A stretch of DNA of 56,802 nucleotides from the NCBI GenBank assembly GCA_050012915.1, contig JBEKGG010000001.1, positions 1 through 56,802 of the forward strand, written 5' to 3'. Positions 1 to 56,802 of this stretch are shown one piece after another. Positions within the stretch are counted from its first letter, which is position 1, and every line of letters begins with the position of its first letter. Below the pieces are notes generated by a model. That model was not told the DNA's origin. It searched no databases and worked only from the letters and a program-made list of their open reading frames with translations. A program made the translations under genes and the position numbers. The DNA comes from Terriglobales bacterium. Its GTDB lineage: Bacteria > Acidobacteriota > Terriglobia > Terriglobales > Acidobacteriaceae.

Positions 1-332
1 CGATGGCTTTTGATAAAGACCTTCGGTAAACCGCATACCAGCGGAAACATCGGCGCTCCCGCTAGAACAAGTGGCGCAACAACCGTCATCAACAGAAGGT
101 GCTTGATCATGTGAACGCTGAGTGACCGATGATCGAGTGCGGCGAGTGGAGACGCCAGTGCTGTCCACAAAAGGAGCAGTCCGCTTGTGAATGCAGCGAG
201 ACGCCAGATGGGGATCAGGTTTGGGAGCGCGCTGCGAAGAGAAATCCATCCGCGCAAGTAAATCAACTCTATGCCCAGCAGCAGCGCGCCGAGCGCGAGT
301 GGCCACGACAGCATGTGGGCTGATCCGGACAT
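1..332 (-). CDS. ctaG: Caa3-type cytochrome c oxidase assembly factor CtaG-family membrane protein (5' part only, runs off the window)
   Basis: Absent from the ORF track because it has no stop codon in the window. My translation from the minus-strand ATG at 332 gives MSGSAHMLSWPLALGALLLGIELIYLRGW...SVHMIKHLLLMTVVAPLVLAGAPMFPL. The HMxxHLL..APxL.GAP segment is typical of Bacillus-type CtaG. The gene starts 8 nt after the cytochrome b stop. Confidence 0.6.
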   Translation of the reverse strand, partial: MSGSAHMLSWPLALGALLLGIELIYLRGWISLRSALPNLIPIWRLAAFTSGLLLLWTALASPLAALDHRSLSVHMIKHLLLMTVVAPLVLAGAPMFPLVCGLPKVFIKSH

Positions 333-340
333 GGCCAGGT

Positions 341-1816
341 CTACCGTGGCGGGGCCTCGCTTGCGCCGAGTGACGCCGCTTGAGAAGCATTGCTTGCAGG
401 CTTTTGATTTGCCGGGTGTAGTGTTTCCAGGAATGCGACCAGCGCGGTAGTCTCCGCGGGACTGAGATTTTTCCCGTAGGCTGGCATATTGCCTCCGCCC
501 TGGATCACCTGGCGGATAAGTTGATCTTCGGTGAGGCGCAGAGCGACCTGATCGAGCGCCGGCCCGCGCTGCCCTCCTTTGTCATCCAGCGAATGACAGT
601 TGTGACATTGCTTGGCTTGAAAAACCAGCGCACCATGGCGCTCCAGTGCGGTCCGACCCTGCAGAAATTCAGCCGGAATCGGCTGGCTGCTCCAGGCATC
701 CATCACGGGGCTCCAGGGCGTGTGCTCCGCCAAGTGAGTCAGAGTACCGAGGCTAACTGCGACGAGCAAAACTGTGAGCACGGCAATTGGCCTGCGCTTC
801 CAGCTCTTCTCACCTTCGCCTGCTACAAACGGCAGCGCCAAGAGGACAATGATTCCGATGGCAGGACCAATCAGCAATATGGGCGTCTCGGCTGAAGGAG
901 GCAAGAACGAGAGCAGTGCATACAGCCACAGAAAGAAAAAGTCGGGACGCGGAGCGGTCTGAATAATGGTTGGATCCGGCTGGCCGCTCGGACCGAAGGG
1001 TCCGAAATAGAGCGCGCAGGCAGCGATCGAAAGAAGAATGATACCGGAGAACACGATATCTTTTCCCACTGCGGCGGGCACAAACGGTATGCCATCCTTC
1101 TGCGTCAACTCATGGTACTGCTGTATGTAGGTGGCGCGTCGAACGATGCGACCGGGCATCGGCCATTCGTTGATTCCCAATTTCAGTACCATGAGCAGAT
1201 GCACTCCGACAAAAGCAATGAGAAGTCCTGGGATAACGAAAACGTGCAGTGCAAAAAATCGCGACAGTGTCGCGCCCGCAATGATTGGGCCGCCGAGCAT
1301 GAGGTTCACAGCCCAAGGTCCAATCACCGGAACACGGCTTGCAATCGATGCGCCGATGCCTAATCCCCAATAGGCATCCTGGTCGAATCGCAGTACCTGA
1401 CCGGTAAATGCCATGCCGAGCGTAACCAGTAAGAGGAAGATGCCCACGATCCAAGTTAGTTCTCGAGGAAACTTGTAGGCTCCGAAGAGAAATACTTGCA
1501 CCATATGAATCAGGACAAGCGCAACCATGAAGTTCGATCCCCAGCCGTGCACCGCGCGAATGAACCAACCCAGAGCGATGCCATGATTGAGCGTCTGGAG
1601 GCTGTTCCACGCCTCTCCTGCTGAAGGCACATAGATGAGCGCGAGCAGTATGCCGGTAACAATCTGGAGCATGAAACACATGAGCGCGGCGCTGCCGAAA
1701 ACATAGAACCAACTGGCACTTTCTCGCGGAACCCGGTGCTCCAGCGTCTCGCGGATCGGCGTTCCGAGCTGCAGCCGTAGATCGAACCACTCGCCGAGTT
1801 TTTGGATCAGGCGCAT
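341..1816 (-). CDS. Cytochrome b (b6 plus subunit-IV-like) fused to a C-terminal monoheme cytochrome c domain
   Basis: 491 aa polytopic protein with cytochrome b N-terminal signatures (WFYVFGS, heme-ligand His residues in TM helices, PEWY-region analogue). A C-terminal soluble domain carries a CHNCH heme-c motif followed by GGNMPAYG. It overlaps the Rieske gene stop by 10 nt. Confidence 0.9.
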   Translation of the reverse strand: MRLIQKLGEWFDLRLQLGTPIRETLEHRVPRESASWFYVFGSAALMCFMLQIVTGILLALIYVPSAGEAWNSLQTLNHGIALGWFIRAVHGWGSNFMVALVLIHMVQVFLFGAYKFPRELTWIVGIFLLLVTLGMAFTGQVLRFDQDAYWGLGIGASIASRVPVIGPWAVNLMLGGPIIAGATLSRFFALHVFVIPGLLIAFVGVHLLMVLKLGINEWPMPGRIVRRATYIQQYHELTQKDGIPFVPAAVGKDIVFSGIILLSIAACALYFGPFGPSGQPDPTIIQTAPRPDFFFLWLYALLSFLPPSAETPILLIGPAIGIIVLLALPFVAGEGEKSWKRRPIAVLTVLLVAVSLGTLTHLAEHTPWSPVMDAWSSQPIPAEFLQGRTALERHGALVFQAKQCHNCHSLDDKGGQRGPALDQVALRLTEDQLIRQVIQGGGNMPAYGKNLSPAETTALVAFLETLHPANQKPASNASQAASLGASEAPPR

Positions 1817-2352
1817 GTCGGCTTTCCTCTCGCTTTATTTGCTACGGGCTGACCAGGAGTTGGCATTTCGCCGGCTCTGATGAGAAGTTTTCCATCTTCA
1901 ATTTTGTAGTGGTACTGGAATAATCCCCGCTCGGGTGGACCGGAGGCGCGTGAGCCATCCTGGTAGTAAGCGCCGCCATGGCAGGGACACATGAAGAGAT
2001 TCGATTGCGGGAACCAGCGAACGGGACAGCCCAGATGAGCACAATTTATGGCGAAGACCTGAAACTTCTGACCGTCAACATTCCGCACCCAGCAGGCGAT
2101 ATCGTCGGTTTCACCGTCCCAGGCATCGACCACGGGATTCTTGTAAGTGGCGAGACGTGTCTGACCAGAAGGGAATTGATCCAGACCGCCGAGAGAGAGC
2201 CAAGATTCATAACCGATCTTTTTTCCTCGCGTCACAGGCGACAGGAGGTAGCGCACGATTGGTATGGCCAAGGCCACGCCGACAATTCCGTTAAGAAACA
2301 ATCCCAGCTTCACCAGGGCTGCGCGTCTGGAAATTCCGTTTTCTGAACTCAT
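1807..2352 (-). CDS. Rieske [2Fe-2S] subunit of the cytochrome bc complex
   Basis: The two Rieske boxes CAHLGCPV and CPCHGG are present. I prefer the internal start MSSENGISRRAALVKLG (Tat-like RR signal). Its ATG at 2352 forms an ATGA overlap with the upstream cytochrome c stop. The track ORF extends to 2433. Confidence 0.9.
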   Translation of the reverse strand: MSSENGISRRAALVKLGLFLNGIVGVALAIPIVRYLLSPVTRGKKIGYESWLSLGGLDQFPSGQTRLATYKNPVVDAWDGETDDIACWVRNVDGQKFQVFAINCAHLGCPVRWFPQSNLFMCPCHGGAYYQDGSRASGPPERGLFQYHYKIEDGKLLIRAGEMPTPGQPVANKARGKPTCA

Positions 2353-3098
2353 CGAGATCCTCCATTGGCCGGCTTCGTCGAAGCAATCGGGTATGGCTGG
2401 CCCGGGAAATTTGGCCGCTGGCTGGAAAGCCACGCTACGACATCGGAAACCTCCTGCGCAGACATGGGTCGACCCGCGACGTCATTGCGCCAGTCCGGCG
2501 AACCCAGTTCGGGCCGGCCTGCGATCACGATCGTACGAAGTTGTTGGTCGCTTACGAGGGCAAGGTATGATCCATCCACGATCGAGCTGGCTTTTGGTCC
2601 TCCACGACCGTTTGCTCCGTGACACGAAGAACAGTACGCGCGATATGCATCGGCGCCGAGTTGCGGATCTCCGAGAGCCTGTGCTGTATAAGGCGGCGGG
2701 GTTTGATTGCCCAGAGCGTCGGGCTTCGCCCAGGACCGAATCCCATTCACTATGGCGTCGATCTGTTTTTCGGTGAGCATTCCCCCGGCACTCTGCGCGA
2801 AGGCTGGCATGGGAGTGCTGGGCACTCCGTTTGAGGCGGTGTGACGAATGACTTTGTCGTCTGCAATTGCGAGAAAAACCGGGTTAGCCAGGGCAATCGC
2901 GGCTCCGCCCTTGCCATCTGCGCCGTGACATCCCGCGCAATTCTGTCCATAAAGAAGATTGAAGTCGAGGACTTCGCTCGGTGGGATCACTTCCGAGTCG
3001 GCTCGCGGGATGCCGCGCGGAGTCGCGCAGCCAGCGCATGCAAGCAACGCGGCGACTGCAACGATCTCGAGCGCAACGAGAATGGCTCGGTGGTTCAT
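2349..3098 (-). CDS. Diheme c-type cytochrome (membrane/lipid anchored)
   Basis: Two CxxCH motifs (CAGCHGADGKGG and CSSCHGANGRGG). The N-terminal signal has an LLAC lipobox-like cysteine. There is an ATGA-type overlap with the upstream gene at 3095-3098. Confidence 0.85.
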   Translation of the reverse strand: MNHRAILVALEIVAVAALLACAGCATPRGIPRADSEVIPPSEVLDFNLLYGQNCAGCHGADGKGGAAIALANPVFLAIADDKVIRHTASNGVPSTPMPAFAQSAGGMLTEKQIDAIVNGIRSWAKPDALGNQTPPPYTAQALGDPQLGADAYRAYCSSCHGANGRGGPKASSIVDGSYLALVSDQQLRTIVIAGRPELGSPDWRNDVAGRPMSAQEVSDVVAWLSSQRPNFPGQPYPIASTKPANGGSR

Positions 3099-3961
3099 TG
3101 CCGATCACCGTCTCCTTTGTTGTCGCCTGCGGGTCCCGCCGCTTCAATCCCGGCGCGCATAGCGAGGGGAAGGAATTGCCAGGTGCGCACTCGCTCTTGC
3201 TTGGAAACTGTGATGCCGGCGACGACGCCGAATCCGATCTGCGAAATCACAAACCAGACCCAGTCGATCCGCTGGTTGAGAACCGGATCCAGCGCGTCGA
3301 GGATGCTGTGGATCAAGCCAGACCACAGGACCGGGCCAATCACGCCCCCAAGCAGAATCGGGCGGCGAGGAAACATCGGAAGCGCGACGCCATAGAGAAG
3401 ACCAACGAGTACAGAACAGATCAAGTGGAGAATCGTGGAAATGATCAAAGCGTCCCAATGGAAGGCCGCGATTTGCTCAATCGTTCTGCTGGGGAAGAAT
3501 CCAGCGGACAAGAGGTTGATCGGATACCACACACCGTGGCCGCTGATAATTCCGTAAAGCACCGCCAGAATCGCCATGGCCACGCTTCCCGCCAGGCCGC
3601 CTTTGACACCTGCGGAAATCGGATAGATTTCCAGCGGCAGTCGTGCCCGGTGTAGTTCGTGGGTCATCCATTGGACGCGAGCCACTTGCGGGCGGCTGGT
3701 AGTCACGGTCTGCGCTTTCTCCATGATTGGCAGGGATTCCTGTTTTTCGTGGGGCAGGACATCGCGAAACCATCCAATGGATCCGCTCAGGGCTAAGATC
3801 GCGCCCAGAAAACTGACAGACCAACTCGTGACCAGACCTGTAAAAACTAATGTCAAACCGAAGGCCAGAATGATCGGCCACGCTGTAGGCGCCGGCGCTT
3901 CGATGACTTGTTCCCGACCGTCAGCTCGCGTGAGTGTGTCTATACTCATATTCTTTTTCAT
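3095..3961 (-). CDS. Polytopic integral membrane protein of unknown function, located between the oxidase and bc genes
   Basis: 288 aa with about 6-7 predicted hydrophobic helices and no cofactor motif that I recognise. Its start codon abuts the coxC stop (TGAATG junction at 3959-3964). Confidence 0.6.
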   Translation of the reverse strand: MKKNMSIDTLTRADGREQVIEAPAPTAWPIILAFGLTLVFTGLVTSWSVSFLGAILALSGSIGWFRDVLPHEKQESLPIMEKAQTVTTSRPQVARVQWMTHELHRARLPLEIYPISAGVKGGLAGSVAMAILAVLYGIISGHGVWYPINLLSAGFFPSRTIEQIAAFHWDALIISTILHLICSVLVGLLYGVALPMFPRRPILLGGVIGPVLWSGLIHSILDALDPVLNQRIDWVWFVISQIGFGVVAGITVSKQERVRTWQFLPLAMRAGIEAAGPAGDNKGDGDRQ

Positions 3962-4558
3962 TCAGCGACCAACCACATAAACGACGGTGAAGACCACAAT
4001 CCAAACTGCGTCCACGAAATGCCAATAAAGCGACAGGACATCGATGCGCTCGGCGTGCTCTTGCTTCACGTCTCCGAAAACAGTGAAGACCATCACGGTA
4101 GACAGACAAATCAGGCCCACGACCACGTGAAAGCCATGCAGCCCGACTAGTGAGTAATAGGTGGTTCCGAACAAATTCGTGCTGATGGTTAGGCCTTCCT
4201 TGTAAATCAGACGATGCCATTCCGACGCGGTTCCATAGAGGAAAACTGCGCCGAGTACGATCGTCAAAAGCCACCATGCACCAAAACTTCGGATGTTCGC
4301 CCGGCGAAGAGACCTGCTTGCAAAGTGAATCGTCAAACTGCTGGAAAGCAGACAAACCGTATAAAAAATTGGCGGCGAGAGAACCTCTCTCGGCGTAGGT
4401 CCTGAGAGGCTCTTACCAACATAAAAGAGATAGGCCACGACGAAGATGGTGAAGATCGCAGCTTCGGCGCCGATCAGAGCAAACATTCCTACTCGTCCGC
4501 GGCTTGGAAGCCGCCACTCCGGTTCCGTCCGAGGTAGCGTCAAGGATGTCGTAGTCAC
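3962..4558 (-). CDS. coxC: Cytochrome c oxidase subunit III
   Basis: C-terminal sequence is typical of subunit III (FGTTYYSLVGLHGFHVVVG...HFVDAVWIVVF). I place the start at the GTG at 4558, preceded by AGGAG at 6 nt and 13 nt after the coxA C-terminal stop. The longer track ORF (to 4795) overlaps coxA in another frame. Confidence 0.85.
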   Translation of the reverse strand: MTTTSLTLPRTEPEWRLPSRGRVGMFALIGAEAAIFTIFVVAYLFYVGKSLSGPTPREVLSPPIFYTVCLLSSSLTIHFASRSLRRANIRSFGAWWLLTIVLGAVFLYGTASEWHRLIYKEGLTISTNLFGTTYYSLVGLHGFHVVVGLICLSTVMVFTVFGDVKQEHAERIDVLSLYWHFVDAVWIVVFTVVYVVGR

Positions 4559-4571
4559 GGCGCTTGCTCCT

Positions 4572-6210
4572 TCATTCGTACTTCCAGTCGGGATCGTCGG
4601 GATGCTTAAGATCCCAGAGTGGGCGTCGGCTCTTAACCGTTGGAATGACGGCAAAGTTGTATGCGGGAGGCGGAGAATTGGTGGACCATTCGAGAGTCCA
4701 GGCATCCCAGGGATCGCTTCCGGCGGCTTTGCCACGGTAATACGACCAGAGCAGGTTTCCGATGAAGACCAAGATCCCGGTTCCATGTGTCCCAACCGCG
4801 GCCGGGCTCATAGGTGTAGATTCTTCGCGGCATGCCCAGCAATCCGGGGACGTGCATAAAGTCGAAGGTGAGGTGAAACCCGACTAAGAAAAGCCAGAAA
4901 TGCAATTTGCCGAGCGCCTCGTTATACATTTTTCCCGACATCTTGGGGAACCAATAATAAAAGGCACCGAAAAGACAGAAAAGAATGCCACCAACGATTA
5001 CGTAGTGAAAGTGTGCAACCACAAAATACGAATTGCCCAACTGCCAGTCGAATGGGGCTGCGCTCAGCATGACTCCGGTGAGACCCGCAGTCAGGAATTG
5101 GAAAAGAAAAGCGATACAGAACAGCATGGGAGTCTTGAACAGGATCTTTCCTCCCCACATCGTTCCTAGCCAGTTGAAGATCTTGATACCGGTTGGAACG
5201 GCGATCGCCATGGTCGAGATCACGAAAAAAGTGTTCGCGTTTGCGCCCATGCCGACGGTGAACATGTGATGAGCCCACACGCTCATGCTGATGAACCCGA
5301 TGGCGACGGTCGCCCCTACCATCACCGGATAACCGAAGATCGCTTTGCGCGAGAACACGGGAATAATTTCTGAGGCAAAGGCGAAGGCTGGCAGGACGAG
5401 GACATAAACTTCGGGATGTCCGAAAATCCAGAAGAAATGCATCCAAATCACCGCAGAGCCTCCGGCCTGGGTGTCGAAGAAATGTGCGCCCAGATAGCGG
5501 TCAAGCAACAACATAATTTGCGCCGCCGTCAGCGGACTGACAGCAAGTATCACCAGGCCAGCCATTATCAGGTTGAGCCAGGCGTACAACGGCATTTTGC
5601 TCAGCGTCATTCCTGGGCAACGCATGCAAAAAACCGTAGTCACGATATTGATCGCCGTACTAATGCTGCCAAAACCTGAGACCAGCAGCGACAAGGTCCA
5701 GAAATCGGTACTATGGCCAACTGAAAATGTCCGGGCCGTCAGCGGTGCGTAGGCAAACCACCCAACATCGGGGGCGTTTCCCGCACCGTACAATCCATTG
5801 GCTCCTACCAGACTGAAATAGAGAAGCAGGCCGCCGAAAGCAGTCATCCAGAAGCCGAAAGCATTCAGACGCGGAAAAGCCATGTCCCGCGCACCAATCA
5901 TAAGCGGGATCAGATAGTTGGCGAACCCGAACAGGACTGGCATGGCCACGAAGAAAATCATGGTAGTCCCATGCATGGTGAACATCCGGTTGAAAACTTG
6001 TGGCGAAACAAAATCGTAATGCGGACGAATCAGCTGAATGCGCATGACCGTGGCTTCGACTCCACCGATCACGAGAAATACGAGGGCATAAATGATGTAC
6101 AGAATGCCCAGCCGCTTATGATCGACAGTGGTTACCCATTCATGGAGGTGATCGACGAATGTAGGAGACGCTGCGCCCGTACTGGGCCATGCGATGGATT
6201 CAGTCGACAT
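4572..6210 (-). pseudogene. coxA: Cytochrome c oxidase subunit I, reading frame broken near 4773-4782 (frameshift plus probable short deletion, or an assembly error)
   Basis: ORF 4633-6210 matches subunit I up to ...GMPRRIYTYEPGRGWDTWN and then continues as non-homologous sequence. The authentic C-terminus (GILVFIGNLLWSYYRGKAAGSDPWDAWTLEWSTNSPPPAYNF...) is in another frame, in ORF 4572-4811. Only 1 nt separates the last homologous codon of one frame from the first of the other. Confidence 0.7.
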
Positions 6211-6230
6211 TGAAACTTCTCCTCATGGCA

Positions 6231-7280
6231 TTAACGAAGTGTCTCCAGGTAGGCGGTGAGCGCGTCCAACTCCGGATCGCTCAACTGCATTGCCGGCATC
6301 AGGGAGCCGGGTTTGATAACGGCAGGATTTAGAATCCATTGCCGGAGGTTTTCCGGCGTGTTGCTTGCCGCGCCAGCTGCAATCGTGTCTCGGCTCATGA
6401 GATGTGTGAGATCCGGGCCGAAGCGGCCATTGGCCACGGTTCCCGCCACCGCATGGCAGTTGATGCAGGCCGTCGTTTCGAATATTCGTTGCCCTTGAGA
6501 AACGGCGCTACCGATAATCGCCGGTTGACGTTGTTCCTGAATCCACCGAGCGAAGTCATCCTGTGACTGAACGTAGACGCGCAGCAACATCTTGGCGTGT
6601 TGCGTCCCGCAATACTGGGCACACTGACCCAGATACAGGCCGGTTTCATGGGGATCAATCCACATGCTGTTCGGGTGGTTTGGAATCAGATCAGTTTTGC
6701 CCCCGAGCCGCGGGATCCAGAAACTGTGGTCGGTATCAGCCGACAACAACTTGATGAAAGTCGGCGTTGGGTGACTGTCATCGCTAACCGGCACGTGTAG
6801 TTCGTTCGCAGTCACGACTCCGAGCGCTGGATATCGATACTCCCACCAGAACTGGTGGCCAATGGCAACAACCGCGATCGCATTGTCGGGCTGCGCGGCC
6901 TTCTGTATAGTGGCGATCACTCGCGCCGTTGCCATGAACAGTGCGACGACAATCAAGACTGGGATGACAGTCCAGGCTAGTTCCACCTGATTGCTGCCGT
7001 ACACCTGGGGAGGCTCACGACCATCATCGTTCTTTCTCCTCCTGAACTTTACGATCGAGTAAAGTAGCAACCCAAAAACAATCAGAAATATAGCGCCGGT
7101 GACCGAGAGCACAAAAAGAGACAGTCCGAAGATCGATTTGGCTGGGGTCGATGCGGGTGCAAAAATATTGGTCGGGCTCAAAGGCGGGGCGGGATCTGCA
7201 AGCGCCGCGGCTGCACCGCCGAGACAAACAAAAATCTGCGGACCCAGGATGCGCCAGATAGTTGAGCCACGTGATGGCAA
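6231..7280 (-). CDS. coxB: Cytochrome c oxidase subunit II with fused C-terminal cytochrome c domain (caa3-type)
   Basis: CuA motif HSFWIP...CAQYCGTQHAKM, and a C-terminal CINCH heme-c motif. TTG start at 7280 preceded by AAGGAG at 5 nt. Confidence 0.9.
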   Translation of the reverse strand: MPSRGSTIWRILGPQIFVCLGGAAAALADPAPPLSPTNIFAPASTPAKSIFGLSLFVLSVTGAIFLIVFGLLLYSIVKFRRRKNDDGREPPQVYGSNQVELAWTVIPVLIVVALFMATARVIATIQKAAQPDNAIAVVAIGHQFWWEYRYPALGVVTANELHVPVSDDSHPTPTFIKLLSADTDHSFWIPRLGGKTDLIPNHPNSMWIDPHETGLYLGQCAQYCGTQHAKMLLRVYVQSQDDFARWIQEQRQPAIIGSAVSQGQRIFETTACINCHAVAGTVANGRFGPDLTHLMSRDTIAAGAASNTPENLRQWILNPAVIKPGSLMPAMQLSDPELDALTAYLETLR

Positions 7281-7289
7281 TTTGTCTCC

Positions 7290-7505
7290 TTAGCTGATCC
7301 GGATCGCCCTTTTCGGTCGCCCGTCGAACTCGCCTGACAGGGCCCGCTCCCAGACCGGACGCCAATCCGTCAGGCATTGGCCCTGGCACTTGAACTCCAA
7401 GCCGCGGCCACCCATTCTTCCACCGCACTCCGGGCATACGCAATTCAGAATGCCGGATATCACATCTGAATCTGCCCCGCCCGTGCTGCACTTCATGAAC
7501 TGCAT
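7290..7505 (-). CDS. Small Cys-rich zinc-ribbon-like protein, first gene of the oxidase operon
   Basis: 71 aa starting MQFMKCSTGG..., with CVCPECGG and CQGQC motifs. GGGAGG Shine-Dalgarno lies 6 nt upstream of the ATG at 7505. Its stop lies inside the coxB ribosome-binding region. Confidence 0.5.
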   Translation of the reverse strand: MQFMKCSTGGADSDVISGILNCVCPECGGRMGGRGLEFKCQGQCLTDWRPVWERALSGEFDGRPKRAIRIS

Positions 7506-7980
7506 ACCAACCTCCCTATAAAACAGAACTGCCATCCGTGATTTCTCAGGAACGGGTCAGCGTCACGACTTCCTGGCCCGACCCGGCAGCATACAGACCA
7601 AATCGCAAACTGCTTATGCATTTTCTATTCCAAAGCGCACCTCTGAGTTTTTTAGCATTCGAGTTTAAAAAGACGCAACAAAAGTCTGCGCCGAGCATCA
7701 GAGCCAGCATATGCAAATGCGCCAGAGCAAAGGCCGCTTTCGCAGTCCCGCCCCCAATAGACGCCCGTCCCACTACGAAGGTGTCCTTTGCTCGCTCATC
7801 CTCTGAAAAAGATACTGAAACCGCCAGCCGTAGCCGCCTGAATGCACACCGTCAGCCGAGTCAACAGGCGGAGGGCGAACCGTCAAAATATTGACATGGC
7901 AGTGGCATGTCGAACCAAGCTGTTCGATCGGTAACGTTAGAACAACCGACAGCATTATGCTTGGCCGGACGACGCCGAGC

Positions 7981-7996
7981 TGGCATTGCAGGTGCT
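7981..7996 (+). promoter_or_regulatory. Sigma-54-like -24/-12 element (TGGCAT-N6-GTGCT)
   Basis: TGGCATTGCAGGTGCT has the GG-N10-GC spacing of sigma-54 promoters. It sits in a long spacer upstream of fumC. The match to TGGCAC-N5-TTGCW is imperfect. Confidence 0.15.
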
Positions 7997-8171
7997 ATGA
8001 GGCATTGTGGTTTAGAGGGTTGGCCACGTACAGAGCGACATTGAAACAATCACCCGGCACTGAGCGTTCAAATGCTGACACCGCGCGCAGCGAAAAGGAA
8101 GGAAGCAGAATGTTCGACACCGGAAAGGCCCTGACATGTACGGATTCCAGCCGGCCGGGTCGCAACCAGTT

Positions 8172-8187
8172 TGGCATCGCGAGTGCT
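8172..8187 (+). promoter_or_regulatory. Sigma-54-like -24/-12 element (TGGCAT-N6-GTGCT)
   Basis: TGGCATCGCGAGTGCT has correct GG-N10-GC spacing and lies 62 nt upstream of the fumC GTG start. It shares the same degenerate pattern as the element at 7981. Confidence 0.2.
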
Positions 8188-8248
8188 TTTGAAGTAGCCG
8201 CTCGCGGATAAGAACGGAATTCTTTCAACCGGAAATGAAGGAGTCAAT

Positions 8249-9727
8249 GTGACTATCAGTACGAATAACGTTCGCCCCATCGAGTTGACGGATGCCAAAC
8301 AAAAATCATCGGTTCCCGACGGCGATCAATCGCGCGTGGAAAGCGATTCGCTGGGAGAGGTGAGAGTTCGGGCTGACCGTTTGTGGGGCGCTCAAACTCA
8401 GCGCTCGCTTGAGCATTTCAGCATTGGCAAGGATCTTATTCCGCGCGAGATGATTTCGGCATACGCCATCCTGAAGAAGGCAGCGGTGAATGCAAACTAT
8501 GCAGGCGGGCGGCTCGACGAGCAGCGCCACAAGCTGATCGTTCAAGTCTGCGACGAAATCCTCGCCGATGGACATCAGGACATGTTTCCCCTGCACGTAT
8601 GGATGACGGGCAGCGGAACGCAATTCAATATGAATGTGAATGAGGTGATGTCCAACCGGTGTTGCCAACTCGCCGGAACACCACTCGGAAGTAAGACGCC
8701 AGTTCATCCGAATGATCACATCAACATGTCGCAGTCGTCGAACGATTCTTTTCCGACTGCGATGAACATCGCGGCGGCGGTCAATGTGACCCGGCGACTG
8801 ATACCGGCGGTGAAGGCCCTGCGCGACGCGATCTCCGCGAAGGTCGACGAGTGGAAGGATATTGTGAAGATCGGGCGTACCCACATGCAGGACGCCACGC
8901 CGATCACACTCGGCGAGGAATGGTCGGGTTACTCCGGCATGCTGAGTGACAATCTGGAGCGCATTGAGGATGCTTTAAAAGGCGTCTACCAGCTTGCGCT
9001 TGGCGGCACAGCGGTAGGAACCGGGATCAATGCGGCTCCTGGATTCGGCGAAGCGGCCGCTGCCGAAATTGCGAAACTCACCAATTTGCCTTTTGTCAGC
9101 GCACCGAACAAGTTCGCAGTGCAGGGCGCTCACGATGCGCTGGTACAGCTCTCCGGCACGCTGCGTACTCTGGCAGTGTCTCTTTACAAAATCGCAAACG
9201 ACATTCGGCTCATGTCATGCGGACCGCGCGCTGGTTTTGCGGAACTGGTGATCCCGGCCAACGAACCGGGGTCGTCGATCATGCCGGGCAAAGTGAATCC
9301 AACGCAGGCGGAGGCGCTGACTATGATCGCGGTGCAGGTGATGGCCAACGATGTCGCGGTCGGGTTCGGCGGCGCGGGCGGTTATCTGGAAATGAACGTT
9401 TATAAGCCGCTCATCATCTTCAACGTAACTCACTCCGTCACTATCATGACTGACGGATGCACTAACTTCCGTAAATTCCTGATCGAAGGAACGCAGCCGA
9501 ATGTGAAAAAGATTAAGGAATATGTGGACCGCTCTCTCATGTTAGTGACTGCACTGTCACCTGTTATCGGGTACGACAAATCGTCGAAGATTGCGCATTA
9601 CGCATTGGACAATGACCTCACGCTCAAGCAAGCCGCACTGAAGCTGGGATTTGTAACGGAAGAAGAGTTCGATCGCGTCGTCGATCCGGCGAAGATGGTC
9701 CATCCGTACGTGGCAAAGGCAAGCTGA
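8249..9727 (+). CDS. fumC: Class II fumarate hydratase
   Basis: [17 protein letters not shown] signature and the [14 protein letters not shown]-terminal block. GTG start preceded by GAAGGAG. About 25 aa N-terminal extension relative to typical FumC. Confidence 0.9.
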
Positions 9728-9747
9728 ATAATCAACAGGAGAAATCT

Positions 9748-11286
9748 GTGACAACATCTATTCCTTCCGCGAACCATCCCGATGTCGTTCTTGTCGGCGC
9801 AGGCATCATGAGCGCCACGCTGGCAGTGATCCTGAAAGAACTTGATCCCAGCTTGAAAATTGAGATCTACGAAGTTTTGGGCAGCGAGGCGCAGGAAAGT
9901 TCAAATGCATGGAACAACGCCGGCACCGGTCATGCGGCTCTGTGTGAGTTGAACTACACTCCGCAGAAAAGTGACGGCAGCATCGACATTTCCAAGGCTT
10001 TGCAGGTGAATACTGAGTTCGATCTCTCCCGTCAACTCTGGTCCTATCTGGTAAAAAAGGGAGCGATCAAGGACCCTCAGTCTTTCATTCATCCCGTACC
10101 CCATTGCAGTTTTGTGCGCGGATCGGAGAATGTTGCTTTTCTCAAGAAGCGATTCCAGGCGCTCTCTGCTCATCCGCTTTATCACGGGATGGAATATTCC
10201 GATGACAAGAAGCAGATTGAGGCGTGGATTCCGCTGGTTATGGAAGGGCGTGATCCGAGCGAGGAAGTTGCGGCGACGAGAATGCGGACCGGTACCGATG
10301 TGGATTATGGCGCCCTGACACGGGATCTTTTTGATTCTCTAAAGGGCAGGGAAGGATTGTCAGTCCACTTTTTTACTCGCGTGCAGGATCTACGTCGTGA
10401 TGGGGATCTGTGGAGTGTGCAGGTCAGAGACGAAAAGACCGGAAGCGTGAGGGAGGTCCAAGCCAAATTCGTTTTCATCGGCGCAGGCGGCGGATCGCTG
10501 CCACTGTTGCAAAAATCCAAGATTCCCGAAGGGCATGGCTACGCCGGGTTCCCGGTGAGTGGTATCTGGCTTCGCTGCGACAATCCTGCAGTGGCGGCTC
10601 GCCATGATGCGAAAGTTTACGGCAAAGCGGCGACTGGATCACCTCCAATGTCCGTGCCTCATCTTGATCGGCGGCACATTGAGGGAAAAATTTCTTTGCT
10701 TTTCGGGCCTTATGCGGGCTTTTCGACGAAGTTTCTCAAGCATGGATCCTATCTCGATCTTTTCGGCTCCATCGATCCTGAAAACATTTTGCCGATGCTG
10801 GCCGTGGGCAGAGATAACTTCGCCCTCGAAAAATATCTGGTAGGTCAGGTTATCGAGTCCTCGAAAGAGCGGTTTGCCGCACTACGCGAGTTCTTTCCAC
10901 AAGCAAAGCGGACGGATTGGAAAGTTGAAGTGGCAGGACAGCGGGTGCAGATCATAAAAAAGGATTCAACCCACGGTGGCGTCCTGGAATTCGGCACGGA
11001 GCTCGTCACCGCAGCCGACGGTTCTATCGTAGCGATGCTGGGCGCCTCGCCCGGGGCTTCCACTTCGGTCTGGATCATGCTTCAAGTCATTGAGCGCTGC
11101 TTCGCGGACAAATTGAAGGCTGGGGGATGGTCGGTCAAATTGAAGCAAATTATCCCTTCGTATGGTGAATCTCTTGCCGAGAATGTGTCCCTGTGCCAGA
11201 AGGTGCGGGCAGATACAGCAGCCGTGCTGCGCATCAACAATATTGAAGACACATCAAGAGACACAGTGGAGGACACAGCCGCATGA
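9748..11286 (+). CDS. mqo: Malate:quinone oxidoreductase
   Basis: [23 protein letters not shown]...[23 protein letters not shown] is diagnostic for Mqo. About 510 aa. GTG start with a CAGGAG Shine-Dalgarno. Confidence 0.9.
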
Positions 11287-11645
11287 TCCGAGCTTATCGT
11301 CTGTACACAGGTCCCGACGGAAATTCGCACGTGGTGCGTGGCAGCGTAAGCGCGGGCGCGTTGGTCGAAGCGGAATCCATCTCGTTCAAGGAAACGGCGG
11401 CGCATTCTTCGTTTGACTGGCACAATGATCCCATCCCTCAATACGTCATTACACTGGCTGGTGTACTCGAATTTACGACGGTCGGCGGCGAGACATTCAC
11501 GATCCATCCGGGTGATGTCTTGCTGGCAGTGGATCACACCGGCTCCGGCCACAAGTGGCGTTTGATCAACGACGAGCCATGGAAGCGGGCTTACGTAGTC
11601 TTCAAAACAGGTGCTGATACCCGTTTCGTACCTGATCCCACATGA
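11283..11645 (+). CDS. Small cupin-fold protein
   Basis: 120 aa with a WHNDP...[14 protein letters not shown] pattern resembling a single cupin barrel. ATGA start/stop overlap with mqo. Confidence 0.55.
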
Positions 11646-11680
11646 AGCTGCTTTATGGAACAGCAATGTGAGGATTCCAT

Positions 11681-12931
11681 ATGACCTTGGAGGAGCGAGC
11701 CGACCTTGTCCTGGCGGCTGCCCGAATTTTATTCGTCAACGGTCAATCTACAGATCAGACGTTGGTCTGGGCCAAGCGTTTCGGGCGTTCTCTTGGGCTA
11801 CGCGCTGAGATCATTCCCCGGTGGGGAGAGCTGCAACTTGTGGCCGAGGACGGTAACGCCAGACTGCTCTCGGTAGTGGCGGCTGATCCCACGGGCGTGG
11901 CCATGAGTCGCGTGGCTTCCACCATACGCGTGATTGAGGATGTCGGCGATGGTCGACTTGCGCCGGCGGCTGCAAAGGATGCGATCAGTGCGAGCGCACG
12001 AGCGCCGTTGGCGCCAACCTGGTTGTTCACGCTCGCAGCGGCGGCGGGTGCCGCAGCGTTAGCGGTAATTTTCGGTGTCCGACACCTGGTTGCTGCGGCT
12101 CTAATATTCGTGAGCGCAGCCGTGGGCGCCATTCTTCGCCGCAGGCTTGCGCGTTATAGCGCGAACGTCTTCCTGCAGCCGTTCGGGGCGGCCTTGCTGG
12201 CCGGCATCATCGGGGCGCTGGCGGTACGCTACCAATTGAGTTCGTCGCTGCGCCTGGTCGCAGTTTGCCCATGCATGGTGCTGGTGCCTGGACCGCCAGT
12301 CCTCAATGGCGCGATGGATCTCATCAACGGCCGCGTCACTCTCGGAACGGCCCGCATAATCTATGCGGGACTCGTCGTGGTGGCGATCTCGACCGGACTG
12401 CTGATTGGACTTTCTATTCTTGGCGTTTCCCTACCAGTAGATCAAGCCGGCAGAGCCGTGCCTCTTTGGTTCGACGTGATCGCCGCGGGCATCGCTGTTT
12501 TCGCCTATAGCGTTTTCTTTTCTACGCCGCTGCACATGCTGGCCTGGCCGGTGGCGGTCGGTATGCTGGCCCACGCTCTGAGGTGGTGGCTGCTTGTTGG
12601 GCTCGGCTCTAGCACGGCGATCGGCGCATTAGTTGCCTGTCTCGTCGTCGGGCTGATCCTCACTCCAGTCGCGCGGCGTTGGCACATGCCGTTCGCCGCC
12701 ATTGGCTTCGCTTCCGTAGTTTCGATGATTCCGGGCGTCTTCCTGTTTAGAATGGCGAGCGGCCTTGTGCAACTTGTCGACGGGAAGCATGTGACAACGG
12801 AACTCTTAAGCGCGACACTCGCCGACGGCATGACCGCCATCACTATCATTTTAGCCATGAGCTTAGGCCTCATCGTTCCCAAGATGATTATTGATTGGCT
12901 CAGCGACAAATCGATGCAGGCCAGTCGTTGA
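11681..12931 (+). CDS. Threonine/serine exporter (ThrE) family membrane protein, fused two-domain form
   Basis: The N-terminal region ([20 protein letters not shown]) resembles the ThrE/YjjP domain. It is followed by about 10 hydrophobic helices, including a YjjB-like C-terminal part. Confidence 0.7.
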
Positions 12932-12944
12932 GCGGCGAGGGAAG

Positions 12945-14348
12945 ATGCCGACGTTCATTTCAGATTTCCGAGAGAGACACTCCTGGAACGCGCCATCGGA
13001 GGATGGATCGGCGCAGCTGCGATTAGGAAAGCGGCCTTCGACTCAGTTTATGCGTAGTCGACGGATGGGACTTCCAATTCTCTTGTGGTGCGGTCTTCTT
13101 CTTTGGGCATCTTCAGCCCATCCTCAGACGACGCAACAGGAGCCGATTCCCGGCCCGGATAGCCACGAAACGGGTCAGGGTCCGCACGGCCATCTCTTCG
13201 GAGAATGGGGAGGTGAGCGAACTCGCTTGGAAGAGCGTGGGGTGAAATTCGATTTTCAATACGTCAGCGACTCGCTCGCCAACATCAAGAGCGTGCAACC
13301 GGAGCGATTTTCGAGTTGGAATCGCTTTCGGGGAACGGTCGACATCGACCTGGGTAAGTTGATCGGTGAGCAGGGATTGTATTTTCATGCGACAGCGCTG
13401 TGGCAGGGCGGCGGAAATCTGGGAGCGTATCTTGGACTCCTGACCAGCCCCAGCGGCATGTCCAGCGCGAATACCTGTCGCCTCGATTCCTGGTGGATCG
13501 AGAAGCGGTGGCTGGATGAACGCCTTATTGCACGCGCGGGTCAGTTTGCAGAGCAGGATTTCTACGGAGCCCAACACTACGCGGCGTCTTTCGTTTTCGA
13601 GCCCATGGGCTATGCGCTGGGTAATCTCTTTACGACCCTCGAGTCCTTCGATCCTCCTTCGACGCCGGCTGCGGAAATCCGCGTCGCCCCGATCCACAAC
13701 CTCTATGTGAAATCGATGGTGGCGGCTGCCGTCCGCTCACCTTTTTCACAAAACCCAACCGGCCTGGTGCCGGCGTTCAATGGAACTCCAGTGAGCGTTT
13801 CGGAAATTGGGTTTACTCCGGGCAGGAAGGCGTCTTCCATGCGGGCCTTCGATAACGTCGAAGGCCGCAAGGGATACTCCGGCCTCTATCAGTTCGGCGC
13901 CTCCTACAACCCCGTAAAGTTTACGTCGCCGACTAGTTTGACACCGCGTTCTGGCAACTACCTTCTGTACTGGATGGCGAGCCAGACCCTATGGCGCGTG
14001 GACCCGAAAGAAGCAAAAGGTTTGGATGCGACGTTCGCGTACGACTGGAGTCCGCCTAATGTCAACCGCAACGACCGGCTGCTGACAGCGGGAGTGAGAT
14101 TCAACGAGCCGCTGCCTTTGCCCATTCACAACACCATGTCGCTGGGTTACGTGGCGAACAGTTTGAGCTCGCAGTTCCGCCCGCCTGGCGCACCTGCTTG
14201 GAAAACGGAGCAGGGCGTTGAGTTCAATACGCTGCTCGACCCATTGCCAATGCTCCTGCTGCAGCCCGTGATCCAGTACTACGCGAATGTAGGAGGGGGC
14301 GTGCAGCGCGCGGTTGTTGTCGGATTCAGAACCAAGGTGGAATTCTAG
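12945..14348 (+). CDS. OprB-family carbohydrate-selective porin
   Basis: GEWGGERTRLEERGVKFDFQYVSD block and an alternating beta-strand pattern ending in a terminal F. The start is uncertain: ATG at 12945 with GAGGGA upstream, or ATG at 13050 directly before the signal peptide MRSRRMGLPILLWCGLLLWASSAHPQ. Confidence 0.7.
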   Translation: MPTFISDFRERHSWNAPSEDGSAQLRLGKRPSTQFMRSRRMGLPILLWCGLLLWASSAHPQTTQQEPIPGPDSHETGQGPHGHLFGEWGGERTRLEERGVKFDFQYVSDSLANIKSVQPERFSSWNRFRGTVDIDLGKLIGEQGLYFHATALWQGGGNLGAYLGLLTSPSGMSSANTCRLDSWWIEKRWLDERLIARAGQFAEQDFYGAQHYAASFVFEPMGYALGNLFTTLESFDPPSTPAAEIRVAPIHNLYVKSMVAAAVRSPFSQNPTGLVPAFNGTPVSVSEIGFTPGRKASSMRAFDNVEGRKGYSGLYQFGASYNPVKFTSPTSLTPRSGNYLLYWMASQTLWRVDPKEAKGLDATFAYDWSPPNVNRNDRLLTAGVRFNEPLPLPIHNTMSLGYVANSLSSQFRPPGAPAWKTEQGVEFNTLLDPLPMLLLQPVIQYYANVGGGVQRAVVVGFRTKVEF

Positions 14349-14430
14349 GCAGTGGTTTAGAGGAGATTTTTTATGAACATCGGCGGATTATTCGGAGCGC
14401 TGACTCCCGTTCCGGAAGAGGTCTTCCTCA

Positions 14431-15171
14431 ATGAACGGTGACGTTAGCATTGGTCGGGAACCCGGTCAAAACGGACCAGCGGCAAAGGGATTTGCGCCAC
14501 CCTATATTATTCGGCAGGCCGATATCTGGCACTCCTTGGGGCTCGCCTTTATTGGCGGGTATAGCGATGCGGCCGGTTTCGTGCTCACGAAGACGTTTAC
14601 CGGGGCCGTAACCGGCAATCTGGTTCTTTGTGCCATCGCTGTAGCCACGCGCGATTGGCGGGTGGCCCTCAGGCATCTTTCGGCCATTGCCGCTTTCCTG
14701 ATTGGGGTTTTCTTGAGCGTGCTTATCGCTGGCCGCCTCAAGGCTCGGCCATCGTGGCCGTTGCTTCCTATCATCATGGGAATAGAAGTGACCCTCATTG
14801 CGGCTGCTTCTAGGGCATTGGCGTCAGATGTAGTGCACGGAGTTGAAATATTTCTGATCTTTGTATCGTTCGCGCTCGGACTGCAAAACGGAGCATTTCG
14901 TCGTGTTGGCGGCATCAGCGTTCACACCACATTTCTCACCGGGATGATTACAAGTCTGATCTCTGAGGAAGCCGAAAAACATAGTTCAGAAGTGGATCCT
15001 GGGTCCGTAAGAGTTCCCGATCCAAAAATAGAACTCCTTTGCGCAATCTGGATCGCCTTTATCTTGGGGGCTGGGACAGGAGCTGCGATGGTCCTTCAAT
15101 TTGGCGCGCTCGGAATGCTCGGAGCCGCGCTGCTTTTGGTCCTACTACTGTTGCGAGAGTTGCGGTTTTGA
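14431..15171 (+). CDS. YoaK/DUF1275-family membrane protein
   Basis: The GGYSDAAGFVLTKTFTGAVTGNLV motif and the 6-TM layout are typical of DUF1275. The exact start is uncertain. Confidence 0.7.
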   Translation: MNGDVSIGREPGQNGPAAKGFAPPYIIRQADIWHSLGLAFIGGYSDAAGFVLTKTFTGAVTGNLVLCAIAVATRDWRVALRHLSAIAAFLIGVFLSVLIAGRLKARPSWPLLPIIMGIEVTLIAAASRALASDVVHGVEIFLIFVSFALGLQNGAFRRVGGISVHTTFLTGMITSLISEEAEKHSSEVDPGSVRVPDPKIELLCAIWIAFILGAGTGAAMVLQFGALGMLGAALLLVLLLLRELRF

Positions 15172-15304
15172 CGAAGGCGCAACAGGACGATTGGCCGAAG
15201 TCCGGGCGTCTCCCAGCGGTCCACCGGCCTATGCGCATCAGGCGCGAATCGATTCGCTAAGAGCGGACTCTTCGCAACCTACTCGGACAATCGAAACGTT
15301 GGTT

Positions 15305-16414
15305 TCAGGCCGCCGTAAGCTCTTGACCTCTTGGGACAGGCCGGGAAATCCCAAGCCTCTGCATCTTGTGGAATAGCGTGGTGCGCTTCAATCCGAGTTT
15401 TGCGCTAGCCCCGTTCGGCCCTCCGATTACCCAACCAACAGACTCGAGCGTGCGCAGAATCAGAGCGCGCTCGGAGTCCCTCAGCGTCGTTGCAGGGTTA
15501 ATGGTGGCAGAAAAAGCGGCAGGCGAACCGACGGTGATACGCTGAGGCCTCTCCAGGGGCAACGGATTGGAAAGCACGCCTCCATCCGAAAGAATGATGG
15601 CGCGTTCGATGAGGTTCTGAAGTTCGCGGATATTTCCCGGCCAGTGGTAGGCCTGAAGTGCGGCCATCGCTTCCGAAGGAATTTCTTCGATCGGCTTCCC
15701 CATCCGGCGGCCAAATACCTCGACAAAATGCATTACCAGATCCGGAATATCTTCGCGGCGCTCCCGCAGCGGCGGTAGTTCGATGGGGAACACGCCAAGC
15801 CGATAGAAGAGATCGGCGCGGAATTCACGCCGGTTGATCATGTCACCTAAATTCCGATGCGTGGCACAGACGATGCGTACATCGCTGTGAATTGTGGCCG
15901 TACCACCCAGACGCTCGAACTCTTTCTCCTGCATGACGCGAAGAAGCTTGGGCTGCAATTCCAGGGGAAGGTCGCCGATTTCGTCCAGGAACAAGGTACC
16001 GCGGTTCGCTCGCTCGAACCGTCCAATACCGCGCGCGATCGCGCCAGTGAAAGCGCCGCGCTCGTGACCGAAGAGTTCGCTTTCAAGCAAGCCCGCGGGA
16101 ATGGCGGCGCAGTTCACTTTCACAAACGGGCCCTTCGACCGGCGGCTGGACTTGTGAATGGCTTCCGCAATCAGTTCCTTGCCTGTTCCGGTTTCCCCAT
16201 TGATCACGACTGTGGCATCGGTCGGGGCCACGACCTTCACCATGTCGAGGGCATCGCGTAGCCCCTGGCTGGTGCCGACAATCCGCGGCAGGCTTGTATC
16301 CAATGGTTCGCCGTCGCTCGGGGCAGGGTCGAGGAGGCGGGGGCGACTTCCCCAACTGGTTGGTACCGGAATGCTCTGCCGGTCCATGGATATGGTCGGT
16401 GCGTATGCGCTCAT
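15305..16414 (-). CDS. Sigma-54-dependent transcriptional activator without N-terminal sensor/receiver domain
   Basis: AAA+ core with GETGTGKE (Walker A), [15 protein letters not shown] (GAFTGA loop) and LFLDEIGD (Walker B), plus a C-terminal Fis-type HTH ([18 protein letters not shown]). I prefer the ATG at 16414 with GGAAGGAG upstream. Only about 60 aa precede the AAA+ core. Confidence 0.9.
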
Positions 16415-17100
16415 TGTCTGTGACTCCTTCCGATTGTGTAGCCGAACTTTAGAACAGCACGGCGAGCGGGACAACCCCAGATGGAAGTGTTCTTCACCCA
16501 CCATATGGAGATAGAGGGCGATACCACTTTCGAGGAAGTTGAAAATAACCCAGAGGCGTAGGACGCGATGCACCGCTATCGGTTTGAATGCCTTCGGTTG
16601 GTAACGTGATTGCTCTTAAGAGAGCGCAAGACGTGCAATGCGTGCAGAAAGAAAGCGTCGCCGGTCGGCGAGAGGAGGAGACAGAAATGGACAGCGATTA
16701 CATATTTCTTTGCGGAGTGATGTGGTGCAAGTCGGAGTGCAGGATACTGGCAAGGAACTACTGAGGGCAGCGCGGTCCATGGGGCCCGATTTGAGCGCCC
16801 TGGCCTGGGCGATGTTGGCCAAGGGAACGCGTCACTTGCGAGAGTTGGAGAAAAAAACAGGAAGAGCGCTCTGTGGATGAGACCGACCGAGCGGGAAAAA
16901 CGACGAAACTGTATGTTCCCTTGTCTGATGAGTGTCAGACGCCCCTCACTTAAAGTCACAGGCCTGTCAAAACGCTGACGTTGCGTCAACCGCAGGCCGC
17001 CGTTTCCGCCTCGTGACCCCTATCTCAATCGTTTATTGTCTTCGCTGACTGATAGTACGTGCCTAAATCAGCAGGTAGCGATTGGAAAATGACGTGCATG

Positions 17101-17120
17101 CTCCTCCTTTAGAAGAGGAG
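17101..17120 (+). promoter_or_regulatory. Anti-Shine-Dalgarno hairpin at the ECF sigma factor start
   Basis: CTCCTC (17101-17106) can pair with GAGGAG (17115-17120), which is the Shine-Dalgarno sequence 2 nt upstream of the ATG at 17123. Confidence 0.25.
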
Positions 17121-17122
17121 GC

Positions 17123-17737
17123 ATGGACGAAATGCAAGCGACTTCGGAATTGTTGAGGAATGAACAGGACCAAAAGATCAGAATACCTGAAACAAGAGCG
17201 CGGGAACTGGAAGACGTTCTGTCGCGTCGCCTACCGACGTTATACAAAAGTGCTTATCGATTTCTGGGCAATGCAGCCGACGCGGAGGATGCGGTTCAGG
17301 ACGCTCTCTTGTCGGCTTACAAACACTTAGACCAATTCCGAGGGCAGGCGCAGATGTCGACGTGGTTAACCGCCATTGTCACGAACTGTGCGCGGATGCA
17401 ATTGCGCAGGCGTCCACGCCTTTCCAACTTGTCGCTGGATGAGCGATTTGGAGAGCAGCAGGAATATGCTCTGTCGGAAATATTGGCGGATCGGGGCCCG
17501 AGTCCCGAAGATGAGTGCCACACGTCCGAACTGCGAGGACGCCTCCTGCGATTCGCGGAACAGCTCTCGCCCCGCCTGCGCAGGACATTCCAGTTGCGTG
17601 ACTTGGATGGTCTGAGCATAAACGAAGCAGCGCACATTCTGGGATTGCCACACGGAACGGTGAAGGCCCAGCTGGCGCGGGCGCGCGCAAAGCTCAGGAG
17701 GCTCATGGGAAGGCGCTCGATGCGAACCGCAACTTAG
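17123..17737 (+). CDS. ECF-type RNA polymerase sigma-70 family factor
   Basis: Region 2 (DAEDAVQDALLSAYKHLDQFRG...STWLTAIVTNCA) and region 4 (LSINEAAHILGLPHGTVKAQLARARAKLR) are present. Confidence 0.9.
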   Translation: MDEMQATSELLRNEQDQKIRIPETRARELEDVLSRRLPTLYKSAYRFLGNAADAEDAVQDALLSAYKHLDQFRGQAQMSTWLTAIVTNCARMQLRRRPRLSNLSLDERFGEQQEYALSEILADRGPSPEDECHTSELRGRLLRFAEQLSPRLRRTFQLRDLDGLSINEAAHILGLPHGTVKAQLARARAKLRRLMGRRSMRTAT

Positions 17738-18030
17738 GCGGCCGGAATTCCCGAGGCATGGGAAATGTTGGGAGGAGCGATAAAAATAGGTTCCGGTTGC
17801 CGCAACTTGAAATCACAGAAATAGCGAAAGGAAACGAAGACCACGATAGCTTAGGTGGGAGCCTACCGCATTATTCTGCCATGAATCAAAGGAGCAGGTG
17901 CAAGTTTCCTGCACCCTCAGCTTCGGTTCCGGAATCACACTCATTGGTGAGGGCATAAGACTGCGTAGGCCCGCCTGTCTAAAAACGCCTGCGGAAGAAC
18001 TAAACTGGTATCAGACGAAAGGATTTTTTG

Positions 18031-20568
18031 ATGAGTACGAAGCCCGTCAGCAAAGACCCAGTGAGCGAAAAAACCGCGACCGTCGTCCCCATGCCTGCAG
18101 AATCCGAATACCTTGCGAAAATTCGCCGTCAATATTTTGTTGGACCAATTCAATTAACCGGGACGGAAAGCGCGCTTTACGAACGACATCTCCTCTTCGA
18201 CAACATTGTCGATGTGACGCTCGCCGGCGCCAGAGAACGCTTTGAGGCGGTGGCTCATTCTGTCCGGGATGTCCTCTCGCAGCGGTGGATCTACACGGAT
18301 AAAACTTACGAACGCGCGAACCCCAAGCGTGTCTACTATCTCTCCATGGAGTTTCTTATTGGCCGGTCGCTGGCCAACAATGTCAACAACCTTCTCCTTG
18401 ATCCCATTCTGAGGGAAGCCGTCAAACAAAAGAACCTTGACTGGCTCGGAATCCTCGAGCAGGAGCCCGACGCGGGCCTGGGAAACGGTGGACTCGGGCG
18501 TCTGGCCGCGTGCTTTCTCGATTCGATGGCGACCATGCAACTGCCCGCCATGGGCTACGGCCTGCGTTATGAGTATGGCATTTTCAAGCAAACCATACAG
18601 GACGGCTGGCAGCGTGAGCAGCCGGACAACTGGCTGCATCGACCGGATCCCTGGGAGATCCGGCGGCGGAATGAGCACATCGAAATCAAACTGAATTGCT
18701 CGTTCGAAATGCATGGGGGCAGTTTGCATGCGAAGGAAGACCGTCCGTCGACTTTGCTGGGAATTCCGTTCGATCGGCCGGTCGTGGGTTATGGTGGCAA
18801 GAACATCAATACGCTGCGGCTTTGGGGTGCGGTTGCCTCCGACTACTTCGATTTTCAGGAATTCAGCAGCGGCGATTTCGTCGCAGCGCTGGCCCAGACC
18901 CTCGAGGCCGAGTCGCTTACTCGCGTGCTCTATCCCGACGACTCCACGGCACAAGGGAAAGCTTTGCGTTTTGTGCAGGAATATTTTCTGGTCGCGTGCT
19001 CTTTGGGCGATCTGTTGCGCCGCTTCCGGGGCGAGAATTCGGATTGGAACGCGCTTCCGGAAAAAGTCGCCATTCAACTCAACGACACGCACCCGACCCT
19101 GGCCGTCCCTGAATTAATGCGGGTGTTGATGGATGACGAACACCTGGGCTGGGATCAGGCGTGGAACATTACCAACAACACTTTGGCGTATACCAATCAC
19201 ACGCTACTGCCTGAGGCTCTGGAGAAGTGGCCGGTAGCGTGGTTCCAGAAGATAATCCCGCGTCACCTCGAGATCATCTACGAGATCAACCGGCGTTTAC
19301 TGGATGCCGTGCGGACGCGCTTTCCCGGCGATGAGGGCCGAGTCGAGCGCGTGAGCCTGATCGAGGAAGGCCCCGTCAAGCAGGTTCGCATGGCCCATCT
19401 CGCAATCGTTGGTTCGCATAGCACCAACGGTGTGGCCGAGATTCACTCCAAGTTGCTGCGCACCGTGACGGTTAAGGATCTCGCGGAGGTTTTCCCCGAG
19501 CGTTTCAACAACAAAACGAACGGCGTGACGCCGCGACGATGGTTGCAGCTGGCGAATCCGCCGCTGTCGCGGACCATTACGGAAGCCATTGGCGAAGGAT
19601 GGATCACGGACTTGAGCCAACTGAAAAAGCTCAAGCCGCTGGCTGACGATAAGAATCTTCATGCAGCTTTTCTGAAAGCCAAGCGCGAGGCTAAGCTTCA
19701 GTTTGCCGATTGGGTCAAGGCGACATCGGGACAGGTCGTAGACCCGGACACCATTATTGATTGTCAAATCAAGCGCATTCACGAATACAAACGGCAACTT
19801 CTGAATGCACTTCGCATCGTGGTGCTCTACAATCGGCTCCGCGAAAACCCCGACCTGAAGATGCCTCCGCGAACCTTTATTTTCTCGGGCAAAGCTGCGC
19901 CGGCGTACCGATTGGCAAAGCTAATCATTAAGTTCATTAACAATCTGGCAGGTACTGTCGACGGTGATCCCATAGTGCGAGGCCGGCTCAAAGTTTTGTT
20001 CCTGCCCGAATACAACGTCTCGCTGGCAGAGAAAACTATTCCCGCCAGCGATGTCTCCAACCAGATCTCAACCGCGGGATACGAAGCTAGCGGCACCAGC
20101 AACATGAAGTTCATGATGAATGGCGCGCTGACCATCGGTACGCGCGACGGGGCGACCATCGAGATGGCGCAGGAAGCCGGGGAAGAGAATTTCTTTTTGT
20201 TTGGCCTCACCGCGCAGCAAGTGGAGGACAGCAAGGGCTGGTACGATCCCCGCTGGCACTATGAACATGAGCCGGAAACCCGCGCGGCTCTGGACCTGAT
20301 CTTCTCCGATTATTTCAGTCGTTACGAGCCTGGAATCTTTGAGCCCTTGCGCGATACGCTTCTGAATAGCGACCACTACATGCATCTGGCGGACCTCAAA
20401 TCCTATCTCGAGGCCGACCAGAGACTCCTCGACTCATACGCCGACCCTCATGACTGGGCTCGTAAGGCAGTCCTGAATGTGGCGGGTTCGGGCAAGTTCT
20501 CCAGCGATCGCACCATTCACGAATATGCATCTGAGATCTGGAAGGTGAAACCATGTCCAGCGCTCTAG
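18031..20568 (+). CDS. glgP: Glycogen/maltodextrin phosphorylase
   Basis: EASGTSNMKFMMNGALTIGTRDGA pyridoxal-phosphate site. About 845 aa. The ATG at 18031 is preferred over the TTG at 18028. Confidence 0.95.
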   Translation: MSTKPVSKDPVSEKTATVVPMPAESEYLAKIRRQYFVGPIQLTGTESALYERHLLFDNIVDVTLAGARERFEAVAHSVRDVLSQRWIYTDKTYERANPKRVYYLSMEFLIGRSLANNVNNLLLDPILREAVKQKNLDWLGILEQEPDAGLGNGGLGRLAACFLDSMATMQLPAMGYGLRYEYGIFKQTIQDGWQREQPDNWLHRPDPWEIRRRNEHIEIKLNCSFEMHGGSLHAKEDRPSTLLGIPFDRPVVGYGGKNINTLRLWGAVASDYFDFQEFSSGDFVAALAQTLEAESLTRVLYPDDSTAQGKALRFVQEYFLVACSLGDLLRRFRGENSDWNALPEKVAIQLNDTHPTLAVPELMRVLMDDEHLGWDQAWNITNNTLAYTNHTLLPEALEKWPVAWFQKIIPRHLEIIYEINRRLLDAVRTRFPGDEGRVERVSLIEEGPVKQVRMAHLAIVGSHSTNGVAEIHSKLLRTVTVKDLAEVFPERFNNKTNGVTPRRWLQLANPPLSRTITEAIGEGWITDLSQLKKLKPLADDKNLHAAFLKAKREAKLQFADWVKATSGQVVDPDTIIDCQIKRIHEYKRQLLNALRIVVLYNRLRENPDLKMPPRTFIFSGKAAPAYRLAKLIIKFINNLAGTVDGDPIVRGRLKVLFLPEYNVSLAEKTIPASDVSNQISTAGYEASGTSNMKFMMNGALTIGTRDGATIEMAQEAGEENFFLFGLTAQQVEDSKGWYDPRWHYEHEPETRAALDLIFSDYFSRYEPGIFEPLRDTLLNSDHYMHLADLKSYLEADQRLLDSYADPHDWARKAVLNVAGSGKFSSDRTIHEYASEIWKVKPCPAL

Positions 20569-20644
20569 AAACTCATGCCAATTGGGCTGGACGCTTTTTA
20601 GTGATACGAGCTACCGCCGTTGCCCGCGATAAAAGGGCTGCATC

Positions 20645-21358
20645 ATGAATGTGCTGGTGATTGATGTCGGCGGAACTCACGTTAAAATTCTTGCTACCGG
20701 CCATGAAGCGGCACGGAAGTTTCCGTCCGGTCCGACTATGACCGCGCAACAAATGGTCTCAGGGGTCAAGCGGCTTGCGGGAACTTGGAAGTATGAGGCT
20801 GTCTCCATGGGTTATCCTGGGCCGGTTCTCCATAACCGGCCGGTCGCGGATCCGCATAACCTGGCAGCTGGGTGGATCGGGTTTGATTTTGAAGGCGCGT
20901 TCGGATGTCCCATCAAGGTCATTAATGATGCGGCCATGCAGGCCTTGGGAAGCTACAAGGGTGGGAAGATGCTTTTCCTGGGACTGGGCACGGGTCTTGG
21001 TTCAGCGTTAGTTGTAAATGGCATGGTCGAGCCGATGGAATTGGGGCATCTCCCGTATAAGAAGGCAACCTATGAGGATTACGTAGGCGACCAGGCATTC
21101 CAGGAACGCGGCAAGAAAAAGTGGCGGCGTGACGTAGCAGATGTAGTGGCACGTTTGATCGCCGCTCTAGAACCCGATGATGTCGTTCTGGGAGGCGGCA
21201 ATGTTAAGGAATTGAAAGAACTGCCTCCAAATTGCCGAGCGGGAAACAACGCCAATGCTTTTATCGGAGGGTTTCGCCTGTGGGAGCAAAGCGGAGATCA
21301 GCAGCCTCCCGTTCGCGCCGTGAGCGCTTCTGGTAAACGGGCGAGGCCAAAAAAATGA
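20645..21358 (+). CDS. ROK-family glucokinase (short, polyphosphate/ATP glucokinase-like)
   Basis: VIDVGGTHVK N-terminal phosphate-1 motif, then NDAAMQALG and LGLGTGLGSA motifs. Confidence 0.75.
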   Translation: MNVLVIDVGGTHVKILATGHEAARKFPSGPTMTAQQMVSGVKRLAGTWKYEAVSMGYPGPVLHNRPVADPHNLAAGWIGFDFEGAFGCPIKVINDAAMQALGSYKGGKMLFLGLGTGLGSALVVNGMVEPMELGHLPYKKATYEDYVGDQAFQERGKKKWRRDVADVVARLIAALEPDDVVLGGGNVKELKELPPNCRAGNNANAFIGGFRLWEQSGDQQPPVRAVSASGKRARPKK

Positions 21359-21429
21359 AATGTTTGCACTTCGGCGGACACCACGAAAAACCAGCAGAAC
21401 GGTCGAAGGCCAGGTAAGGGGAGATAACA

Positions 21430-22833
21430 ATGAATAACGCCGTACATTCAGACGCACTGGTCTTTTTCGGGGCGACAGGCGATCTTGCGTACAAGAAAAT
21501 CTTTCCCGCGCTGCAGGCGATGATCAAACGCGGTCATCTCGACGTGCCGGTCATCGGCGTCGCGAAAGCCGGCTGGAACCTGGACCAACTGCGTGCCAGA
21601 GCCAAAGACAGCCTGGAAAAACATGGAGGCGTCGATGCTGCGGCGTTCGGAAAGCTGAGCGGTTTGCTGCGCTATGTAGATGGCGACTATGCCGACCGCG
21701 CGACCTTCGATGCGCTTCGCAAAGAGCTAGGAGGAGCCCAGCATCCGGCACATTATCTGGCCATTCCGCCTCCGCTGTTTGGACCGGTTGCCGAACATCT
21801 GGCGAAATCCGGGTCCGCCCAAGGCGCTCGGGTCATTGTCGAGAAGCCTTTCGGAAGCGACCTGCAATCGGCGAAGGAACTCAACCGCATCCTGCAGGAA
21901 ACATTTCCGGAGACGAATATTTTCCGCATTGACCACTATCTTGGGAAGCGGCCGGTTCGCAACATGTTCTTGTTTCGCTTCGCCAACGCTTTCATGGAAT
22001 CGTTCTGGAATCGCACCTATATCGAAAGCGTGCAGATTACGATGGCGGAAGACTTCGGCGTCCAGGGACGAGGGGCTTTTTACGACGAAACCGGCACCAT
22101 TCGAGATGTCGTACAGAATCACCTCTTTCAAGTGCTATGCAACTTGGCGATGGAGCCTCCGGTCCGAACCGACAGCGAAGCGGTTCGCGACGAAAAGGTC
22201 AAGGTTCTCAAAGCAATGCCGCCGCTGGATGGAAAAAATCTTGTCCGCGGACAATTCAGGGGCTACCTCGATGAAAAGGGAGTGGCCGCGAATTCGCAAA
22301 CGGAGACTTTTGCGGCGTTGCAATTGGAAGTGAACTCCTGGCGCTGGCAAGGAGTTCCTTTCTATATCAGAGCGGGAAAAAATTTGCCGGTCGCGTGCAC
22401 TGAAGTTCTTGGCCGGTTCCGTAAACCTCCTGAGATATTGCCCGCGAGCGCACTAAAGCATAACCACATAAGGTTCCGCGTGAGCCCGGATGTTGCCATT
22501 GCCATGGGCATGACGGTGATGGCGCCGGGAGACGACATGAGCGGTATGACGACGGAGATGCTCGCGAGCAGCCACGCCAAAGTGGAGGATGACGCTTACG
22601 AGCGAGTACTGGGCGACGCTATGGAAGGCGACGCAACTTTATTTGCACGACAAGACTACGTGGAAGAAGCTTGGCGAATTGTGGATCCAGTGCTGAAAGC
22701 GCCGACGCCCGTTCATCAATATGAGCCAAAGACGTGGGGGCCGAGTGAGGCGCAGCGGGTCGCTCCCGCTGGAGGCTGGCACAACCCGACAGTTGCGCCT
22801 CCAGCAAAATCCGGCACCGTGCAAGCTGCCTGA
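21430..22833 (+). CDS. zwf: Glucose-6-phosphate 1-dehydrogenase
   Basis: FFGATGDLAYKKIFPAL, EKPFGSDLQSA and RIDHYLGKRPV motifs. Confidence 0.95.
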   Translation: MNNAVHSDALVFFGATGDLAYKKIFPALQAMIKRGHLDVPVIGVAKAGWNLDQLRARAKDSLEKHGGVDAAAFGKLSGLLRYVDGDYADRATFDALRKELGGAQHPAHYLAIPPPLFGPVAEHLAKSGSAQGARVIVEKPFGSDLQSAKELNRILQETFPETNIFRIDHYLGKRPVRNMFLFRFANAFMESFWNRTYIESVQITMAEDFGVQGRGAFYDETGTIRDVVQNHLFQVLCNLAMEPPVRTDSEAVRDEKVKVLKAMPPLDGKNLVRGQFRGYLDEKGVAANSQTETFAALQLEVNSWRWQGVPFYIRAGKNLPVACTEVLGRFRKPPEILPASALKHNHIRFRVSPDVAIAMGMTVMAPGDDMSGMTTEMLASSHAKVEDDAYERVLGDAMEGDATLFARQDYVEEAWRIVDPVLKAPTPVHQYEPKTWGPSEAQRVAPAGGWHNPTVAPPAKSGTVQAA

Positions 22834-22922
22834 GCCAGTTCAACGGATGCAAAGAAAAGTTGGACTTCAAGCCAACGAGCCAGTGGGTGCTGCGAAAAAT
22901 CGATTGGGGCAGGAAATGAAAT

Positions 22923-25028
22923 ATGAGTGTCGCGCTGGATCGGGCCGTAACGACAGATTCCGGAGTCTCACAAACGGCCGAAAATAAAAGCCGAAGCTCT
23001 CCCCTTGGAAGCACTATCTACAAAAATGGCGTCAACTTCAGCATTTTTTCTCGTGCTGCAACGGGAATGGAGTTGCTGCTGTTCGACCATGAAGATGACG
23101 CGCGGCCAGAGCGCATCATTCCCATAGATCCATCAACCAGGACTTACCACTACTGGCACATCTTTGTGCCCGGCCTGCAGTCAGGCCAAATTTATGGCTA
23201 TCGAGCGTACGGGCCCTCGGACCCTGCGAGCGGCATGCGCTTCGATTCGAGCAAGGTTCTTCTCGACCCGTACGGCAGAGGCGTGGTCGTGCCCAAGAAT
23301 TACAGTCGCGAAGCTGCGAAACAGGCGGGCGGAGATGCTGCGACCGCCATGAAGAGCCTTGTCGTGGATGTAAGCAAGTACGATTGGCAAGGCGACGCGC
23401 CGCTGCGGCGGCCGTCTTCGGAGACGATTATTTATGAGATGCATGTGCGAGGCTTTACCTGTGACCCGAGTTCCGCCGTTTCCGAAAAAACACGCGGCAC
23501 GTATATAGGATTGATCGACAAGATCCCGTACCTCCAGCAACTTGGCATCACCGCGGTTGAGCTGTTGCCCATCTTTCAATTTGATGCGCAGGATTGCCCG
23601 CCCGGGCTGGTCAATTATTGGGGCTACGCGCCGGTTTCTTTTTTTGCGCCGCATCAGGCATACAGCTCGCGTACGGACCGCATGGGTCCCGTCGATGAAT
23701 TTCGCGACATGGTGAAGGCGCTCCACAGGGCCGGCATCGAGGTCATCCTCGATGTTGTGTTCAACCATACAGCGGAGGGCGATCATACCGGACCGACCTT
23801 CAGCTTTCGTGGTCTCGACAACAGCCTCTATTACATTCTGGAAGAAAATCGCTCGCGCTACGCCAACTACAGTGGCACGGGAAACACGCTGAATGCGAAC
23901 AATGCGGTTGTCCGTCGCATGATCCTTGACAGCCTGCGCTACTGGGTTGAGGAGATGCACGTGGACGGGTTCCGTTTCGACCTTGCCTCCATCCTTGAGC
24001 GTGATGCGGACGGGCAGTTGCTGGCGAACCCGCCTGTGCTCTGGGACATTGAATCGGACCCCGCGCTCGCGGATACCAAGATCATCGCCGAGGCCTGGGA
24101 TGCGGCTGGCCTTTATCAGGTCGGAAGCTTCATCGGAGATAGTTGGAAGGAATGGAACAGCCGGTTCCGTGACGATGTGCGCAGCTTCATTCGTGGCGAT
24201 CGCGGTTCCGTGGGACGCGTCGCCGACCGGTTTCTGGGCAGCCCGGAGATCTATGGTCACAAGGAGCGCGAGGCTGAGCAGAGTGTCAACTTTGTGACGG
24301 CTCACGACGGCTTCACCATGAACGATCTCGTCTCTTACGATCGTAAACACAACGAGGCGAACGGAGAGAATAACGCCGATGGCGCTAACGATAACCGAAG
24401 CTGGAATTGCGGCGTCGAAGGCCCAACCGCTGATCCGGCTATTGAGCAGCTGCGAAATCGGCAGGTGAAGAACTTCCTGACTATCACGATGCTCTCGCTT
24501 GGCGTTCCCATGTTTGTCATGGGCGATGAAGTTCGACGGACGCAATTCGGCAACAACAACGCCTACTGCCAGGACAATAAAACTAGCTGGTTCGACTGGA
24601 GCCTGCTGAAGAAGCACGCCGACGTACACCGCTTCCTGAGCCTGCTGATCGAGCGGCGGTTGTTGCGAGACTTGGAAGCTGAGCTTCAAAGCAAAACTCT
24701 GCACCAGGTGCTGCAGTCAGCCACGAAAGCCTGGCACGGGGTGAAGCTGAACCAGCCGGATTGGGGCGACGACTCTCATAGCTTTGCCTTCAGCGCGGAA
24801 CTGCCCAAAGAGAATCTGCTTTTTCATCTGATCGCGAACGCTTACTGGGAGCCGCTTAATTTTGAATTGCCTCCAGTCAACGAGTGTCAGTGGCGACGAT
24901 GGATCGATACATCTCTTGATTCGCCGCAGGACATCGTTGCATGGCAATCCGCGCAGCCGGTCTCCGGCTGCAATTATCTGGCCGGATCTCGCTCGGTGGT
25001 TGTGCTCTACGCGAACACACCCCGCTAA
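22923..25028 (+). CDS. glgX: Glycogen debranching enzyme (GH13 isoamylase type)
   Basis: GH13 conserved regions (DVVFNHT, GFRFDLAS, EAWD, FVTAHDGF) and the N-terminal CBM48-like region typical of GlgX. Confidence 0.9.
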   Translation: MSVALDRAVTTDSGVSQTAENKSRSSPLGSTIYKNGVNFSIFSRAATGMELLLFDHEDDARPERIIPIDPSTRTYHYWHIFVPGLQSGQIYGYRAYGPSDPASGMRFDSSKVLLDPYGRGVVVPKNYSREAAKQAGGDAATAMKSLVVDVSKYDWQGDAPLRRPSSETIIYEMHVRGFTCDPSSAVSEKTRGTYIGLIDKIPYLQQLGITAVELLPIFQFDAQDCPPGLVNYWGYAPVSFFAPHQAYSSRTDRMGPVDEFRDMVKALHRAGIEVILDVVFNHTAEGDHTGPTFSFRGLDNSLYYILEENRSRYANYSGTGNTLNANNAVVRRMILDSLRYWVEEMHVDGFRFDLASILERDADGQLLANPPVLWDIESDPALADTKIIAEAWDAAGLYQVGSFIGDSWKEWNSRFRDDVRSFIRGDRGSVGRVADRFLGSPEIYGHKEREAEQSVNFVTAHDGFTMNDLVSYDRKHNEANGENNADGANDNRSWNCGVEGPTADPAIEQLRNRQVKNFLTITMLSLGVPMFVMGDEVRRTQFGNNNAYCQDNKTSWFDWSLLKKHADVHRFLSLLIERRLLRDLEAELQSKTLHQVLQSATKAWHGVKLNQPDWGDDSHSFAFSAELPKENLLFHLIANAYWEPLNFELPPVNECQWRRWIDTSLDSPQDIVAWQSAQPVSGCNYLAGSRSVVVLYANTPR

Positions 25029-25073
25029 GAGTCAATACGCCGCGAAACTAGTCGCCGCATACATTTCTGACTT

Positions 25074-25988
25074 ATGACGTACACCACTTTCACCGCCGAA
25101 GAACTCAATCGCCGCTTTGGGATCCCCGGACGCGTGCAGATTTTGGCAGACGAAGGCGGACTGCCCAAGATCCGGGTTACCGCGCCAGAGTCGAGCGGAG
25201 AAATACACCTGCACGGCGCGCAAGTAACTTCATGGCAGCCGGCTGACGCCGAAGAGGTAATTTTCTTGAGCCGCTGCGCTCGTTGGGAAGAAGGGAAGGC
25301 GATACGCGGTGGCATACCCGTTTGCTTTCCCTGGTTTCGAGCCAAAGCGGACGATCCCCACGCGCCCGCGCATGGTTTGGTTCGCACAAAAGTGTGGGCG
25401 CTCGAATCCATCGAGCACGATGCCGGCGGCGTCACCGTCAGCATGACTACCGAGAGCGATTCTGGGACACGAACGCTGTGGCCCGGTGATTTCCGCCTGC
25501 TCGAGCGTGCAACTTTTGGCAAGGAGCTGAAACTGGAATTCACAGTAAGCAACACCGGTGCTTCGTCGTTTCGCTTTGAAGAGGCGCTGCACACTTATTA
25601 TCGAGTGGGGGATGTCAGAAGAGTCTCCATTCGCGGACTGGATGGCGTCACCTACCTCGACAACACAGACTCGAACAAGCGGAAAAATCAGCAAGGCGAT
25701 GCCATGATAAGTTCCCCGACAGACAACGCTTACGTAAATACCGAAGGCTCGCTTCAACTTTTCGATCCTGCGCTCAATCGGCGGATTAAGATTGCCAAGC
25801 AGAATTCACGGACAACCGTGATTTGGAATCCTTGGGCAGAGGGTGCGCGGGCATTGTCAGATTTAGAAGAAGATACCTGGCAGCAGATGGTTTGCGTCGA
25901 AGCCAGCAATATTCTCGAAGATGCCGTCGATCTGGCTCCCAACGGTAATCACAAGATGGCCGTAACCATGGCCGTGTTTTCTCTGTGA
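25074..25988 (+). CDS. D-hexose-6-phosphate mutarotase (aldose 1-epimerase family, YeaD-like)
   Basis: IRGGIPVCFPWF, HGLVR and EEALHTYY blocks typical of YeaD-type epimerases. Confidence 0.8.
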   Translation: MTYTTFTAEELNRRFGIPGRVQILADEGGLPKIRVTAPESSGEIHLHGAQVTSWQPADAEEVIFLSRCARWEEGKAIRGGIPVCFPWFRAKADDPHAPAHGLVRTKVWALESIEHDAGGVTVSMTTESDSGTRTLWPGDFRLLERATFGKELKLEFTVSNTGASSFRFEEALHTYYRVGDVRRVSIRGLDGVTYLDNTDSNKRKNQQGDAMISSPTDNAYVNTEGSLQLFDPALNRRIKIAKQNSRTTVIWNPWAEGARALSDLEEDTWQQMVCVEASNILEDAVDLAPNGNHKMAVTMAVFSL

Positions 25989-26170
25989 GACGCCACGTGA
26001 AGAATGCGTTCACGATTGACGGTCACAATGTCGCCTCCGTGTTTCTCATCCTCAGCTTTCGCTACGCACCCTAAGTGAAATCGTGCGCAAGAGTTGAATA
26101 TAACGTTGGGCACTGAGCCAAGAATTGCACACTGGCAAAGTTACAGTTACCCATCCAAAAGTGGTAGTGT

Positions 26171-27538
26171 ATGACGCGAACGATGCCACGAGATACTGCC
26201 TTCGCGCGAATCGCAACCCAACCTATTGATGCGCTCACCAGTCCGTTCGTGCGGTTTGCGAAGATGGAGGCGGCCGGCGGCATTCTGCTGCTGGCCAGTA
26301 CGATCGCGGCCCTAGTCTGGGCCAACTCGCGTTGGGAGCAGAGTTACCAGGCGATCTGGCACGCGCAGGAATCGATCGGCTTTGGCCGGTTTTTTCTGTC
26401 CGAAAGCCGCCACGAGTGGATCAATGACGGTCTCATGTCCGTCTTTTTTTTTCTGGTGGGTCTGGAAATCAAGCGTGAACTTCTGATCGGAGAGTTATCT
26501 TCACTCCGGCAGGCAGCCTTTCCGTTCATCGCAGCACTGGGTGGGACGATTGTTCCAGCGCTCATTTACACCGTCGTCGCTCATGGCAGCGAGGGTGAAA
26601 AAGGGTGGGGCATTCCCATGGCGACCGACATTGCGTTTGCCCTGGGCGTTCTCGCATTACTTGGAAGTCGTGTGCCGGTGTCGCTCAAGATCTTCGTTAC
26701 CGCGCTCGCTATCGTGGACGACATTATTGCGGTACTGGTTATCGCGATTTTCTACACCGCGCACATTCAACTGTACAGCCTCGCGATAGCCCTTGCTTTG
26801 GTGGCTCTCTCATTCGTGGCCAATCTGCTGGGAATTCGCAAGCCGGCCGTATACGCTGTGATTGGTATTTTCGCCTGGTCCGCCGTGCTGCAGTCTGGCG
26901 TTCACGCCACTGTGGCTGGTGTTCTGCTCGCGTTTACCATTCCCGCCCGGACCTACCGCGATCGCGATCACTTCTTAAAGCGATGTCGCAGCCTGCTGGA
27001 CAGGTTTGAAGCAGCGCCTGCGAATTCACATGAAGCGCACGCGGCCATTCACACGCTGGAGACCGAGTGCGAACTGGTGGAATCGCCCCTGCACCGCATT
27101 GAGCATGCTCTTCAGCCCTGGGTAAGCTTTGTCATTATGCCAGTATTTGCGTTTGCCAACGCCGGAGTGCGGATTCTGGGTAACGTCTCGGCTGCGGCGC
27201 GACATCCGGTGAGCCTGGGCGTAGCGCTTGGTTTGTTCGTCGGAAAGCCAATCGGAATCTGGCTTTTTGCCCGATTGTCGGTGAGCACTCGTCTCGCCAC
27301 CCCGCCCCAGGAAATGTCCTGGGGAAAGATCTTTGGAGCCAGTTGGGTTTGTGGAATCGGCTTTACCATGTCGCTGTTCATCGCGACTTTGGCGTTTGGT
27401 GAAGGAGCACTGCTCAACATGTCGAAGATCGGCACGCTAGCCGCGTCTGTGGGAGCAGGAGTATGCGGCAGCGTTTTCTTGCTTCGCCGTGGCAAGAGAA
27501 GAGTTCCTCTTGTGGCGCATGCCGAATTGCCGACATAG
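26171..27538 (+). CDS. nhaA: Na+/H+ antiporter NhaA
   Basis: WINDGLMSVFFFLVGLEIKRE and ALAIVDDI motifs. About 12 TM helices. Confidence 0.9.
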   Translation: MTRTMPRDTAFARIATQPIDALTSPFVRFAKMEAAGGILLLASTIAALVWANSRWEQSYQAIWHAQESIGFGRFFLSESRHEWINDGLMSVFFFLVGLEIKRELLIGELSSLRQAAFPFIAALGGTIVPALIYTVVAHGSEGEKGWGIPMATDIAFALGVLALLGSRVPVSLKIFVTALAIVDDIIAVLVIAIFYTAHIQLYSLAIALALVALSFVANLLGIRKPAVYAVIGIFAWSAVLQSGVHATVAGVLLAFTIPARTYRDRDHFLKRCRSLLDRFEAAPANSHEAHAAIHTLETECELVESPLHRIEHALQPWVSFVIMPVFAFANAGVRILGNVSAAARHPVSLGVALGLFVGKPIGIWLFARLSVSTRLATPPQEMSWGKIFGASWVCGIGFTMSLFIATLAFGEGALLNMSKIGTLAASVGAGVCGSVFLLRRGKRRVPLVAHAELPT

Positions 27539-27553
27539 GCAGCGCGACAGCGA

Positions 27554-28375
27554 TCACGTTAGCCGCAATGTCAGCGAGGGCAGAGGCAGGCCTTCGACCT
27601 CGGCTGTCCAATGATCGCCTCGATCAATCAAATGGCCGGCGGTGAGTGTCCCTGAGCTCACGATTTCTCCGGCATGCAACGGTTCGTCTGGGAAACGTCG
27701 GACGATGGCTGCGCCGAGTTCCGCCAGGCACAAAGCTGGGTTCTTCAAACTATTCTTGCCGGATCCTTCTTCGACAAACTCCCCATTCTTCGACACACGC
27801 ACTTTAAGTCGAGCGAGTTCGTCCACTAGCGTGGCGATAGAATCAGGCCGCACGGATAACCGCTCTCCAATCACAAGCGCAGCGTGCAGTCCGAAAGATG
27901 CAACGAAGTCACTGGGCTGGAACTTCCATTCTGGAAAAGGACAATCGATGATTTCGAATCCCATTGCCAGCCATTCCGTCGCTGCGAGCGCGTCGGCAGG
28001 ACCAAGGCCTTCCGCAGTGATCGGGTGTTTCAGACCGAAAACAATCTCGGGCTCGATCTTTAGCGAACGGCGGTGCGGGAGCGTCAGCGCGGTTGAGTTG
28101 TTGTCGCTATAGTGCACGGTATTGTCGTACATGTGGGCCCAAACCAGGGTTTCCAGCTTGAGCACACGCCACATGGCCTTGTTGGCATAACCAACCTTGC
28201 GGCCAACAGTTCTATGTCCCGCAGCTTCGCGAGCGCGCCGGAGTGCGGCTTCCACCGCATAAGCGGCGTCGAGATCGAAACCAGGGCGTGCAGAGGGAAG
28301 AACGGGGACCATCTGGTCCGTCTGTTGTGCGGAAAGCAATTCCCGTGCCAGGTTTTCGGCGTCAATGAGCGGCAT
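27554..28375 (-). CDS. 2-keto-4-pentenoate hydratase / fumarylacetoacetate-hydrolase-fold hydratase family protein
   Basis: GRKVGYANKAMW...IEPEIVFGL pattern as in MhpD/HpcG-type hydratases. 273 aa. Confidence 0.65.
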   Translation of the reverse strand: MPLIDAENLARELLSAQQTDQMVPVLPSARPGFDLDAAYAVEAALRRAREAAGHRTVGRKVGYANKAMWRVLKLETLVWAHMYDNTVHYSDNNSTALTLPHRRSLKIEPEIVFGLKHPITAEGLGPADALAATEWLAMGFEIIDCPFPEWKFQPSDFVASFGLHAALVIGERLSVRPDSIATLVDELARLKVRVSKNGEFVEEGSGKNSLKNPALCLAELGAAIVRRFPDEPLHAGEIVSSGTLTAGHLIDRGDHWTAEVEGLPLPSLTLRLT

Positions 28376-28725
28376 AGATTAATTCGTCCTTCGTAGCGCG
28401 GATCGGGCAACCCGCGCAATTCGCCGTAGACTCGGTCCAGACGCTCTGCATCTTAGCACTCATTACTTCTGAACATGCAAGCCTTCGCGGCGGTTGAAAG
28501 TTAATGCCGGGCGAGTGCCTGCAGGTTTCTTGCGCAAGAATTCAACGTGCTCCAGCGAACGAGCCGAGCCCGCTGGCGACTCCTAATCTGACAACATTTC
28601 AAAGTTAGGCCACAATCGGGCCACTTTCAAAACGATAGTAACTTTATCTTCGTCGTTTCAGTGCAGTACCTTGGAAGACGGCTAATAAGTGCGACATGCC
28701 GCAGCTCGTCAGAAGGTGCGCCATA

Positions 28726-29802
28726 ATGAAGATATCGGCACGATTTTCACTGTCAAACATTTCGCAAAGAACGTTTGCCCAATTCTGTTTCTCGCCAATC
28801 TGCCTGTTGTTCTTGCTGGCTATTGGAATGCACAGCGCTCCCGCGGTTGCCCAAAACGCGGTCGTACTGGTGGGATCAGGATCGAGTGTCCCGGCACCTC
28901 TCTATACCCGGTGGACACAGGAGTACAGCAAGCATAACGCCCACGTGCAGATGCGATACCTTCCCGTGGGCACGAGCGAAGGAATCAAGCAAATCTCGCG
29001 TGGAGTTGGCGATTTTGGCGCCGGCGAAGCCCAGCTTACGGATAAGGAGCGGAAGGAGGAGGGTTTGATCGAGTTGCCGACCGTGCTCATCGGGATCGTT
29101 CCGATCTACAACCTTCCCGATGTCCACGCGGAACTCCGGCTTTCGGGGGAGGTGCTGGCTGAGATTTTCCTGGGAGATATTAAGAACTGGGATGCAGAGC
29201 AGATTGCCAAGCTCAACCCCGATCTCACTCTGCCCAATCTTCGGATCCAAGTGGTTAACCGTCCGGCGGGGAAGGGATCCAATTTCGTATTCACGGACTT
29301 TCTTTCCAGGGTCAGTTCCAAGTTTCGCGCTGAGGTGGGAACCAGTCCGTCCCCTAAGTGGCCGGTTGGCGTGCCGGCGGAACGCAGTTCGGATATGGCA
29401 GACAAAGTGAAAGGCAGCGCCGGGTCTATCGGCTACGTCGAATACCAATACGCGGTGAAGGGCAATCTTTCGCAAGCGGCGGTACTGAATCCTGCCGGTA
29501 AGTTTGTTAAAGCTTCCTCTGAGAGCATTGCTGCGTCATGCCGGGCAGTGGAAGAGCCGCGGTGGAATAGCTTTTCCGCGTCGCTGACCAATGCCGGTGG
29601 CGCTGATTCTTTCCCCATTACCAGTTTCACATGGATTTACTTGCGGACTAAATCCACCGATTTCGCTCGCGCGGCTGCGTTAGGCGATCTGTTGGATTGG
29701 ATCTACTCGGATGGCCAGCAGTTCGCCGCCCAGGAAGGTTATGCCGAACTGCCCTCCGAGTTGCTCGCTGCCGTGAGAAAAAAAATCAAAGAATTGCAAT
29801 AG
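28726..29802 (+). CDS. pstS: Phosphate ABC transporter substrate-binding protein PstS (orphan)
   Basis: GSGSSVPAPLYTRW...VGTSEGIKQI...NRPAGKGSNFVFTDFL pattern of the PstS family. I prefer the start MKISARFSL at 28726, before the signal peptide. No pstCAB genes are adjacent. Confidence 0.8.
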   Translation: MKISARFSLSNISQRTFAQFCFSPICLLFLLAIGMHSAPAVAQNAVVLVGSGSSVPAPLYTRWTQEYSKHNAHVQMRYLPVGTSEGIKQISRGVGDFGAGEAQLTDKERKEEGLIELPTVLIGIVPIYNLPDVHAELRLSGEVLAEIFLGDIKNWDAEQIAKLNPDLTLPNLRIQVVNRPAGKGSNFVFTDFLSRVSSKFRAEVGTSPSPKWPVGVPAERSSDMADKVKGSAGSIGYVEYQYAVKGNLSQAAVLNPAGKFVKASSESIAASCRAVEEPRWNSFSASLTNAGGADSFPITSFTWIYLRTKSTDFARAAALGDLLDWIYSDGQQFAAQEGYAELPSELLAAVRKKIKELQ

Positions 29803-29820
29803 CGCTCTCCCATCCGAAAG

Positions 29821-30357
29821 ATGGCGCGAAATCTGATAAGATTTCCGGCGGTTCGCTTTGGAGGAACCGTGCGAGATTTCTTAGTCTTCGCTTGCGCTAT
29901 AGGACTGACGACTGCGGCTTTGCCCCAACAGCCCGCAGCGCCATCTAACTCCGCCCAAAGCCGGGAGTCCAGCCGCGTCCCCGTCGATTCAAGCCTCAAG
30001 GAAATGTTCGAAGCCAAGATCAAGGCTGAGTGGGAAGCGATAAAGAACAAAGACAAGAAAACGTACGGCGAATTATTGGCCGACGACTATCAGGGCGTTG
30101 AAGTCGATACCCAGGGTGAGCGTACCAAGATTCAGGCCCTCGCAGAATTGGTAAGTGGGAATGTCTTCAACTATACTCTGTGGGGTTTGAAAGTCATTCC
30201 CCTTTGTCCGGAGGCTGGCTTCGTTATCTACGAAGTTACGCTGCAGTTCCCACCCAGATCGGTGGTGCATTTTTCCAGATTCTACGTCACGGAATTGTGG
30301 GTGAAACGCGACGGGCAATGGAAGGAGTTGCACTATCAGGAAACTCACGTCAAATAG
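29821..30357 (+). CDS. Secreted DUF4440/SnoaL-like (NTF2-fold) protein
   Basis: A signal-like N-terminus followed by a WEAIKNKDKKTYGELLADDYQGV...LWVKRDGQWK pattern typical of DUF4440. Confidence 0.55.
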   Translation: MARNLIRFPAVRFGGTVRDFLVFACAIGLTTAALPQQPAAPSNSAQSRESSRVPVDSSLKEMFEAKIKAEWEAIKNKDKKTYGELLADDYQGVEVDTQGERTKIQALAELVSGNVFNYTLWGLKVIPLCPEAGFVIYEVTLQFPPRSVVHFSRFYVTELWVKRDGQWKELHYQETHVK

Positions 30358-30435
30358 CCCTTGGAGCCTCGCCGTAGAATTTAATGCAACCGGTGCAACA
30401 GCGTTACCATCCCATTCGTGAAAGGAGAAGTCTCG

Positions 30436-30813
30436 ATGAAAAAGATATGGTTCTTTCTGCTGCTGTTTACAGGCAGCTTTCTGGCGGCGCAAGACAGCAA
30501 CTCCAGCGGCATGAGTCAGAACGGTTCAAAAACTCCCAAAGGCCAGGTAACGATACAGGGTTGCATCAGCAGATCCAGCGGCGATTTCGTTTTGATCAAA
30601 CAGGATCCCGGAATAACTTATGAACTTCACGCAACCAACAAAATAAAACTAAGCCGGTATCTGGGGCAACGAGTAGAAGTGAACGGAACGCAATCACCTT
30701 CGCTGGGCACGAGCTCCGACTCTGGCAGGGCTGCATCTCCGGTGACGTTAACCATCAGCTCGATCAAGACCATCGATAAGGAATGTCCGGCGCACCAGGT
30801 CTCCGCTCAGTAA
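30436..30813 (+). CDS. Small secreted protein of unknown function
   Basis: ATG at 30436 with AAAGGAG upstream. Signal peptide MKKIWFFLLLFTGSFLAAQ. 125 aa with two Cys residues. Confidence 0.5.
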   Translation: MKKIWFFLLLFTGSFLAAQDSNSSGMSQNGSKTPKGQVTIQGCISRSSGDFVLIKQDPGITYELHATNKIKLSRYLGQRVEVNGTQSPSLGTSSDSGRAASPVTLTISSIKTIDKECPAHQVSAQ

Positions 30814-30820
30814 TCGACGG

Positions 30821-31453
30821 TCAGTCGCAGTCGGGCGGCATGGCCTGAATTTCGGCTTCAGAGCCACAGGGCTTCTTTTGCTTGGCCGGCTCTAAAAGAG
30901 CAGGGCGCACATAACGCAGAACCCAGAGGCCTTCGTTGTTGGTAAGGAAGATCAAGCCGCGGTGACTATCAGGCAACAGGCTGGTGACATTGTTGAATGT
31001 CTCCAGCGTCTTTGGGTTGCGCGGATCACTCATGTCTAGCATACGAACGGTTTCAGTAGCGTGGTTGCTGCTGGTCACAGTTGCCGAGGTTTTTTCCGGA
31101 GCCACCGCGATGGCAACATCCGGGCTAACGATCTGCAGGTTTCCTTGAGTTGCCTGATTTGATTCTGCCGTCCGTTTCAAAAGGGTGGGCTTCTCCGGCT
31201 TAGACACGTCTACGATCATGAAACCTTGCTTGGCCGCCTGTTGGACATACAGATACTGTTTCGAGTTCTCCTTTTGCAGCAACATCTGGTTTCCCGTCGG
31301 CAGCGGCAAAGGCAGATGGGCGATCACCGTCGCAGGAACGTCAGTGGGTTTTTCCCCCGGGTTTTCACTGGCGCGAGCCGACAGCGCGGACAAAAGCAAA
31401 AGCGAGAGTACAGCTGCATAAACCCGCTGTAGCCTTCCAAAACCAGTTTTCAT
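30821..31453 (-). CDS. Secreted protein with an LVIVD-repeat-like motif
   Basis: Signal peptide. The MIVDVSKPEKPTLL segment resembles the LVIVD beta-propeller repeat signature. Confidence 0.45.
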   Translation of the reverse strand: MKTGFGRLQRVYAAVLSLLLLSALSARASENPGEKPTDVPATVIAHLPLPLPTGNQMLLQKENSKQYLYVQQAAKQGFMIVDVSKPEKPTLLKRTAESNQATQGNLQIVSPDVAIAVAPEKTSATVTSSNHATETVRMLDMSDPRNPKTLETFNNVTSLLPDSHRGLIFLTNNEGLWVLRYVRPALLEPAKQKKPCGSEAEIQAMPPDCD

Positions 31454-31536
31454 AAATCACTCCACCATTTCCTACGAGAGAACCAACCTCTCGCGCCCCG
31501 AACAAACTATATCACCGGCGCAAATCCGTTTTTCAC

Positions 31537-33402
31537 TCACTGTTGCGCGATGACGTCAATGCAGCCGGCCCCAGCTTGTGATCCGCAGATGGCCCCGGCC
31601 TGCTGAGGCATAAAAGCATGGTTGTTGCTGGGATCGACTGCAACGCTGTGTGCATTAGTATTGACTGGAAGGTTGGCCAGCCAAAGGTTGGTTCCGGCAT
31701 CTATAACGCCCAGCACCGGGCCGGGAAGCATATCGCGTGCCGCAAGGTAGTATCGATTGTCACCTGGGTTGTACCAGACTTCGTCCACGCCCCCGACGTT
31801 ATTGATTTCTGCGATGATCGCGCCTGTGGTTCCATTGATGACATATTCATTGGCCGGGAAGGCTTCGCCGTCGTGATCTGCGCAACCCACCAGGAAATTA
31901 TCTCCTGGACCCTGAGCGATACTGGTCGGCATACAGTTCATCAGTGGGAAGCTGTTGATGACAACCGGCCCGTTCGGATTGCCGGGTCTGGGATCGATCT
32001 CATCCACGCTGCCGACTGCGAGGACGCCCGTGGAGTTCGAGTTCGTTAGCAGGAAATGGCCAGTGTTGGGGTTCCATGCGTGGGCGCCCAATCCAGCCGG
32101 AGCAATTGCGCCGATGCAAAGCGCGTTTGCTAGTGTCGGGTTGCAAGTCGGATCATAAATGCCCGTAAGATTGTCGATGATGGGGCCGTGATGGCACGGG
32201 ATGGATTTGGTGCCAGCGATATATGGGGGCGCTCCGGAAACGCCGGAGTTCACTTGGGGATTGGATGGATCGGGGCAAACGAAGCCGTTGGCCGCATTCA
32301 GACCCACGTCATCAACCGCTACGTTAGTGTTGTTTTGCGGGGCCCCGTCGTAGTAAATCTGTCCGAGGATGCACGAAGGAGCATTAATTGGCCCAAGAGG
32401 AACGCCCAAAGGAGGACCGTACGGAGTGCCGGGGAGAACTGGCTGGCAATTTGAAGTGCGGGCAATGATCCCGGAAACGTCGATGAAAGTGATGAAGGGC
32501 AACCCGGGATCGCCATCGATCACGGCCAGAATCTGATCCTTGGAATCGTAAGAGATTTCGTCTCCGCGGAGATCGCCGCAGCTCGGATCAGAAAAGGCCC
32601 GTCCGTTGGCCGACTGCACGCAGCCGGCGATGCCTGTAGTGTTGCCGGTGGTGCCCGCAGCCGCCCCGGGATAAGGCCCGCTGTTGCCAATCTGCCCATC
32701 ATAATCGGGAGACAACCCCGTCGGAATCACGGCAAGTACGTTGGGCGGTGTTGGCGGGGTGGTTGAAAGGACCTGCGTCGTCAAGTCGAAGACGACGATG
32801 GAACTGCTTCCGTTGCCGACGAAAAGGGTTTTGCCGTCTGGAGTTACAACTACGCCGTCCGGGCCAGACAAGGGATTTACGCCGTTAGCTCGGGCCGCGC
32901 AGCACTGCGCCCCCGTAAATCCGCCGAACTTACCATTGGCGCCGAAGCCTGGAATATGGAAATTTCCGGTTCGGCAACCAAACCTCGTCCAGTTACCCAG
33001 CACGGAGACGATGGGAGGGCTAACTAGGCCAGTGCCAGCAGCAGCAAGAGGTGGGGCGACACACGGGCTTGCGTTGTTCCCGGCCCCAGAGATGCCGTTC
33101 ATGCCGGCGATGGAATTCACCGCGAGGTCGTTAGTCGTATTGATAACCTGCACGGCGATGCCGATACGGTCCGAGACATAGTCCAAATGGTTAACCGGAT
33201 CCACCCAGCTGATGTCGAAGGAATTGAATGGACCACCGGGCTCACCGGTATTGTTGTGCTCCGGGACGGCAATGACGTTAATCACGGCATAGCTGCCGTT
33301 GAGTGTCGTGCCGCAAGTGGGACAATTCGGCGTACTGCCGCAGCTGCTCGCCAGTACCATCAACGCGGTGAGAAGAATAGTCAGTAGAATTCTCGGTCTC
33401 AT
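31537..33402 (-). CDS. Large Cys-rich lipoprotein, probable beta-propeller fold, function unknown
   Basis: Lipobox LASSC after a signal peptide. 621 aa, Gly/Asn/Pro-rich, with more than 20 Cys residues. Segments such as VTPDGKTLFVGNGSSSIVVFDL and AHSVAVDPSNNHAF resemble YVTN/YncE-type propeller blades. Confidence 0.5.
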   Translation of the reverse strand: MRPRILLTILLTALMVLASSCGSTPNCPTCGTTLNGSYAVINVIAVPEHNNTGEPGGPFNSFDISWVDPVNHLDYVSDRIGIAVQVINTTNDLAVNSIAGMNGISGAGNNASPCVAPPLAAAGTGLVSPPIVSVLGNWTRFGCRTGNFHIPGFGANGKFGGFTGAQCCAARANGVNPLSGPDGVVVTPDGKTLFVGNGSSSIVVFDLTTQVLSTTPPTPPNVLAVIPTGLSPDYDGQIGNSGPYPGAAAGTTGNTTGIAGCVQSANGRAFSDPSCGDLRGDEISYDSKDQILAVIDGDPGLPFITFIDVSGIIARTSNCQPVLPGTPYGPPLGVPLGPINAPSCILGQIYYDGAPQNNTNVAVDDVGLNAANGFVCPDPSNPQVNSGVSGAPPYIAGTKSIPCHHGPIIDNLTGIYDPTCNPTLANALCIGAIAPAGLGAHAWNPNTGHFLLTNSNSTGVLAVGSVDEIDPRPGNPNGPVVINSFPLMNCMPTSIAQGPGDNFLVGCADHDGEAFPANEYVINGTTGAIIAEINNVGGVDEVWYNPGDNRYYLAARDMLPGPVLGVIDAGTNLWLANLPVNTNAHSVAVDPSNNHAFMPQQAGAICGSQAGAGCIDVIAQQ

Positions 33403-33507
33403 CGAATCTCCTCCTGCAATTTTCCCTTCAAATCAGGCTGCAAGCAGCCCTGGCGTATTACTCAAAATCCTTGCTGCCCATTCGCGATCCGGTCGCGAAC
33501 GGGATCT

Positions 33508-35169
33508 TCAGAAGCGGAACTGCAACTCCTGCGTCAAGGCGAAGAAGTTCTGCGGCACTTGCCCTGTGATGCTGGGCTGGTGCAATTGATCGATGTTGAC
33601 GTTGAACTGGTACTTCACCCAATAATTCAGGTACCAGTTGATTCCGAACGTGACCTGGTCGGTGTGAAAGTTGTACTGCGGGACAAAGCCCGGAGTGTAA
33701 TAGCTCAAGAAGTTCGAGGCGGGTGCATTCGCCTGAATGCCGGTGTACCGAACCGTTGCTTCCCAAGCTCCCCAACCGCGTCCCGTACCACCGGGAGTAT
33801 CGGGCCCGAATAACGGGTGCTTGACACGAGGCGTGCCATTTTCGGGTTTTTTCTCGCCGGTCAGCAGGTAGGTTGTCCCAATATCCCACGCCTTGGCTCC
33901 GATTCCAGGTAGAGTCAGGAAGCCTAAGCCACCGGATTGCAAAGAGCCCACGCTGTCACGTTGATACTGTCCCTGCACGTATTCGCCGCGCAGCGCGAAC
34001 GCGGACTTGATGTAGGTGAATTCGCCCTCGTACAGTTCGATAGGGCCGTTGATTGGTAACTGAGGGAAAAACGAATAAGTGGCATCAGGGATTTGACCGT
34101 TGAAGCTCACGTCACCAGACAGTCCTCTGGAACGGGCGTGGCTGATCGATCCACCAACCGCAAACTGCCTGAGCCATTCGTTTTTCGTCTTTCGCCAAGG
34201 ATACAAGCGGAGTCTTCCGACAAACTCGGGCTCATTGACAACGTTTGCGGTAACGCCGCCCCTGCCGTTGAAAGCTCCCGCCCAATACTGTAAGACGCCG
34301 CCGTCAATGTCCCCGTGAATCGTCATGCCAGGGCAACGGTATGCAGTCACCGCACACGGGTAGAGCATCGCCTGCAAGCCGCGCTCAACAAAGTCGAGGT
34401 TAGTTGCACCAATACCGGTTTCCTGGGCGAATGGTACTTTGAATTGTCCTGCCTGGACTTGAAACTCGGGAATGATTCTGACGTTGAGATAAACGTCACG
34501 AACGATTGCGCCCGTAGTCGAGTTAGCGTCGGTCAACAGGGCAAAGTCGAAGTGCGATCCGTAGTTGCCCTGAAACCCGAAGCGAGCGCGGCGAACCAGG
34601 AACGTGTCAGCCGGCGCGCCATCACCCTTGTAAGCGCGGTAGTCGGTGTCCACGTAACCGTAGGGACTGATGCTGAACTGTCCGTCCGGGCTTCTAATGA
34701 AGAAATGCTCTCCGTTCCATCCTGCCGTGAGGGGAGCGTCTTTCTTGGGCACTGCTGCTGGCTCTGCTTGGTTGATGCCTCCGCTTTCGATCGCCGGTTC
34801 AGGCTGGACCAGAACTGTGTTCATCAGATGGACGCTGTCTGTGCTCCCGCTGCTGACCGGTTGAGGAGTGGCGACGGCGACGGGGATGGCGCCGGTTGAG
34901 TCGGTTGCCGCGGGTTTCACGCTGGCCGATGTTCCTGCCGCGGCAGTGGTCTTGCCATCAACCAATTGCTGGACCATCGCCTTTAATTCGTCGATGGTTT
35001 TGCGTTGCGCCTCAACCTCGCTGCGCAACTGGTTGACCTCTTCCTTGCTGGCGCTGCCGGAGGTCGCTGCGGCGGTTTTGCTCGCGGGTTCTGTGGCTTG
35101 AGCGTGGGCGAACGAACCCGGTGCCATGAAAACAACCAGGAGCACGAAAAGCGTTGTTAGCGAGCGCAT
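33508..35169 (-). CDS. Phosphate-selective porin O/P (OprO/OprP) family outer-membrane protein with an N-terminal coiled-coil
   Basis: FLVRRARFGFQGNYGSHFDFALLTD block and a C-terminal beta-barrel ending in F. I prefer the start MRSLTTLFVLLVVF at 35169 with GGAGAGG upstream. The N-terminal segment EEVNQLRSEVEAQRKTIDELKAMVQQL looks like a coiled coil. Confidence 0.75.
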   Translation of the reverse strand: MRSLTTLFVLLVVFMAPGSFAHAQATEPASKTAAATSGSASKEEVNQLRSEVEAQRKTIDELKAMVQQLVDGKTTAAAGTSASVKPAATDSTGAIPVAVATPQPVSSGSTDSVHLMNTVLVQPEPAIESGGINQAEPAAVPKKDAPLTAGWNGEHFFIRSPDGQFSISPYGYVDTDYRAYKGDGAPADTFLVRRARFGFQGNYGSHFDFALLTDANSTTGAIVRDVYLNVRIIPEFQVQAGQFKVPFAQETGIGATNLDFVERGLQAMLYPCAVTAYRCPGMTIHGDIDGGVLQYWAGAFNGRGGVTANVVNEPEFVGRLRLYPWRKTKNEWLRQFAVGGSISHARSRGLSGDVSFNGQIPDATYSFFPQLPINGPIELYEGEFTYIKSAFALRGEYVQGQYQRDSVGSLQSGGLGFLTLPGIGAKAWDIGTTYLLTGEKKPENGTPRVKHPLFGPDTPGGTGRGWGAWEATVRYTGIQANAPASNFLSYYTPGFVPQYNFHTDQVTFGINWYLNYWVKYQFNVNIDQLHQPSITGQVPQNFFALTQELQFRF

Positions 35170-35707
35170 GTTTTCCTCTCCGACCATGATTTGTCGACCG
35201 ATCGGCCTGGGCGCAGAGCGAGCGTGCAAGTGCTGAGCCTCACACGCAGACTGCTTCGAGGCCGCAAATCACTACACCGCCTATTCGAAAAATCGATAAC
35301 TTGTATGAAAAGCGGACCAATCCGCTGGCGCGCCTGTTTACCACAGATTTCTGCAAAGAGTCAAGTAAAGTTTTATTTCTGATTCGCTGGGCACGAGAGG
35401 CAATAAGGATTTTGGAGCGGATAAGAATTGGAGCAACAATAGACATAGTCAGTTTGCGTTTAATCCTTTGGCGGTACGATTCGTTTTTGACGAAGAAAAC
35501 AGCATCGTTGTGGTCGCGATCACACATGAATTTTTTTTAATCGCCAGCCGCCATAAGCAATTGACTCCGTGATTCATGTCTTGCAATGATGTCGGTTTGC
35601 TGAGGGGAATCTTAGAATAGAGATTCGTCGCAAGCCACTGAACCCTGCACGGCGATGTTGGCAAGTTAGGTTCCGGCCGCGGCCTGGCTGTAAACTTGGG
35701 GCGACGA

Positions 35708-35730
35708 CAGACCCGCGTCGGTCTGGTTTT
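35708..35730 (+). terminator. Weak terminator-like hairpin in the spacer upstream of malate synthase
   Basis: CAGACC-cgcgtc-GGTCTG stem-loop followed by GTTTTA. The stem is short and the T-tract is only 4 nt. Confidence 0.15.
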
Positions 35731-35815
35731 ACTTAGATAAAGTTGCACCACTGTCTGGATTTCAGAATTTTATTGGCCAACTTTGCTGTCAAGCACGCAG
35801 TAAGGATCTCATCCT

Positions 35816-37387
35816 ATGGCTTCGCGTAAGGAACACACCGGGTCGCAGCAAATGAATTACGCGCCGCCGGAATTGAATCCGCAAAAAGATCTTCCCAATG
35901 GATTCTTTGATTACCTCCTTCCACTTCACAAACAATTCACGCCCTGGCAAGAGAAGCTGATAGCAAGACGCGCTGAGGTATTGCAGCGATCGCATCGCGG
36001 AGAGCCGCCGAACTACTTGCCACCGTCAGAGGCCACCACGTCCGACTGGCGGATCGAGATTCCCGAGTGGTGCGCGGATCAACGAAACCAGATGACTGGA
36101 CCCGGCGACGATGGTGAGTTGACGGTCAAACTCCTGAACTCCGGATCGCCGGCCGTGATGATAGATATTGAAGATTCCACGGCAAACATCTGGCTGCACA
36201 TCATGCAGGCGATTGAGAATACGCTCGCCGCTTACAAATACGAACTCAGCTATAACGACAAGAAGCGGGGTAAAAGGGTCAGCGTTCAGCGCTCGAAGAC
36301 CGTGACCTGGGTACGGCCGCGTGGATTGCACGTCAGCCAGGGTGGAGTGATCAAGAACGAGATCACGTCGGCTTCGCTGTTCGATCTGGCGCTGATCTGG
36401 TATCAGATCGATCCCGCATCGCTGCCGCACAATTTCTGTGTCTATATCCCTAAAAGCGAATCTGCGGAAGAGGCATTCTGGTGGCGCGACCTTTTCCAGG
36501 CTTTCGCCAAACAGAAGAAACTTCCACCCGACTACATAAAATGCATGGCTCTGGTAGAGGCGCACCCGCTGGCTTATCAGATGGAAGAATTTCTCTTCAA
36601 TCTCCGTGAGCACTGCGTGGGTTTAAACCTGGGGCGCTGGGATTACATGGCCTCGCTGATCGATTTCATGTCCGAGGATCCCAACTGGATTTTGCCGGAC
36701 CGGAATACGATCCCGCACGATGTGGCATTCTTTCAGAATTTCCGCATGTTGATGCCGGAGATCTGCCACAAGCATGGCGCCCACGCGATTGGCGGAATGA
36801 CGGCGCTTTATCCCAGCCGCTCTGACGCGGAGTTGAACGAACGCGCGCTAAAGGTACTTGAGGAAGACAAGAAGAATGAAGCCAAATGCCTGATGGATGG
36901 CGCCTGGACTGGCCATCCTGACCAGAACCAGATCGCAGTAGCACAGTTTCCGTGCCCCAATCAGATTGCAAAACGGCCTGAGCACGCGAATCCGCACCCC
37001 GACTTGCGCCCGGTTCCAAAAGGCGTTGGCAAAACGACCCTTGCAGGAACGCGAGCTGCCGTGCGCACTGTCATTCGTTATCGAAACGGAGTGCTGAACG
37101 GGAAGGGCGCCAGCTTGCTTGATGGCTACATGGAGGATCTGGCGACCGATCGCATTTACCGGTTGATGATCGCGCAACGAGTAAGACACAAGGTCAGAGT
37201 TCCCGGCGACGACGGCAAACCGGTTGAGCACAGCACTGAATTAGTGACCCGCATTTTTGACGAGGAGCTGGCGAAAATTCAACGCGATTTGCCGGCGGAG
37301 ATTGACGCCAAGGCGGCTGAGACACTTCCGGAAGCGCGGCGCATCGCCGAGGCGATGATCGCGGAGGGGCACCACTCGCCGATTTAA
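35816..37387 (+). CDS. aceB: Malate synthase A
   Basis: About 523 aa, with GLNLGRWDYMASLI and DGAWTGHPDQ blocks corresponding to the malate synthase A active-site regions. Confidence 0.85.
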   Translation: MASRKEHTGSQQMNYAPPELNPQKDLPNGFFDYLLPLHKQFTPWQEKLIARRAEVLQRSHRGEPPNYLPPSEATTSDWRIEIPEWCADQRNQMTGPGDDGELTVKLLNSGSPAVMIDIEDSTANIWLHIMQAIENTLAAYKYELSYNDKKRGKRVSVQRSKTVTWVRPRGLHVSQGGVIKNEITSASLFDLALIWYQIDPASLPHNFCVYIPKSESAEEAFWWRDLFQAFAKQKKLPPDYIKCMALVEAHPLAYQMEEFLFNLREHCVGLNLGRWDYMASLIDFMSEDPNWILPDRNTIPHDVAFFQNFRMLMPEICHKHGAHAIGGMTALYPSRSDAELNERALKVLEEDKKNEAKCLMDGAWTGHPDQNQIAVAQFPCPNQIAKRPEHANPHPDLRPVPKGVGKTTLAGTRAAVRTVIRYRNGVLNGKGASLLDGYMEDLATDRIYRLMIAQRVRHKVRVPGDDGKPVEHSTELVTRIFDEELAKIQRDLPAEIDAKAAETLPEARRIAEAMIAEGHHSPI

Positions 37388-37575
37388 AGCGGTAAAGCGC
37401 TGGCATAAATGTGCTGATAAAAAACTCTGATCGAATAGATCAATAGAATCAGCTTGACGAAGAATCCCTGATCAGTGCCCACTATCATACTGCGTCGCAT
37501 GTCGAACCTTACCGTTCGGATGGGATTCTGAAGATTGCTTCTTCCACACTAATATTTGACTATTTTCGCTGAGAA

Positions 37576-38745
37576 ATGAGGGCTATGAGCGTCGTTGAAC
37601 AGCAGGCTGCCACAATTAACTCGCTACCTCCTTTGCAACCGCCTCGCCGATATTTGTTCGGACCCGGACCGAGTATGGTTCATCCGCGCGTCTATGAGGC
37701 GCTGGCAAAGCCGATCGTTGGACACCTCGATCCATATTTCATCCAGGTGATGGGAGACGTTCAGCAGTTGGTAAAAATGGCTTATGGCACCAGCAGCGGC
37801 GCCACGCTGGTGATTTCCGGCACCGGCAGCGCGGGCATGGAAGCTTCGATAGCAAACTTCGTAGCGCCCGAAACCAAGCTGGCGATTTTTGCCAATGGAT
37901 ATTTCTCCGATCGCCTCACGGAGATGGCAAAGCGACAAGGCGCGAATGTCGCGCGGTTTGAGAAACCCTGGGGAGCAACCTTCACTGACGATGAGGCGAC
38001 GGAATTTGTTCGTCGCGAAAAGCCCGAAGTTGTGGCCTATGTTCACGCCGAAACATCGACCGGAGCGTTGCAATCAGGCAAGGCGATTTGCGCCGCCGCT
38101 CACGATAGCGGCTCGCTCGTGATTGCAGACTGCGTGACCTCGCTCGGCGGCCTGCAAATAGACTTTGACGGCACGGGCATCGACGTCGCTTATAGCTGCA
38201 CCCAAAAAGGATTGAGCTGCCCGCCCGGCTTATCTCCGATGGCTATGTCGCGAAGGGCCATGGAATTCCTGAACAGCCGCACCACCCCGCCGCGCAGTTG
38301 GTACCTCGACCTCAAGCTGATTCACGATTATTCGACGGTCTCGCATCGCTACCACCACACCGCGCCGATTTCCATGTTTTACGCATTGCGCGAGGCGCTA
38401 CTGGTTATCGCGCAAGAGGGAATTGAGAACCGATGGGAGCGGCACCGACGTTGCCATCAGTCTTTCGTCAAGGGCATAGAAGCCATGGGATTGCGCATGC
38501 ACGTTCCCGAAGGCTTCCGCATTCCAACCTTGAACACAGTGCATGTTCCAGAAGGTATTGACGAGGCGAAAGTTCGAAAACGCCTGATAGAAGATGCAGG
38601 CATTGAGATCGCTGGCGGCTTCGGTCCGCTCGCAGGGAAAGTTTTCCGCATCGGCGTCATGGGTCCCTTGGCCACCGAGGAAAATGTACAGTTTTTCCTC
38701 AAAGAGTTTGGCAAAGCGCTCCAAGCGGAGGGCTACTCCATCTGA
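37576..38745 (+). CDS. Class V aminotransferase (serine/alanine-glyoxylate aminotransferase type)
   Basis: GPGPSMVHPRV, SGTGSAGMEA and SCTQKGLSCPPGLSP (PLP-lysine) motifs. An alternative start is the ATG at 37585, with GAGGG upstream. Confidence 0.8.
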   Translation: MRAMSVVEQQAATINSLPPLQPPRRYLFGPGPSMVHPRVYEALAKPIVGHLDPYFIQVMGDVQQLVKMAYGTSSGATLVISGTGSAGMEASIANFVAPETKLAIFANGYFSDRLTEMAKRQGANVARFEKPWGATFTDDEATEFVRREKPEVVAYVHAETSTGALQSGKAICAAAHDSGSLVIADCVTSLGGLQIDFDGTGIDVAYSCTQKGLSCPPGLSPMAMSRRAMEFLNSRTTPPRSWYLDLKLIHDYSTVSHRYHHTAPISMFYALREALLVIAQEGIENRWERHRRCHQSFVKGIEAMGLRMHVPEGFRIPTLNTVHVPEGIDEAKVRKRLIEDAGIEIAGGFGPLAGKVFRIGVMGPLATEENVQFFLKEFGKALQAEGYSI

Positions 38746-38861
38746 AGCCGGGTTGGGCGGAGGACGGCAAGCCTGAAGCCTGCAGCCGTATTCCTCTGGT
38801 TTCGGGAACAACGGACAAGATCGGCGCCTCATCCAAGGACTCGCGTTAAGGGCAATAACGA

Positions 38862-40370
38862 ATGACTCTCAAGTCAGTCCAGACACTTCTCGACGTTTTG
38901 CACTTTGCGGACGGTCGCGCGGCGGTTATTGTTCCAGAGCTTGGAGTCCCCATCACCTACGATTCGCTTCGCCAGCAAGTCTGGGCCATGGCCAACGCTT
39001 TGGCTTCCATCGGCATTCGTCGCGGCGATACGGTTGCGATCGCGCTGCCGAACGGATTGCCTGCTCTGGTGAGTTTTCTAGCTGCGTCTATCGCTGGAAC
39101 CGCGGCCCCGTTGAACCCGGCGTACCCGTATGAGGAGTTTCATTTTTTTCTCGGCGACACCGGCGCGCGTATTTTGCTTTGTCCGCCGGTAGGGGCGGAG
39201 TTTGTGCGCGCCGCGGCGGCCGACCGCAAGATCCCGGTATTTTCGGTCGAAATGAATGAGCAGGGAAATGTTCACATAGCGAATGCTCCGACTGGAGCCA
39301 CGGCAACCGAGCCCACGGCCGACGACATTGCCCTGATCCTGCACACCAGCGGCAGCACGGGCCGGCCCAAGCGTGTGCCCTTGCGGCATTTCAATCTCGC
39401 CGTATCGTCGGCGAATATCGCGAACACATACACTCTTTCGGAAGACGATGTTTCACTTTGCATCATGCCGCTGTTCCACATCCACGGATTGATTGGATCG
39501 GCCATGGCCACTCTGCTCTCCGGAGGAACCGTGGTGATTCCCAGCAAGTTCAATGCGCTTTCTTTTTGGCGTACGATTCGCGAACATCGCGTAACCTGGT
39601 ATTCGGGCGTGCCCACCATGCATCAGCTTCTGCTGGCGAGGACGCACGACAAACCGGTCGAAGCAGAATCCTTGCGTTTTATCCGCTCTTGCAGCGCGCC
39701 GCTATCGGCGCAACTTATTGGCAAGATCGAGGATTTGTTTGGCGTACCCTTCGTCGAAGCCTACGGAATGACCGAAGCTGCTCACCAGATGACCTCGAAT
39801 CCATTGCCTCCGCGACACCGCAAGGCCGGGTCTGTCGGCGTGAGTACGGGGCTGCGCATTAGCATCATGGACAAGGAGGGCAATCACCTCGCCACCAATC
39901 AGCGGGGAGAAGTTGCCATTCAGGGAGCGAACGTATTCCGCGGATACGAAAATAATCCTGAAGCCAACGCCCGTGCGTTTGTGAATGGATGGTTTCGTAC
40001 CGGTGACGAAGGATTCCTCGACGCAGACTGCTATTTGCATTTGACCGGTCGAATTAAGGACATCATCATTCGTGGGGGCGAGAACATTGCGCCGCATGAA
40101 GTCGACGAGATTTTGCTTAGGCATCCCGCGGTCGCGGCGGTAGTCACCTTCGGTTGCGCGCATCCGACGCTGGGCGAAGAGGTGGCCGCGGCTGTGGTTC
40201 TGCACGAACCCAACGGATCGAGCGAATCGGCGCTGATCGAGCATTGCCGCGAATCGCTGGCGGAATATAAATGTCCAACCAAGATTTATCTGGTGGAAAG
40301 CATTCCCACCACTGCGACGGGAAAAATTCGCCGTCGCGCCGTCGCCTCCGCCCTCGCGGATCGGCCATGA
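38862..40370 (+). CDS. ANL-superfamily acyl-CoA synthetase, closest by eye to AAE3/Pcs60-type oxalate-CoA ligases
   Basis: The AMP-binding motif LHTSGSTGRPKRV is present. Several blocks match my recollection of Arabidopsis AAE3: LRFIRSCSAPL, EAYGMTEAAHQMTSNPLP, GYENNPEAN, GWFRTGDEG and YLHLTGRIKDIIIRGGENI. Superfamily membership is certain. The substrate assignment is inference. Confidence 0.6.
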   Translation: MTLKSVQTLLDVLHFADGRAAVIVPELGVPITYDSLRQQVWAMANALASIGIRRGDTVAIALPNGLPALVSFLAASIAGTAAPLNPAYPYEEFHFFLGDTGARILLCPPVGAEFVRAAAADRKIPVFSVEMNEQGNVHIANAPTGATATEPTADDIALILHTSGSTGRPKRVPLRHFNLAVSSANIANTYTLSEDDVSLCIMPLFHIHGLIGSAMATLLSGGTVVIPSKFNALSFWRTIREHRVTWYSGVPTMHQLLLARTHDKPVEAESLRFIRSCSAPLSAQLIGKIEDLFGVPFVEAYGMTEAAHQMTSNPLPPRHRKAGSVGVSTGLRISIMDKEGNHLATNQRGEVAIQGANVFRGYENNPEANARAFVNGWFRTGDEGFLDADCYLHLTGRIKDIIIRGGENIAPHEVDEILLRHPAVAAVVTFGCAHPTLGEEVAAAVVLHEPNGSSESALIEHCRESLAEYKCPTKIYLVESIPTTATGKIRRRAVASALADRP

Positions 40371-41350
40371 GATTTCTGATCGCGGGAGCCGGAGCGATCG
40401 GAGCTTATATCGGCGCTCGCATGGCCCAGGCCGGATTCGATGTCACCCTCTTTGCCCGCGGCCCACACCTTCGCGCCATGCAGGAACACGGTGTGCAGGT
40501 GAAGAGCGGCGAGGGAGATTTCATCGCCCGCCCCAAAATCGCAAGCGCCCTCGCGGATGTGGGCCCGGTCGACGTTGTTTTTCTTGGCGTAAAAGCGCAC
40601 AGCCTGCCGCAACTCGCTCCGCAATTGCATCCCGTACTGGGGCCCGACACTTCAGTTGTCAGCACGCAGAATGGAATTCCGTGGTGGTACTTCCAGGGTT
40701 TCGGCGGCGAATGGGAAGGATTGCGTCTCGAGCGCGTCGATCCGGGAGGCGTTATATCGTCGGCCATCGAAGCGCCCCGGGTAATTGGATCGATAGTGTA
40801 CTTTGCCACCGAAATTACCGCGCCCGGGGTGGTTCAGCACATCGAGGGGAATCGCATTACTCTTGGTGAGCCCGACGGCACGCGGTCTCATCGTTCCCGC
40901 CAAATTGCAGAAGCGCTGATCGCCGCTGGTTTACGCTGCCCGGTCACGGCTCGAATCCGGCACGACATTTTGGTCAAGATTCTGGGCAACGCCTCCTTGA
41001 ATCCTGTGAGCGCGCTGACGCGAGCTACGGTTGCTGAGATGCTTCGCGATCCGGGCGTTCGCGTCGTGATTCGAAACATCATGGAGGAAGTGGAAGCGGT
41101 CTCCGGTAACTTGGGGATGGAGTTGCCTGTTTCGATCGATCAACGAATTGCGGGCGCGGAAAAAGTTGGCCAGCACAAAACCTCCATGCTGCAGGATCTA
41201 GAGGCCGGCCGCTCGATGGAGTTGGAAGCGCTGGTTGGCGCGGTCGTGGAGCTCGGCGAACGCATGGGTCTCCCAATGCCCATCACTCGAACCGTGTACA
41301 GTTGCGCAAAGCTATTAGCGGAGACTGAGGCTAAGCAACTGGCAAAATAA
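40367..41350 (+). CDS. 2-dehydropantoate 2-reductase (ApbA/PanE) family oxidoreductase, candidate oxalyl-CoA reductase
   Basis: MRFLIAGAGAIGAYIG Rossmann start and a TSMLQDLEAGRSMELEALVGAVV C-terminal KPR-family block. ATGA start/stop overlap with the CoA ligase gene. The track ORF's N-terminal extension from 40271 is rejected. Confidence 0.75.
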   Translation: MRFLIAGAGAIGAYIGARMAQAGFDVTLFARGPHLRAMQEHGVQVKSGEGDFIARPKIASALADVGPVDVVFLGVKAHSLPQLAPQLHPVLGPDTSVVSTQNGIPWWYFQGFGGEWEGLRLERVDPGGVISSAIEAPRVIGSIVYFATEITAPGVVQHIEGNRITLGEPDGTRSHRSRQIAEALIAAGLRCPVTARIRHDILVKILGNASLNPVSALTRATVAEMLRDPGVRVVIRNIMEEVEAVSGNLGMELPVSIDQRIAGAEKVGQHKTSMLQDLEAGRSMELEALVGAVVELGERMGLPMPITRTVYSCAKLLAETEAKQLAK

Positions 41351-41419
41351 GCATAGCTTTCTCCACAGCGGCAAAAGAACGTGGATCGAGTTTCCCCATC
41401 TCCCAAGAAAAATAAAGGG

Positions 41420-41450
41420 TTGACAATAGATAGGACACCGGGCGTATACT
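41420..41450 (+). promoter_or_regulatory. Sigma-70-like promoter (TTGACA-N19-TATACT) upstream of the GntR-family gene
   Basis: Perfect -35 hexamer at 41420-41425 and a near-consensus -10 at 41445-41450. The 19 nt spacer is longer than optimal. Confidence 0.3.
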
Positions 41451-41462
41451 TCGTGCGGTGGC

Positions 41463-41481
41463 TGGTCCACTTATCGGACCA
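41463..41481. promoter_or_regulatory. Inverted repeat TGGTCC-N7-GGACCA, candidate GntR/FadR-type operator
   Basis: Perfect 6+6 inverted repeat between the putative -10 and the ATG (41489) of the FCD-GntR regulator. It fits the generic GntR-family operator logic (GT...AC palindromes). Confidence 0.3.
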
Positions 41482-41488
41482 CTTGAAC

Positions 41489-42199
41489 ATGGCGCTTGCC
41501 AGGACCAAACCGGACTTCGAAGTAATCCGAAGAAACAAGGTCTATGAGGAAGTCGCTCAGCAGATCGAGCGTCTTATTCTGAAAAAATTGCGCCCGGGCG
41601 ACAAACTACCGTCGGAACGGGAACTGGCTGAAATGTTAAAGGTGAGCCGCAGCTCCATCCGGGACGCGATCCGCGGGCTGGAGTTGAGGGGCCTGGTTGA
41701 GCCGCGCCAGGGAGCCGGGACAATCGTTCGCGAGCCGTCATCTGAGCCGTTGGTGAATCCTTTTGCCAACGCGCTGAAGCGCCGGCAGGAGATGGTCAGC
41801 GAGCTTTTGGATTTTCGCAAAATGCTTGAGCCGCCGTTAGCAGCGCGTGCGGCCACGCATGCTTCCGCCGATGAAATTTCTGAGATGGAAGAAATTCTGC
41901 GACGTCAAGAGGAGAAGCAGGCTCAAGGCGAGGCCGCTGTCGCTGAGGATGCAGAATTCCATTACAACATTGCTCTGGCTTCGGGGAATGGCGTGGTGCT
42001 GAAAGTGCTCGACATCATCATGGACCTGCTGCGAGAAACGCGAGAGCGTTCGCTGCAGTTGGATGGTCGGCCACAAAAATCGCTGGCCGGACACCGGCGC
42101 ATCCTGGCCGCAATCAAACGCCACGATGGCGAAGCGGCAAAGGCGGCGATGCGACGCCACATTGAGGATGTAGAAGAGATCGTACTTGACAGGTTTTAA
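41489..42199 (+). CDS. GntR-family transcriptional regulator, FadR/FCD subfamily (GlcC/LldR/PdhR-like)
   Basis: N-terminal winged HTH (KLPSERELAEMLKVSRSSIRDAIRGLELRGLVE) and a C-terminal FCD-type helical domain (EFHYNIALASGN...HRRILAAIKRHD). The ATG at 41489 is preferred over the track start at 41381. Confidence 0.85.
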   Translation: MALARTKPDFEVIRRNKVYEEVAQQIERLILKKLRPGDKLPSERELAEMLKVSRSSIRDAIRGLELRGLVEPRQGAGTIVREPSSEPLVNPFANALKRRQEMVSELLDFRKMLEPPLAARAATHASADEISEMEEILRRQEEKQAQGEAAVAEDAEFHYNIALASGNGVVLKVLDIIMDLLRETRERSLQLDGRPQKSLAGHRRILAAIKRHDGEAAKAAMRRHIEDVEEIVLDRF

Positions 42200-42340
42200 C
42201 TCACTCCGAAATCTTGCAGTGGGTCGGCCATTCGCGATTTGCGCGGCGTGGGGGAAGCCAATCGCCGCCTTGAATATCGCGTTATTTGTGCCAATGCTTA
42301 AAGGTGGGCCATAACACTCACCAATCTGGGGACGATCAGT

Positions 42341-44659
42341 TTGACTAAGCTGGCGAATGACACGACCCGTGTGGCCGTCGCGCCTCGCGATGCAGGTGAC
42401 GCGGATCAATCCAAGGCAAAACTGTTCGATGGAATCCAGGGCCAGGAACAGGTCGCAAATCGCGCCGTGTCAGAAATCTCTCCATTACCTCTCGGTCTAA
42501 CTCTTACACTTCGTGTTGCTGAGGCGCGCGTCGAGGACGTTGGCCACGCGATTGCGCGACTGGCGCCAGCCGACTTGCAGCGTATTGGTGTTCGGGCCGG
42601 CGACGTGATCAAGATCAGCGGCGGTGCCGTTGGCGTTGCACGCGCTGAGCTTTCGGATGATGGATACGAAGGCATGATCCAGATCGACGGGACATGCCGC
42701 AGCAATTGTAGTGCGGGCCTGCAAGAGCAAGTGACGGTAGCCAGAATTGATAGCGAGCAAGCGGTCGCCGTTCGCCTCTCACCGCTGTGGGTGGGGGCTG
42801 CGCCAGCGACCATCGCGCCTGATCGAATGCTGGAGGATCTGATCGGCGTTCCGGTGATCGCGGGTTGCGTGGTGCGTGTGCCGACCTTTGCCAAGGCGGT
42901 GAACTTCCAGGTTGTGCGGACGATTCCTTCGGGACCGGTTGTGATCGGGAAACGTACCGACATCCGGGTTGTGGAAGGCGAGCAGACGGCAGCCCGGGCT
43001 CCGGCGGTTTCCTACGAAGACATCGGCGGCCTGGAGCGCGAAGTCGCGCGAGTGCGTGAAATGGTCGAACTGCCGCTGAAGTATTCGCGCATTTTCGAGC
43101 GGCTGGGAATTTTGGCGCCCAAAGGCGTGCTCTTGTACGGCCCGCCGGGCACGGGTAAGACTCTGCTTGCCCGCGCGGTCGCGGCGGAGAGCCGCGTGCA
43201 CTTTATTCACCTCAATGGCCCCGAGATCATGCGGAAGTTCTACGGCGAAAGCGAAGCCAAGCTCCGCGAAGTTTTCGAAGAAGCGGCACGCCACGCGCCG
43301 GCGATCTTGTTCATCGATGAAATCGACGCTGTTGCCCCCAAGCGCACTGAGGTGGTCGGTGAAGTGGAGAAGCGGGTCGTGGCACAGCTTCTCAGCTTAA
43401 TGGATGGTTTCGTCGCGCGCGGCCAAGTGATCGTCATCGGCGCGACCAACATCCCGGAAGTTCTCGATCCTGCGCTGCGCCGCCCCGGGCGTTTTGATCG
43501 CGAAATTGAAATCGGCGTTCCCAACACGCAAGCGCGGTTGCAGATTCTCAGAATTCACACGCGAGCCATGCCGCTGGCGGCGGACGTCGATCTTCAGGAA
43601 ATCGCCGATCATTCGCACGGCTTTGTTGGCGCCGATCTCGAGGCGCTGGGACAGGAAGTCGGAATGATCTCGCTTCGCCGTTTCCTCTCGATGGTCCCGC
43701 TCGATGCTGACGGCGCTTCATCTCCCGACCTGGGTTCGCTGCAAGTTACGCGTGATGACTTTCTCGCAGGGTTGAAGGAGGTCGAGCCCAGCGCCACTCG
43801 CGAGTTCTTTATCGAGAAAAGCGCGTCGACGTTTGCATCGCTCGGAGGTCTCGATGAAGTAAAGCGGTTGCTCCACGCTGTAATTGAGCACTCGCATATG
43901 CGCGACGAGATTTATGAGCAGGTTGGGTTGGCCCCGCCGCGAGGCATTCTTCTAACCGGGCCGTCGGGCACCGGGAAGACTGCGATGGCCCGCGCACTAT
44001 CGGGAGAAATGCAGCTGCCGCTCATCGCCATTGAAGGCCCGCAACTGTACTCGAAGTGGTTGGGCGAATCTGAGCGAGCGCTGCGAGAAGTTTTCAAGAA
44101 GGCACGACGTGCCGCGCCTTGCATCCTGTTCTTCGACACTATTGATGCGATTGCGCCCAAGTTCGGCGCTGATCAGTTCGGCAGCGATGTGTATCAGAGA
44201 ATTCTCAGCCAGCTCTTGCGTGAGATCGACAATTTGCGCGACGTTAAAGGTGTAATTCTGCTCGCGGCCACCAATCGTCCTGAACGGATCGAGCCGGCGC
44301 TGTTGCGGAGCGGGCGCTTCGACTATATACTCCCGTTCGCTAAACCCGATGCTGCCGAGCGCGAAGCGATTATGCGGCTTTGCTGCCGGCGGGTACCCAT
44401 GGCAGCCGATATGGATTTCGAGCAGTTCGCTGGTCGGACGGAAGGATTTACCGGTGCCGATATTGAGAGCCTGTGCAAGAAAGCCACGTTGTTGGCGATT
44501 GCGAAATATCAGGATGGCTCTCGCGTCGCGCCTTTCGTTGTCCTGGCAAACGATTTTCTGTCGGTTCTTCAGTCGGATCGTGGAAGTCCCGAGCAATCGA
44601 AAACAGCGAACGTGAACAACCACGCCGAGGGTACCTGCCCCGACGCGACTACGAAGTGA
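42341..44659 (+). CDS. Cdc48/VAT/p97-like double-AAA+ ATPase with N-terminal double-psi-barrel substrate-recognition domain
   Basis: The N-domain (LRVAEARVEDVGHAIARLAPADLQRIGVRAGDVIKISG) is Cdc48-N-like. D1 has GPPGTGKT, ILFIDEID and pore loop KFYGESE. D2 has GPSGTGKT, ILFFDTID and pore loop KWLGESE. The TTG start at 42341 is uncertain. Confidence 0.85.
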   Translation: MTKLANDTTRVAVAPRDAGDADQSKAKLFDGIQGQEQVANRAVSEISPLPLGLTLTLRVAEARVEDVGHAIARLAPADLQRIGVRAGDVIKISGGAVGVARAELSDDGYEGMIQIDGTCRSNCSAGLQEQVTVARIDSEQAVAVRLSPLWVGAAPATIAPDRMLEDLIGVPVIAGCVVRVPTFAKAVNFQVVRTIPSGPVVIGKRTDIRVVEGEQTAARAPAVSYEDIGGLEREVARVREMVELPLKYSRIFERLGILAPKGVLLYGPPGTGKTLLARAVAAESRVHFIHLNGPEIMRKFYGESEAKLREVFEEAARHAPAILFIDEIDAVAPKRTEVVGEVEKRVVAQLLSLMDGFVARGQVIVIGATNIPEVLDPALRRPGRFDREIEIGVPNTQARLQILRIHTRAMPLAADVDLQEIADHSHGFVGADLEALGQEVGMISLRRFLSMVPLDADGASSPDLGSLQVTRDDFLAGLKEVEPSATREFFIEKSASTFASLGGLDEVKRLLHAVIEHSHMRDEIYEQVGLAPPRGILLTGPSGTGKTAMARALSGEMQLPLIAIEGPQLYSKWLGESERALREVFKKARRAAPCILFFDTIDAIAPKFGADQFGSDVYQRILSQLLREIDNLRDVKGVILLAATNRPERIEPALLRSGRFDYILPFAKPDAAEREAIMRLCCRRVPMAADMDFEQFAGRTEGFTGADIESLCKKATLLAIAKYQDGSRVAPFVVLANDFLSVLQSDRGSPEQSKTANVNNHAEGTCPDATTK

Positions 44660-44675
44660 TGAACGAGGTTTAATC

Positions 44676-45323
44676 ATGAGCTACAGCGAACTTACGGTTT
44701 GGACGCGCGGCATCATCATGGATAAAGAAGGCCGCGATATCGTCAACTCCATTTCCGCTTCCGCCCGCATCGAAGGCAAGTACGCGCAGGCGATGGAGAA
44801 TTACGTCGACAATCCCGATCGCACCAACGCTCCCACGAGAAAATACTGCCGGGTTAGCGATAGCGTGCTCGAAAATGAACTCACATACGAAAACGAACAT
44901 CCCAACATTGTCGTTCTGGTTGAAGGCACGATGGTTAAGGGTTGGGATTACATGCGGGGCATGCCTCCCGGCGGCACGCTAGTGATCAACACGCATTACA
45001 CGCCGGATTACATGATTCGTTTTGTTCCGGGTGCCGAGCGCCTGGCGCAACTGGTGTGCGTTGACGCCGCGAAACTGGCCGACCATAAGTGGCTTTACTA
45101 TCGGCTGGGCGAACTCGGACTCGATCGTCTTTCCACCGAGGGCGCTGCCGAGCGAAACAAATCCATCGCGCCCGACATCGCCGCTCCGTTGATTGCCGCG
45201 GTGGTCAAAACCACGAGCATCGTAAAAATGGAAACGATCGAGCCGATGATTGCCAACAAACACGCATTTCACGCGGCGCTCAACGAATTGCACATCATGT
45301 CACTGAATCCAGTGGCCGTATAA
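44676..45323 (+). CDS. 2-oxoacid:acceptor oxidoreductase gamma-subunit homologue (divergent)
   Basis: Colinear by eye with PorG-type gamma subunits (EGKYAQA, RVSDS..., PNIVVLVEG, GGTLVINT, VCVDAAKLA, IAAPLIAAVVKTTSIV). The usual N-terminal GRGGQG-type glycine motif is replaced by TRGIIMDKEGRD. The gene starts 16 nt after the AAA+ gene stop. Confidence 0.6.
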   Translation: MSYSELTVWTRGIIMDKEGRDIVNSISASARIEGKYAQAMENYVDNPDRTNAPTRKYCRVSDSVLENELTYENEHPNIVVLVEGTMVKGWDYMRGMPPGGTLVINTHYTPDYMIRFVPGAERLAQLVCVDAAKLADHKWLYYRLGELGLDRLSTEGAAERNKSIAPDIAAPLIAAVVKTTSIVKMETIEPMIANKHAFHAALNELHIMSLNPVAV

Positions 45324-45337
45324 GGGAAGGATTTTTC

Positions 45338-47170
45338 ATGTCGACCAAAGGCACGCACATACCCGAATGGCTTACGGTTCCGTTTGCCGGGATCACTCCC
45401 GCGCCCTCGCAGGAAAAGGGGCAGGACCTGTTTCCCACTGGCAATTGGCGCTCAATCCGGCCGGTGTATCGAGACAAATTGCCACCCTGCAACAACGCTT
45501 GCGGAACCAATGAAAAGATTCAGGGGTATCTCGATCTGGTGAAGCGCGGCAAGTATCTGGACGCTTACGCGCTCATCAAGGAAGACATGCCGTTCCCGTC
45601 GGTCACTGGCCGCGTGTGTTATCACCCGTGCGAACAAGCCTGCAATCGCGGAAAGTACGATGAAGCGATCTCCATTCGCGCCGTCGAACGCTTTCTCGGC
45701 GATCTGGGACAGGCGTTGAAACACGACGTGGTAAAAGCTGGAGCGCCGAACGGAAAGAAAGTCGCCGTCGTCGGTTCTGGTCCAGCCGGGCACAGCGCGG
45801 CTTACCAACTTGCGCGCCTCGGCTATCAAGTAACGATTTTTGAGAAATCACCCAAGGCGGGCGGTTTGAATCGTGGGGGTATCCCGGACTGGGTGCTTCC
45901 CGCTGACGTGCTTGATCGCGAGATCGAGCGCCTGGTTGAACTCGGGATCACAATTAAGACCAATGTCGAAGTCGGCAAGGACGTCACTTGGGACGAACTC
46001 AAAAAGAACTACGATGCTTGCGTGCTGGCCGTGGGTCTCACCGAGCCGAACAGCGTGCGCGCCGAAGGAGAGAACAAAGACGGCGTGCTCTACGGTCTTC
46101 CGTTCCTTCGCGACATCGGCATGGGATCATCGAAAGTGAAGCTGGGAGCCCGTGTGGCCGTAATCGGCGGCGGAAACACTGCCATCGATTGCGCCCGTGA
46201 AGCCCTGCGCCAAGGCGCGGTGGAAGTAACCATGATCACCGTGGAAGCCAATCCGCAAGAGATGCCCGCCTCCCCGGAAGATCTGCACGACATGCTCGAA
46301 GAAGGCGTGGAACTGTTCCACGGGCGCGCTGTAACCGCGGTGCTTGGCAACGGCAAAATTGAGGCTCTGCAATTGCATCCGGCGCGTTTTTCTGGCGCCA
46401 TCAATGCCTCACCGATTACTGTCGATCGAGAAGCCTCGCCCGAACGTTTCGAAGTCGACAACGTGATCATCGCAGTTGGACAGCACGCCGCGCTCAAGTG
46501 GTTGCCGGACGAATTCAAGACTGAGCGCGGCACCATCAAGATTGACCGCTTCGGACGCCTGGGTGAGACGAACTTTTTTGCCGCCGGCGACATCGTGCAA
46601 CTCGGTTCCGGTCAGCCGCTGATGGTGGTGAATGCCGTTGGCGACGGCAAGCGTGTGGCTTTCAATCTGGACAAAGTGGTGCGTGGCGAACCGTTGCAGT
46701 CACGGACGATTCCCATCGACGTCATTGTCGATTTGGATCGCATGAACATGACATATTTCCCGCACTTCCCCCGCGTGCAGCAAACTTTGCTGGCGCCGAC
46801 AAGCCGGCGCAAAACGCAGGACGAAGTGATTCAATCGCTCTCGGAAGAGCAGGCCGTTGAAGAAGCTAGCCGCTGTTTTAGTTGCGGTACCTGCAACGCT
46901 TGCGACAACTGTTATCTCGTCTGTCCTGAGCCGTGTATCGCGCGGCCGGAACGTTCGAACGGTCTTTACAAAATTCTGGTCGATTACTGCAAAGGTTGCC
47001 GCGTCTGCATTGAGGAATGTCCGACGGGCTGCCTCGAAGGTGTGCCGGAACTCGACTTCGATACCGGCGTGGTGCGAATGGATACTGCGTTCGCCATCTC
47101 GCCCGGGCTGCATGGGCGGCAAGCGGCGGAGTTGAGGAACCTCGCGGAGCGTCCGGCGAAGAACATTTAA
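45338..47170 (+). CDS. Fusion protein: OFOR delta-subunit (2x[4Fe-4S] ferredoxin) interrupted by a GltD/SudA-like NAD(P)H-FAD-FeS oxidoreductase module
   Basis: - Start: ATG at 45338 with GGGAAGGA upstream.
- N-terminus: TGNWRSIRPVYRDK resembles the TGxWR..P motif of PorD.
- Middle: GltD-like Cys cluster region (GRVCYHPCEQACNRG) and dinucleotide folds (KKVAVVGSGPAGHSAAYQLARLGYQVTIFEK and RVAVIGGGNTAIDCA).
- C-terminus: CFSCGTCNACDNCYLVCPEP and DYCKGCRVCIEECPTGC, typical of PorD. Confidence 0.75.
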   Translation: MSTKGTHIPEWLTVPFAGITPAPSQEKGQDLFPTGNWRSIRPVYRDKLPPCNNACGTNEKIQGYLDLVKRGKYLDAYALIKEDMPFPSVTGRVCYHPCEQACNRGKYDEAISIRAVERFLGDLGQALKHDVVKAGAPNGKKVAVVGSGPAGHSAAYQLARLGYQVTIFEKSPKAGGLNRGGIPDWVLPADVLDREIERLVELGITIKTNVEVGKDVTWDELKKNYDACVLAVGLTEPNSVRAEGENKDGVLYGLPFLRDIGMGSSKVKLGARVAVIGGGNTAIDCAREALRQGAVEVTMITVEANPQEMPASPEDLHDMLEEGVELFHGRAVTAVLGNGKIEALQLHPARFSGAINASPITVDREASPERFEVDNVIIAVGQHAALKWLPDEFKTERGTIKIDRFGRLGETNFFAAGDIVQLGSGQPLMVVNAVGDGKRVAFNLDKVVRGEPLQSRTIPIDVIVDLDRMNMTYFPHFPRVQQTLLAPTSRRKTQDEVIQSLSEEQAVEEASRCFSCGTCNACDNCYLVCPEPCIARPERSNGLYKILVDYCKGCRVCIEECPTGCLEGVPELDFDTGVVRMDTAFAISPGLHGRQAAELRNLAERPAKNI

Positions 47171-47182
47171 ATCGGAGTGAAT

Positions 47183-48391
47183 ATGGCAACAGCTACTGCA
47201 GTGAAAAAGAGAACAGTTCGGATCAATGGTTGCGTGGCTTCGGCGCAGGCCGCCAAGTATGCCGATGTCGATGTGATTACGGCCTACCCCATCCGGCCTT
47301 ACACCGCGACCATGATGGCGCTGGCGCAAATGGTGGCCAACGGAGAACTTGATGCCGAATATATCGTGGCCGACAGCGAGCACTCGCAGTTAAGCATCGC
47401 GCACGGAGCTTCGTCGAGTGGCGCGCGTGTTTTCACCGGCAGTTCCGGCGTCGGAGTGCAATTCGCATATGAGCTTTACTCGCCAATTTCCGGCAGTCGC
47501 ATGCCGGTGCAAATGATGATCGCCGACCGCACTCTCGATCCTCCCGGCGATTTCGGTTCCGAGCACACCGACGCGCTTTCGACGCGCGACATGGGATGGC
47601 TCATGGGCTGGGCCTGCGACGCGCAGGAAGCGTTCGACAATCATCTGATGGGTTATCGAATCGGCGAAGACCCGCGCGTGCTTTTGCCGCAGATGATCTG
47701 CCAGGATGGCTTTTTTGTTTCGCACATCACCAGCGACGTCGAATTACCAGATTCCGGCCAGGTAAAGGAATTCCTGCCTCCGTACAAGCATCCGTATCCG
47801 CTCGATCCGCGGCACCCGGTGTCGCATGGTCCACAGATCATGCCGGAGCAGGGCCCGCCGCTTCAGCTAGAGCGGGCGCGTGCCATGGAAGGCTCGGTGG
47901 ATGTCATTGAGCAGGTTCACGAGGAGTTCGCGAGAATCTTCGGACGGCGATACGATCCCTGGGTCGAAGAGTTTATGACCGATGACGCCGAAGTTGTTTT
48001 CTTTATGCAGGGCGGTCACGCGGTGACTGCACGCTTCGCCATTCAGCACATGCGCGAAAAAGGCCTGAAGGTTGGGCTCGTACGGTTGCGAACTATCCGT
48101 CCGTATCCGACCGATCGGGTGAACGAAGTTCTAAGTAAATTTAAAGTGGTCGGCGTCATTGAAACCAACATGGGACTCGGCAGTGTGAGCAGCGGGGGCG
48201 TTTTGTACGCCGAGGTTTGTGCGGCACTCTACGAAAATCAAAAGCGCCCGTTAGTGGTTTCGTTCATGGCTGGAATGGGTGGCGAGGCCATCGTGCTGAA
48301 AGAATTTTACTGGATGACCGAGAAGATGATGAATGCGCAGAAGCGCGGGAAAATCGAAAAGCGCACGCATTGGGTCGGATTCGAAGAGTAA
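47183..48391 (+). CDS. 2-oxoacid:acceptor oxidoreductase alpha subunit
   Basis: The NGCVASAQAAKYADVDVITAYPIRPYT...SEHSQLSIAHGASSSGARVFTGSSGVGVQF pattern matches PorA/VorA/KorA domain I. The C-terminal domain II is similar. About 402 aa. Confidence 0.85.
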   Translation: MATATAVKKRTVRINGCVASAQAAKYADVDVITAYPIRPYTATMMALAQMVANGELDAEYIVADSEHSQLSIAHGASSSGARVFTGSSGVGVQFAYELYSPISGSRMPVQMMIADRTLDPPGDFGSEHTDALSTRDMGWLMGWACDAQEAFDNHLMGYRIGEDPRVLLPQMICQDGFFVSHITSDVELPDSGQVKEFLPPYKHPYPLDPRHPVSHGPQIMPEQGPPLQLERARAMEGSVDVIEQVHEEFARIFGRRYDPWVEEFMTDDAEVVFFMQGGHAVTARFAIQHMREKGLKVGLVRLRTIRPYPTDRVNEVLSKFKVVGVIETNMGLGSVSSGGVLYAEVCAALYENQKRPLVVSFMAGMGGEAIVLKEFYWMTEKMMNAQKRGKIEKRTHWVGFEE

Positions 48392-48433
48392 GTATGATGC
48401 GGGGCCTTTGCACCCTGCCATTGGGAGAAAACG

Positions 48434-49498
48434 ATGTCAGCAATTGAAGTGGAACGTCAGATACTGCCAATTCTCGGGAGCCCAAATCAGGGCGCGCGTT
48501 TTTACAACCCTGACTTACCGTCGTCCGAACCGTTCGTCCCCGGCCATCGCACTTGCGCCGGTTGCGGGCCTTCCATCCAATACCGGATGACGAGCAAGGC
48601 TTCCGGCGACAATACGATCCTGGTCGGACCGACAGGCTGTATGTATGTCGCGAACAGTTCGTATTTGTGCACGCCCTACAATGTGCCTTGGGCGCACACC
48701 CAGATTGGCAGCGCGGGCAGCTTCACCGCTGGCGTGGCAGCGGCCTATGAAGCCATGATCCGCAAGGGCAAATGGAAGGGTCAGTTTCCAAATATTATTT
48801 GCGAAGCAGGCGACGGCAGCGCTTCGGACATCGGCCTTGCCTCGATTTCAGGAGCACTTTACCGCAATCACGACTGCCTGATTATCTGCTACGACAACGA
48901 GCAGTATGCGAACACCGGCATTCAGGCCTCATCGCGCACGCCGTACGGCGGCATGACGACATTCTCCCCTCCCGGCCCCGAAGTTCCAGAAGGGAAGAAG
49001 CTGTTTCCCAAAGATCTCGCCCGCATGATGGCGGCGGGCCATCCCCACTGTTACGTGGCGACCGCAAGCGTGGGCTACCCGATCGACTTGATGAACAAAG
49101 TGCGCAAGGGACTCAACCACAAGGGCGCTGCTTATCTCATGGTCTACACGCCTTGCCAGAAGGGCTTCGTGTACGAGACGCCGCGCTCGATTGATCTGGG
49201 CCGGTTGGTCGTCGAATGCGGGCTCTATCCGATCTGGGAGTGGAATCCTGAGAAGCGCGCATACGATTACAGCTTCCGCCCGCAGAATATGCGGCCGGTG
49301 TCGGAGTATTTGAAGTTGCAAGGACGCTTCGGACATCTCCACGCTGAGCACATCGCCAAGTTGCAGCAGTTCGCGAACGAGCAGTGGAAGATGATGGGCG
49401 TCCAGCTGCCGGAGGCCTTGATTCATGCGGCAGATGCGAAGAACCTTACCAACATGGCGTCGGCGGCAGAAGCCGAGGCGGTGGCGCAAACTTTATGA
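48434..49498 (+). CDS. 2-oxoacid:acceptor oxidoreductase beta subunit (thiamine-diphosphate and [4Fe-4S] binding)
   Basis: GHRTCAGCG N-terminal cluster motif and the GDGSASDIGL...YDNEQYANTGIQASSRTP ThDP-binding motif. Confidence 0.85.
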   Translation: MSAIEVERQILPILGSPNQGARFYNPDLPSSEPFVPGHRTCAGCGPSIQYRMTSKASGDNTILVGPTGCMYVANSSYLCTPYNVPWAHTQIGSAGSFTAGVAAAYEAMIRKGKWKGQFPNIICEAGDGSASDIGLASISGALYRNHDCLIICYDNEQYANTGIQASSRTPYGGMTTFSPPGPEVPEGKKLFPKDLARMMAAGHPHCYVATASVGYPIDLMNKVRKGLNHKGAAYLMVYTPCQKGFVYETPRSIDLGRLVVECGLYPIWEWNPEKRAYDYSFRPQNMRPVSEYLKLQGRFGHLHAEHIAKLQQFANEQWKMMGVQLPEALIHAADAKNLTNMASAAEAEAVAQTL

Positions 49499-49896
49499 AC
49501 ACCAAAACCAGTGCTCCCTATCATCCTGTCGAGTCCGCGCCCGAAGCTGAGCCGGAGGGACAGGAAAGTTACATTGTTACCGAAGGCAAGAAGCGCGGCT
49601 CGACTCGCGACGTACGGCCGGAAGCGGCGTTCAATCGCTACTACACGGTTCTTCGCGTTCACGCCGGTGACGCGATCCTTACCGATAACTGGCACACCAA
49701 AGAAGTGCTCGATCACGCGCGGAATAATTTCGAGGGAGTCACGTTCGCAATGCGCACGCTCGAAGCTTGGGGCGCAATGATCGAGAACGATCACCGCGCC
49801 TACTACACGGCGGGCGGCCGGGTCTGGGTCATGGATCTGGAGCCGTCCGAAGGAAAGAAACCGCGCTTGCCCGGCACCGGAGCCGGCAAGAAGTAG
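49495..49896 (+). CDS. Hypothetical protein translationally coupled to the OFOR beta subunit
   Basis: ATGA overlap with the beta-subunit stop. 133 aa with an acidic N-terminus, a basic C-terminal tail (GKKPRLPGTGAGKK) and no motif I recognise. Confidence 0.5.
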   Translation: MNTKTSAPYHPVESAPEAEPEGQESYIVTEGKKRGSTRDVRPEAAFNRYYTVLRVHAGDAILTDNWHTKEVLDHARNNFEGVTFAMRTLEAWGAMIENDHRAYYTAGGRVWVMDLEPSEGKKPRLPGTGAGKK

Positions 49897-49903
49897 GATA
49901 TGG

Positions 49904-50266
49904 TTGCCCCGCATCCTGCTCATCGACGACACGCCGGAGATTGCCGAACTTCTGACATTCTCGCTGCGCGACCGCGGCTACGAAGTCTTTGCATCGGGAT
50001 TTACCGAGGGCATCAACGAACTGGTTGCCCAGCAGCATGCCGATGCGCTTGTACTCGACTGCTCCGTTTTCAACATGAGCGAGTCGCTCTTCGACACCGT
50101 GCGTCATCACCTCGATCATGCCGAGCTTCCCATTGTCATCATCAGTGACACGCCTGAAGAGGCCGACGCGAGTCTGCGCTCGCGAAAAGCCCGAAGAGTC
50201 TTGCTGATCCCGAAACCTTTCACCGGATCGCAGGTTGCAAGAGCGCTCGATCAACTGCTGGGATGA
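49904..50266 (+). CDS. Stand-alone CheY-like response-regulator receiver domain
   Basis: Acidic pair (LLIDDT), candidate phospho-acceptor Asp (ALVLDCS), conserved Ser (VIISD) and Lys-Pro (IPKPF). TTG start. No output domain. Confidence 0.75.
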   Translation: MPRILLIDDTPEIAELLTFSLRDRGYEVFASGFTEGINELVAQQHADALVLDCSVFNMSESLFDTVRHHLDHAELPIVIISDTPEEADASLRSRKARRVLLIPKPFTGSQVARALDQLLG

Positions 50267-50282
50267 CCGTGCAAAGATAAAT

Positions 50283-50606
50283 ATGCCTCTATGGAGCATG
50301 GACGACTGGAAGTACCTCGAGCGTGAGCTCGTCACTGATCCCAACGGCAGGCAGTGGACCGTGGCGCTGATGGATGTGCTGGGACAGGAAGGAGATCCCG
50401 AGATGCCGAACAAGCTGCTGGAACTGCAGTATTCCTCGGGCCGGTATTTCACGCTCGTCTATGCTGACGGGGGAGCGCTACAACGCGAGCGCGGCTACGC
50501 TTCGCTCGAAGAAGCCACGACCGCCTATGAGAATCTGCTGATGGGCGTGATCGATGGCCGTGTCGATCCATCGCAGCCCGTATTCCGGCAGGATCTGGAA
50601 GATTGA
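50283..50606 (+). CDS. Hypothetical small protein
   Basis: ORF of 107 aa (123 aa from the upstream in-frame start at 50235). No recognisable motif and a weak ribosome-binding site, so coding status is only moderately supported. Confidence 0.35.
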   Translation: MPLWSMDDWKYLERELVTDPNGRQWTVALMDVLGQEGDPEMPNKLLELQYSSGRYFTLVYADGGALQRERGYASLEEATTAYENLLMGVIDGRVDPSQPVFRQDLED

Positions 50607-50635
50607 TGATCCGGGGCCCTTTGAGGACGGCGTCT

Positions 50636-51415
50636 CTAGCGGCCCGGATCGAGATCTCTCATCACAACATGCAGGACTTGCCCGGTTCTTCGCGCGTCGT
50701 TCTCGGATGCGACCACCTTCGCGCTGCCGCTCTCGTCGCGGTAGTTCCACGCGACGGCCGGCAGCCGGGCGCACCCGCCGCGAATGAGCCCTGTTTTCTC
50801 GGCGACGGCGATGCGAGTCTCGAACGACCAATCAGCAATCTTTCCTGCAGGCGCGCCCGAAATAGCCAGCGCCGCCAGTCCCTTGGTCTCCAGCGCATCG
50901 GTTACGATAGCTTCCAGGATTCCGCAGGAAGTGTGCAGTGACGCGTCAAAGCGCCCTTGCTCCAGGTCGTGCCGGCTATCGGCATAAGTTTGCTCGAGGA
51001 TGGGCCGGAGTTCGGCATTGTGAACAAAATCGAACCGATGAGGAGGCGGTGCCGCCAATGACGCAGAAATGACCGGCCCATCATCGGTTCCGGAGAGCGA
51101 GGCAACCGCTTGCTCGAGCACGTCGAGCAGTCGGTTGGCGATCTCGGCCGGCGCCGCGCCTTCGACTGCACGACCCGATGCTGAACGCATCAGGAAAGCT
51201 TGGCTAAACGATCGCGCAAGCCAATGCGCTTTGCTGCCTCCGGACAATTGATTGATGGTGACGCCGCAGTCTTCCTGCCAGACTCGGGTGGCTGTGATCG
51301 CGGATTGGTCGGAAGAGTCAGTATTCAACGCATCCCGAAGCTGCAGTCCGCGACGGATAAGGCCATCGAGGTGGGAAAGGTAAGTCTCGATTTGAGTTTG
51401 CAGAGTCTGGTCCAT
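50636..51415 (-). CDS. Hypothetical all-alpha protein, C-terminal region weakly HEPN-like
   Basis: 259 aa, the only minus-strand gene in this block. The C-terminal 130 aa or so look helical and carry an R-x5-H motif (RRTGQVLH) close to the C-terminus, as in HEPN domains. This is a low-confidence family guess. Confidence 0.4.
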   Translation of the reverse strand: MDQTLQTQIETYLSHLDGLIRRGLQLRDALNTDSSDQSAITATRVWQEDCGVTINQLSGGSKAHWLARSFSQAFLMRSASGRAVEGAAPAEIANRLLDVLEQAVASLSGTDDGPVISASLAAPPPHRFDFVHNAELRPILEQTYADSRHDLEQGRFDASLHTSCGILEAIVTDALETKGLAALAISGAPAGKIADWSFETRIAVAEKTGLIRGGCARLPAVAWNYRDESGSAKVVASENDARRTGQVLHVVMRDLDPGR

Positions 51416-51616
51416 CAGTTGCGCTTCGGACTATTTTTACGTCGAGGCCGTCTCTGCGGAATTTGAGTCGACATCCCGCGCATCAGAAGCAAGCCTCTTC
51501 GGCGATGCGATTGTTCTTGAGCGCACAGTGAAACGAATCACTATTTCGGCGATTCACGAATCCTTGACTTTCGTCTACGGGGAGTGATAAATTCGCTGCC
51601 GCAAAGTGGTTCGATC

Positions 51617-51627
51617 ACTGGACCAGT
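51617..51627. promoter_or_regulatory. Palindrome ACTGGACCAGT upstream of the OFA-family transporter gene
   Basis: Perfect 5+1+5 palindrome. Its complement contains CTGGTCCA, the same 8-mer found in the inverted repeat upstream of the GntR-family gene (41462-41469). Confidence 0.2.
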
Positions 51628-51781
51628 TTAGCATATTGTTTTGCAATCGATTGCGTACCGCCTGGAAGGTCTATGTTTGCGAAAAGCGCCATTTCGCGCG
51701 GAGCTGTAGGCGGGATTGGGGCCGACGGTTTTCGTGGGATGCGATTAAAGTCCAGCACGCTGTCGCGGAGGTATACCTAAA

Positions 51782-53128
51782 ATGGCTGCATCTCCAGGCG
51801 CTCTGATTCACCCCTCTCGTATTCCCAACCGTTGGATCCAGTTAGTCGCTGGCATTGTCGCAATGATGGCGATCGCGAATATGCAGTATGCCTGGACTCT
51901 GTTCACCAAGCCCATCCAGGCTCACCTGCATGTGTCGCTGGTAGCGGTTCAATGGACCATCACTCTGTTCGTCGCTTTGGAAACATGGCTTGTGCCTTTT
52001 GAAGGATACCTCGTAGACAAAATCGGACCGCGATTCATGCTGGGTATCGGAGCGATCCTGGTTGGGCTGGGTTGGGTTGGAGCCGGCCGCGCCGAAACCA
52101 TAAGCAACCTCTATTTCTGGTACGCACTGGGGGGCGTGGGAGCGGGAGCAGTTTACGGAGGAACCATCGGCAACGCTCTGAAATGGTTCCCGGATTATCG
52201 CGGCTTATGTGTCGGCCTCACTGCCGGGGCTTACGGCATCGGCACGGCGGCGACAATCTCTCCGATCGCCTCCATGCTGAAAACTTCGGGCTATCAGCAC
52301 ACATTTGTAGTCTGGGGAATCATCCAGGGATTTGTCGTGCTCGCGGCCGCCCTGTTCCTGGCCAAGCCGCCTGCAGGGTGGACGCCGCCGAACTGGAAGG
52401 AGAAAGAGGGCAAGATCAGGGCGAAAGTGAAGACTTCGGCGATCGACATGACCCCAGTCGAGATGCTCCGCCAACCGTCATTCTATGTCCTCTATCTGAT
52501 GCTGACCATGTTAGCTTTCGGCGGTATTGTGGTTACCGTACAGCTCGATCCCATGGCGACCTCGTACCATGTGGACAACGTCATCGTGGTGTTTGGCATG
52601 ACCGCGTTGGTCCTGGCCATTACAGTCGACCGGATTCTGAATGGCTTGACGCGTCCGTTCTGGGGATGGGTGTCCGATCACATCGGCCGCGAAAACGCCA
52701 TCTTCATCTCCTTCGTTCTGGAAGCGATCGCGGTCTTCGCCCTGCTCCAACTCATCAGTCATCCGGTTTGGTTCGTAGCATTATCAGGCCTGTGTTTCTT
52801 TGCTTGGGGCAACATCTATTCGTTATTTCCTTCGATCACCGGCGACCTGTACGGAAACAAATGGGCCACCACCAACTACGGTATTTTGTATACCGCTAAG
52901 GGAGCCGCTACACTGTTTGCCGCACCTGGTGCCGCGTGGCTATTTGCCAAGACCGGATCGTGGAGTAAGGTTTTTTGGGCGATGATTGCGTGCGATCTGG
53001 TTGCCGCTTTCATGGCTCTGCTGTGGCTAAAGCCGCTGGCAGCGCGTGTGGTCCGAGAGTCAGAGCGCACGGCCGCGGCAGGAACCCTACCCGCGGACTC
53101 CTCGATAAAAGCACGGATACTGGCATAG
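51782..53128 (+). CDS. MFS transporter of the oxalate/formate antiporter (OFA) family
   Basis: The N-terminus NRWIQLVAGIVAMMAIANMQYAWTLFTKPI is characteristic of OFA/OxlT-like transporters. 12 TM layout, 448 aa. Confidence 0.75.
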   Translation: MAASPGALIHPSRIPNRWIQLVAGIVAMMAIANMQYAWTLFTKPIQAHLHVSLVAVQWTITLFVALETWLVPFEGYLVDKIGPRFMLGIGAILVGLGWVGAGRAETISNLYFWYALGGVGAGAVYGGTIGNALKWFPDYRGLCVGLTAGAYGIGTAATISPIASMLKTSGYQHTFVVWGIIQGFVVLAAALFLAKPPAGWTPPNWKEKEGKIRAKVKTSAIDMTPVEMLRQPSFYVLYLMLTMLAFGGIVVTVQLDPMATSYHVDNVIVVFGMTALVLAITVDRILNGLTRPFWGWVSDHIGRENAIFISFVLEAIAVFALLQLISHPVWFVALSGLCFFAWGNIYSLFPSITGDLYGNKWATTNYGILYTAKGAATLFAAPGAAWLFAKTGSWSKVFWAMIACDLVAAFMALLWLKPLAARVVRESERTAAAGTLPADSSIKARILA

Positions 53129-53150
53129 TGGAATCGAATAGCCGCGCTGA

Positions 53151-54827
53151 CTATCCGGCAGCGCCTGCCGCCCTTATCTTCACGGATGGAATTGCGCCCC
53201 GCGTGGTTCCAACAGCCGCCGCGTCAGCGTCGATTTTAAACTTGCCGACCAATCCACGAAGTTGGGTCGACATTTCTACCAGTTGCTGAGCTGCCTTTTG
53301 AGTCTCGGTCGCTCCCTCAGTGGTACTCCGCGCCGCCTCCGCCACTCCTCCAATGTTACTGGTAATTTCTCCGCTTGCCTGAGCGGCCTCGCTAACGTTG
53401 CGCGACATTTCGTTTGTTGTTGCGTTCTGCTCCTCGACGGCCGTGGCGATGGTGCCCGAGATATTGTTGACCTGATTGATCACATCGCTAATCGATGCGA
53501 TTGCATCTACTGCCGCCCTCGTATCAGCTTGGATGGCCTCTATCTTGCGGCTGATGTCTTCAGTGGCCCTGGCGGTCTCTTTCGCGAGTTCCTTGACTTC
53601 ATTAGCGACTACAGCGAATCCTTTGCCTGCCTCACCTGCGCGGGCGGCTTCAATGGTCGCGTTCAGCGCGAGCAGATTGGTCTGCTGCGCAATTGAAGTG
53701 ATAACTTTAATGACTTGCCCAATCTCATTCGAGGACTCGCCCAGCTTGGACACCGTGGCGGTCGTGCTTTCCGCTGCTTTCACTGCTGAAGTCGCCACCC
53801 TCGCCGCTTCAGTGGCGTTTTTGGCAATCTCGTTAATACTGCCCTCCATTTCTTCCGCCCCAGTCGCGACGGTCTGAAGGTTCTGGCTGACCGACAACGC
53901 TGATTTCGAAACCACGTCAGCCTGTGCCTTCGTTTGTTCGGAATTGCTGGTGATCTGCTGGCTGGTGGTGTTCAATGCCTCGCTTGCGCTGGCTACCTGA
54001 TTCGCATTTTCCTTGATGGCCAGGATCATGCGCCTCAATCCGCCACTCATCTCGTTGATCGCCGTGGTCAAGTCACCCAGTTCGTCCCGGCTGCGAATTT
54101 CCAGATCATCACGGGTTAAGTCCCCTGCAGCGATGGCCTGCGCTTGGACAAGAATTGATTGGGTTGTCTGAGCAATGCCCCGGCTCAGGAAAATGGCCAC
54201 ACAGATTCCCATACTCAGTGCGGCAAAAGTGCTCACCGCCATGGTCAGGTTGAGAGAGCGGTTATCGGCGCGCAGTTCTTCTTTGTTCTGGTCCACTAAC
54301 TTGTCAAAAGAATCTGCCATGCTCCCGAGCGATTGTTTCATCGCTATGTTGATCGGTGTCGCGTGGTCGGCGGATTCGTTCCCAGCCTGAATGACGGCGT
54401 CGCGCCCACCATCCGCCGCATGCTTTATCGCCGCCTCCTGAACCGCGCGGAGCAGGGGAAGTTGCTTCTTAATCTCGTCCAGTTGGTCACGGCTTACTTG
54501 GAGGCTCCATTTGGGAGCCAGCTCATCCATGGCGGCGATGTCTTTCTCGACATCGCTCCAGGTTCCGTCAAACAGCTTCTTGGTTGGCTCCAATCGATCT
54601 GCTTCCGTCCCCGCCAGGATTGCCTGACGACCCTTGACCTGGGTTTGATTCAAATCCCGCTGCAACTTTATAGCGGCTTCGAGTGACGGGATGCGCACCT
54701 CGAAGGCGGCATCCTGGCTTTGCCTGATATGGTTCGACTTGATGTAGCTGGCGGTCGCGATGAAGACCAGCAAGAACAGGATTGTGCCAAAGCCCACTCC
54801 GAGTTTCTTCCCAAGGGTTAACTTCAA
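53151..54827 (-). CDS. Methyl-accepting chemotaxis protein (4-helix-bundle sensor, HAMP, signalling domain)
   Basis: Highly conserved signalling hairpin ([32 protein letters not shown]), a HAMP segment ([10 protein letters not shown]), and two TM helices flanking a periplasmic helical domain. Confidence 0.9.
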
Positions 54828-55042
54828 TTCCTTCTCCTAGATCGTGACTGGAGTTGACCAGGCGCCAGACGGCGTGCCCTTTGTCCAGTTCCCGGGCCGT
54901 TTCTTTCGGTTGCGCGAGAATTGTGCTCGACGGGATGTTTATCGGCAAAATCGTAGTCGAGCTTTAGGTCAATGGATCGAATGCGGGGCAAGAGTCGACT
55001 GCGAAACATCCGAGGCCAGTACCGGGCTACCACTCGCCGCTT

Positions 55043-56362
55043 CTAGGCCGGCAATCGCGCGCCGCGCGTTTCAATAGCAAAGGGAATGAGAAGAAGTCCG
55101 AGCGCGAAGGCGATCGAAGTCATCGCCACTGGCCTTCCCAGCGATCCGAAGTGGCGGACACCGGCTCCAACCATGAAAGTTATTCCTGCCCCGCCAAATC
55201 GTGCGAAGGAGGTAGAAAACGCGAACGCGCTGGCGCGACATTCCGTAGGATATTGCTCCGGGAGCCAGAGAGTGTAGACGGCGAAGTTAGCGCCGCCCAG
55301 TCCCAGAAAAAAGAGGCAAACAAAAAACCAGAGGAGCGCACTAGCTCCAAGATAAAAAACTTTGCCGAAGGTGAGCGCGATGAACGCCATCATGAGCGCG
55401 AAGAAGAATGCCAGCGCGCCGCGTCGTCCCATTCGCTCCGCCAGCCACGGCATTGCCAGGCAGCCGAGGATGGTCGCGAACGATACCAGCATAATGCCCC
55501 AGGAAGCTAGCTGAGCAACCCGCGGACCGCTTCGCCCACTCGCTTCAGCCACCGATGTGATTGCTGCAGGGACATACACGGTTCCAGCCCACAAGCCGCA
55601 GATGGAAACCAGCATGAGAAGCGAATTCACCACGGTGCGGCGGCGCCACATGGGTGAAAACAGCGTCGCTAGAGGACGCCAAACCGACCACGTGCGGACA
55701 ATTGTTTCTTTCTTCGTCCAGGCAACGGGCTCGCTGACTCCGTGTCGAACCCAGGCCAGAAGCAACGCCGGCAACCCTCCCACAATAAACATGGCGCGCC
55801 AGCCAAAGCGGCTGCTAATAGCGTAGTTCACCAGCGCCGCGAGAAATATGCCGACATAGTATCCGGTGTGCATCAGGCCCGCACCCATGCGGCGTCGACT
55901 CTCGGGCCACTCCTCCGCCACGAACGTGCCGCCCATAGCCCATTCTCCGCCAATGCCCACGCCCGCAAGCAGGCGAAGTATTGCAAGCTGCCAAACTCCG
56001 GTGACGAACGCGCTCAGAAAAGTGAATGCTGAATACCACAGAATGGTCAGCATGAGCGTGCGCACGCGGCCAAACTTGTCTCCAATCGGCCCCCACAGGA
56101 ACGCAAGTCCCCAGCCAATCAGGAACAGGGCGAAGAGCAATCCCCCATACAGTCCAACGTTACCTTTGGTGGCTGGAATGCCGGAGCGGGGAAGCAGTTC
56201 GCGCAGCGATGGCACGAGTACGAGAGCATAGACAAACGAATCCATCCCGTCCAGTGTCCACCCGCCCCACGATGCCCAAAAGCCGCGAATCTGATTTCGG
56301 GTGAGGGATGGAGACGACGCCGTCACGGACTGGGTGACTTCCTTCGCGGCAGGTCGAGGCAT
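55043..56362 (-). CDS. MFS transporter (metabolite:H+ symporter-like)
   Basis: 12 TM layout with MFS signature loops (GPIGDKFGRVRTL, WRAMFIVGGLPALL). The substrate cannot be inferred. Confidence 0.8.
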   Translation of the reverse strand: MPRPAAKEVTQSVTASSPSLTRNQIRGFWASWGGWTLDGMDSFVYALVLVPSLRELLPRSGIPATKGNVGLYGGLLFALFLIGWGLAFLWGPIGDKFGRVRTLMLTILWYSAFTFLSAFVTGVWQLAILRLLAGVGIGGEWAMGGTFVAEEWPESRRRMGAGLMHTGYYVGIFLAALVNYAISSRFGWRAMFIVGGLPALLLAWVRHGVSEPVAWTKKETIVRTWSVWRPLATLFSPMWRRRTVVNSLLMLVSICGLWAGTVYVPAAITSVAEASGRSGPRVAQLASWGIMLVSFATILGCLAMPWLAERMGRRGALAFFFALMMAFIALTFGKVFYLGASALLWFFVCLFFLGLGGANFAVYTLWLPEQYPTECRASAFAFSTSFARFGGAGITFMVGAGVRHFGSLGRPVAMTSIAFALGLLLIPFAIETRGARLPA

Positions 56363-56637
56363 AGCAGTGCGGAACTATACCAAAAACGTTTTCCCTTCGC
56401 GGGAGAATCTTGCAAGCGGCCGGTTGCCTCAAAATCCAGCCCCTGTACACCGCTCATGCATCGGCGAAGCGGCTTCTAATGAAAACTTGCGAACGGACGA
56501 TAGGTAAGTAAGGAAGCTGGAATGGCGCGAACCCGTCTGGGATCTCCGCTTGAGAAGGATTACACGCCAAAACAGCCGGCAGCATGGCACACCAACTGGC
56601 CTGTTGAGGACTTCCGGCTTCGAAAGGAACAGCAGCA

Positions 56638-56802
56638 ATGAGTGACAGTGACATCGTCAAGGAATTTCTAGTTGAGAGTTACGAAAACCTGGACCGGCTG
56701 GATAGAGAGTTAGTCGGGTTGGAAAAAAATCCCAACGATCGGGACGCGCTCAGCAGCATTTTTCGCACGATTCACACCATTAAAGGAACTTGTGGCTTTC
56801 TG
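56638..56802 (+). CDS. cheA: Chemotaxis histidine kinase CheA, N-terminal HPt (P1) domain only (runs off the window)
   Basis: My translation from the ATG at 56638 gives [55 protein letters not shown]. It contains the canonical HTIKG phospho-His motif of CheA P1. Confidence 0.85.

Follow-up and report, generated by a model that had tools for sequence, protein, structure and literature searches.

The two adjoining genes at 38862-41350 of the window (the whole 56,802-nt stretch of DNA analysed) are likely to be the acidobacterial counterpart of the Methylorubrum extorquens oxs-panE2 pair, and would encode a route from oxalate through oxalyl-CoA to glyoxylate. This reading, in which we have good confidence, is drawn from homology, specificity residues, clade membership and conserved gene linkage. 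The DNA comes from an uncultured peat-soil MAG of a Terriglobales bacterium (84.8% complete, 5.9% contamination). The five genes named in the original prediction are all present where it had placed them (Table 1), and the pathway that it proposed, from oxalate to oxalyl-CoA, glyoxylate and then malate or glycine, is supported by sequence grouping and by comparative genomics, the pair being tied in several phyla to an oxalate transporter, malate synthase and AGT.

Table 1. Features at and near the ligase-reductase pair, with coordinates in the window
Feature	Coordinates	Strand	Basis
Malate synthase A-like gene	35816..37387	+	PF01274 7e-53, TIGR01344 314 bits
AGT-type class-V aminotransferase gene	37576..38745	+	PF00266
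AMP-binding ligase gene, putative oxalate-CoA ligase type (OXS/AAE3/Pcs60)	38862..40370	+	PDB matches, pocket residues
ATGA, overlap of ligase stop and reductase start	40367..40370	+	sequence read directly
ApbA/PanE-family reductase gene, PanE2 type	40367..41350	+	NF005089 416 bits, cut-off 223
Clade-specific reductase insertion	40676..40750	+	residues 104-128, IPWWYF...VDPGG
FCD-domain GntR-family regulator gene	41489..42199	+	PF07729, PF00392
Cdc48-type ATPase and oxalate-oxidoreductase-like 2-oxoacid oxidoreductase with GltD-like NAD(P) module	42341..49498	+	OOR profiles
OxlT-family (oxalate/formate antiporter family) MFS transporter gene	51782..53128	+	TIGR04259

The ligase and reductase genes overlap in ATGA, from which we infer that they are translationally coupled; the cluster may also be co-transcribed. 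Among 76 related loci, with start codons chosen automatically, a 4-nt overlap (NTGA) is present in 38 and a gap of at most 30 nt in 18 more. The malate synthase and aminotransferase genes are separated by 188 nt, and the aminotransferase and ligase genes by 116 nt. The regions 5' of the malate synthase, aminotransferase and ligase genes revealed no operator in common, and the locus yielded no significant promoter or terminator signal. RNA-library contigs are short and of low depth, span no gene junction and possibly represent DNA carry-over. Downstream, the regulator matches both PF07729 and PF00392; its start is most likely ATG 41489 rather than GTG 41381, with an inverted repeat directly 5' of it, and it may regulate the neighbouring genes.

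The ligase, likened at the outset to AAE3/Pcs60 enzymes, indeed groups with AAE3, Pcs60 and LsOCS. Its top PDB matches are three oxalyl-CoA synthetases (6qjz, 1.7e-124; 5ie0, 2.4e-121; 8aff, 9e-112), and the next ligase family follows at 5.5e-77, about 150 bits behind. Residues H206-I207-H208, C277-S278 and G302-M303 correspond to AtAAE3 H214-V215-H216, C288-S289 and A313-M314, while H308 and K488 correspond to H319 and K500. The Cys-Ser pair, Met, His319 and Lys500 of the AAE3 pocket are thus identical in the ligase, Val215 is replaced by Ile and Ala313 by Gly. AtAAE3 Ser289 and His319, retained here as S278 and H308, are reported to be conserved solely among oxalyl-CoA synthetases (PMC8905533). 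In the tree, the ligase falls in a clade with the M. extorquens ligase P0018, the product of the gene adjoining panE2 (47% identity), and is separate from the other ANL paralogues of its own genome. M. rhodesianum, which is closely related to M. extorquens, has no AAE3-type ligase in its genome other than the orthologue encoded next to panE2. A KM of 9 uM for oxalate is reported for M. extorquens OXS (PMC7154664). In its grouping with AAE3/Pcs60/LsOCS, it stands apart from fatty-acid and aromatic-acid ligases. Against NF005702, the ligase scores 323 bits.

Activation of another small acid (malonate, glycolate or glyoxylate), with the reductase yielding the matching aldehyde, is highly improbable. 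Among bacterial ligases with a solved structure, malonyl-CoA synthetases come next (228 bits), which together with the NF005702 score speaks for such a substrate, and 47% identity does not fix specificity. However, they lie about 190 bits behind, the oxalate-specific Ser and His are retained, and genes nearby encode an OxlT-family transporter and an OOR alpha subunit whose score exceeds the equivalog cut-off. In addition, malate synthase and the AGT-type enzyme use glyoxylate, not malonate semialdehyde. In the malonate variant, the aminotransferase would convert malonate semialdehyde to beta-alanine.

The reductase groups, as had been proposed, with PanE2 and a Cupriavidus ApbA2-like gene and not with bona fide PanE. 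It is 49% identical over 323 aa to M. extorquens PanE2 (P0003), a cluster whose identity as PanE2 was fixed via published cloning primers (PMC8411744 SI). The reductase and PanE2/ApbA2-like proteins form one clade (SH-aLRT 96), outside which fall E. coli PanE, at a branch length of 1.9, and three PanE paralogues encoded elsewhere in the genome. These paralogues score 266, 228 and 223 bits against the PanE model, versus 198 for the reductase. The insertion is common to the reductase, M. extorquens PanE2, the Cupriavidus ApbA2-like protein and PDB 3ghy, and the alignment shows that E. coli PanE and the three other paralogues lack it. The two TIGR00745 matches of the reductase are separated by a gap at 40679-40756. 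PDB 3ghy is also the closest solved structure (1.6e-62; next 8e-33) and has the same PWW[YF]F...DP insertion, although this structural-genomics entry is titled 'ketopantoate reductase protein', with no oxalyl-CoA function in the title. PanE2 is reported to reduce oxalyl-CoA in vitro in an NADPH-dependent manner (PMC8411744 SI), and deletion of C. necator apbA2 to slow growth on oxalate (bioRxiv 10.1101/2020.05.08.083683). The database name of the clade is 2-dehydropantoate 2-reductase throughout.

That name would be apt if the protein were simply a KPR-family enzyme that reduces ketopantoate or other 2-oxo acids, acting for example on glyoxylate, on hydroxypyruvate or in pantothenate synthesis, and if its adjacency to the ligase were uninformative. 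Every KPR catalytic residue is retained, the cut-off of NF005089, '2-dehydropantoate 2-reductase', is passed, and the family is reported to include promiscuous 2-oxo-acid reductases (bioRxiv 2024.01.05.573888). We nevertheless consider this very unlikely, given the three paralogues that match the PanE model better, the distance of E. coli PanE from the PanE2/ApbA2 clade, the clade insertion, and a pairing with an AAE3-type ligase that is kept across phyla in both gene orders.

This pairing is widespread. The ligase gene stands next to the reductase gene in about 140 of 161 loci, which represent more than 8 phyla (74/80 in one set, about 65/81 in the other), and the two trees mirror each other. 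An OxlT-family gene adjoins the pair in Alpha-, Beta- and Gammaproteobacteria, Gemmatimonadota, Vicinamibacteria and Blastocatellia. In Terriglobia, in a Vicinamibacterales MAG (a canonical MSA of 818 bits, with a 4-nt overlap) and in Dehalococcoidia, the gene immediately 5' of the pair encodes malate synthase, and in Gemmatimonadota loci an AGT gene overlaps the ligase stop, the homologues being 41-44% identical to the aminotransferase here. Recruitment beside the pair is repeated, in three lineages for malate synthase and in two for the AGT-type aminotransferase. Both genes are missing from many related loci, and the module is patchy within the order (10/120 genomes). A GntR homologue lies 3' of the pair in most Terriglobia loci.

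The ligase had been proposed to act in place of frc, and Frc and Oxc were found neither in this genome (84.8% complete) nor in 10 relatives of 99-100% completeness; the ligase would thus be the sole activation step. In the oxalate route, for which we infer substrates, cofactor and direction of flux, oxalate would probably enter by the OxlT-family transporter 10 kb downstream (TIGR04259, 481 bits; cut-off 335). The ligase would turn oxalate, ATP and CoA into oxalyl-CoA in an AMP-forming reaction, and the PanE2-type reductase would use NAD(P)H to convert oxalyl-CoA to glyoxylate and CoA. Because no Frc/Oxc route was detected in the genome, reducing power would probably come from the neighbouring oxalate-oxidoreductase-like enzyme, as a branch for energy and reductant; its OOR alpha subunit scores 589 bits with NF045791, over the cut-off of 500, beta scores 446 bits, and delta-like pieces are present.

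Glyoxylate could then be consumed by the products of the two genes upstream of the ligase, as originally suggested. Malate synthase would join it to acetyl-CoA to give malate. This enzyme is divergent, with 32% identity to E. coli AceB and a TIGR01344 score below the cut-off of 594, but E. coli MSA is its closest match in the PDB (3cuz, 2e-67), and R167/E248/D276/D441 are retained (AceB R166/E250/D278/D447). The aminotransferase, whose best PDB match is the alanine-glyoxylate aminotransferase 1vjo (5e-107), ahead of PucG and human AGT, is proposed to convert glyoxylate to glycine as an alanine- or serine-glyoxylate aminotransferase. Glycine would lead to C3 compounds via glycine cleavage/SHMT, hydroxypyruvate and glycerate kinase; the genome encodes both glycine decarboxylase and a glycerate kinase of the MOFRL type, and in it Gcl, Hyi, GlxR and GlcB were looked for and not found. 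Since the malate synthase is the sole one found in the genome (single PF01274 match) and isocitrate lyase is encoded elsewhere, it need not be dedicated to oxalate and may serve an ordinary glyoxylate shunt.

These last two observations would also fit a pair devoted mainly to detoxification or balancing of oxalate and glyoxylate instead of growth on oxalate, with malate synthase and AGT as housekeeping neighbours. Its variants are clearance of oxalate that the cell imports in acidic peat, or PanE2 running in reverse from glyoxylate to oxalyl-CoA. PanE2 is reported to be reversible in vitro (PMC9485241), plant and yeast AAE3/Pcs60 are known from oxalate detoxification, and only the 10 genomes mentioned above carry the module. 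On the other side, reduction is the sole known outlet for oxalyl-CoA without Oxc, an uptake transporter and an oxalate-oxidising enzyme are encoded close to the module, and MS and AGT were recruited beside the pair in separate lineages. Moreover, AMP-forming ligases are not known to operate in reverse in vivo. We therefore give a detoxifying role little credence and retain the assimilatory route.

In M. extorquens, the same two enzyme families stand side by side (47% and 49% identity), with the same ligase specificity residues, the same reductase insertion and an OxlT-family transporter nearby. As is proposed here, glyoxylate reportedly proceeds to glycine via a class-V aminotransferase. Unlike the Methylobacterium order OxlT-FAH-panE2-oxs, the ligase comes first here and overlaps the reductase, and genes for malate synthase and AGT belong to the same cluster. 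A M. bullatum record contains Oxc as well as Frc, neither of which was detected here or in the relatives. Schneider 2012 is said to describe Oxc/Frc as the main oxalate route of M. extorquens.

Other relatives share parts of the route. The eukaryotic AAE3, LsOCS and Pcs60 enzymes (PDB 5IE0-5IE3, 6QJZ, 8AFF), the best solved-structure relatives of the ligase, differ in that oxalyl-CoA goes to Oxc-type decarboxylation, for detoxification, or to beta-ODAP synthesis, and not to reduction; their genes have no operon partner, and Pcs60 is peroxisomal. C. necator ApbA2 is reported to be a CoA-acylating glyoxylate dehydrogenase/oxalyl-CoA reductase (bioRxiv 10.1101/2020.05.08.083683). Cupriavidus ApbA2 belongs to the same reductase clade (the C. 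metallidurans homologue shares 44-45% identity with the reductase here and 52% with PanE2) and also has an FCD-GntR gene 3', but its gene lies near frc and a ThDP enzyme, without an adjacent AAE3-type ligase, and oxalate is activated by CoA transfer. A synthetic 'oxalate pathway' in yeast (FAT2/Pcs60 with M. extorquens panE2) likewise runs from oxalate to oxalyl-CoA and glyoxylate, which feeds glycine/serine or glycolate (PMC12686821, PMC10127448). It is an engineered mix of yeast and bacterial genes, whereas the pair here is a natural combination and probably an operon core.

The original description of the combination as at best poorly described in bacteria was overstated, because the adjacent AAE3-type oxalyl-CoA synthetase (Oxs) and PanE2 of M. 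extorquens are already characterised (PMC7154664, PMC8411744, PMC9485241; each cites Schneider 2012, J Bacteriol 194:3144). Identities of 47-49% to the characterised enzymes would be compatible with some shift in substrate range. The locus is unusual mainly in being without the standard frc/oxc oxalate genes, and is most likely an example, of a kind that is routinely mis-annotated, of a known route by which the organism may grow on oxalate.

Five genes lie in a row on the forward strand at 35816-42199, encoding a malate synthase, a class-V aminotransferase, an AMP-binding ligase, a reductase of the ApbA/PanE family and an FCD-GntR regulator. The original prediction named these five genes within this range; all were recovered, with the regulator start moved to a likelier ATG. 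As it also stated, the TGA stop of the ligase and the ATG of the reductase are read in the sequence as an ATGA overlap, at 40367-40370. Gaps of 188 nt and 116 nt separate malate synthase from aminotransferase and aminotransferase from ligase, respectively. Downstream of the regulator come a Cdc48 ATPase and an enzyme resembling oxalate oxidoreductase (OOR), the latter equipped with a GltD-type NAD(P) module. The source genome (G000), an uncultured Terriglobales MAG, comprises 450 contigs totalling 4.69 Mb and has a completeness of 84.8%. On the other side of the row, the Porin_O_P gene has homologues in 23 of 80 ligase-centred loci, mainly of Terriglobia but including two other Acidobacteriota; it could provide an outer-membrane route for oxalate or belong with the neighbouring PstS phosphate genes.

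Features of the gene row and its surroundings
Feature	Position	Strand	Basis or remark
Malate synthase A-like	35816-37387	+	Pfam malate synthase TIM-barrel and C-terminal domains
Class-V aminotransferase, AGT-type	37576-38745	+	PDB relatives
AMP-binding ligase, OXS/AAE3/Pcs60 type	38862-40370	+	PDB ranking, pocket residues, tree
ApbA/PanE-family reductase, PanE2-type	40367-41350	+	tree, insertion, identity to PanE2
FCD-GntR regulator	start ATG 41489 likelier than GTG 41381	+
OxlT-family transporter	51782-53128
Porin_O_P family (anion-selective porin)	33508-35229	-	divergent from malate synthase gene

The ligase was compared with all PDB chain sequences using phmmer. Its three best matches are Lathyrus LsOCS (6qjz; 419 bits, 1.7e-124), Arabidopsis AAE3 (5ie0; 409 bits, 2.4e-121) and yeast Pcs60 (8aff; 377 bits, 9e-112), which are the three structurally solved oxalyl-CoA synthetases. 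The next families, feruloyl-CoA synthetase (262 bits, 5.5e-77) and malonyl-CoA synthetase (228 bits, 1.5e-66), score far lower. The oxalate pocket of AtAAE3 is formed by V215-H216, C288-S289, A313-M314, H319 and K500, and S289 and H319 are stated to be conserved only among oxalyl-CoA synthetases (PMC8905533). In a residue-by-residue alignment with AtAAE3, the window ligase has I207-H208, C277-S278, G302-M303, H308 and K488 at these positions. Hence, both oxalate-specificity residues are kept (S278 and H308) and catalytic Lys500 corresponds to K488. The pocket substitutions are V215 to I207 and A313 to G302, while C277 and M303 are unchanged. In addition, the ligase forms one clade with P0018, the M. 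extorquens ligase encoded beside panE2 (47% identity), with four ANL paralogues from G000 outside (SH-aLRT 97); kinship to the plant and yeast AAE3 enzymes is given by the PDB score ranking. The ligase has no close paralogue in G000, the nearest ANL enzyme being 31% identical, and its top NCBIfam model is an uncharacterised 'FadD7 family' (451 bits against a cut-off of 650). The PDB ranking, S278/H308 and the clade with P0018 thus agree with the proposal of an AAE3/Pcs60-type enzyme outside the fatty- and aromatic-acid groups, and homology and residues together point to an AMP-forming oxalate-CoA ligase.

The reductase passes NF005089, a generic '2-dehydropantoate 2-reductase' subfamily model of NCBIfam. 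On TIGR00745 (PanE), the window reductase reaches 198 bits, split over two pieces, and three other genes of G000, one on contig C163 and two on C69, score higher at 266, 228 and 223 bits. A bona fide PanE was rejected on this ground, since the three paralogues outscore it. The reductase is 25-30% identical to these paralogues and to E. coli PanE.

The M. extorquens PanE2 protein (P0003) was reached from plasmid-collection homologues through Methylobacteriaceae loci and then the members of 90% clusters. The primers published for cloning panE2 (PMC8411744 SI Table S2) fit the Methylorubrum gene L096:6001-7008 at each of its ends, so that the 90% cluster containing P0003 is PanE2. P0003 is 52% identical to a homologue from Cupriavidus metallidurans encoded 4-6 kb from frc, consistent with a published identity of 51% for PanE2 and C. 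necator ApbA2 (bioRxiv 2020.05.08.083683). Between P0003 and the window reductase, identity is 49% across 323 residues. In a 45-sequence tree, obtained by a quick search and with long outgroup branches, all ligase-linked reductases group with the Cupriavidus protein and the PanE2 orthologues of Methylorubrum (SH-aLRT 96), and a branch 1.9 long separates them from E. coli PanE and the three paralogues. The PanE2 group as a whole retains the residues of KPR catalysis, which in E. coli are K72, N98, K176, N180, N184, E210, S244 and E256. Behind the QNG motif, our alignment also reveals an inserted stretch, IPWWYF...LE.VDPGG (residues 104-128 of the window reductase), a signature defined from this alignment and not a criterion from the literature. 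It is common to P0003, to the Cupriavidus, Gemmatimonadota, Chloroflexota and Dormibacterota homologues and to PDB 3GHY, the nearest solved structure to the reductase (1.6e-62); it is absent from E. coli PanE and from the paralogues L163-L165. Tree position, identity and shared insertion all place the enzyme with PanE2 and apart from bona fide PanE, as anticipated. From its clade membership, it would be an oxalyl-CoA reductase that uses NAD(P)H to form glyoxylate.

We identify P0018 with the oxalyl-CoA synthetase OXS of M. extorquens because it is adjacent to panE2 and because, in a Methylorubrum genome, the panE2-adjacent enzyme (440 bits) is the single ligase of AAE3 type, the runner-up scoring 249 bits. 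The best PDB matches of P0018 are AAE3 and LsOCS, and the panE2 and ligase accessions of M. extorquens PA1 are consecutive. In Methylobacterium and Methylorubrum, too, the genes stand side by side, with OxlT first, followed by an FAH-family gene, panE2 and the ligase. Schneider et al. in 2012 reportedly described an oxs/panE2 double mutant and a serine-cycle variant, as papers citing that work indirectly support. OXS is an AMP-forming enzyme with a kcat of 1.3 s-1 and an oxalate KM of 9 uM (PMC7154664, citing Schneider 2012), the oxalate KM of AAE3 being about 150 uM (PMC8905533). PanE2 carries out NADPH-dependent reduction of oxalyl-CoA (PMC8411744 and its SI) in a reversible reaction (PMC9485241), and C. 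necator devoid of apbA2 grows more slowly on oxalate (bioRxiv 2020.05.08.083683). For the oxalate-to-glyoxylate steps, yeast engineers have combined FAT2 with panE2 (PMC12686821). The original prediction held the combination to be at best poorly described in bacteria. This is overstated: with OXS and PanE2 both characterised in M. extorquens, the ligase-reductase combination is a described bacterial route. The module is a mis-annotated instance of this oxs-panE2 route, whose core biochemistry is already known. Public names of the PanE2 clade, including the M. extorquens protein and 3GHY, are '2-dehydropantoate 2-reductase' or 'ketopantoate reductase', and the OXS clade (P0018 cluster) is named 'acyl-CoA ligase'. 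NCBIfam holds no equivalog model for either clade.

Conservation of the ligase-reductase pair extends over more than eight phyla. Of 80 loci fetched with the window ligase, 74 have the reductase directly downstream of the ligase; these represent Terriglobia, Vicinamibacteria, Blastocatellia, Bryobacterales-type Acidobacteriota, Chloroflexota, Dormibacterota and Proteobacteria MAGs. The two genes overlap by NTGA in 38 of 76 loci and are separated by at most 30 nt in 18 more. Of 81 further loci obtained with a Methylobacterium PanE2 homologue, about 65 have a ligase near the reductase, mostly directly downstream; they belong to Gemmatimonadota, to Alpha-, Beta- and Gammaproteobacteria and to other groups. 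The two gene orders correspond to two main clades in the reductase and ligase trees alike, which suggests joint inheritance of the two genes. The commonest neighbour of the pair is an OxlT-family transporter gene (16 of 29 loci in Alphaproteobacteria, 13 of 13 in Gemmatimonadota and 6 of 6 in Vicinamibacteria). An FAH-family gene is present in 22 of the 29 alphaproteobacterial loci; where they are of the Methylobacterium type (L081:8125-8901), it lies between the transporter gene and panE2. The FAH (fumarylacetoacetate-hydrolase) family includes oxaloacetate decarboxylases and acylpyruvate hydrolases.

Malate synthase and AGT-type aminotransferase genes accompany the pair in separate lineages, as expected if its product is glyoxylate. 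Malate synthase is directly upstream of the ligase in 15 of 37 Terriglobia, and an AGT-type aminotransferase precedes the ligase in 22 of the 37. In a Vicinamibacterales MAG, the stop of a canonical malate synthase A gene (818 bits) overlaps the ligase start; two Dehalococcoidia have divergent malate synthase A-like genes directly upstream of the ligase, and in several Gemmatimonadota an AGT-type aminotransferase overlaps the ligase stop. These malate synthases are non-orthologous, canonical in Vicinamibacterales and divergent elsewhere.

Some ligase loci are built differently. The ligases of L070 (Binatia) and of L077 and L078 (Myxococcota MAGs) form a well-supported subclade (SH-aLRT 100), and the fetched DNA around them contains no PanE2-type reductase, which hints at other fates of oxalyl-CoA. 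A Frc-like CoA-transferase is found instead in one Myxococcota locus and two Dehalococcoidia loci. Separately, a second 2-oxoacid:acceptor oxidoreductase occurs beside the pair in L013, L021, L041 and L065, and further sites lie in genomes of relatives (G084:C4:538461-539633, G071:C7:110490-111665 and G115:C5:895733-896899). The alpha subunit of this second enzyme shares 42-45% identity with that of the window OOR, and its score on the OOR model, about 375 bits, does not reach the cut-off. The second enzyme occurs with an OxlT-family gene and replaces or supplements the OOR-like enzyme.

The original prediction also placed a malate synthase A and a glyoxylate aminotransferase upstream of the ligase. 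The families are confirmed by Pfam and by PDB 1vjo, with the malate synthase remaining below the TIGR01344 equivalog cut-off (314 bits against 594). R166, E250, D278 and D447 of AceB align with R167, E248, D276 and D441; we take these AceB residues, whose positions were verified in the E. coli protein, to be the catalytic Arg, the Mg-binding Glu and Asp and the catalytic Asp. G000 encodes no other malate synthase, and has an isocitrate lyase on a different contig; the enzyme may therefore also serve the glyoxylate shunt. The aminotransferase reaches no NCBIfam equivalog cut-off. It matches the alanine-glyoxylate aminotransferase 1vjo (5e-107), PucG (4e-76) and human AGT (3e-73), and its closest characterised relatives take glyoxylate as amino acceptor.

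Formyl-CoA transferase (Frc) has no match in G000, and oxalyl-CoA decarboxylase (Oxc), with a cut-off of 739 bits, scores at best 147 there. Since the MAG is incomplete, relatives were checked as well. Among 120 other genomes of this order, 10 encode the ligase (6 of 33 genera), and none of these ten (99-100% complete) contains Oxc or Frc at E <= 1e-80. This bears out the expectation of an AAE3-type ligase rather than frc. All ten also have an OOR-alpha-like gene, above the OOR cut-off in five. Among other glyoxylate routes, searches of the 85%-complete MAG returned no Gcl above cut-off, no match for Hyi, GlxR, GlxK or GlcB (malate synthase G) and no glycolate dehydrogenase. E. coli queries for these routes gave a single Gcl-like match in the 161 loci, in a Gammaproteobacteria locus. 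G000 encodes glycine decarboxylase as well as a MOFRL glycerate kinase, making conversion of glycine through serine to glycerate genetically possible.

Ahead of the GntR start, a promoter-like TTGACA-N19-TATACT and an inverted repeat TGGTCC-N7-GGACCA are found at 41420-41481, and a perfect palindrome, ACTGGACCAGT, lies upstream of the OxlT-family gene at 51617-51627. No similar palindrome precedes the malate synthase, aminotransferase or ligase gene, matches being at chance level (9 found, 7.9 expected); a GntR operator shared across the row was rejected on this basis. A scan for promoters and terminators gave none above shuffled expectation. Contigs matching all five genes with 0-3 differences were present in four metatranscriptome runs from four studies (peat, permafrost and soil). 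They are short, have depths of 2-8, bridge no junction and could stem from DNA, and are thus not counted as proof of expression or co-transcription. DNA near-identical to 35816-42199 (82-90% of sampled words) was detected in metagenomes of peat, soil and bog, in at least 14 runs belonging to about 13 studies (2016-2025). The population or close strains are therefore widespread in peatlands, and the source sample may be among these runs.

Overall, the predicted sequence from oxalate through oxalyl-CoA and glyoxylate to malate or glycine is supported by the kinship of ligase and reductase, their conserved linkage and the recruitment of malate synthase and AGT. The organism is uncultured, and the two enzymes are 47-49% identical to characterised ones. 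In the proposed route, the OxlT-family transporter would bring in oxalate, which the ligase would convert to oxalyl-CoA, with ATP yielding AMP and PPi. The reductase would then form glyoxylate at the expense of NAD(P)H, and the neighbouring malate synthase and AGT would lead it to malate and glycine. A second share of oxalate may be oxidised to CO2 by OOR, yielding reductant. We tentatively extend this, with a confidence that falls a little short of even, to an oxalotrophy of peat and soil Terriglobia that dispenses with frc and oxc: the AAE3-type ligase would be the sole activator, PanE2 would feed malate synthase and AGT, and an NAD(P)-linked OOR would supply NAD(P)H. Lineage-wide absence of frc and oxc would make the ATP-dependent ligase the sole entry into oxalyl-CoA.

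Two points stand out: this absence, and the four-gene array in which malate synthase and AGT stand with the pair. Oxalate is a major exudate of plants and fungi. In surveys of microbial oxalate turnover, the marker genes are frc, oxc, oxdC and oxlT (PMC10192776, PMC13409138), and oxalotrophy of the proposed kind, if real, would escape environmental surveys based on frc, oxc and oxdC. Annotation rules would need to change for the PanE2-type subfamily of PanE and the OXS-type subfamily of ligases. The row would also be a natural operon for the oxalate-to-glyoxylate steps put together by metabolic engineers (PMC12686821), and abundant peat Acidobacteriota would be unrecognised consumers of oxalate.

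Follow-up and report, generated by a model that had tools for sequence, protein, structure and literature searches.

A putative two-branch oxalate utilisation island in Terriglobales, with a predicted oxalate oxidoreductase whose delta subunit carries a pyridine-nucleotide module

The oxalate oxidoreductase (OOR) of Moorella is encoded in a locus that runs GntR/FCD regulator, CDC48-like ATPase, delta, alpha and beta, and the meaning of its YPIRP arginine and plug-loop residues for oxalate binding has been established (PMC5020499). On the side of carbon assimilation, PanE2 of Methylobacterium extorquens is an oxalyl-CoA reductase (PMC8411744). We analysed a 56.8-kb stretch of Terriglobales DNA (hereafter the window), in which a first-pass annotation had proposed an oxalate island made up of assimilation genes, an OFA-family transporter and an OFOR. 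ORF analysis with domain and profile searches recovered every one of these elements, in a single block on the + strand at 35816-53128, with the following features:

35816-37387, +, malate synthase A-like (Pfam MS_TIM-barrel 1e-53, and MS_C)
37576-38745, +, class-V aminotransferase, alanine/serine-glyoxylate type (Pfam Aminotran_5)
38862-40370, +, probable oxalate-CoA ligase (oxalyl-CoA synthetase, AMP-forming; Pfam AMP-binding and AMP-binding_C)
40367-41350, +, probable oxalyl-CoA reductase, PanE2-like, PanE/ApbA family (NCBIfam NF005089 passed)
41463-41481, no strand, palindrome TGGTCCACTTATCGGACCA, candidate GntR/FCD operator (TGGT-N11-ACCA)
41489-42199, +, GntR/FCD transcription regulator (Pfam GntR and FCD)
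42341-44659, +, CDC48/VAT-like double-ring AAA+ ATPase (TIGR01243, 779 bits; exact start uncertain)
44676-45323, +, OOR gamma subunit, OFOR domain III only (NCBIfam OOR-delta model, 174 bits)
45338-47170, +, chimeric delta subunit, GltD-like/ferredoxin (Pfam Fer4_20, Pyr_redox_2 and Fer4_7)
47177-48391, +, OOR alpha subunit, domains I-II (NF045791, 589 bits)
48434-49498, +, OOR beta subunit with TPP and proximal [4Fe-4S] (NF045792, 446 bits)
49495-50606, +, three conserved downstream genes (tblastn in related loci), namely:
49495-49896, +, 133-aa orphan
49904-50266, +, stand-alone receiver domain (Pfam match)
50283-50606, +, 107-aa orphan
50636-51415, -, conserved 259-aa orphan protein, divergent from the transporter gene
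51607-51625, no strand, second palindrome copy, TGGTTCGATCACTGGACCA, upstream of the transporter gene
51782-53128, +, OFA-family MFS transporter, OxlT-like (TIGR04259, 481 bits)

We propose, with a probability of about 0.65, that this island lets a peat acidobacterium of the order Terriglobales, aerobic or facultative in its lifestyle, use oxalate by two branches, a reading that draws on directly observed homology, motif conservation, synteny, an operator pattern and RNA-library contigs over island genes. Oxalate would enter via the OxlT-like MFS transporter and bind to a four-subunit OOR (gamma, chimeric delta, alpha and beta) at a Moorella-type site formed by the YPIRP Arg and the Asp plug loop, where it would be decarboxylated on TPP without CoA. 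Two electrons would pass from the beta cluster through two domain-V clusters and the NfnB/GltD-like module to FAD and NAD+, so that the net energy branch would be oxalate + NAD+ -> 2 CO2 + NADH, with the NADH going to the respiratory chain. In the second branch, the ATP-dependent oxalate-CoA ligase and the translationally coupled PanE2-type reductase would convert oxalate to oxalyl-CoA and then to glyoxylate, which malate synthase and the glyoxylate aminotransferase would consume.

The OFOR had initially been described as divergent, which is wrong: identity to Moorella OOR is 58% for alpha and 57% for beta, and alpha passes the OOR-alpha equivalog NF045791 (cut-off 500). Alpha scores 513 bits against 5c4i_A and 234 bits against the best PFOR, and beta 394 bits against 5c4i_C and 204 bits against the best PFOR. 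Beta lies under the cut-off of 590 for NF045792, and gamma under that of 230 for the OOR-delta model, of which it covers positions 14-210 out of 316; it is 40% identical to residues 14-208 of Moorella delta. The alpha motifs YPIRP and RTLDPPGDFG (plug loop DPPGDFG), together with Arg118, are invariant in 86 alphas, Moorella included, as are all the oxalate-binding residues (YPIRP Arg, Arg109 and Asp116 of the plug loop). The first-pass annotation's core idea of an oxalate oxidoreductase, which it had based on context only, now has the NF045791 match, the 5C4I scores, the invariant site and a gene order shared with Moorella behind it. The view that the island OFOR is an OOR with a built-in pyridine-nucleotide module is mostly strengthened, and oxalate would be its substrate; glyoxylate in its place is unlikely, because the oxalate site is fully conserved.

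The built-in NAD(P)H module that had been predicted is indeed present, not within alpha or beta, and forms part of a separate gene product in which it is fused to a ferredoxin domain. In this chimeric delta, the N-terminal strand of ferredoxin domain V is followed by the NfnB/GltD-like insert (Fe-S, FAD, NAD(P)) and then by two domain-V [4Fe-4S] motifs. The FAD/NAD(P) insert of about 475 residues sits inside the ferredoxin domain, residues 14-43 corresponding to Moorella delta 228-255 and residues 519-574 to 261-313. The best PDB matches of the module are 9bov_A, 9n5u_A (NfnA), 8oh5_C and 4ylf_B, and its closest solved relatives are NfnB-like and StnC-like proteins. Seventeen cysteines are conserved in the chimeric delta; two of the four expected for one cluster of the Fer4_20 domain are missing at the N-terminus, so the electron path is not fully accounted for, and the direction of electron flow given above is likewise a prediction. 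The dinucleotide beta2 strand ends in a conserved Glu (ITVE, VSLE or LSLE), the invariant Glu303, at a position occupied by Arg-Arg in the NfnB-like template 9bov_A, and this replacement is common to Terriglobales, Actinobacteria and L082. Since Glu at the end of beta2 is the usual NAD signature, the module would use NAD rather than NADP, by a rule concerning one residue.

The genes of the proposed assimilation branch fit oxalate by their closest relatives, as had been suggested. The top PDB matches of the ligase are all oxalyl-CoA synthetases (6qjz, 419 bits; 5ie0, AAE3, 409; 8aff, yeast Pcs60, 377), against 262 bits for the next-best family, and it passed none of the NCBIfam equivalogs. The reductase ORF opens at 40271, with a likely start ATG at 40367 that overlaps the ligase stop codon (ATGA); its product shares 49% identity with M. 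extorquens PanE2 WP_015822665 (295 bits over 323 aa), a score above that of the best solved ketopantoate reductase (3ghy, 216 bits). The two are probably an oxalate-CoA ligase and an oxalyl-CoA reductase. The malate synthase, whose gene in related loci lies directly 5' of the ligase or the aminotransferase gene, scores 314 bits with TIGR01344 (under the 594.5 cut-off) and best matches malate synthase A 3cuz (231 bits); it would form malate from glyoxylate and acetyl-CoA. The aminotransferase, predicted to convert glyoxylate to glycine, best matches alanine-glyoxylate aminotransferase 1vjo (362 bits), ahead of AGXT/SPT entries that score about 250 bits. The transporter passes the oxalate/formate antiporter equivalog TIGR04259 (cut-off 335), which upholds its assignment to the OFA family (OxlT-like), and barely passes an L-lactate transporter model (320.2 bits, cut-off 320); it is a probable oxalate importer. 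Without formate production, an antiporter of the OxlT type would have nothing obvious to exchange for oxalate.

The sequence TGGT-N11-ACCA occurs exactly twice in the window. One copy ends 8 nt before the likely start of gntR (41489, in an ORF open from 41381), has a promoter-like TTGACA-19-TATACT on its 5' side as read from the sequence, and keeps its position in roughly 70 of the 80 related loci. The other lies just 3' of a promoter-like site (51564-51593), and a palindrome upstream of the MFS gene is kept in 59 related loci. The pair would link the gntR operon with the transporter gene, and the GntR/FCD protein, as the predicted partner of this operator, would control its own operon (gntR, cdc48 and the OOR genes) and the transporter gene. 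The palindrome is absent upstream of the malate synthase and ligase genes, and in about seven loci with full flanks the ligase and reductase are absent beside the OOR; the two branches are separable modules.

Across 80 species-level Terriglobales genomes, where several missing cases are contig ends, alpha and beta are found in 80 loci, the GltD subunit in 76, gamma in 73, GntR in 71, the ligase in 63, the reductase in 62, and CDC48 and the MFS transporter in 60 each. The order of genes is identical in most of these loci, a recurrence that goes beyond chance. The three downstream genes were recovered by tblastn in 79, 77 and 77 related loci (133-aa orphan, receiver and 107-aa orphan), the receiver domain being the only one with a Pfam match. 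The 259-aa orphan is present in 66 of the 80, matches nothing in Pfam or NCBIfam, and gave an unusable single-sequence AlphaFold model (pLDDT 42). Contigs from peat metatranscriptomes, many of them 99-100% identical, cover the genes for malate synthase, aminotransferase, ligase and transporter, as well as gntR, cdc48 and every OOR gene; the island is probably expressed, RNA-library contigs being able to contain DNA. An aerobic context is suggested by other genes of the window, which encode an aa3-type oxidase, a Rieske/cytochrome b-c complex and Mqo, and by the recurrence of the gamma, GltD-delta, alpha and beta module in two named actinomycete isolates, of the aerobic genera Actinomadura and Spirillospora.

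Neither a formyl-CoA transferase (CoA_transf_3) nor an Oxc-type TPP decarboxylase was found among the long ORFs scanned, which comprise most of those in the window with 150 aa or more, in agreement with the first-pass annotation, and the claimed independence of frc and oxc is supported for these 56.8 kb only; both may occur elsewhere in the genome. It is a real, if lesser, possibility that the enzymology is as proposed and that frc and oxc, encoded elsewhere, carry much of the dissimilatory flux, with the OOR auxiliary or reserved for low oxygen. The window is a small part of a multi-megabase genome, oxc sequences have been assigned to Acidobacteria in a marker survey (PMC10192776), and an oxalate/formate antiporter-type transporter makes most sense with formate production; however, every needed step is encoded in the island, where frc and oxc are lacking and an ATP-dependent ligase renders Frc unnecessary for oxalyl-CoA formation. 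If the route is real, a survey keyed only to frc and oxc as markers would overlook it. Detoxification, or pH/metal homeostasis in oxalate-rich acidic peat, with oxalate co-metabolised and biomass drawn from other carbon, is an unlikely alternative to growth and a matter of physiology rather than mechanism, compatible with the same enzymology. Oxalate yields little energy, malate synthase requires acetyl-CoA of other origin, a Pfam domain scan of the island detected no glycerate-pathway or serine-cycle genes, and the aminotransferase, present in 33 of 80 loci, is a variable member. A dedicated regulator, a transporter, an energy-conserving oxidoreductase and assimilation genes nevertheless have the look of a catabolic regulon.

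We consider it less likely still that the GltD-like module reduces NADP+ and supplies NADPH to the PanE2-type reductase, one oxalate being oxidised per oxalate assimilated, rather than primarily feeding the respiratory chain. The closest solved modules (NfnB, StnC, GltD and DPD) are NADPH enzymes, the two branches adjoin in most loci, and in the reductase an Arg follows the first beta-alpha-beta strand (TLFARG), as it does in PanE2 (FIARS), which suggests that the reductase uses NADPH. The invariant Glu in place of Arg-Arg speaks against this coupling, as does the occurrence of the OOR operon without ligase and reductase nearby. Least probable by some distance is that the OFOR acts on another small 2-oxoacid (glyoxylate from the adjacent reductase, pyruvate or oxaloacetate), its oxalate-like features being inherited and non-functional. 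Moorella OOR is itself active, without CoA, on a few 2-oxoacids besides oxalate, beta and delta fall under the equivalog cut-offs, and GltD-form alphas are only 46-59% identical to those of the classical OOR clade, so that substrate drift is possible. Yet none of the 86 alphas examined departs from the oxalate-specific YPIRP Arg or from any part of the plug loop, a common operator ties GntR and the OFA/MFS transporter to the operon, and oxidation of glyoxylate would defeat the adjoining assimilation branch.

The island and the Moorella locus agree in running from GntR through the CDC48-like ATPase to OOR. The regulators occupy the same position and are 28% identical, and the ATPase shares 49% identity over 678 aa with its counterpart upstream of Moorella OOR. 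It scores below the TIGR01243 cut-off of 803, has a Walker A motif in both rings and DT instead of DE in the D2 Walker B, and adjoins OOR genes in four other lineages (L085-L088). The ATPase is a conserved partner of OOR, and may act as an OOR-specific unfoldase, an accessory factor inherited along with the enzyme. In contrast to Moorella delta, a sequence without an insert, the island delta has its Moorella-like sequence split around the NfnB/GltD-like module, and this electron exit, a predicted NAD-linked module within delta, is the new part relative to Moorella OOR.

The island elements described in the first-pass annotation were all recovered by an ORF listing and by Pfam/NCBIfam scans of the window. 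The island comprises an assimilation branch, a regulator, an ATPase, a four-gene OFOR, a group of small genes and a transporter.

Genes of the island (coordinates, strand and product; assignments from the ORF listing plus Pfam/NCBIfam unless stated otherwise)
35816-37387, forward strand, malate synthase A-like protein
37576-38745, forward strand, class-V aminotransferase
38862-40370, forward strand, AMP-forming CoA ligase (Pfam AMP-binding and C-terminal domains)
likely start 40367, overlapping the ligase stop codon, forward strand, PanE/ApbA-family reductase
likely start 41489, forward strand, GntR/FCD regulator
42341-44659, forward strand, CDC48-like double-AAA ATPase
44676-45323, forward strand, OFOR gamma
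45338-47170, forward strand, 610-aa GltD-like/ferredoxin protein (chimeric delta)
47177-48391, forward strand, OFOR alpha
48434-49498, forward strand, OFOR beta
49495-50606, forward strand, three small genes: 133-aa orphan, stand-alone receiver domain, 107-aa orphan (ORF listing)
50636-51415, reverse strand, divergent gene for a 259-aa orphan (ORF listing)
51782-53128, forward strand, OFA-type MFS transporter

As the annotation had also stated, frc and oxc are missing from the window: none of the long ORFs scanned across the 56.8 kb looks like a formyl-CoA transferase or like an oxalyl-CoA decarboxylase of the Oxc type.

The core of the OFOR closely matches oxalate oxidoreductase (OOR). Its alpha subunit scored 589.2 bits on the NCBIfam OOR-alpha equivalog NF045791 (cut-off 500), the second-best NCBIfam family being archaeal PorA (337 bits). 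Beta scored 445.9 bits on NF045792 (cut-off 590) and gamma 173.8 bits on the OOR-delta model NF045790 (cut-off 230), both below the cut-off; the cluster part of delta lies in another protein, and the gamma/delta shortfall is architectural, because delta is split and carries an insertion. Among solved structures, alpha and beta matched Moorella OOR (PDB 5C4I) with 513 and 394 bits, against 234 and 204 for the nearest PFOR, and their BLAST identities to Moorella OOR are 58% and 57%. With these identities, and an alpha subunit well past the equivalog cut-off, the enzyme is a close Moorella OOR homologue and not the 'divergent' OFOR that it had been taken for. OOR is distinguished by a YPIRP motif, where Arg31 of alpha replaces the Thr of YPITP; Arg109 is a conserved carboxylate ligand, and Arg31 and Asp116 power a 'bait and switch' plug-loop mechanism (PMC5020499). 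An active-site comparison of alpha with Moorella OOR, as proposed in the first-pass annotation, found all of these features identical. YPIRP occupies residues 37-41, an Arg is present at position 118, and the plug loop RTLDPPGDFG is the same as in Moorella, including Asp116/Phe117; all are invariant in the 86 alpha sequences compared (Terriglobales, Actinobacteria, Moorella and others). We propose that the enzyme catalyses the oxidation of oxalate to two CO2 without CoA. Annotation pipelines already name these alphas 'oxalate oxidoreductase subunit alpha', so the assignment to the enzyme family is not new.

That the enzyme is an OOR orthologue is supported independently by gene order. The Moorella locus runs GntR/FCD, CDC48-like ATPase (733 aa), delta (315 aa), alpha, beta and a lactate-permease family transporter, and the order from gntR to beta in the window matches it, the two ATPases being 49% identical over 678 residues. 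The double-AAA ATPase lies directly 5' of the OOR genes in 60 of the 80 related Terriglobales loci, and the partnership is conserved across phyla (loci L084-L088), with the same adjacency in Caldinitratiruptor, an Ignavibacteriales MAG, an Actinomycetota MAG and an unassigned JGI metagenome contig. Both rings of the ATPase have aromatic pore loops (KFYG and KWLG), and the protein looks like a substrate-threading unfoldase. The Walker B motif of D2 (residues about 595-602) reads DT in 58 of the 60 Terriglobales ATPases and DE in Moorella and other lineages, and the second ring may bind ATP without hydrolysing it. That the ATPase maintains or activates OOR is speculative; our literature searches returned nothing relevant linking OOR to AAA or CDC48 proteins.

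Where the enzyme departs from Moorella OOR is in the path that electrons would take on leaving it. The Moorella delta subunit consists of domain III and a ferredoxin domain V. The window's gamma aligns with residues 14-208 of Moorella delta, residues 14-43 of the chimeric delta correspond to 228-255, where domain V has its first strand (PTGNWRxxRPV), and residues 519-574 correspond to 261-313, with two CxxCxxCxxxCP motifs. Between these two segments, some 475 residues harbour Fer4_20 (Pfam, 6e-18) and Pyr_redox_2 (9e-32), with the FAD and NAD(P) Rossmann folds of an NfnB/GltD-like module, and their best solved relatives are 9bov_A (310 bits), 9n5u_A (NfnA, 291), 8oh5_C (273) and 4ylf_B (NfnB, 208). 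Instead of a three-subunit enzyme donating to an external ferredoxin, the operon encodes four subunits, with a flavoprotein fused into the ferredoxin domain.

The identity of the acceptor can be approached from the nucleotide-binding fold. At the end of its beta2 strand the NfnB-like template 9bov_A has Arg-Arg, and the clade of OORs with a GltD-like subunit has an invariant Glu (ITVE, VSLE or LSLE), which by the standard Rossmann-fold rule points to NAD(H). The electron acceptor is probably NAD+ rather than ferredoxin. Electron bifurcation by the NfnB-like module was also considered and set aside, since the operon encodes neither a second flavoprotein resembling NfnA nor a [2Fe-2S] partner; electrons would therefore be expected to run simply from the Fe-S clusters through FAD to NAD+. 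The chimeric delta has 17 conserved cysteines, five N-terminal and 12 C-terminal. Eight ligands would be expected for two N-terminal [4Fe-4S] clusters; the first Fer4_20 motif lacks two of its four cysteines, a pair for which the extra conserved cysteines 513 and 516 might compensate.

Three delta architectures were found: fused (Moorella), split into gamma and a 93-aa delta (loci L086 and L087), and GltD-inserted, the last in Terriglobales, Actinobacteria and one further locus (L082). Alphas of the GltD form make up a clade of their own (57-78% identity inside it, 46-59% to the classical clade), which suggests that this form arose once. Subunits of the GltD-delta type are widespread, with 3788 representatives at an E-value up to 1e-30. 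The same GltD-like and ferredoxin module also occurs as a fusion with POR gamma, giving proteins of some 755 aa, and with a POR_N/TPP-binding protein, giving one of 1131 aa (examples are among the proteins P0260, P0274 and P0289). This spread and these fusions mark the module as a recurrent OFOR accessory, so that the specific novelty lies in its pairing with an OOR core; built-in pyridine-nucleotide modules seem to be common in uncharacterised OFORs.

The assimilation branch was assigned by comparison with characterised enzymes. Over its full length, the ligase is closest to the oxalyl-CoA synthetases among solved ANL-fold structures (6qjz, 419 bits; 5ie0, 409; 8aff, 377), the next family reaching 262 bits, and its best NCBIfam match is the FadD7 family, under the cut-off. 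We propose that it is an oxalate-CoA ligase of the AAE3/Pcs60 type (EC 6.2.1.8). The reductase is 49% identical to Methylobacterium extorquens PanE2 (WP_015822665, sequence taken from the supplement of PMC12686821; 295 bits, full length) and is nearer to it than to the ketopantoate reductases, of which the best solved one reached 216 bits. PanE2 is reported to have been employed as an oxalyl-CoA reductase (PMC8411744), and the window's reductase is proposed to turn oxalyl-CoA into glyoxylate, with NADPH as the reductant expected of the PanE2 type. The overlap of its likely start with the ligase stop codon suggests that the two are translationally coupled. Of the remaining enzymes, the aminotransferase has alanine-glyoxylate aminotransferase as its nearest match (362 bits), and the malate synthase is an MSA homologue scoring below the equivalog cut-off. 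All four enzymes of the branch centre on oxalyl-CoA or glyoxylate.

The transporter scored 481.3 bits on the OxlT equivalog TIGR04259 (cut-off 335) and also marginally reached the L-lactate transporter model (320.2 bits, cut-off 320). No formate-producing enzyme was found among the long ORFs scanned in the window, so that, in an island without a formate-making decarboxylase, an exchange of oxalate for formate has no evident counter-ion. Two further genes flank the island beyond the transporter: one for a methyl-accepting chemotaxis protein (53151-54827, reverse strand; present in 13 of the 80 loci) and one for another MFS transporter, which belongs to the aromatic-acid/sialate symporter type (55043-56362, reverse strand; in 31 of the 80). 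Chemotaxis towards oxalate is conceivable.

A TGGT-N11-ACCA palindrome occurs exactly twice in the 56.8-kb window, at 41463-41481, 8 nt 5' of the gntR start, and at 51607-51625, upstream of the transporter gene and beside a promoter-like site. As the motif was derived from these two sites themselves, its conservation is the real test: it is found at the gntR position in about 70 of the 80 related loci and at the transporter position in 59, and is rare elsewhere. We gave weight only to exact or relaxed-core matches and to conservation across loci; when two mismatches are tolerated, the window holds no excess of the pattern (7 found, 7.5 expected). The palindrome fits a GntR/FCD operator of the FadR/FCD type, and as a candidate operator it would link the gntR-cdc48-OOR operon with the transporter gene. 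The malate synthase and ligase genes have no copy 5' of them. Moorella and the other classical-clade loci have no such palindrome around the OOR operon, and the putative operator is clade-specific. In a promoter and terminator scan of the island, sites were no commoner than in shuffled sequence, and we simply record the one beside the operator. The malate synthase gene is preceded by a 586-nt non-coding stretch (35230-35815) with a terminator-like hairpin at 35708-35725 and no Rfam match; Rfam and tRNA scans found no RNA genes over the whole window.

The small genes downstream of the operon are themselves conserved. The trio of 133-aa orphan, receiver and 107-aa orphan follows OOR beta in nearly all Terriglobales loci, and the actinomycete loci L081, L089 and L090 have three other small genes, of about 90-113 aa, at the same place. 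The mostly helical 259-aa orphan is kept between the OOR operon and the transporter in 66 of the 80 loci; it has no family match, and its single-sequence AlphaFold model (pLDDT 42) was too poor for a fold search. None of the three orphan proteins gave anything credible in Pfam at an E-value up to 1.

Outside the island lie genes for an aa3-type cytochrome oxidase and a Rieske/cytochrome b-c complex, which indicate that the host has an aerobic respiratory chain, together with fumarase, malate:quinone oxidoreductase (Mqo) and glycogen genes. The two respiratory complexes are encoded together at 341-7280 on the reverse strand, and the cytochrome b there carries a fused c-type cytochrome domain. 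Fumarase and Mqo are encoded at 8249-11286 on the forward strand, and Mqo would oxidise malate supplied by the island's malate synthase.

In a scan of one genome per species, at least 420 loci encode a close relative of the alpha subunit, of which the best 80 (alpha identity 89-95%) were analysed. These 80 are all from MAGs, and all except one are acidobacterial (Terriglobales or other groups), with peat, bog, palsa and forest soils as their sources. The exception, L022 (JBKQSA010000061.1, 3972 bp; alpha identity 94%), was binned as Steroidobacteraceae and is probably a binning error rather than a gene transfer. According to tblastn with the island proteins, gene order is retained in most of the 80 loci. 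The ligase and reductase are absent beside OOR in about seven loci with complete flanks, and the ATPase is absent in 20 of the 80, indicating that the branches are modular. Actinomadura sp. NBRC 104412 and Spirillospora sp. NPDC048911, both named actinomycete isolates, also carry the GltD-form module, with small genes, an MFS transporter gene and a GntR/FCD regulator gene coming after it. Soil and peat metagenomes contain the window's own sequence. In peat metatranscriptome assemblies, short contigs, many of them with 99-100% identity, cover malate synthase, aminotransferase, ligase, gntR, cdc48, all OOR genes and the transporter. This suggests that the island is expressed in situ, with the caveat that some DNA may be present in RNA libraries and that expression is poorly reflected by contig depth.

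Taken together, these data lead us to propose the following pathway. Oxalate would be imported, and part of it oxidised by OOR to two CO2, with electrons passing through the inserted flavoprotein to NAD+. Since the CO2/oxalate couple has a potential far below that of NAD+/NADH, reduction of NAD+ by OOR would be strongly downhill. Another part of the oxalate would be turned into glyoxylate by the ligase and the PanE2-like reductase, and the glyoxylate would feed malate synthase and transamination, while GntR would sense the state of the pathway.

In the literature that we searched, OOR is described only for Moorella, soil oxalotrophy is treated almost entirely in terms of frc/oxc, and one frc/oxc-independent proposal has been made, for Kribbella; searches for an NAD-linked oxalate oxidoreductase or dehydrogenase, or for OOR in Acidobacteria, returned nothing relevant. 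What seems not to have been described before is the architecture with an NAD module, the pairing of this with a ligase/PanE2 route, and the spread of the system in soil aerobes. The most far-reaching reading joins several propositions: that the OOR clade of Terriglobales and aerobic actinomycetes is an oxygen-compatible oxalate:NAD+ oxidoreductase, that it serves as the sole dissimilatory oxalate route in these abundant bacteria of acidic soils, which would lack frc/oxc, that it forms a major sink invisible to marker genes, and that the CDC48-like unfoldase is its dedicated maintenance or activation factor. As a whole we hold this conjunction only tentatively, at a probability of roughly 0.3. 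Its consequences would nevertheless be considerable. Oxalate turnover is usually estimated from frc and oxc genes, and if NAD-linked oxidation by OOR and ligase/PanE2 assimilation do operate, much of the oxalate cycling of acidic soils escapes marker surveys. OOR, characterised so far in one anaerobic acetogen alone, would then extend to aerobes, with a new overall reaction, oxalate + NAD+ -> 2 CO2 + NADH, for which we know of no EC number. The finding also makes the unexplained partnership of OOR with a CDC48-like ATPase testable, and the two named isolates carrying the four-gene module make experiments feasible.

The closest known system is Moorella OOR (EC 1.2.7.10; PDB 5C4I, 5EXD, 5EXE), which shares with the island its alpha and beta subunits (58% and 57%), homologous domain III and domain V cluster parts, the YPIRP Arg, Arg109 and the Asp116/Phe117 plug loop, as well as the upstream GntR/FCD and CDC48-like ATPase genes. 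It differs in having a single 315-aa delta (domains III-V), where the island has gamma and a 610-aa protein with an insert of about 475 residues in domain V, in its acceptor, ferredoxin there and probably NAD+ here, and in its neighbouring transporter, of the lactate-permease family there and an OFA-type MFS protein here. Moreover, Moorella is an anaerobic acetogen, whereas the window's host has an aerobic respiratory chain. The principle of electron transfer is that of NAD(P)-coupled OFORs and NfnB/StnC-type modules, from an OFOR core through Fe-S clusters and a GltD/NfnB-like flavoprotein to a pyridine nucleotide, as in the Azoarcus phenylglyoxylate:NAD+ oxidoreductase PadEFGHI and with the NfnB-like module in 4YLF, 8OH5 and 9BOV. 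NCBIfam subunit models for 'NADH-dependent phenylglyoxylate dehydrogenase' match the island proteins weakly. In contrast to those systems, the core is here of the OOR type (by homology, oxalate-specific and CoA-independent) and not CoA-acylating, and the flavoprotein is inserted in the ferredoxin domain instead of forming a separate epsilon subunit.

On the assimilatory side, the island shares with the oxalate assimilation system of M. extorquens (Frc, Oxc, PanE2) a PanE2-type reductase, 49% identical and placed for the conversion of oxalyl-CoA to glyoxylate. In M. extorquens, Frc makes oxalyl-CoA and energy comes from Oxc and formate oxidation, whereas in the window, which has no frc/oxc, an ATP-dependent ligase would make oxalyl-CoA and OOR would supply the reductant. 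The best solved relatives of that ligase are Arabidopsis AAE3 (5IE0) and the Lathyrus (6QJZ) and yeast Pcs60 (8AFF) enzymes; unlike these plant and yeast oxalyl-CoA synthetases, it is bacterial and apparently coupled to a PanE2-type reductase, with no Oxc downstream. The OxlT/Frc/Oxc system of Oxalobacter formigenes has its counterpart in the island's transporter, which passes the OxlT equivalog model, but energy would here come from NADH and not from an electrogenic antiport cycle. Finally, a frc/oxc-independent oxalate pathway has been proposed for Kribbella (Robertson and Meyers 2022, summarised in PMC13409138), likewise an aerobic soil bacterium that would use oxalate without oxc, via oxalyl-CoA and glyoxylate. 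In that summary, carbon goes to formate through glycolate and C1-tetrahydrofolate and OOR does not figure (PMC13409138), whereas in the window's island a dedicated OOR would constitute the oxidising branch.

Follow-up and report, generated by a model that had tools for sequence, protein, structure and literature searches.

Four adjoining genes of a Terriglobales bacterium, a soil acidobacterium, encoding subunits gamma, delta*, alpha and beta, probably (at a probability of about 0.65) specify an oxalate oxidoreductase (OOR) whose acceptor is not free ferredoxin but a pyridine nucleotide, most likely NAD+. The genes lie within a stretch of 56,802 nucleotides, hereafter the window, and all features given below are on its plus strand. 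The central component of the proposed enzyme is the split delta subunit delta* (45338..47170), a protein of 610 aa in which an arm, a permuted flavoprotein module, a core with motifs for two [4Fe-4S] clusters and a tail follow one another.

Delta* as an Interrupted OFOR Delta Subunit

The delta* ORF is genuine. It starts with the ATG at 45338, GGGAAGGA lies about 8 nt 5' of the start, and its stop codon ends at 47170; the same MSTKG start is found in more than 100 homologues, each of 610 aa and 88-91% identical to delta*. The N-terminal arm (aa 12-46, VPFAG...TGNWRSIRPVYRD; 45371..45475) was delimited by NCBIfam and by alignment to 5c4i_B, the inserted, circularly permuted NfnB/GltD-type module (aa 47-517; 45476..46888) by HMMER to NfnB 4ylf_B and by Foldseek, and the ferredoxin core with its OOR-type 'VPELDF' ending (aa 518-575; 46889..47062) by 5c4i_B, 9bt4_G and NCBIfam. 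The AlphaFold2 model of delta* has a mean pLDDT of 84.5 and a pTM of 0.83; pLDDT is below 50 in the C-terminal tail (aa 576-610, then the stop codon; 47063..47170), which within alignment A1 is present in the query and P0122 only. The motifs quoted in an initial annotation of this DNA are all in place: TGNWRSIRPV at aa 34-43, GSGPAGHSAA at aa 146-155, IGGGNTAIDCA at aa 276-286, and the double-cluster core as CNACDNCYLVCPE at aa 519-531 and DYCKGCRVCIEECP at aa 549-562. The Pfam domain mapping that it had proposed assigns Fer4_20 to aa 49-124, Pyr_redox_2 to aa 140-437 and Fer4_7 to aa 518-565.

The same annotation had regarded the protein as a delta subunit apparently split by a GltD/SudA-like NAD(P)H-FAD-FeS insert, a claim that an N-terminus without delta character would have weakened. 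Arm and core do flank about 470 aa of GltD/NfnB-like iron-sulfur flavoprotein, and the N-terminus is delta-like: when the first 50 aa were compared with 18,950 NCBIfam models, only two families matched, both of them delta families of 2-oxoacid:ferredoxin oxidoreductase (OFOR), namely OxalOxreddelta (E = 1.8e-4; aa 12-46 on profile positions 227-259 of 316) and PorD_KorD (aa 32-46 on positions 10-24 of 78). The C-terminus of delta* picks up at OxalOxreddelta position 259 and runs through to 315, and the core (aa 518-575) also matches PorD_Arch and PorD_KorD of NCBIfam. Against solved structures, the arm (aa 12-46) aligns to residues 227-259 of the Moorella OOR delta chain 5c4i_B, while the core matches residues 260-313 of the same chain and residues 32-81 of 9bt4_G. 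An in-silico deletion construct, in which aa 1-48 of delta* are joined to aa 518-610, behaves like a delta subunit; it is colinear to 5c4i_B residues 227-313 (E = 1e-17) and reaches 65.5 bits on TIGR02179 PorD_KorD (cut-off 60.05), compared to 45.4 bits for native delta* and 40.8 bits for the C-terminus alone. By its profile scores, delta* would thus count as a PorD_KorD member only once the insert is discounted. Within the arm, T34, G35, W37 and P42 are invariant across 131 family members, as are all eight cysteines of the two CxxCxxCxxxCP motifs (C519/C522/C525/C529-P and C551/C554/C557/C561-P); the TGxWRxxRP arm is present, but 472 aa away from the first cluster motif. Assignment of the C-terminal dicluster to the ferredoxin domain of StnC/NfnABC was also considered and rejected, with HMMER scores of -6.2 and -1.8 there versus 41 bits to OOR delta.

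Gene order places delta* likewise. In an OFOR operon of the order gamma-delta-alpha-beta, with no second delta gene, it takes the place of delta, and the gamma-delta*-alpha-beta order of the window recurs at L001, L002 and L081 as well as in 80 loci of a second lineage. At L082, gamma is fused to delta*, followed by alpha and beta.

A Permuted NfnB/GltD-Type Module

The insert, which sits between the end of the arm (about aa 46) and the first delta cysteine, C519, comprises the Fer4_20 region, the FAD and NAD(P) Rossmann folds (aa 140-437), a linker and a displaced 'EAxRCxxC' helix (aa 486-517). HMMER aligns aa 50-451 with residues 46-462 of NfnB 4ylf_B, and aa 486-523 with NfnB residues 12-49. 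The segment order of GltD, NfnB and DPD, in which EAxRCxxC stands at the N-terminus, is therefore not kept, as the segment comes after the flavoprotein body. This alignment shows a circular permutation of the module with respect to GltD/NfnB, which had gone unnoticed in the initial annotation. It is colinear with residues 99-576 of StnC 8oh5_C, 9bov_A and 9n5u_A, and Foldseek gave TMq values of 0.70-0.73 at a probability of 1.00; the best matches of the AlphaFold2 model are the NADP(H)-binding large subunits of NfnABC and StnABC, followed by NfnB, GltD and DPD.

The cluster ligands of NfnB have been named (PMC7596348) and can be mapped onto delta* by HMMER: C51 corresponds to NfnB C47, C55 to C51, C94 to C90, C98 to C96, C102 to C100, E117 to E117, and C513 and C516 to C39 and C42. 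All of these ligands, together with the eight delta cysteines, are invariant in the 131 sequences. The signature of two [4Fe-4S] clusters (7 Cys and 1 Glu) plus folds for FAD and for NAD(P) is thus complete, with all eight ligand positions and both GxGxxG motifs kept. C51, C102, C513 and C516 are the predicted ligands of the distal NfnB-type cluster. Since these ligands come from both ends of the insert, the cluster would tie the two insert ends together, and since C516 is only two residues from C519, it should adjoin one of the delta clusters.

Pyridine Nucleotide Specificity

The dinucleotide-specificity site, located by the NfnB alignment, spans aa 299-305 (MITVEAN; 46232..46252), and V302-E303-A304 of delta* stand at the place of NfnB Y310-R311-R312. 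Among characterised DsrL enzymes, those with YRR use NADP(H), and those that lack it use NAD(H) and show hardly any or no activity with NADP(H) (PMC7596348); the rule was set on DsrL and NfnB, and OFOR-linked members are outside its basis. The YRR triplet is found in 120/120 diverse relatives, whereas 11/11 acidobacterial sequences have TVE(A/G)N. The replacement predicts NAD+ over NADP+ as the acceptor and, if this is true, the change from YRR to VEA represents a clean natural NADP-to-NAD switch. Alternatively, the same enzyme with the same electron path could reduce NADP+, as in most of the family, and supply NADPH to the nearby PanE-like oxalyl-CoA reductase. The prevalence of the NADP-type YRR among the diverse family members, the presence of this assimilatory, probably NADPH-using reductase in the same locus, and the 2-oxoglutarate enzyme of Azoarcus (KGOR), which reportedly is NADP+-dependent, all speak for NADP+. 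Yet throughout the clade both arginines are lost and a glutamate is gained at this site, and DsrL enzymes that lack the triplet use NAD(H), which makes NADP+ an unlikely, though not negligible, candidate.

Putative Oxalate Oxidoreductase Partners and Genomic Context

The genes flanking delta* would encode the remaining subunits of an OOR, which the initial annotation had not seen; the probability given above applies to this whole reading of an oxalate:pyridine-nucleotide enzyme. The gamma subunit (OFOR domain III; 44676..45323; Pfam POR) is a separate protein of 215 aa and of the OOR type, with 148 bits to residues 13-210 of 5c4i_B as opposed to at most 34 bits to PorC chains, and with E = 4.8e-51 on positions 14-210 of the OxalOxreddelta profile. 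The alpha subunit (domains I and II; 47177..48391) scores 589 bits on OxalOxredalpha of NCBIfam, above the equivalog cut-off of 500, and is 57% identical to 5c4i_A over 389 ungapped columns. The stretches YPIRPYT and DRTLDPPGDFG, identical in both proteins, are those in which we place R31, R109 and the switch loop D116/F117; the roles of these residues in OOR reportedly go back to Gibson et al. 2015/2016. The beta subunit (ThDP-binding domain VI and proximal [4Fe-4S] cluster; 48434..49498) is likewise of the OOR type, with 394 bits to 5c4i_C versus 204 bits to a PFOR beta chain, and reaches 446 bits on OxalOxredbeta, below the equivalog cut-off of 590. The OOR models of NCBIfam are NF045790, NF045791 and NF045792. 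On the delta model NF045790 (cut-off 230), gamma scores 174 bits and delta* 53 bits, both below the cut-off because the Moorella-type chain is split and interrupted here. A conserved ORF of 133 aa (49495..49896), which begins within the stop codon of beta (ATGA), may be a further member of the operon; L002 has a counterpart of 84% identity at the corresponding place, and Pfam and NCBIfam scans gave no match for it.

The wider locus points to oxalate as well. Downstream of the operon, a transporter of the oxalate/formate-antiporter family of the MFS (OxlT-like; 51782..53128) scores 481 bits on TIGR04259 (cut-off 335), and upstream lies an oxalyl-CoA synthetase-like ligase (38862..40370), assigned to an assimilatory branch, whose best solved structures are oxalyl-CoA synthetases (6qjz with 419 bits and 5ie0 with 409 bits, the best non-oxalate ligase having 262 bits). 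The next gene (40364..41350) encodes a 2-dehydropantoate-reductase-family protein (NF005089, 416 bits, cut-off 223), a candidate oxalyl-CoA reductase that is presumably of the PanE2 type known from the Methylobacterium literature. It is followed by a GntR/FadR-family regulator (41381..42199), a candidate regulator of the locus, the gene of which is directly upstream of gamma in L002; the second lineage is also accompanied by a GntR gene. The locus also holds a malate-synthase-like protein and an aminotransferase, and the OxlT equivalog, the ligase, the PanE-like reductase and these two proteins are all syntenic in L002.

The catalytic core might nevertheless act on another 2-oxoacid, such as glyoxylate or pyruvate, which would make the complex a general 2-oxoacid:NAD(P)+ oxidoreductase. 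The score of beta under its OOR cut-off, the POR/VOR-type alpha and beta genes that accompany most family members, and the occurrence of glyoxylate as an intermediate of the neighboring assimilation genes would all fit such an enzyme. Against this stand an alpha subunit that passes its equivalog cut-off and is identical to Moorella OOR in the substrate-binding stretches, an OOR-type gamma, and the oxalate transporter and oxalyl-CoA synthetase-like ligase in the syntenic locus. Moreover, DRTLDPPGDFG is kept in 61 loci of the second lineage, where an OFA-family transporter gene is found, too. A broader or different substrate thus appears quite improbable.

Proposed Electron Path

For the preferred oxalate:pyridine-nucleotide enzyme, the wiring of electrons to a pyridine nucleotide, which the initial annotation had put forward, appears to be the most economical reading. 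Its cofactor content, the direction of electron flow, NAD+ specificity and ferredoxin independence are what would be expected given the observed homology, colinearity, ligand-residue conservation, operon position and oxalate context. The alpha/beta active site, with its ThDP, would decarboxylate oxalate with no need for CoA, as in Moorella OOR. The two electrons would leave singly via the [4Fe-4S] cluster of beta, run through both clusters of the delta core and then reach the NfnB-type pair of [4Fe-4S] clusters in the insert, from where FAD could gather them and hand a hydride to NAD+. Docking of delta* on alpha/beta is assumed by homology to the delta parts of OOR and PFOR. The resulting NADH would presumably feed respiration, and in a parallel branch the oxalyl-CoA synthetase, the PanE-like reductase, the malate-synthase-like protein and the aminotransferase might assimilate oxalate via glyoxylate. 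Ferredoxin might still reach the distal delta cluster, which would allow dual acceptor use. It speaks against the reading that OFORs are usually oxygen-sensitive and Acidobacteriota mostly aerobic.

The electrons of oxalate are far below NAD+ in potential, and a simple transfer to NAD+ would lose this energy. It is therefore conceivable that the NfnB-like FAD performs flavin-based electron bifurcation or confurcation with two acceptors (e.g., NAD+ and ferredoxin) or a further partner, as in NfnAB, NfnABC and StnABC, and the closest solved folds, besides NfnB, are indeed subunits of the bifurcating NfnABC and StnABC complexes. However, no homologue of NfnA, HydB or HydC is encoded in or adjoining the operon, the module provides a single Fe-S path, which leads to delta, and the same fold is used by the non-bifurcating GltD, DPD and DsrL. 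Bifurcation by the complex is thus considered very unlikely.

Family Membership

The split-delta architecture is not unique to the window, but is that of NCBIfam NF009410 (PRK12771), a large family that has received little study and includes many OFOR-linked proteins and DsrL. Delta* itself scores 515.3 bits on PRK12771 (profile positions 28-561 of 566), 0.7 bit short of the cut-off of 516, while L003 reaches 795 bits and the DsrL of L033 730 bits. The TGxWRxxRP arm and the C-terminal dicluster are common to dozens of 50%-identity clusters. A search for the same architecture near OFOR alpha and beta genes, suggested by the initial annotation, was successful, as such genes adjoin relatives of this kind in other phyla. 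On this analysis, PRK12771 proteins, DsrL included, have the build of a delta subunit into which a permuted NfnB module is set. No statement of this build was found in the DsrL literature, where the distal-cluster ligands are aligned to the N-terminus.

In the DsrL study, POR/VOR-linked relatives were explicitly set aside, and a protein was counted as DsrL when its organism has dsrAB and its gene is unlinked to POR/VOR genes (PMC7596348). Delta*, by comparison, is OFOR-linked, and no dsr genes are among its annotated neighbors. That delta* is a plain GltD-ferredoxin fusion, or a protein of the DsrL type, which adjoins an OFOR but is unrelated to it, is hardly credible: DsrL does agree with delta* in family and in overall domain order, but the N-terminal NCBIfam scan and the alignment of the deletion construct rule out a simple fusion, arm and core rebuild an OOR-type delta that passes the PorD cut-off, and the delta slot is held by delta* at every locus examined, with no other delta gene in the operon. 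A KGOR-type locus, i.e., a family member beside a two-subunit KorAB, was also sought in the genome matches, and the full-length betaproteobacterial/gammaproteobacterial matches, L033, L021 and L056, proved unfit; L025, being too short for a judgement, was set aside. L033 encodes a Hydrogenophilales protein between dsrK and dsrJ, which was therefore taken as DsrL; the locus lies in a confirmed dsrK-L-JOP cluster, and its layout of ORF sizes recurs in L021 and L056.

Occurrence and Implications

With thousands of cluster members and more than 80 loci of the second lineage in soil metagenomes, the putative delta*-type OOR is abundant in such metagenomes and occurs in at least two lineages. Searches of the literature for NAD(P)-linked OOR, OOR in Acidobacteria and GltD/PorA fusions, including all OOR papers since 2016, yielded no description of this enzyme, and the sole OOR found described there is that of Moorella, an anaerobe, which is linked to ferredoxin. 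A Pelobacter genome paper and a review of iron-sulfur flavoenzymes had nothing of relevance either. OFORs linked to NAD(P) have been known from prokaryotes before; what had no description in the papers searched is the pairing of the split-delta design with oxalate oxidation. If the assignment is true, ferredoxin would be bypassed in an OOR for the first time.

Plants and fungi release oxalate into soil as a major flux of carbon. Surveys of oxalotrophy rely on frc, oxc and oxdc as markers, and in one such survey Acidobacteria appear with the groups that had not been described as oxalotrophs before (PMC10192776). We tentatively propose, at slightly less than even odds, that soil Acidobacteriota and at least one further lineage oxidize oxalate by a CoA- and ferredoxin-independent oxalate:NAD+ oxidoreductase that is invisible to frc/oxc/oxdc surveys. 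The same proposal sees the permuted NfnB module, closed by a [4Fe-4S] cluster from its two ends, as an insertion cassette that makes OFOR delta a pyridine-nucleotide port, and DsrL as a possible descendant of such a protein. If true, this would add to the oxalate turnover of soils a route not previously known, and with it a further marker gene.

Comparison With Known Systems

Like delta*, the OFOR-linked members of PRK12771 have the permuted module between arm and dicluster, keep the Cys and Glu ligands invariant, and are encoded at the delta slot of operons with the order gamma-delta-alpha-beta. Delta* differs from them in its partners, which are OOR-type here and POR/VOR-type there, in VE(A/G) replacing YRR, and in the extra C-terminal tail. 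DsrL has the same family and domain order, and its biochemistry consists of electron exchange between NAD(P)(H) and a partner enzyme (PMC7596348). Unlike delta*, it works with DsrAB, is encoded in dsr clusters and has a degenerate arm (SSWTHKCPEY).

The module alone can be compared to NfnB, GltD (the beta subunit of glutamate synthase), the N-terminal half of DPD, and the large subunits of StnABC and NfnABC, which all combine an FAD and NAD(P) Rossmann pair with two [4Fe-4S] clusters and a Glu ligand, as delta* would. Solved structures of this group are 4YLF, 5JCA, 6S6S, 1H7W, 8OH5, 9BOV and 9N5U. In contrast to NfnB and GltD, the first approximately 45 residues (EAxRCxxC) sit behind the flavoprotein body in delta*. 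StnC and the NfnABC large subunit have the permuted order of delta*, but carry the module in a NuoG/FdhA-like scaffold and not in a delta subunit.

With respect to function, the initial annotation had named the eukaryotic pyruvate:NADP+ oxidoreductase (Euglena, Cryptosporidium) as the known analogue. The functional idea of an OFOR fused to an NADP reductase is indeed the same, but the comparison leaves aside the prokaryotic NAD(P)-linked OFORs that are already known. The eukaryotic enzyme has a C-terminal FMN/FAD module of the cytochrome-P450-reductase type on a single-chain PFOR; this reductase is unrelated to the insert of delta*, and the topology is different. Among prokaryotes, the KGOR-alpha subunit of the Azoarcus evansii 2-oxoglutarate:NADP+ oxidoreductase is assigned to the GltD family in PMC10134865. 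For the phenylglyoxylate:NAD+ enzyme PadEFGHI, models exist in NCBIfam. Both enzymes pass electrons to a pyridine nucleotide via an added flavoprotein, as is proposed for the delta* complex, and act on different substrates. KGOR has a core of the two-subunit type, and in the Pad enzyme delta (PadF) and the flavoprotein (PadH) are subunits of their own.

For the catalytic part, the reference is the OOR of Moorella thermoacetica (PDB 5C4I, 5EXD, 5EXE; Moth_1591-1593), to which the arm and core of delta* align residue for residue, including VPELDF. In Moorella OOR, domains III and V are joined in one chain of 315 aa and electrons are delivered to ferredoxin, whereas here the chain is broken in the linker between III and V, and a flavoprotein of about 470 aa follows the arm.

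Results

The ORF at 45338-47170 (+), here delta*, encodes 610 amino acids and is a real gene: GGGAAGGA precedes its ATG by about 8 nt, the preceding gene's stop codon lies 14 nt before the start, and the same MSTKG start recurs in more than 100 database proteins, each 610 aa long and 88-91% identical to delta*. All motifs quoted in the initial annotation are found in the sequence, and profile-HMM domain mapping (Pfam) gives the order Fer4_20 (aa 49-124), Pyr_redox_2 (aa 140-437) and dicluster ferredoxin domain (aa 518-565).

The initial annotation had read delta* as an interrupted delta subunit of a 2-oxoacid:ferredoxin oxidoreductase (OFOR) and had made this depend on a delta-like N-terminus. 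That part holds: a scan of aa 1-50 alone over the full NCBIfam set (18,950 models) matched just two, both of them OFOR delta families, namely the oxalate oxidoreductase (OOR) delta model (aa 12-46, E = 1.8e-4, profile positions 227-259 of 316) and PorD_KorD (aa 32-46, profile positions 10-24 of 78). The C-terminus of delta* covers positions 259 to 315 of the OOR-delta profile, so that the two pieces abut exactly in profile coordinates. An in-silico construct lacking the middle (aa 1-48 joined to aa 518-610) is colinear with residues 227-313 of the Moorella OOR delta chain 5c4i_B (E = 1e-17), with common stretches including PFAG..P.P, TGNWR..RP and VPELDF; on TIGR02179 it reaches 65.5 bits (curated cut-off, 60.05), versus approximately 41-45 bits for the C-terminus alone. 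Because both pieces fit one delta profile and the insert-free construct aligns to 5c4i_B, the delta subunit is, judged from its sequence, split between the N-terminal arm (aa 12-46) and the first cluster cysteine. After VPELDF, delta* carries a C-terminal tail (aa 576-610, window 47063-47167, …RMDTAFAISPGLHG…) of low model confidence; among 31 aligned sequences, only the query and P0122, representative of a second OOR-linked lineage, have one, and the alignment of the Moorella delta chain stops at that chain's C-terminus (residue 313 of 315).

The insert groups with NfnB, GltD and DPD by sequence and fold. The HMMER alignment to Thermotoga NfnB splits in two: delta* aa 50-451 correspond to NfnB residues 46-462, and aa 486-523 to NfnB residues 12-49, the 'EAxRCxxC' helix. 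Since this N-terminal NfnB segment matches behind the flavoprotein body, the insert is, by this alignment, circularly permuted relative to NfnB. The closest structures to the AlphaFold2 model of delta* (mean pLDDT 84.5, pTM 0.83) are StnC (8OH5) and the NfnABC large subunits (9BOV, 9N5U), with TMq 0.70-0.73; their residues 99-576 have the segment order of the insert.

Cluster ligands were predicted by carrying the ligand residues that a study of DsrL, the NAD(P)H:acceptor oxidoreductase of dissimilatory sulfur metabolism, names for NfnB (PMC7596348) onto delta* via the HMMER alignment: C51, C102, C513 and C516 (NfnB C47, C100, C39 and C42) for the distal cluster, and C55, C94, C98 and E117 (NfnB C51, C90, C96 and E117) for the proximal cluster. 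No variation occurs at these eight ligand positions or at the eight delta cysteines among 131 aligned family members. The predicted distal cluster would be assembled from both ends of the insert, whose termini would therefore meet, as a domain insertion requires. C516 lies two residues before C519, the first delta ligand, and for this reason the predicted distal NfnB-type cluster should adjoin a delta cluster. The predicted cofactor chain would be continuous, with electrons passing from ThDP via the beta cluster, the two delta clusters, the two NfnB-type clusters and FAD to NAD(P).

As to the acceptor, the YRR motif binds the 2'-phosphate in NfnB and DsrL-2, and DsrL-1 enzymes, which are without it, use NAD(H) (PMC7596348). 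YRR(S/T)R is present in 120 of 120 diverse OFOR-type relatives, and TVE(A/G)N in all 11 acidobacterial OOR-linked sequences, where V-E-A aligns with NfnB Y310-R311-R312. NAD+ is thus the predicted acceptor of delta*, because YRR is replaced by VE(A/G), under a rule established on relatives.

The neighbours of delta* make up, according to profile and chain comparisons, a complete oxalate-type OFOR. Alpha (47177-48391) scores 589 bits on the OOR-alpha equivalog model, whose cut-off is 500, and shares 57% identity with its Moorella OOR counterpart in 389 gap-free columns. YPIRPYT and DRTLDPPGDFG are identical in the two proteins; Gibson et al. (2015/2016) reportedly place Arg31, Arg109 and the Asp116/Phe117 switch loop in these stretches. 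For beta (48434-49498), the score against OOR beta (394 bits) exceeds that against a PFOR beta (204 bits), and the profile score lies under the OOR equivalog cut-off (446 bits versus 590). Gamma (215 aa, 44676-45323, upstream of delta*) fits residues 13-210 of the Moorella 'delta' chain, i.e., domain III. The start of orf133, a 133-aa ORF at 49495-49896 (+), overlaps the beta stop codon (ATGA); its counterpart in the Acidobacteriaceae MAG L002 (11197-11559) is 84% identical, and Pfam and NCBIfam scans of orf133 gave no match. Its product could be a fifth component of the enzyme that has escaped recognition, or else a maturation factor.

The operon's surroundings likewise concern oxalate, as far as homology tells. 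The OxlT-type transporter passes its equivalog cut-off (481 versus 335 bits), and among solved structures the ligase is nearest to oxalyl-CoA synthetases (419 and 409 bits; best non-oxalate ligase, 262). A PanE-family reductase, a GntR regulator, a malate-synthase-like protein and a glyoxylate-type aminotransferase are also encoded, and L002 is syntenic for this gene set. The malate-synthase-like protein, the aminotransferase, the ligase and the reductase, encoded at 35816-41350 (+), are an apparent oxalate assimilation set; the malate-synthase-like protein scores 314 bits, less than the 594.5 required for malate synthase A, and the ligase and reductase ORFs share a few bases, provided that the reductase starts at 40364. 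A CDC48-family double-AAA ATPase (772 aa, 42341-44659, +; 779 bits versus a cut-off of 802.65) separates the GntR regulator from the OOR operon and looks like a lineage-specific insertion, because no such ATPase occurs at the matching position in L002. Two further genes may provide a link to oxalate sensing or taxis: one for a methyl-accepting chemotaxis protein (53151-54827, -), which directly follows the oxalate transporter, and one after orf133 for a stand-alone response-regulator receiver (49904-50266, +). Two ORFs between the operon and oxlT, 50235-50606 (+, 123 aa) and 50636-51415 (-, 259 aa), had no Pfam/NCBIfam match.

P0122 is 49% identical to delta*, shares its tail and is without the YRR motif. 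As bait, it retrieved 80 soil-metagenome loci (75-100% identity), all of which, where long enough, carry gamma-delta*-alpha-beta. The alpha proteins share a mean 64% identity with the window's alpha, DRTLDPPGDFG being found in 61 loci and YPIRPYT in 55, and genes for an OFA-family transporter and a GntR protein often lie downstream. This gene order and the OOR-type alpha argue that the split-delta OOR is present in more than one clade.

Among 1.84 billion cluster representatives, 3,788 matched below 1e-30. The best 150 include dozens of 545-610-aa proteins (35-44% identity) with TGxWRxxRP around residue 20-50 and two C-terminal dicluster motifs, as well as proteins of 740-780 aa that begin with a fused gamma. 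The family exists as NCBIfam PRK12771, 'NAD(P)-binding protein' (delta*: 515.3 bits versus a cut-off of 516), and JGI labels many members both 'GltD-like' and 'OFOR delta subunit'. OFOR genes adjoin at every inspected arm-bearing locus, and the database search suggested in the initial annotation found the same architecture beside alpha/beta genes in loci L003-L008, L081 and L082; the taxonomic range from the genome scan is a lower bound, comprising at least the groups named. In L003-L008 (Rhodocyclaceae and Actinomycetota), alpha and beta lie directly upstream of delta*, with gamma upstream of alpha confirmed only in L003. In L081, gamma-delta*-alpha-beta is followed by a second alpha-beta pair (8950-11102), which suggests two catalytic cores for different substrates with one common gamma and NAD(P)-linked delta*. 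In L082, alpha and beta come after a gamma::delta* fusion; such fusions are clear in the more distant 740-780-aa relatives P0140, P0154 and P0357/L082. In the close relative P0035 (829 aa, one ENA contig), gamma and delta* read as one protein (…LNQWPRRKDHMSTKG…); this may reflect a natural re-fusion or else a frameshift/assembly error.

Discussion

PRK12771 also includes DsrL: the L033 protein reaches 730 bits and is encoded between dsrK and dsrJOP, a layout that L021 and L056 match in ORF sizes. The authors of the DsrL study left out DsrL-like genes linked to pyruvate/ketoisovalerate oxidoreductase genes (PMC7596348); OFOR-linked relatives had therefore already been seen, and no studies of them were found in searchable papers. 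The DsrL arm is degenerate (SSWTHKCPEY). In the Hydrogenophilales MAG DsrL (L033 6926-8884), this N-terminal delta arm reads FQSSWTHKCPEY versus FPTGNWRSIRPVY, and the 'EAKRCMSCGQC' junction is kept. The DsrL literature puts the distal-cluster ligands in the N-terminal segment; the permutation suggests that they would come from the CxxC right before the C-terminal ferredoxin domain.

The searchable literature yielded no description of an OOR with such a subunit and no link between Acidobacteriota and OOR, and a 2023 oxalotrophy survey covers frc, oxc and oxdc only (PMC10192776).

The initial annotation's proposal of a new prokaryotic kind of enzyme was too strong, because prokaryotic pyridine-nucleotide-linked OFORs are known: the 2-oxoglutarate:NADP+ oxidoreductase of Azoarcus evansii, whose extra subunit is assigned to the GltD family in PMC10134865, and phenylglyoxylate:NAD+ oxidoreductase PadEFGHI, represented by NCBIfam models. 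The enzyme idea is precedented. Compared with Moorella OOR, in which domains III and V form one 315-aa chain, the III-V linker of the window's OOR is interrupted by a gene boundary, and 472 aa are inserted behind the arm. Apparently new are the combination of such a subunit with oxalate as substrate, the NAD-type nucleotide site, the enzyme's abundance in soil and the explicit interpretation of all family members as split delta subunits that carry a permuted insert.
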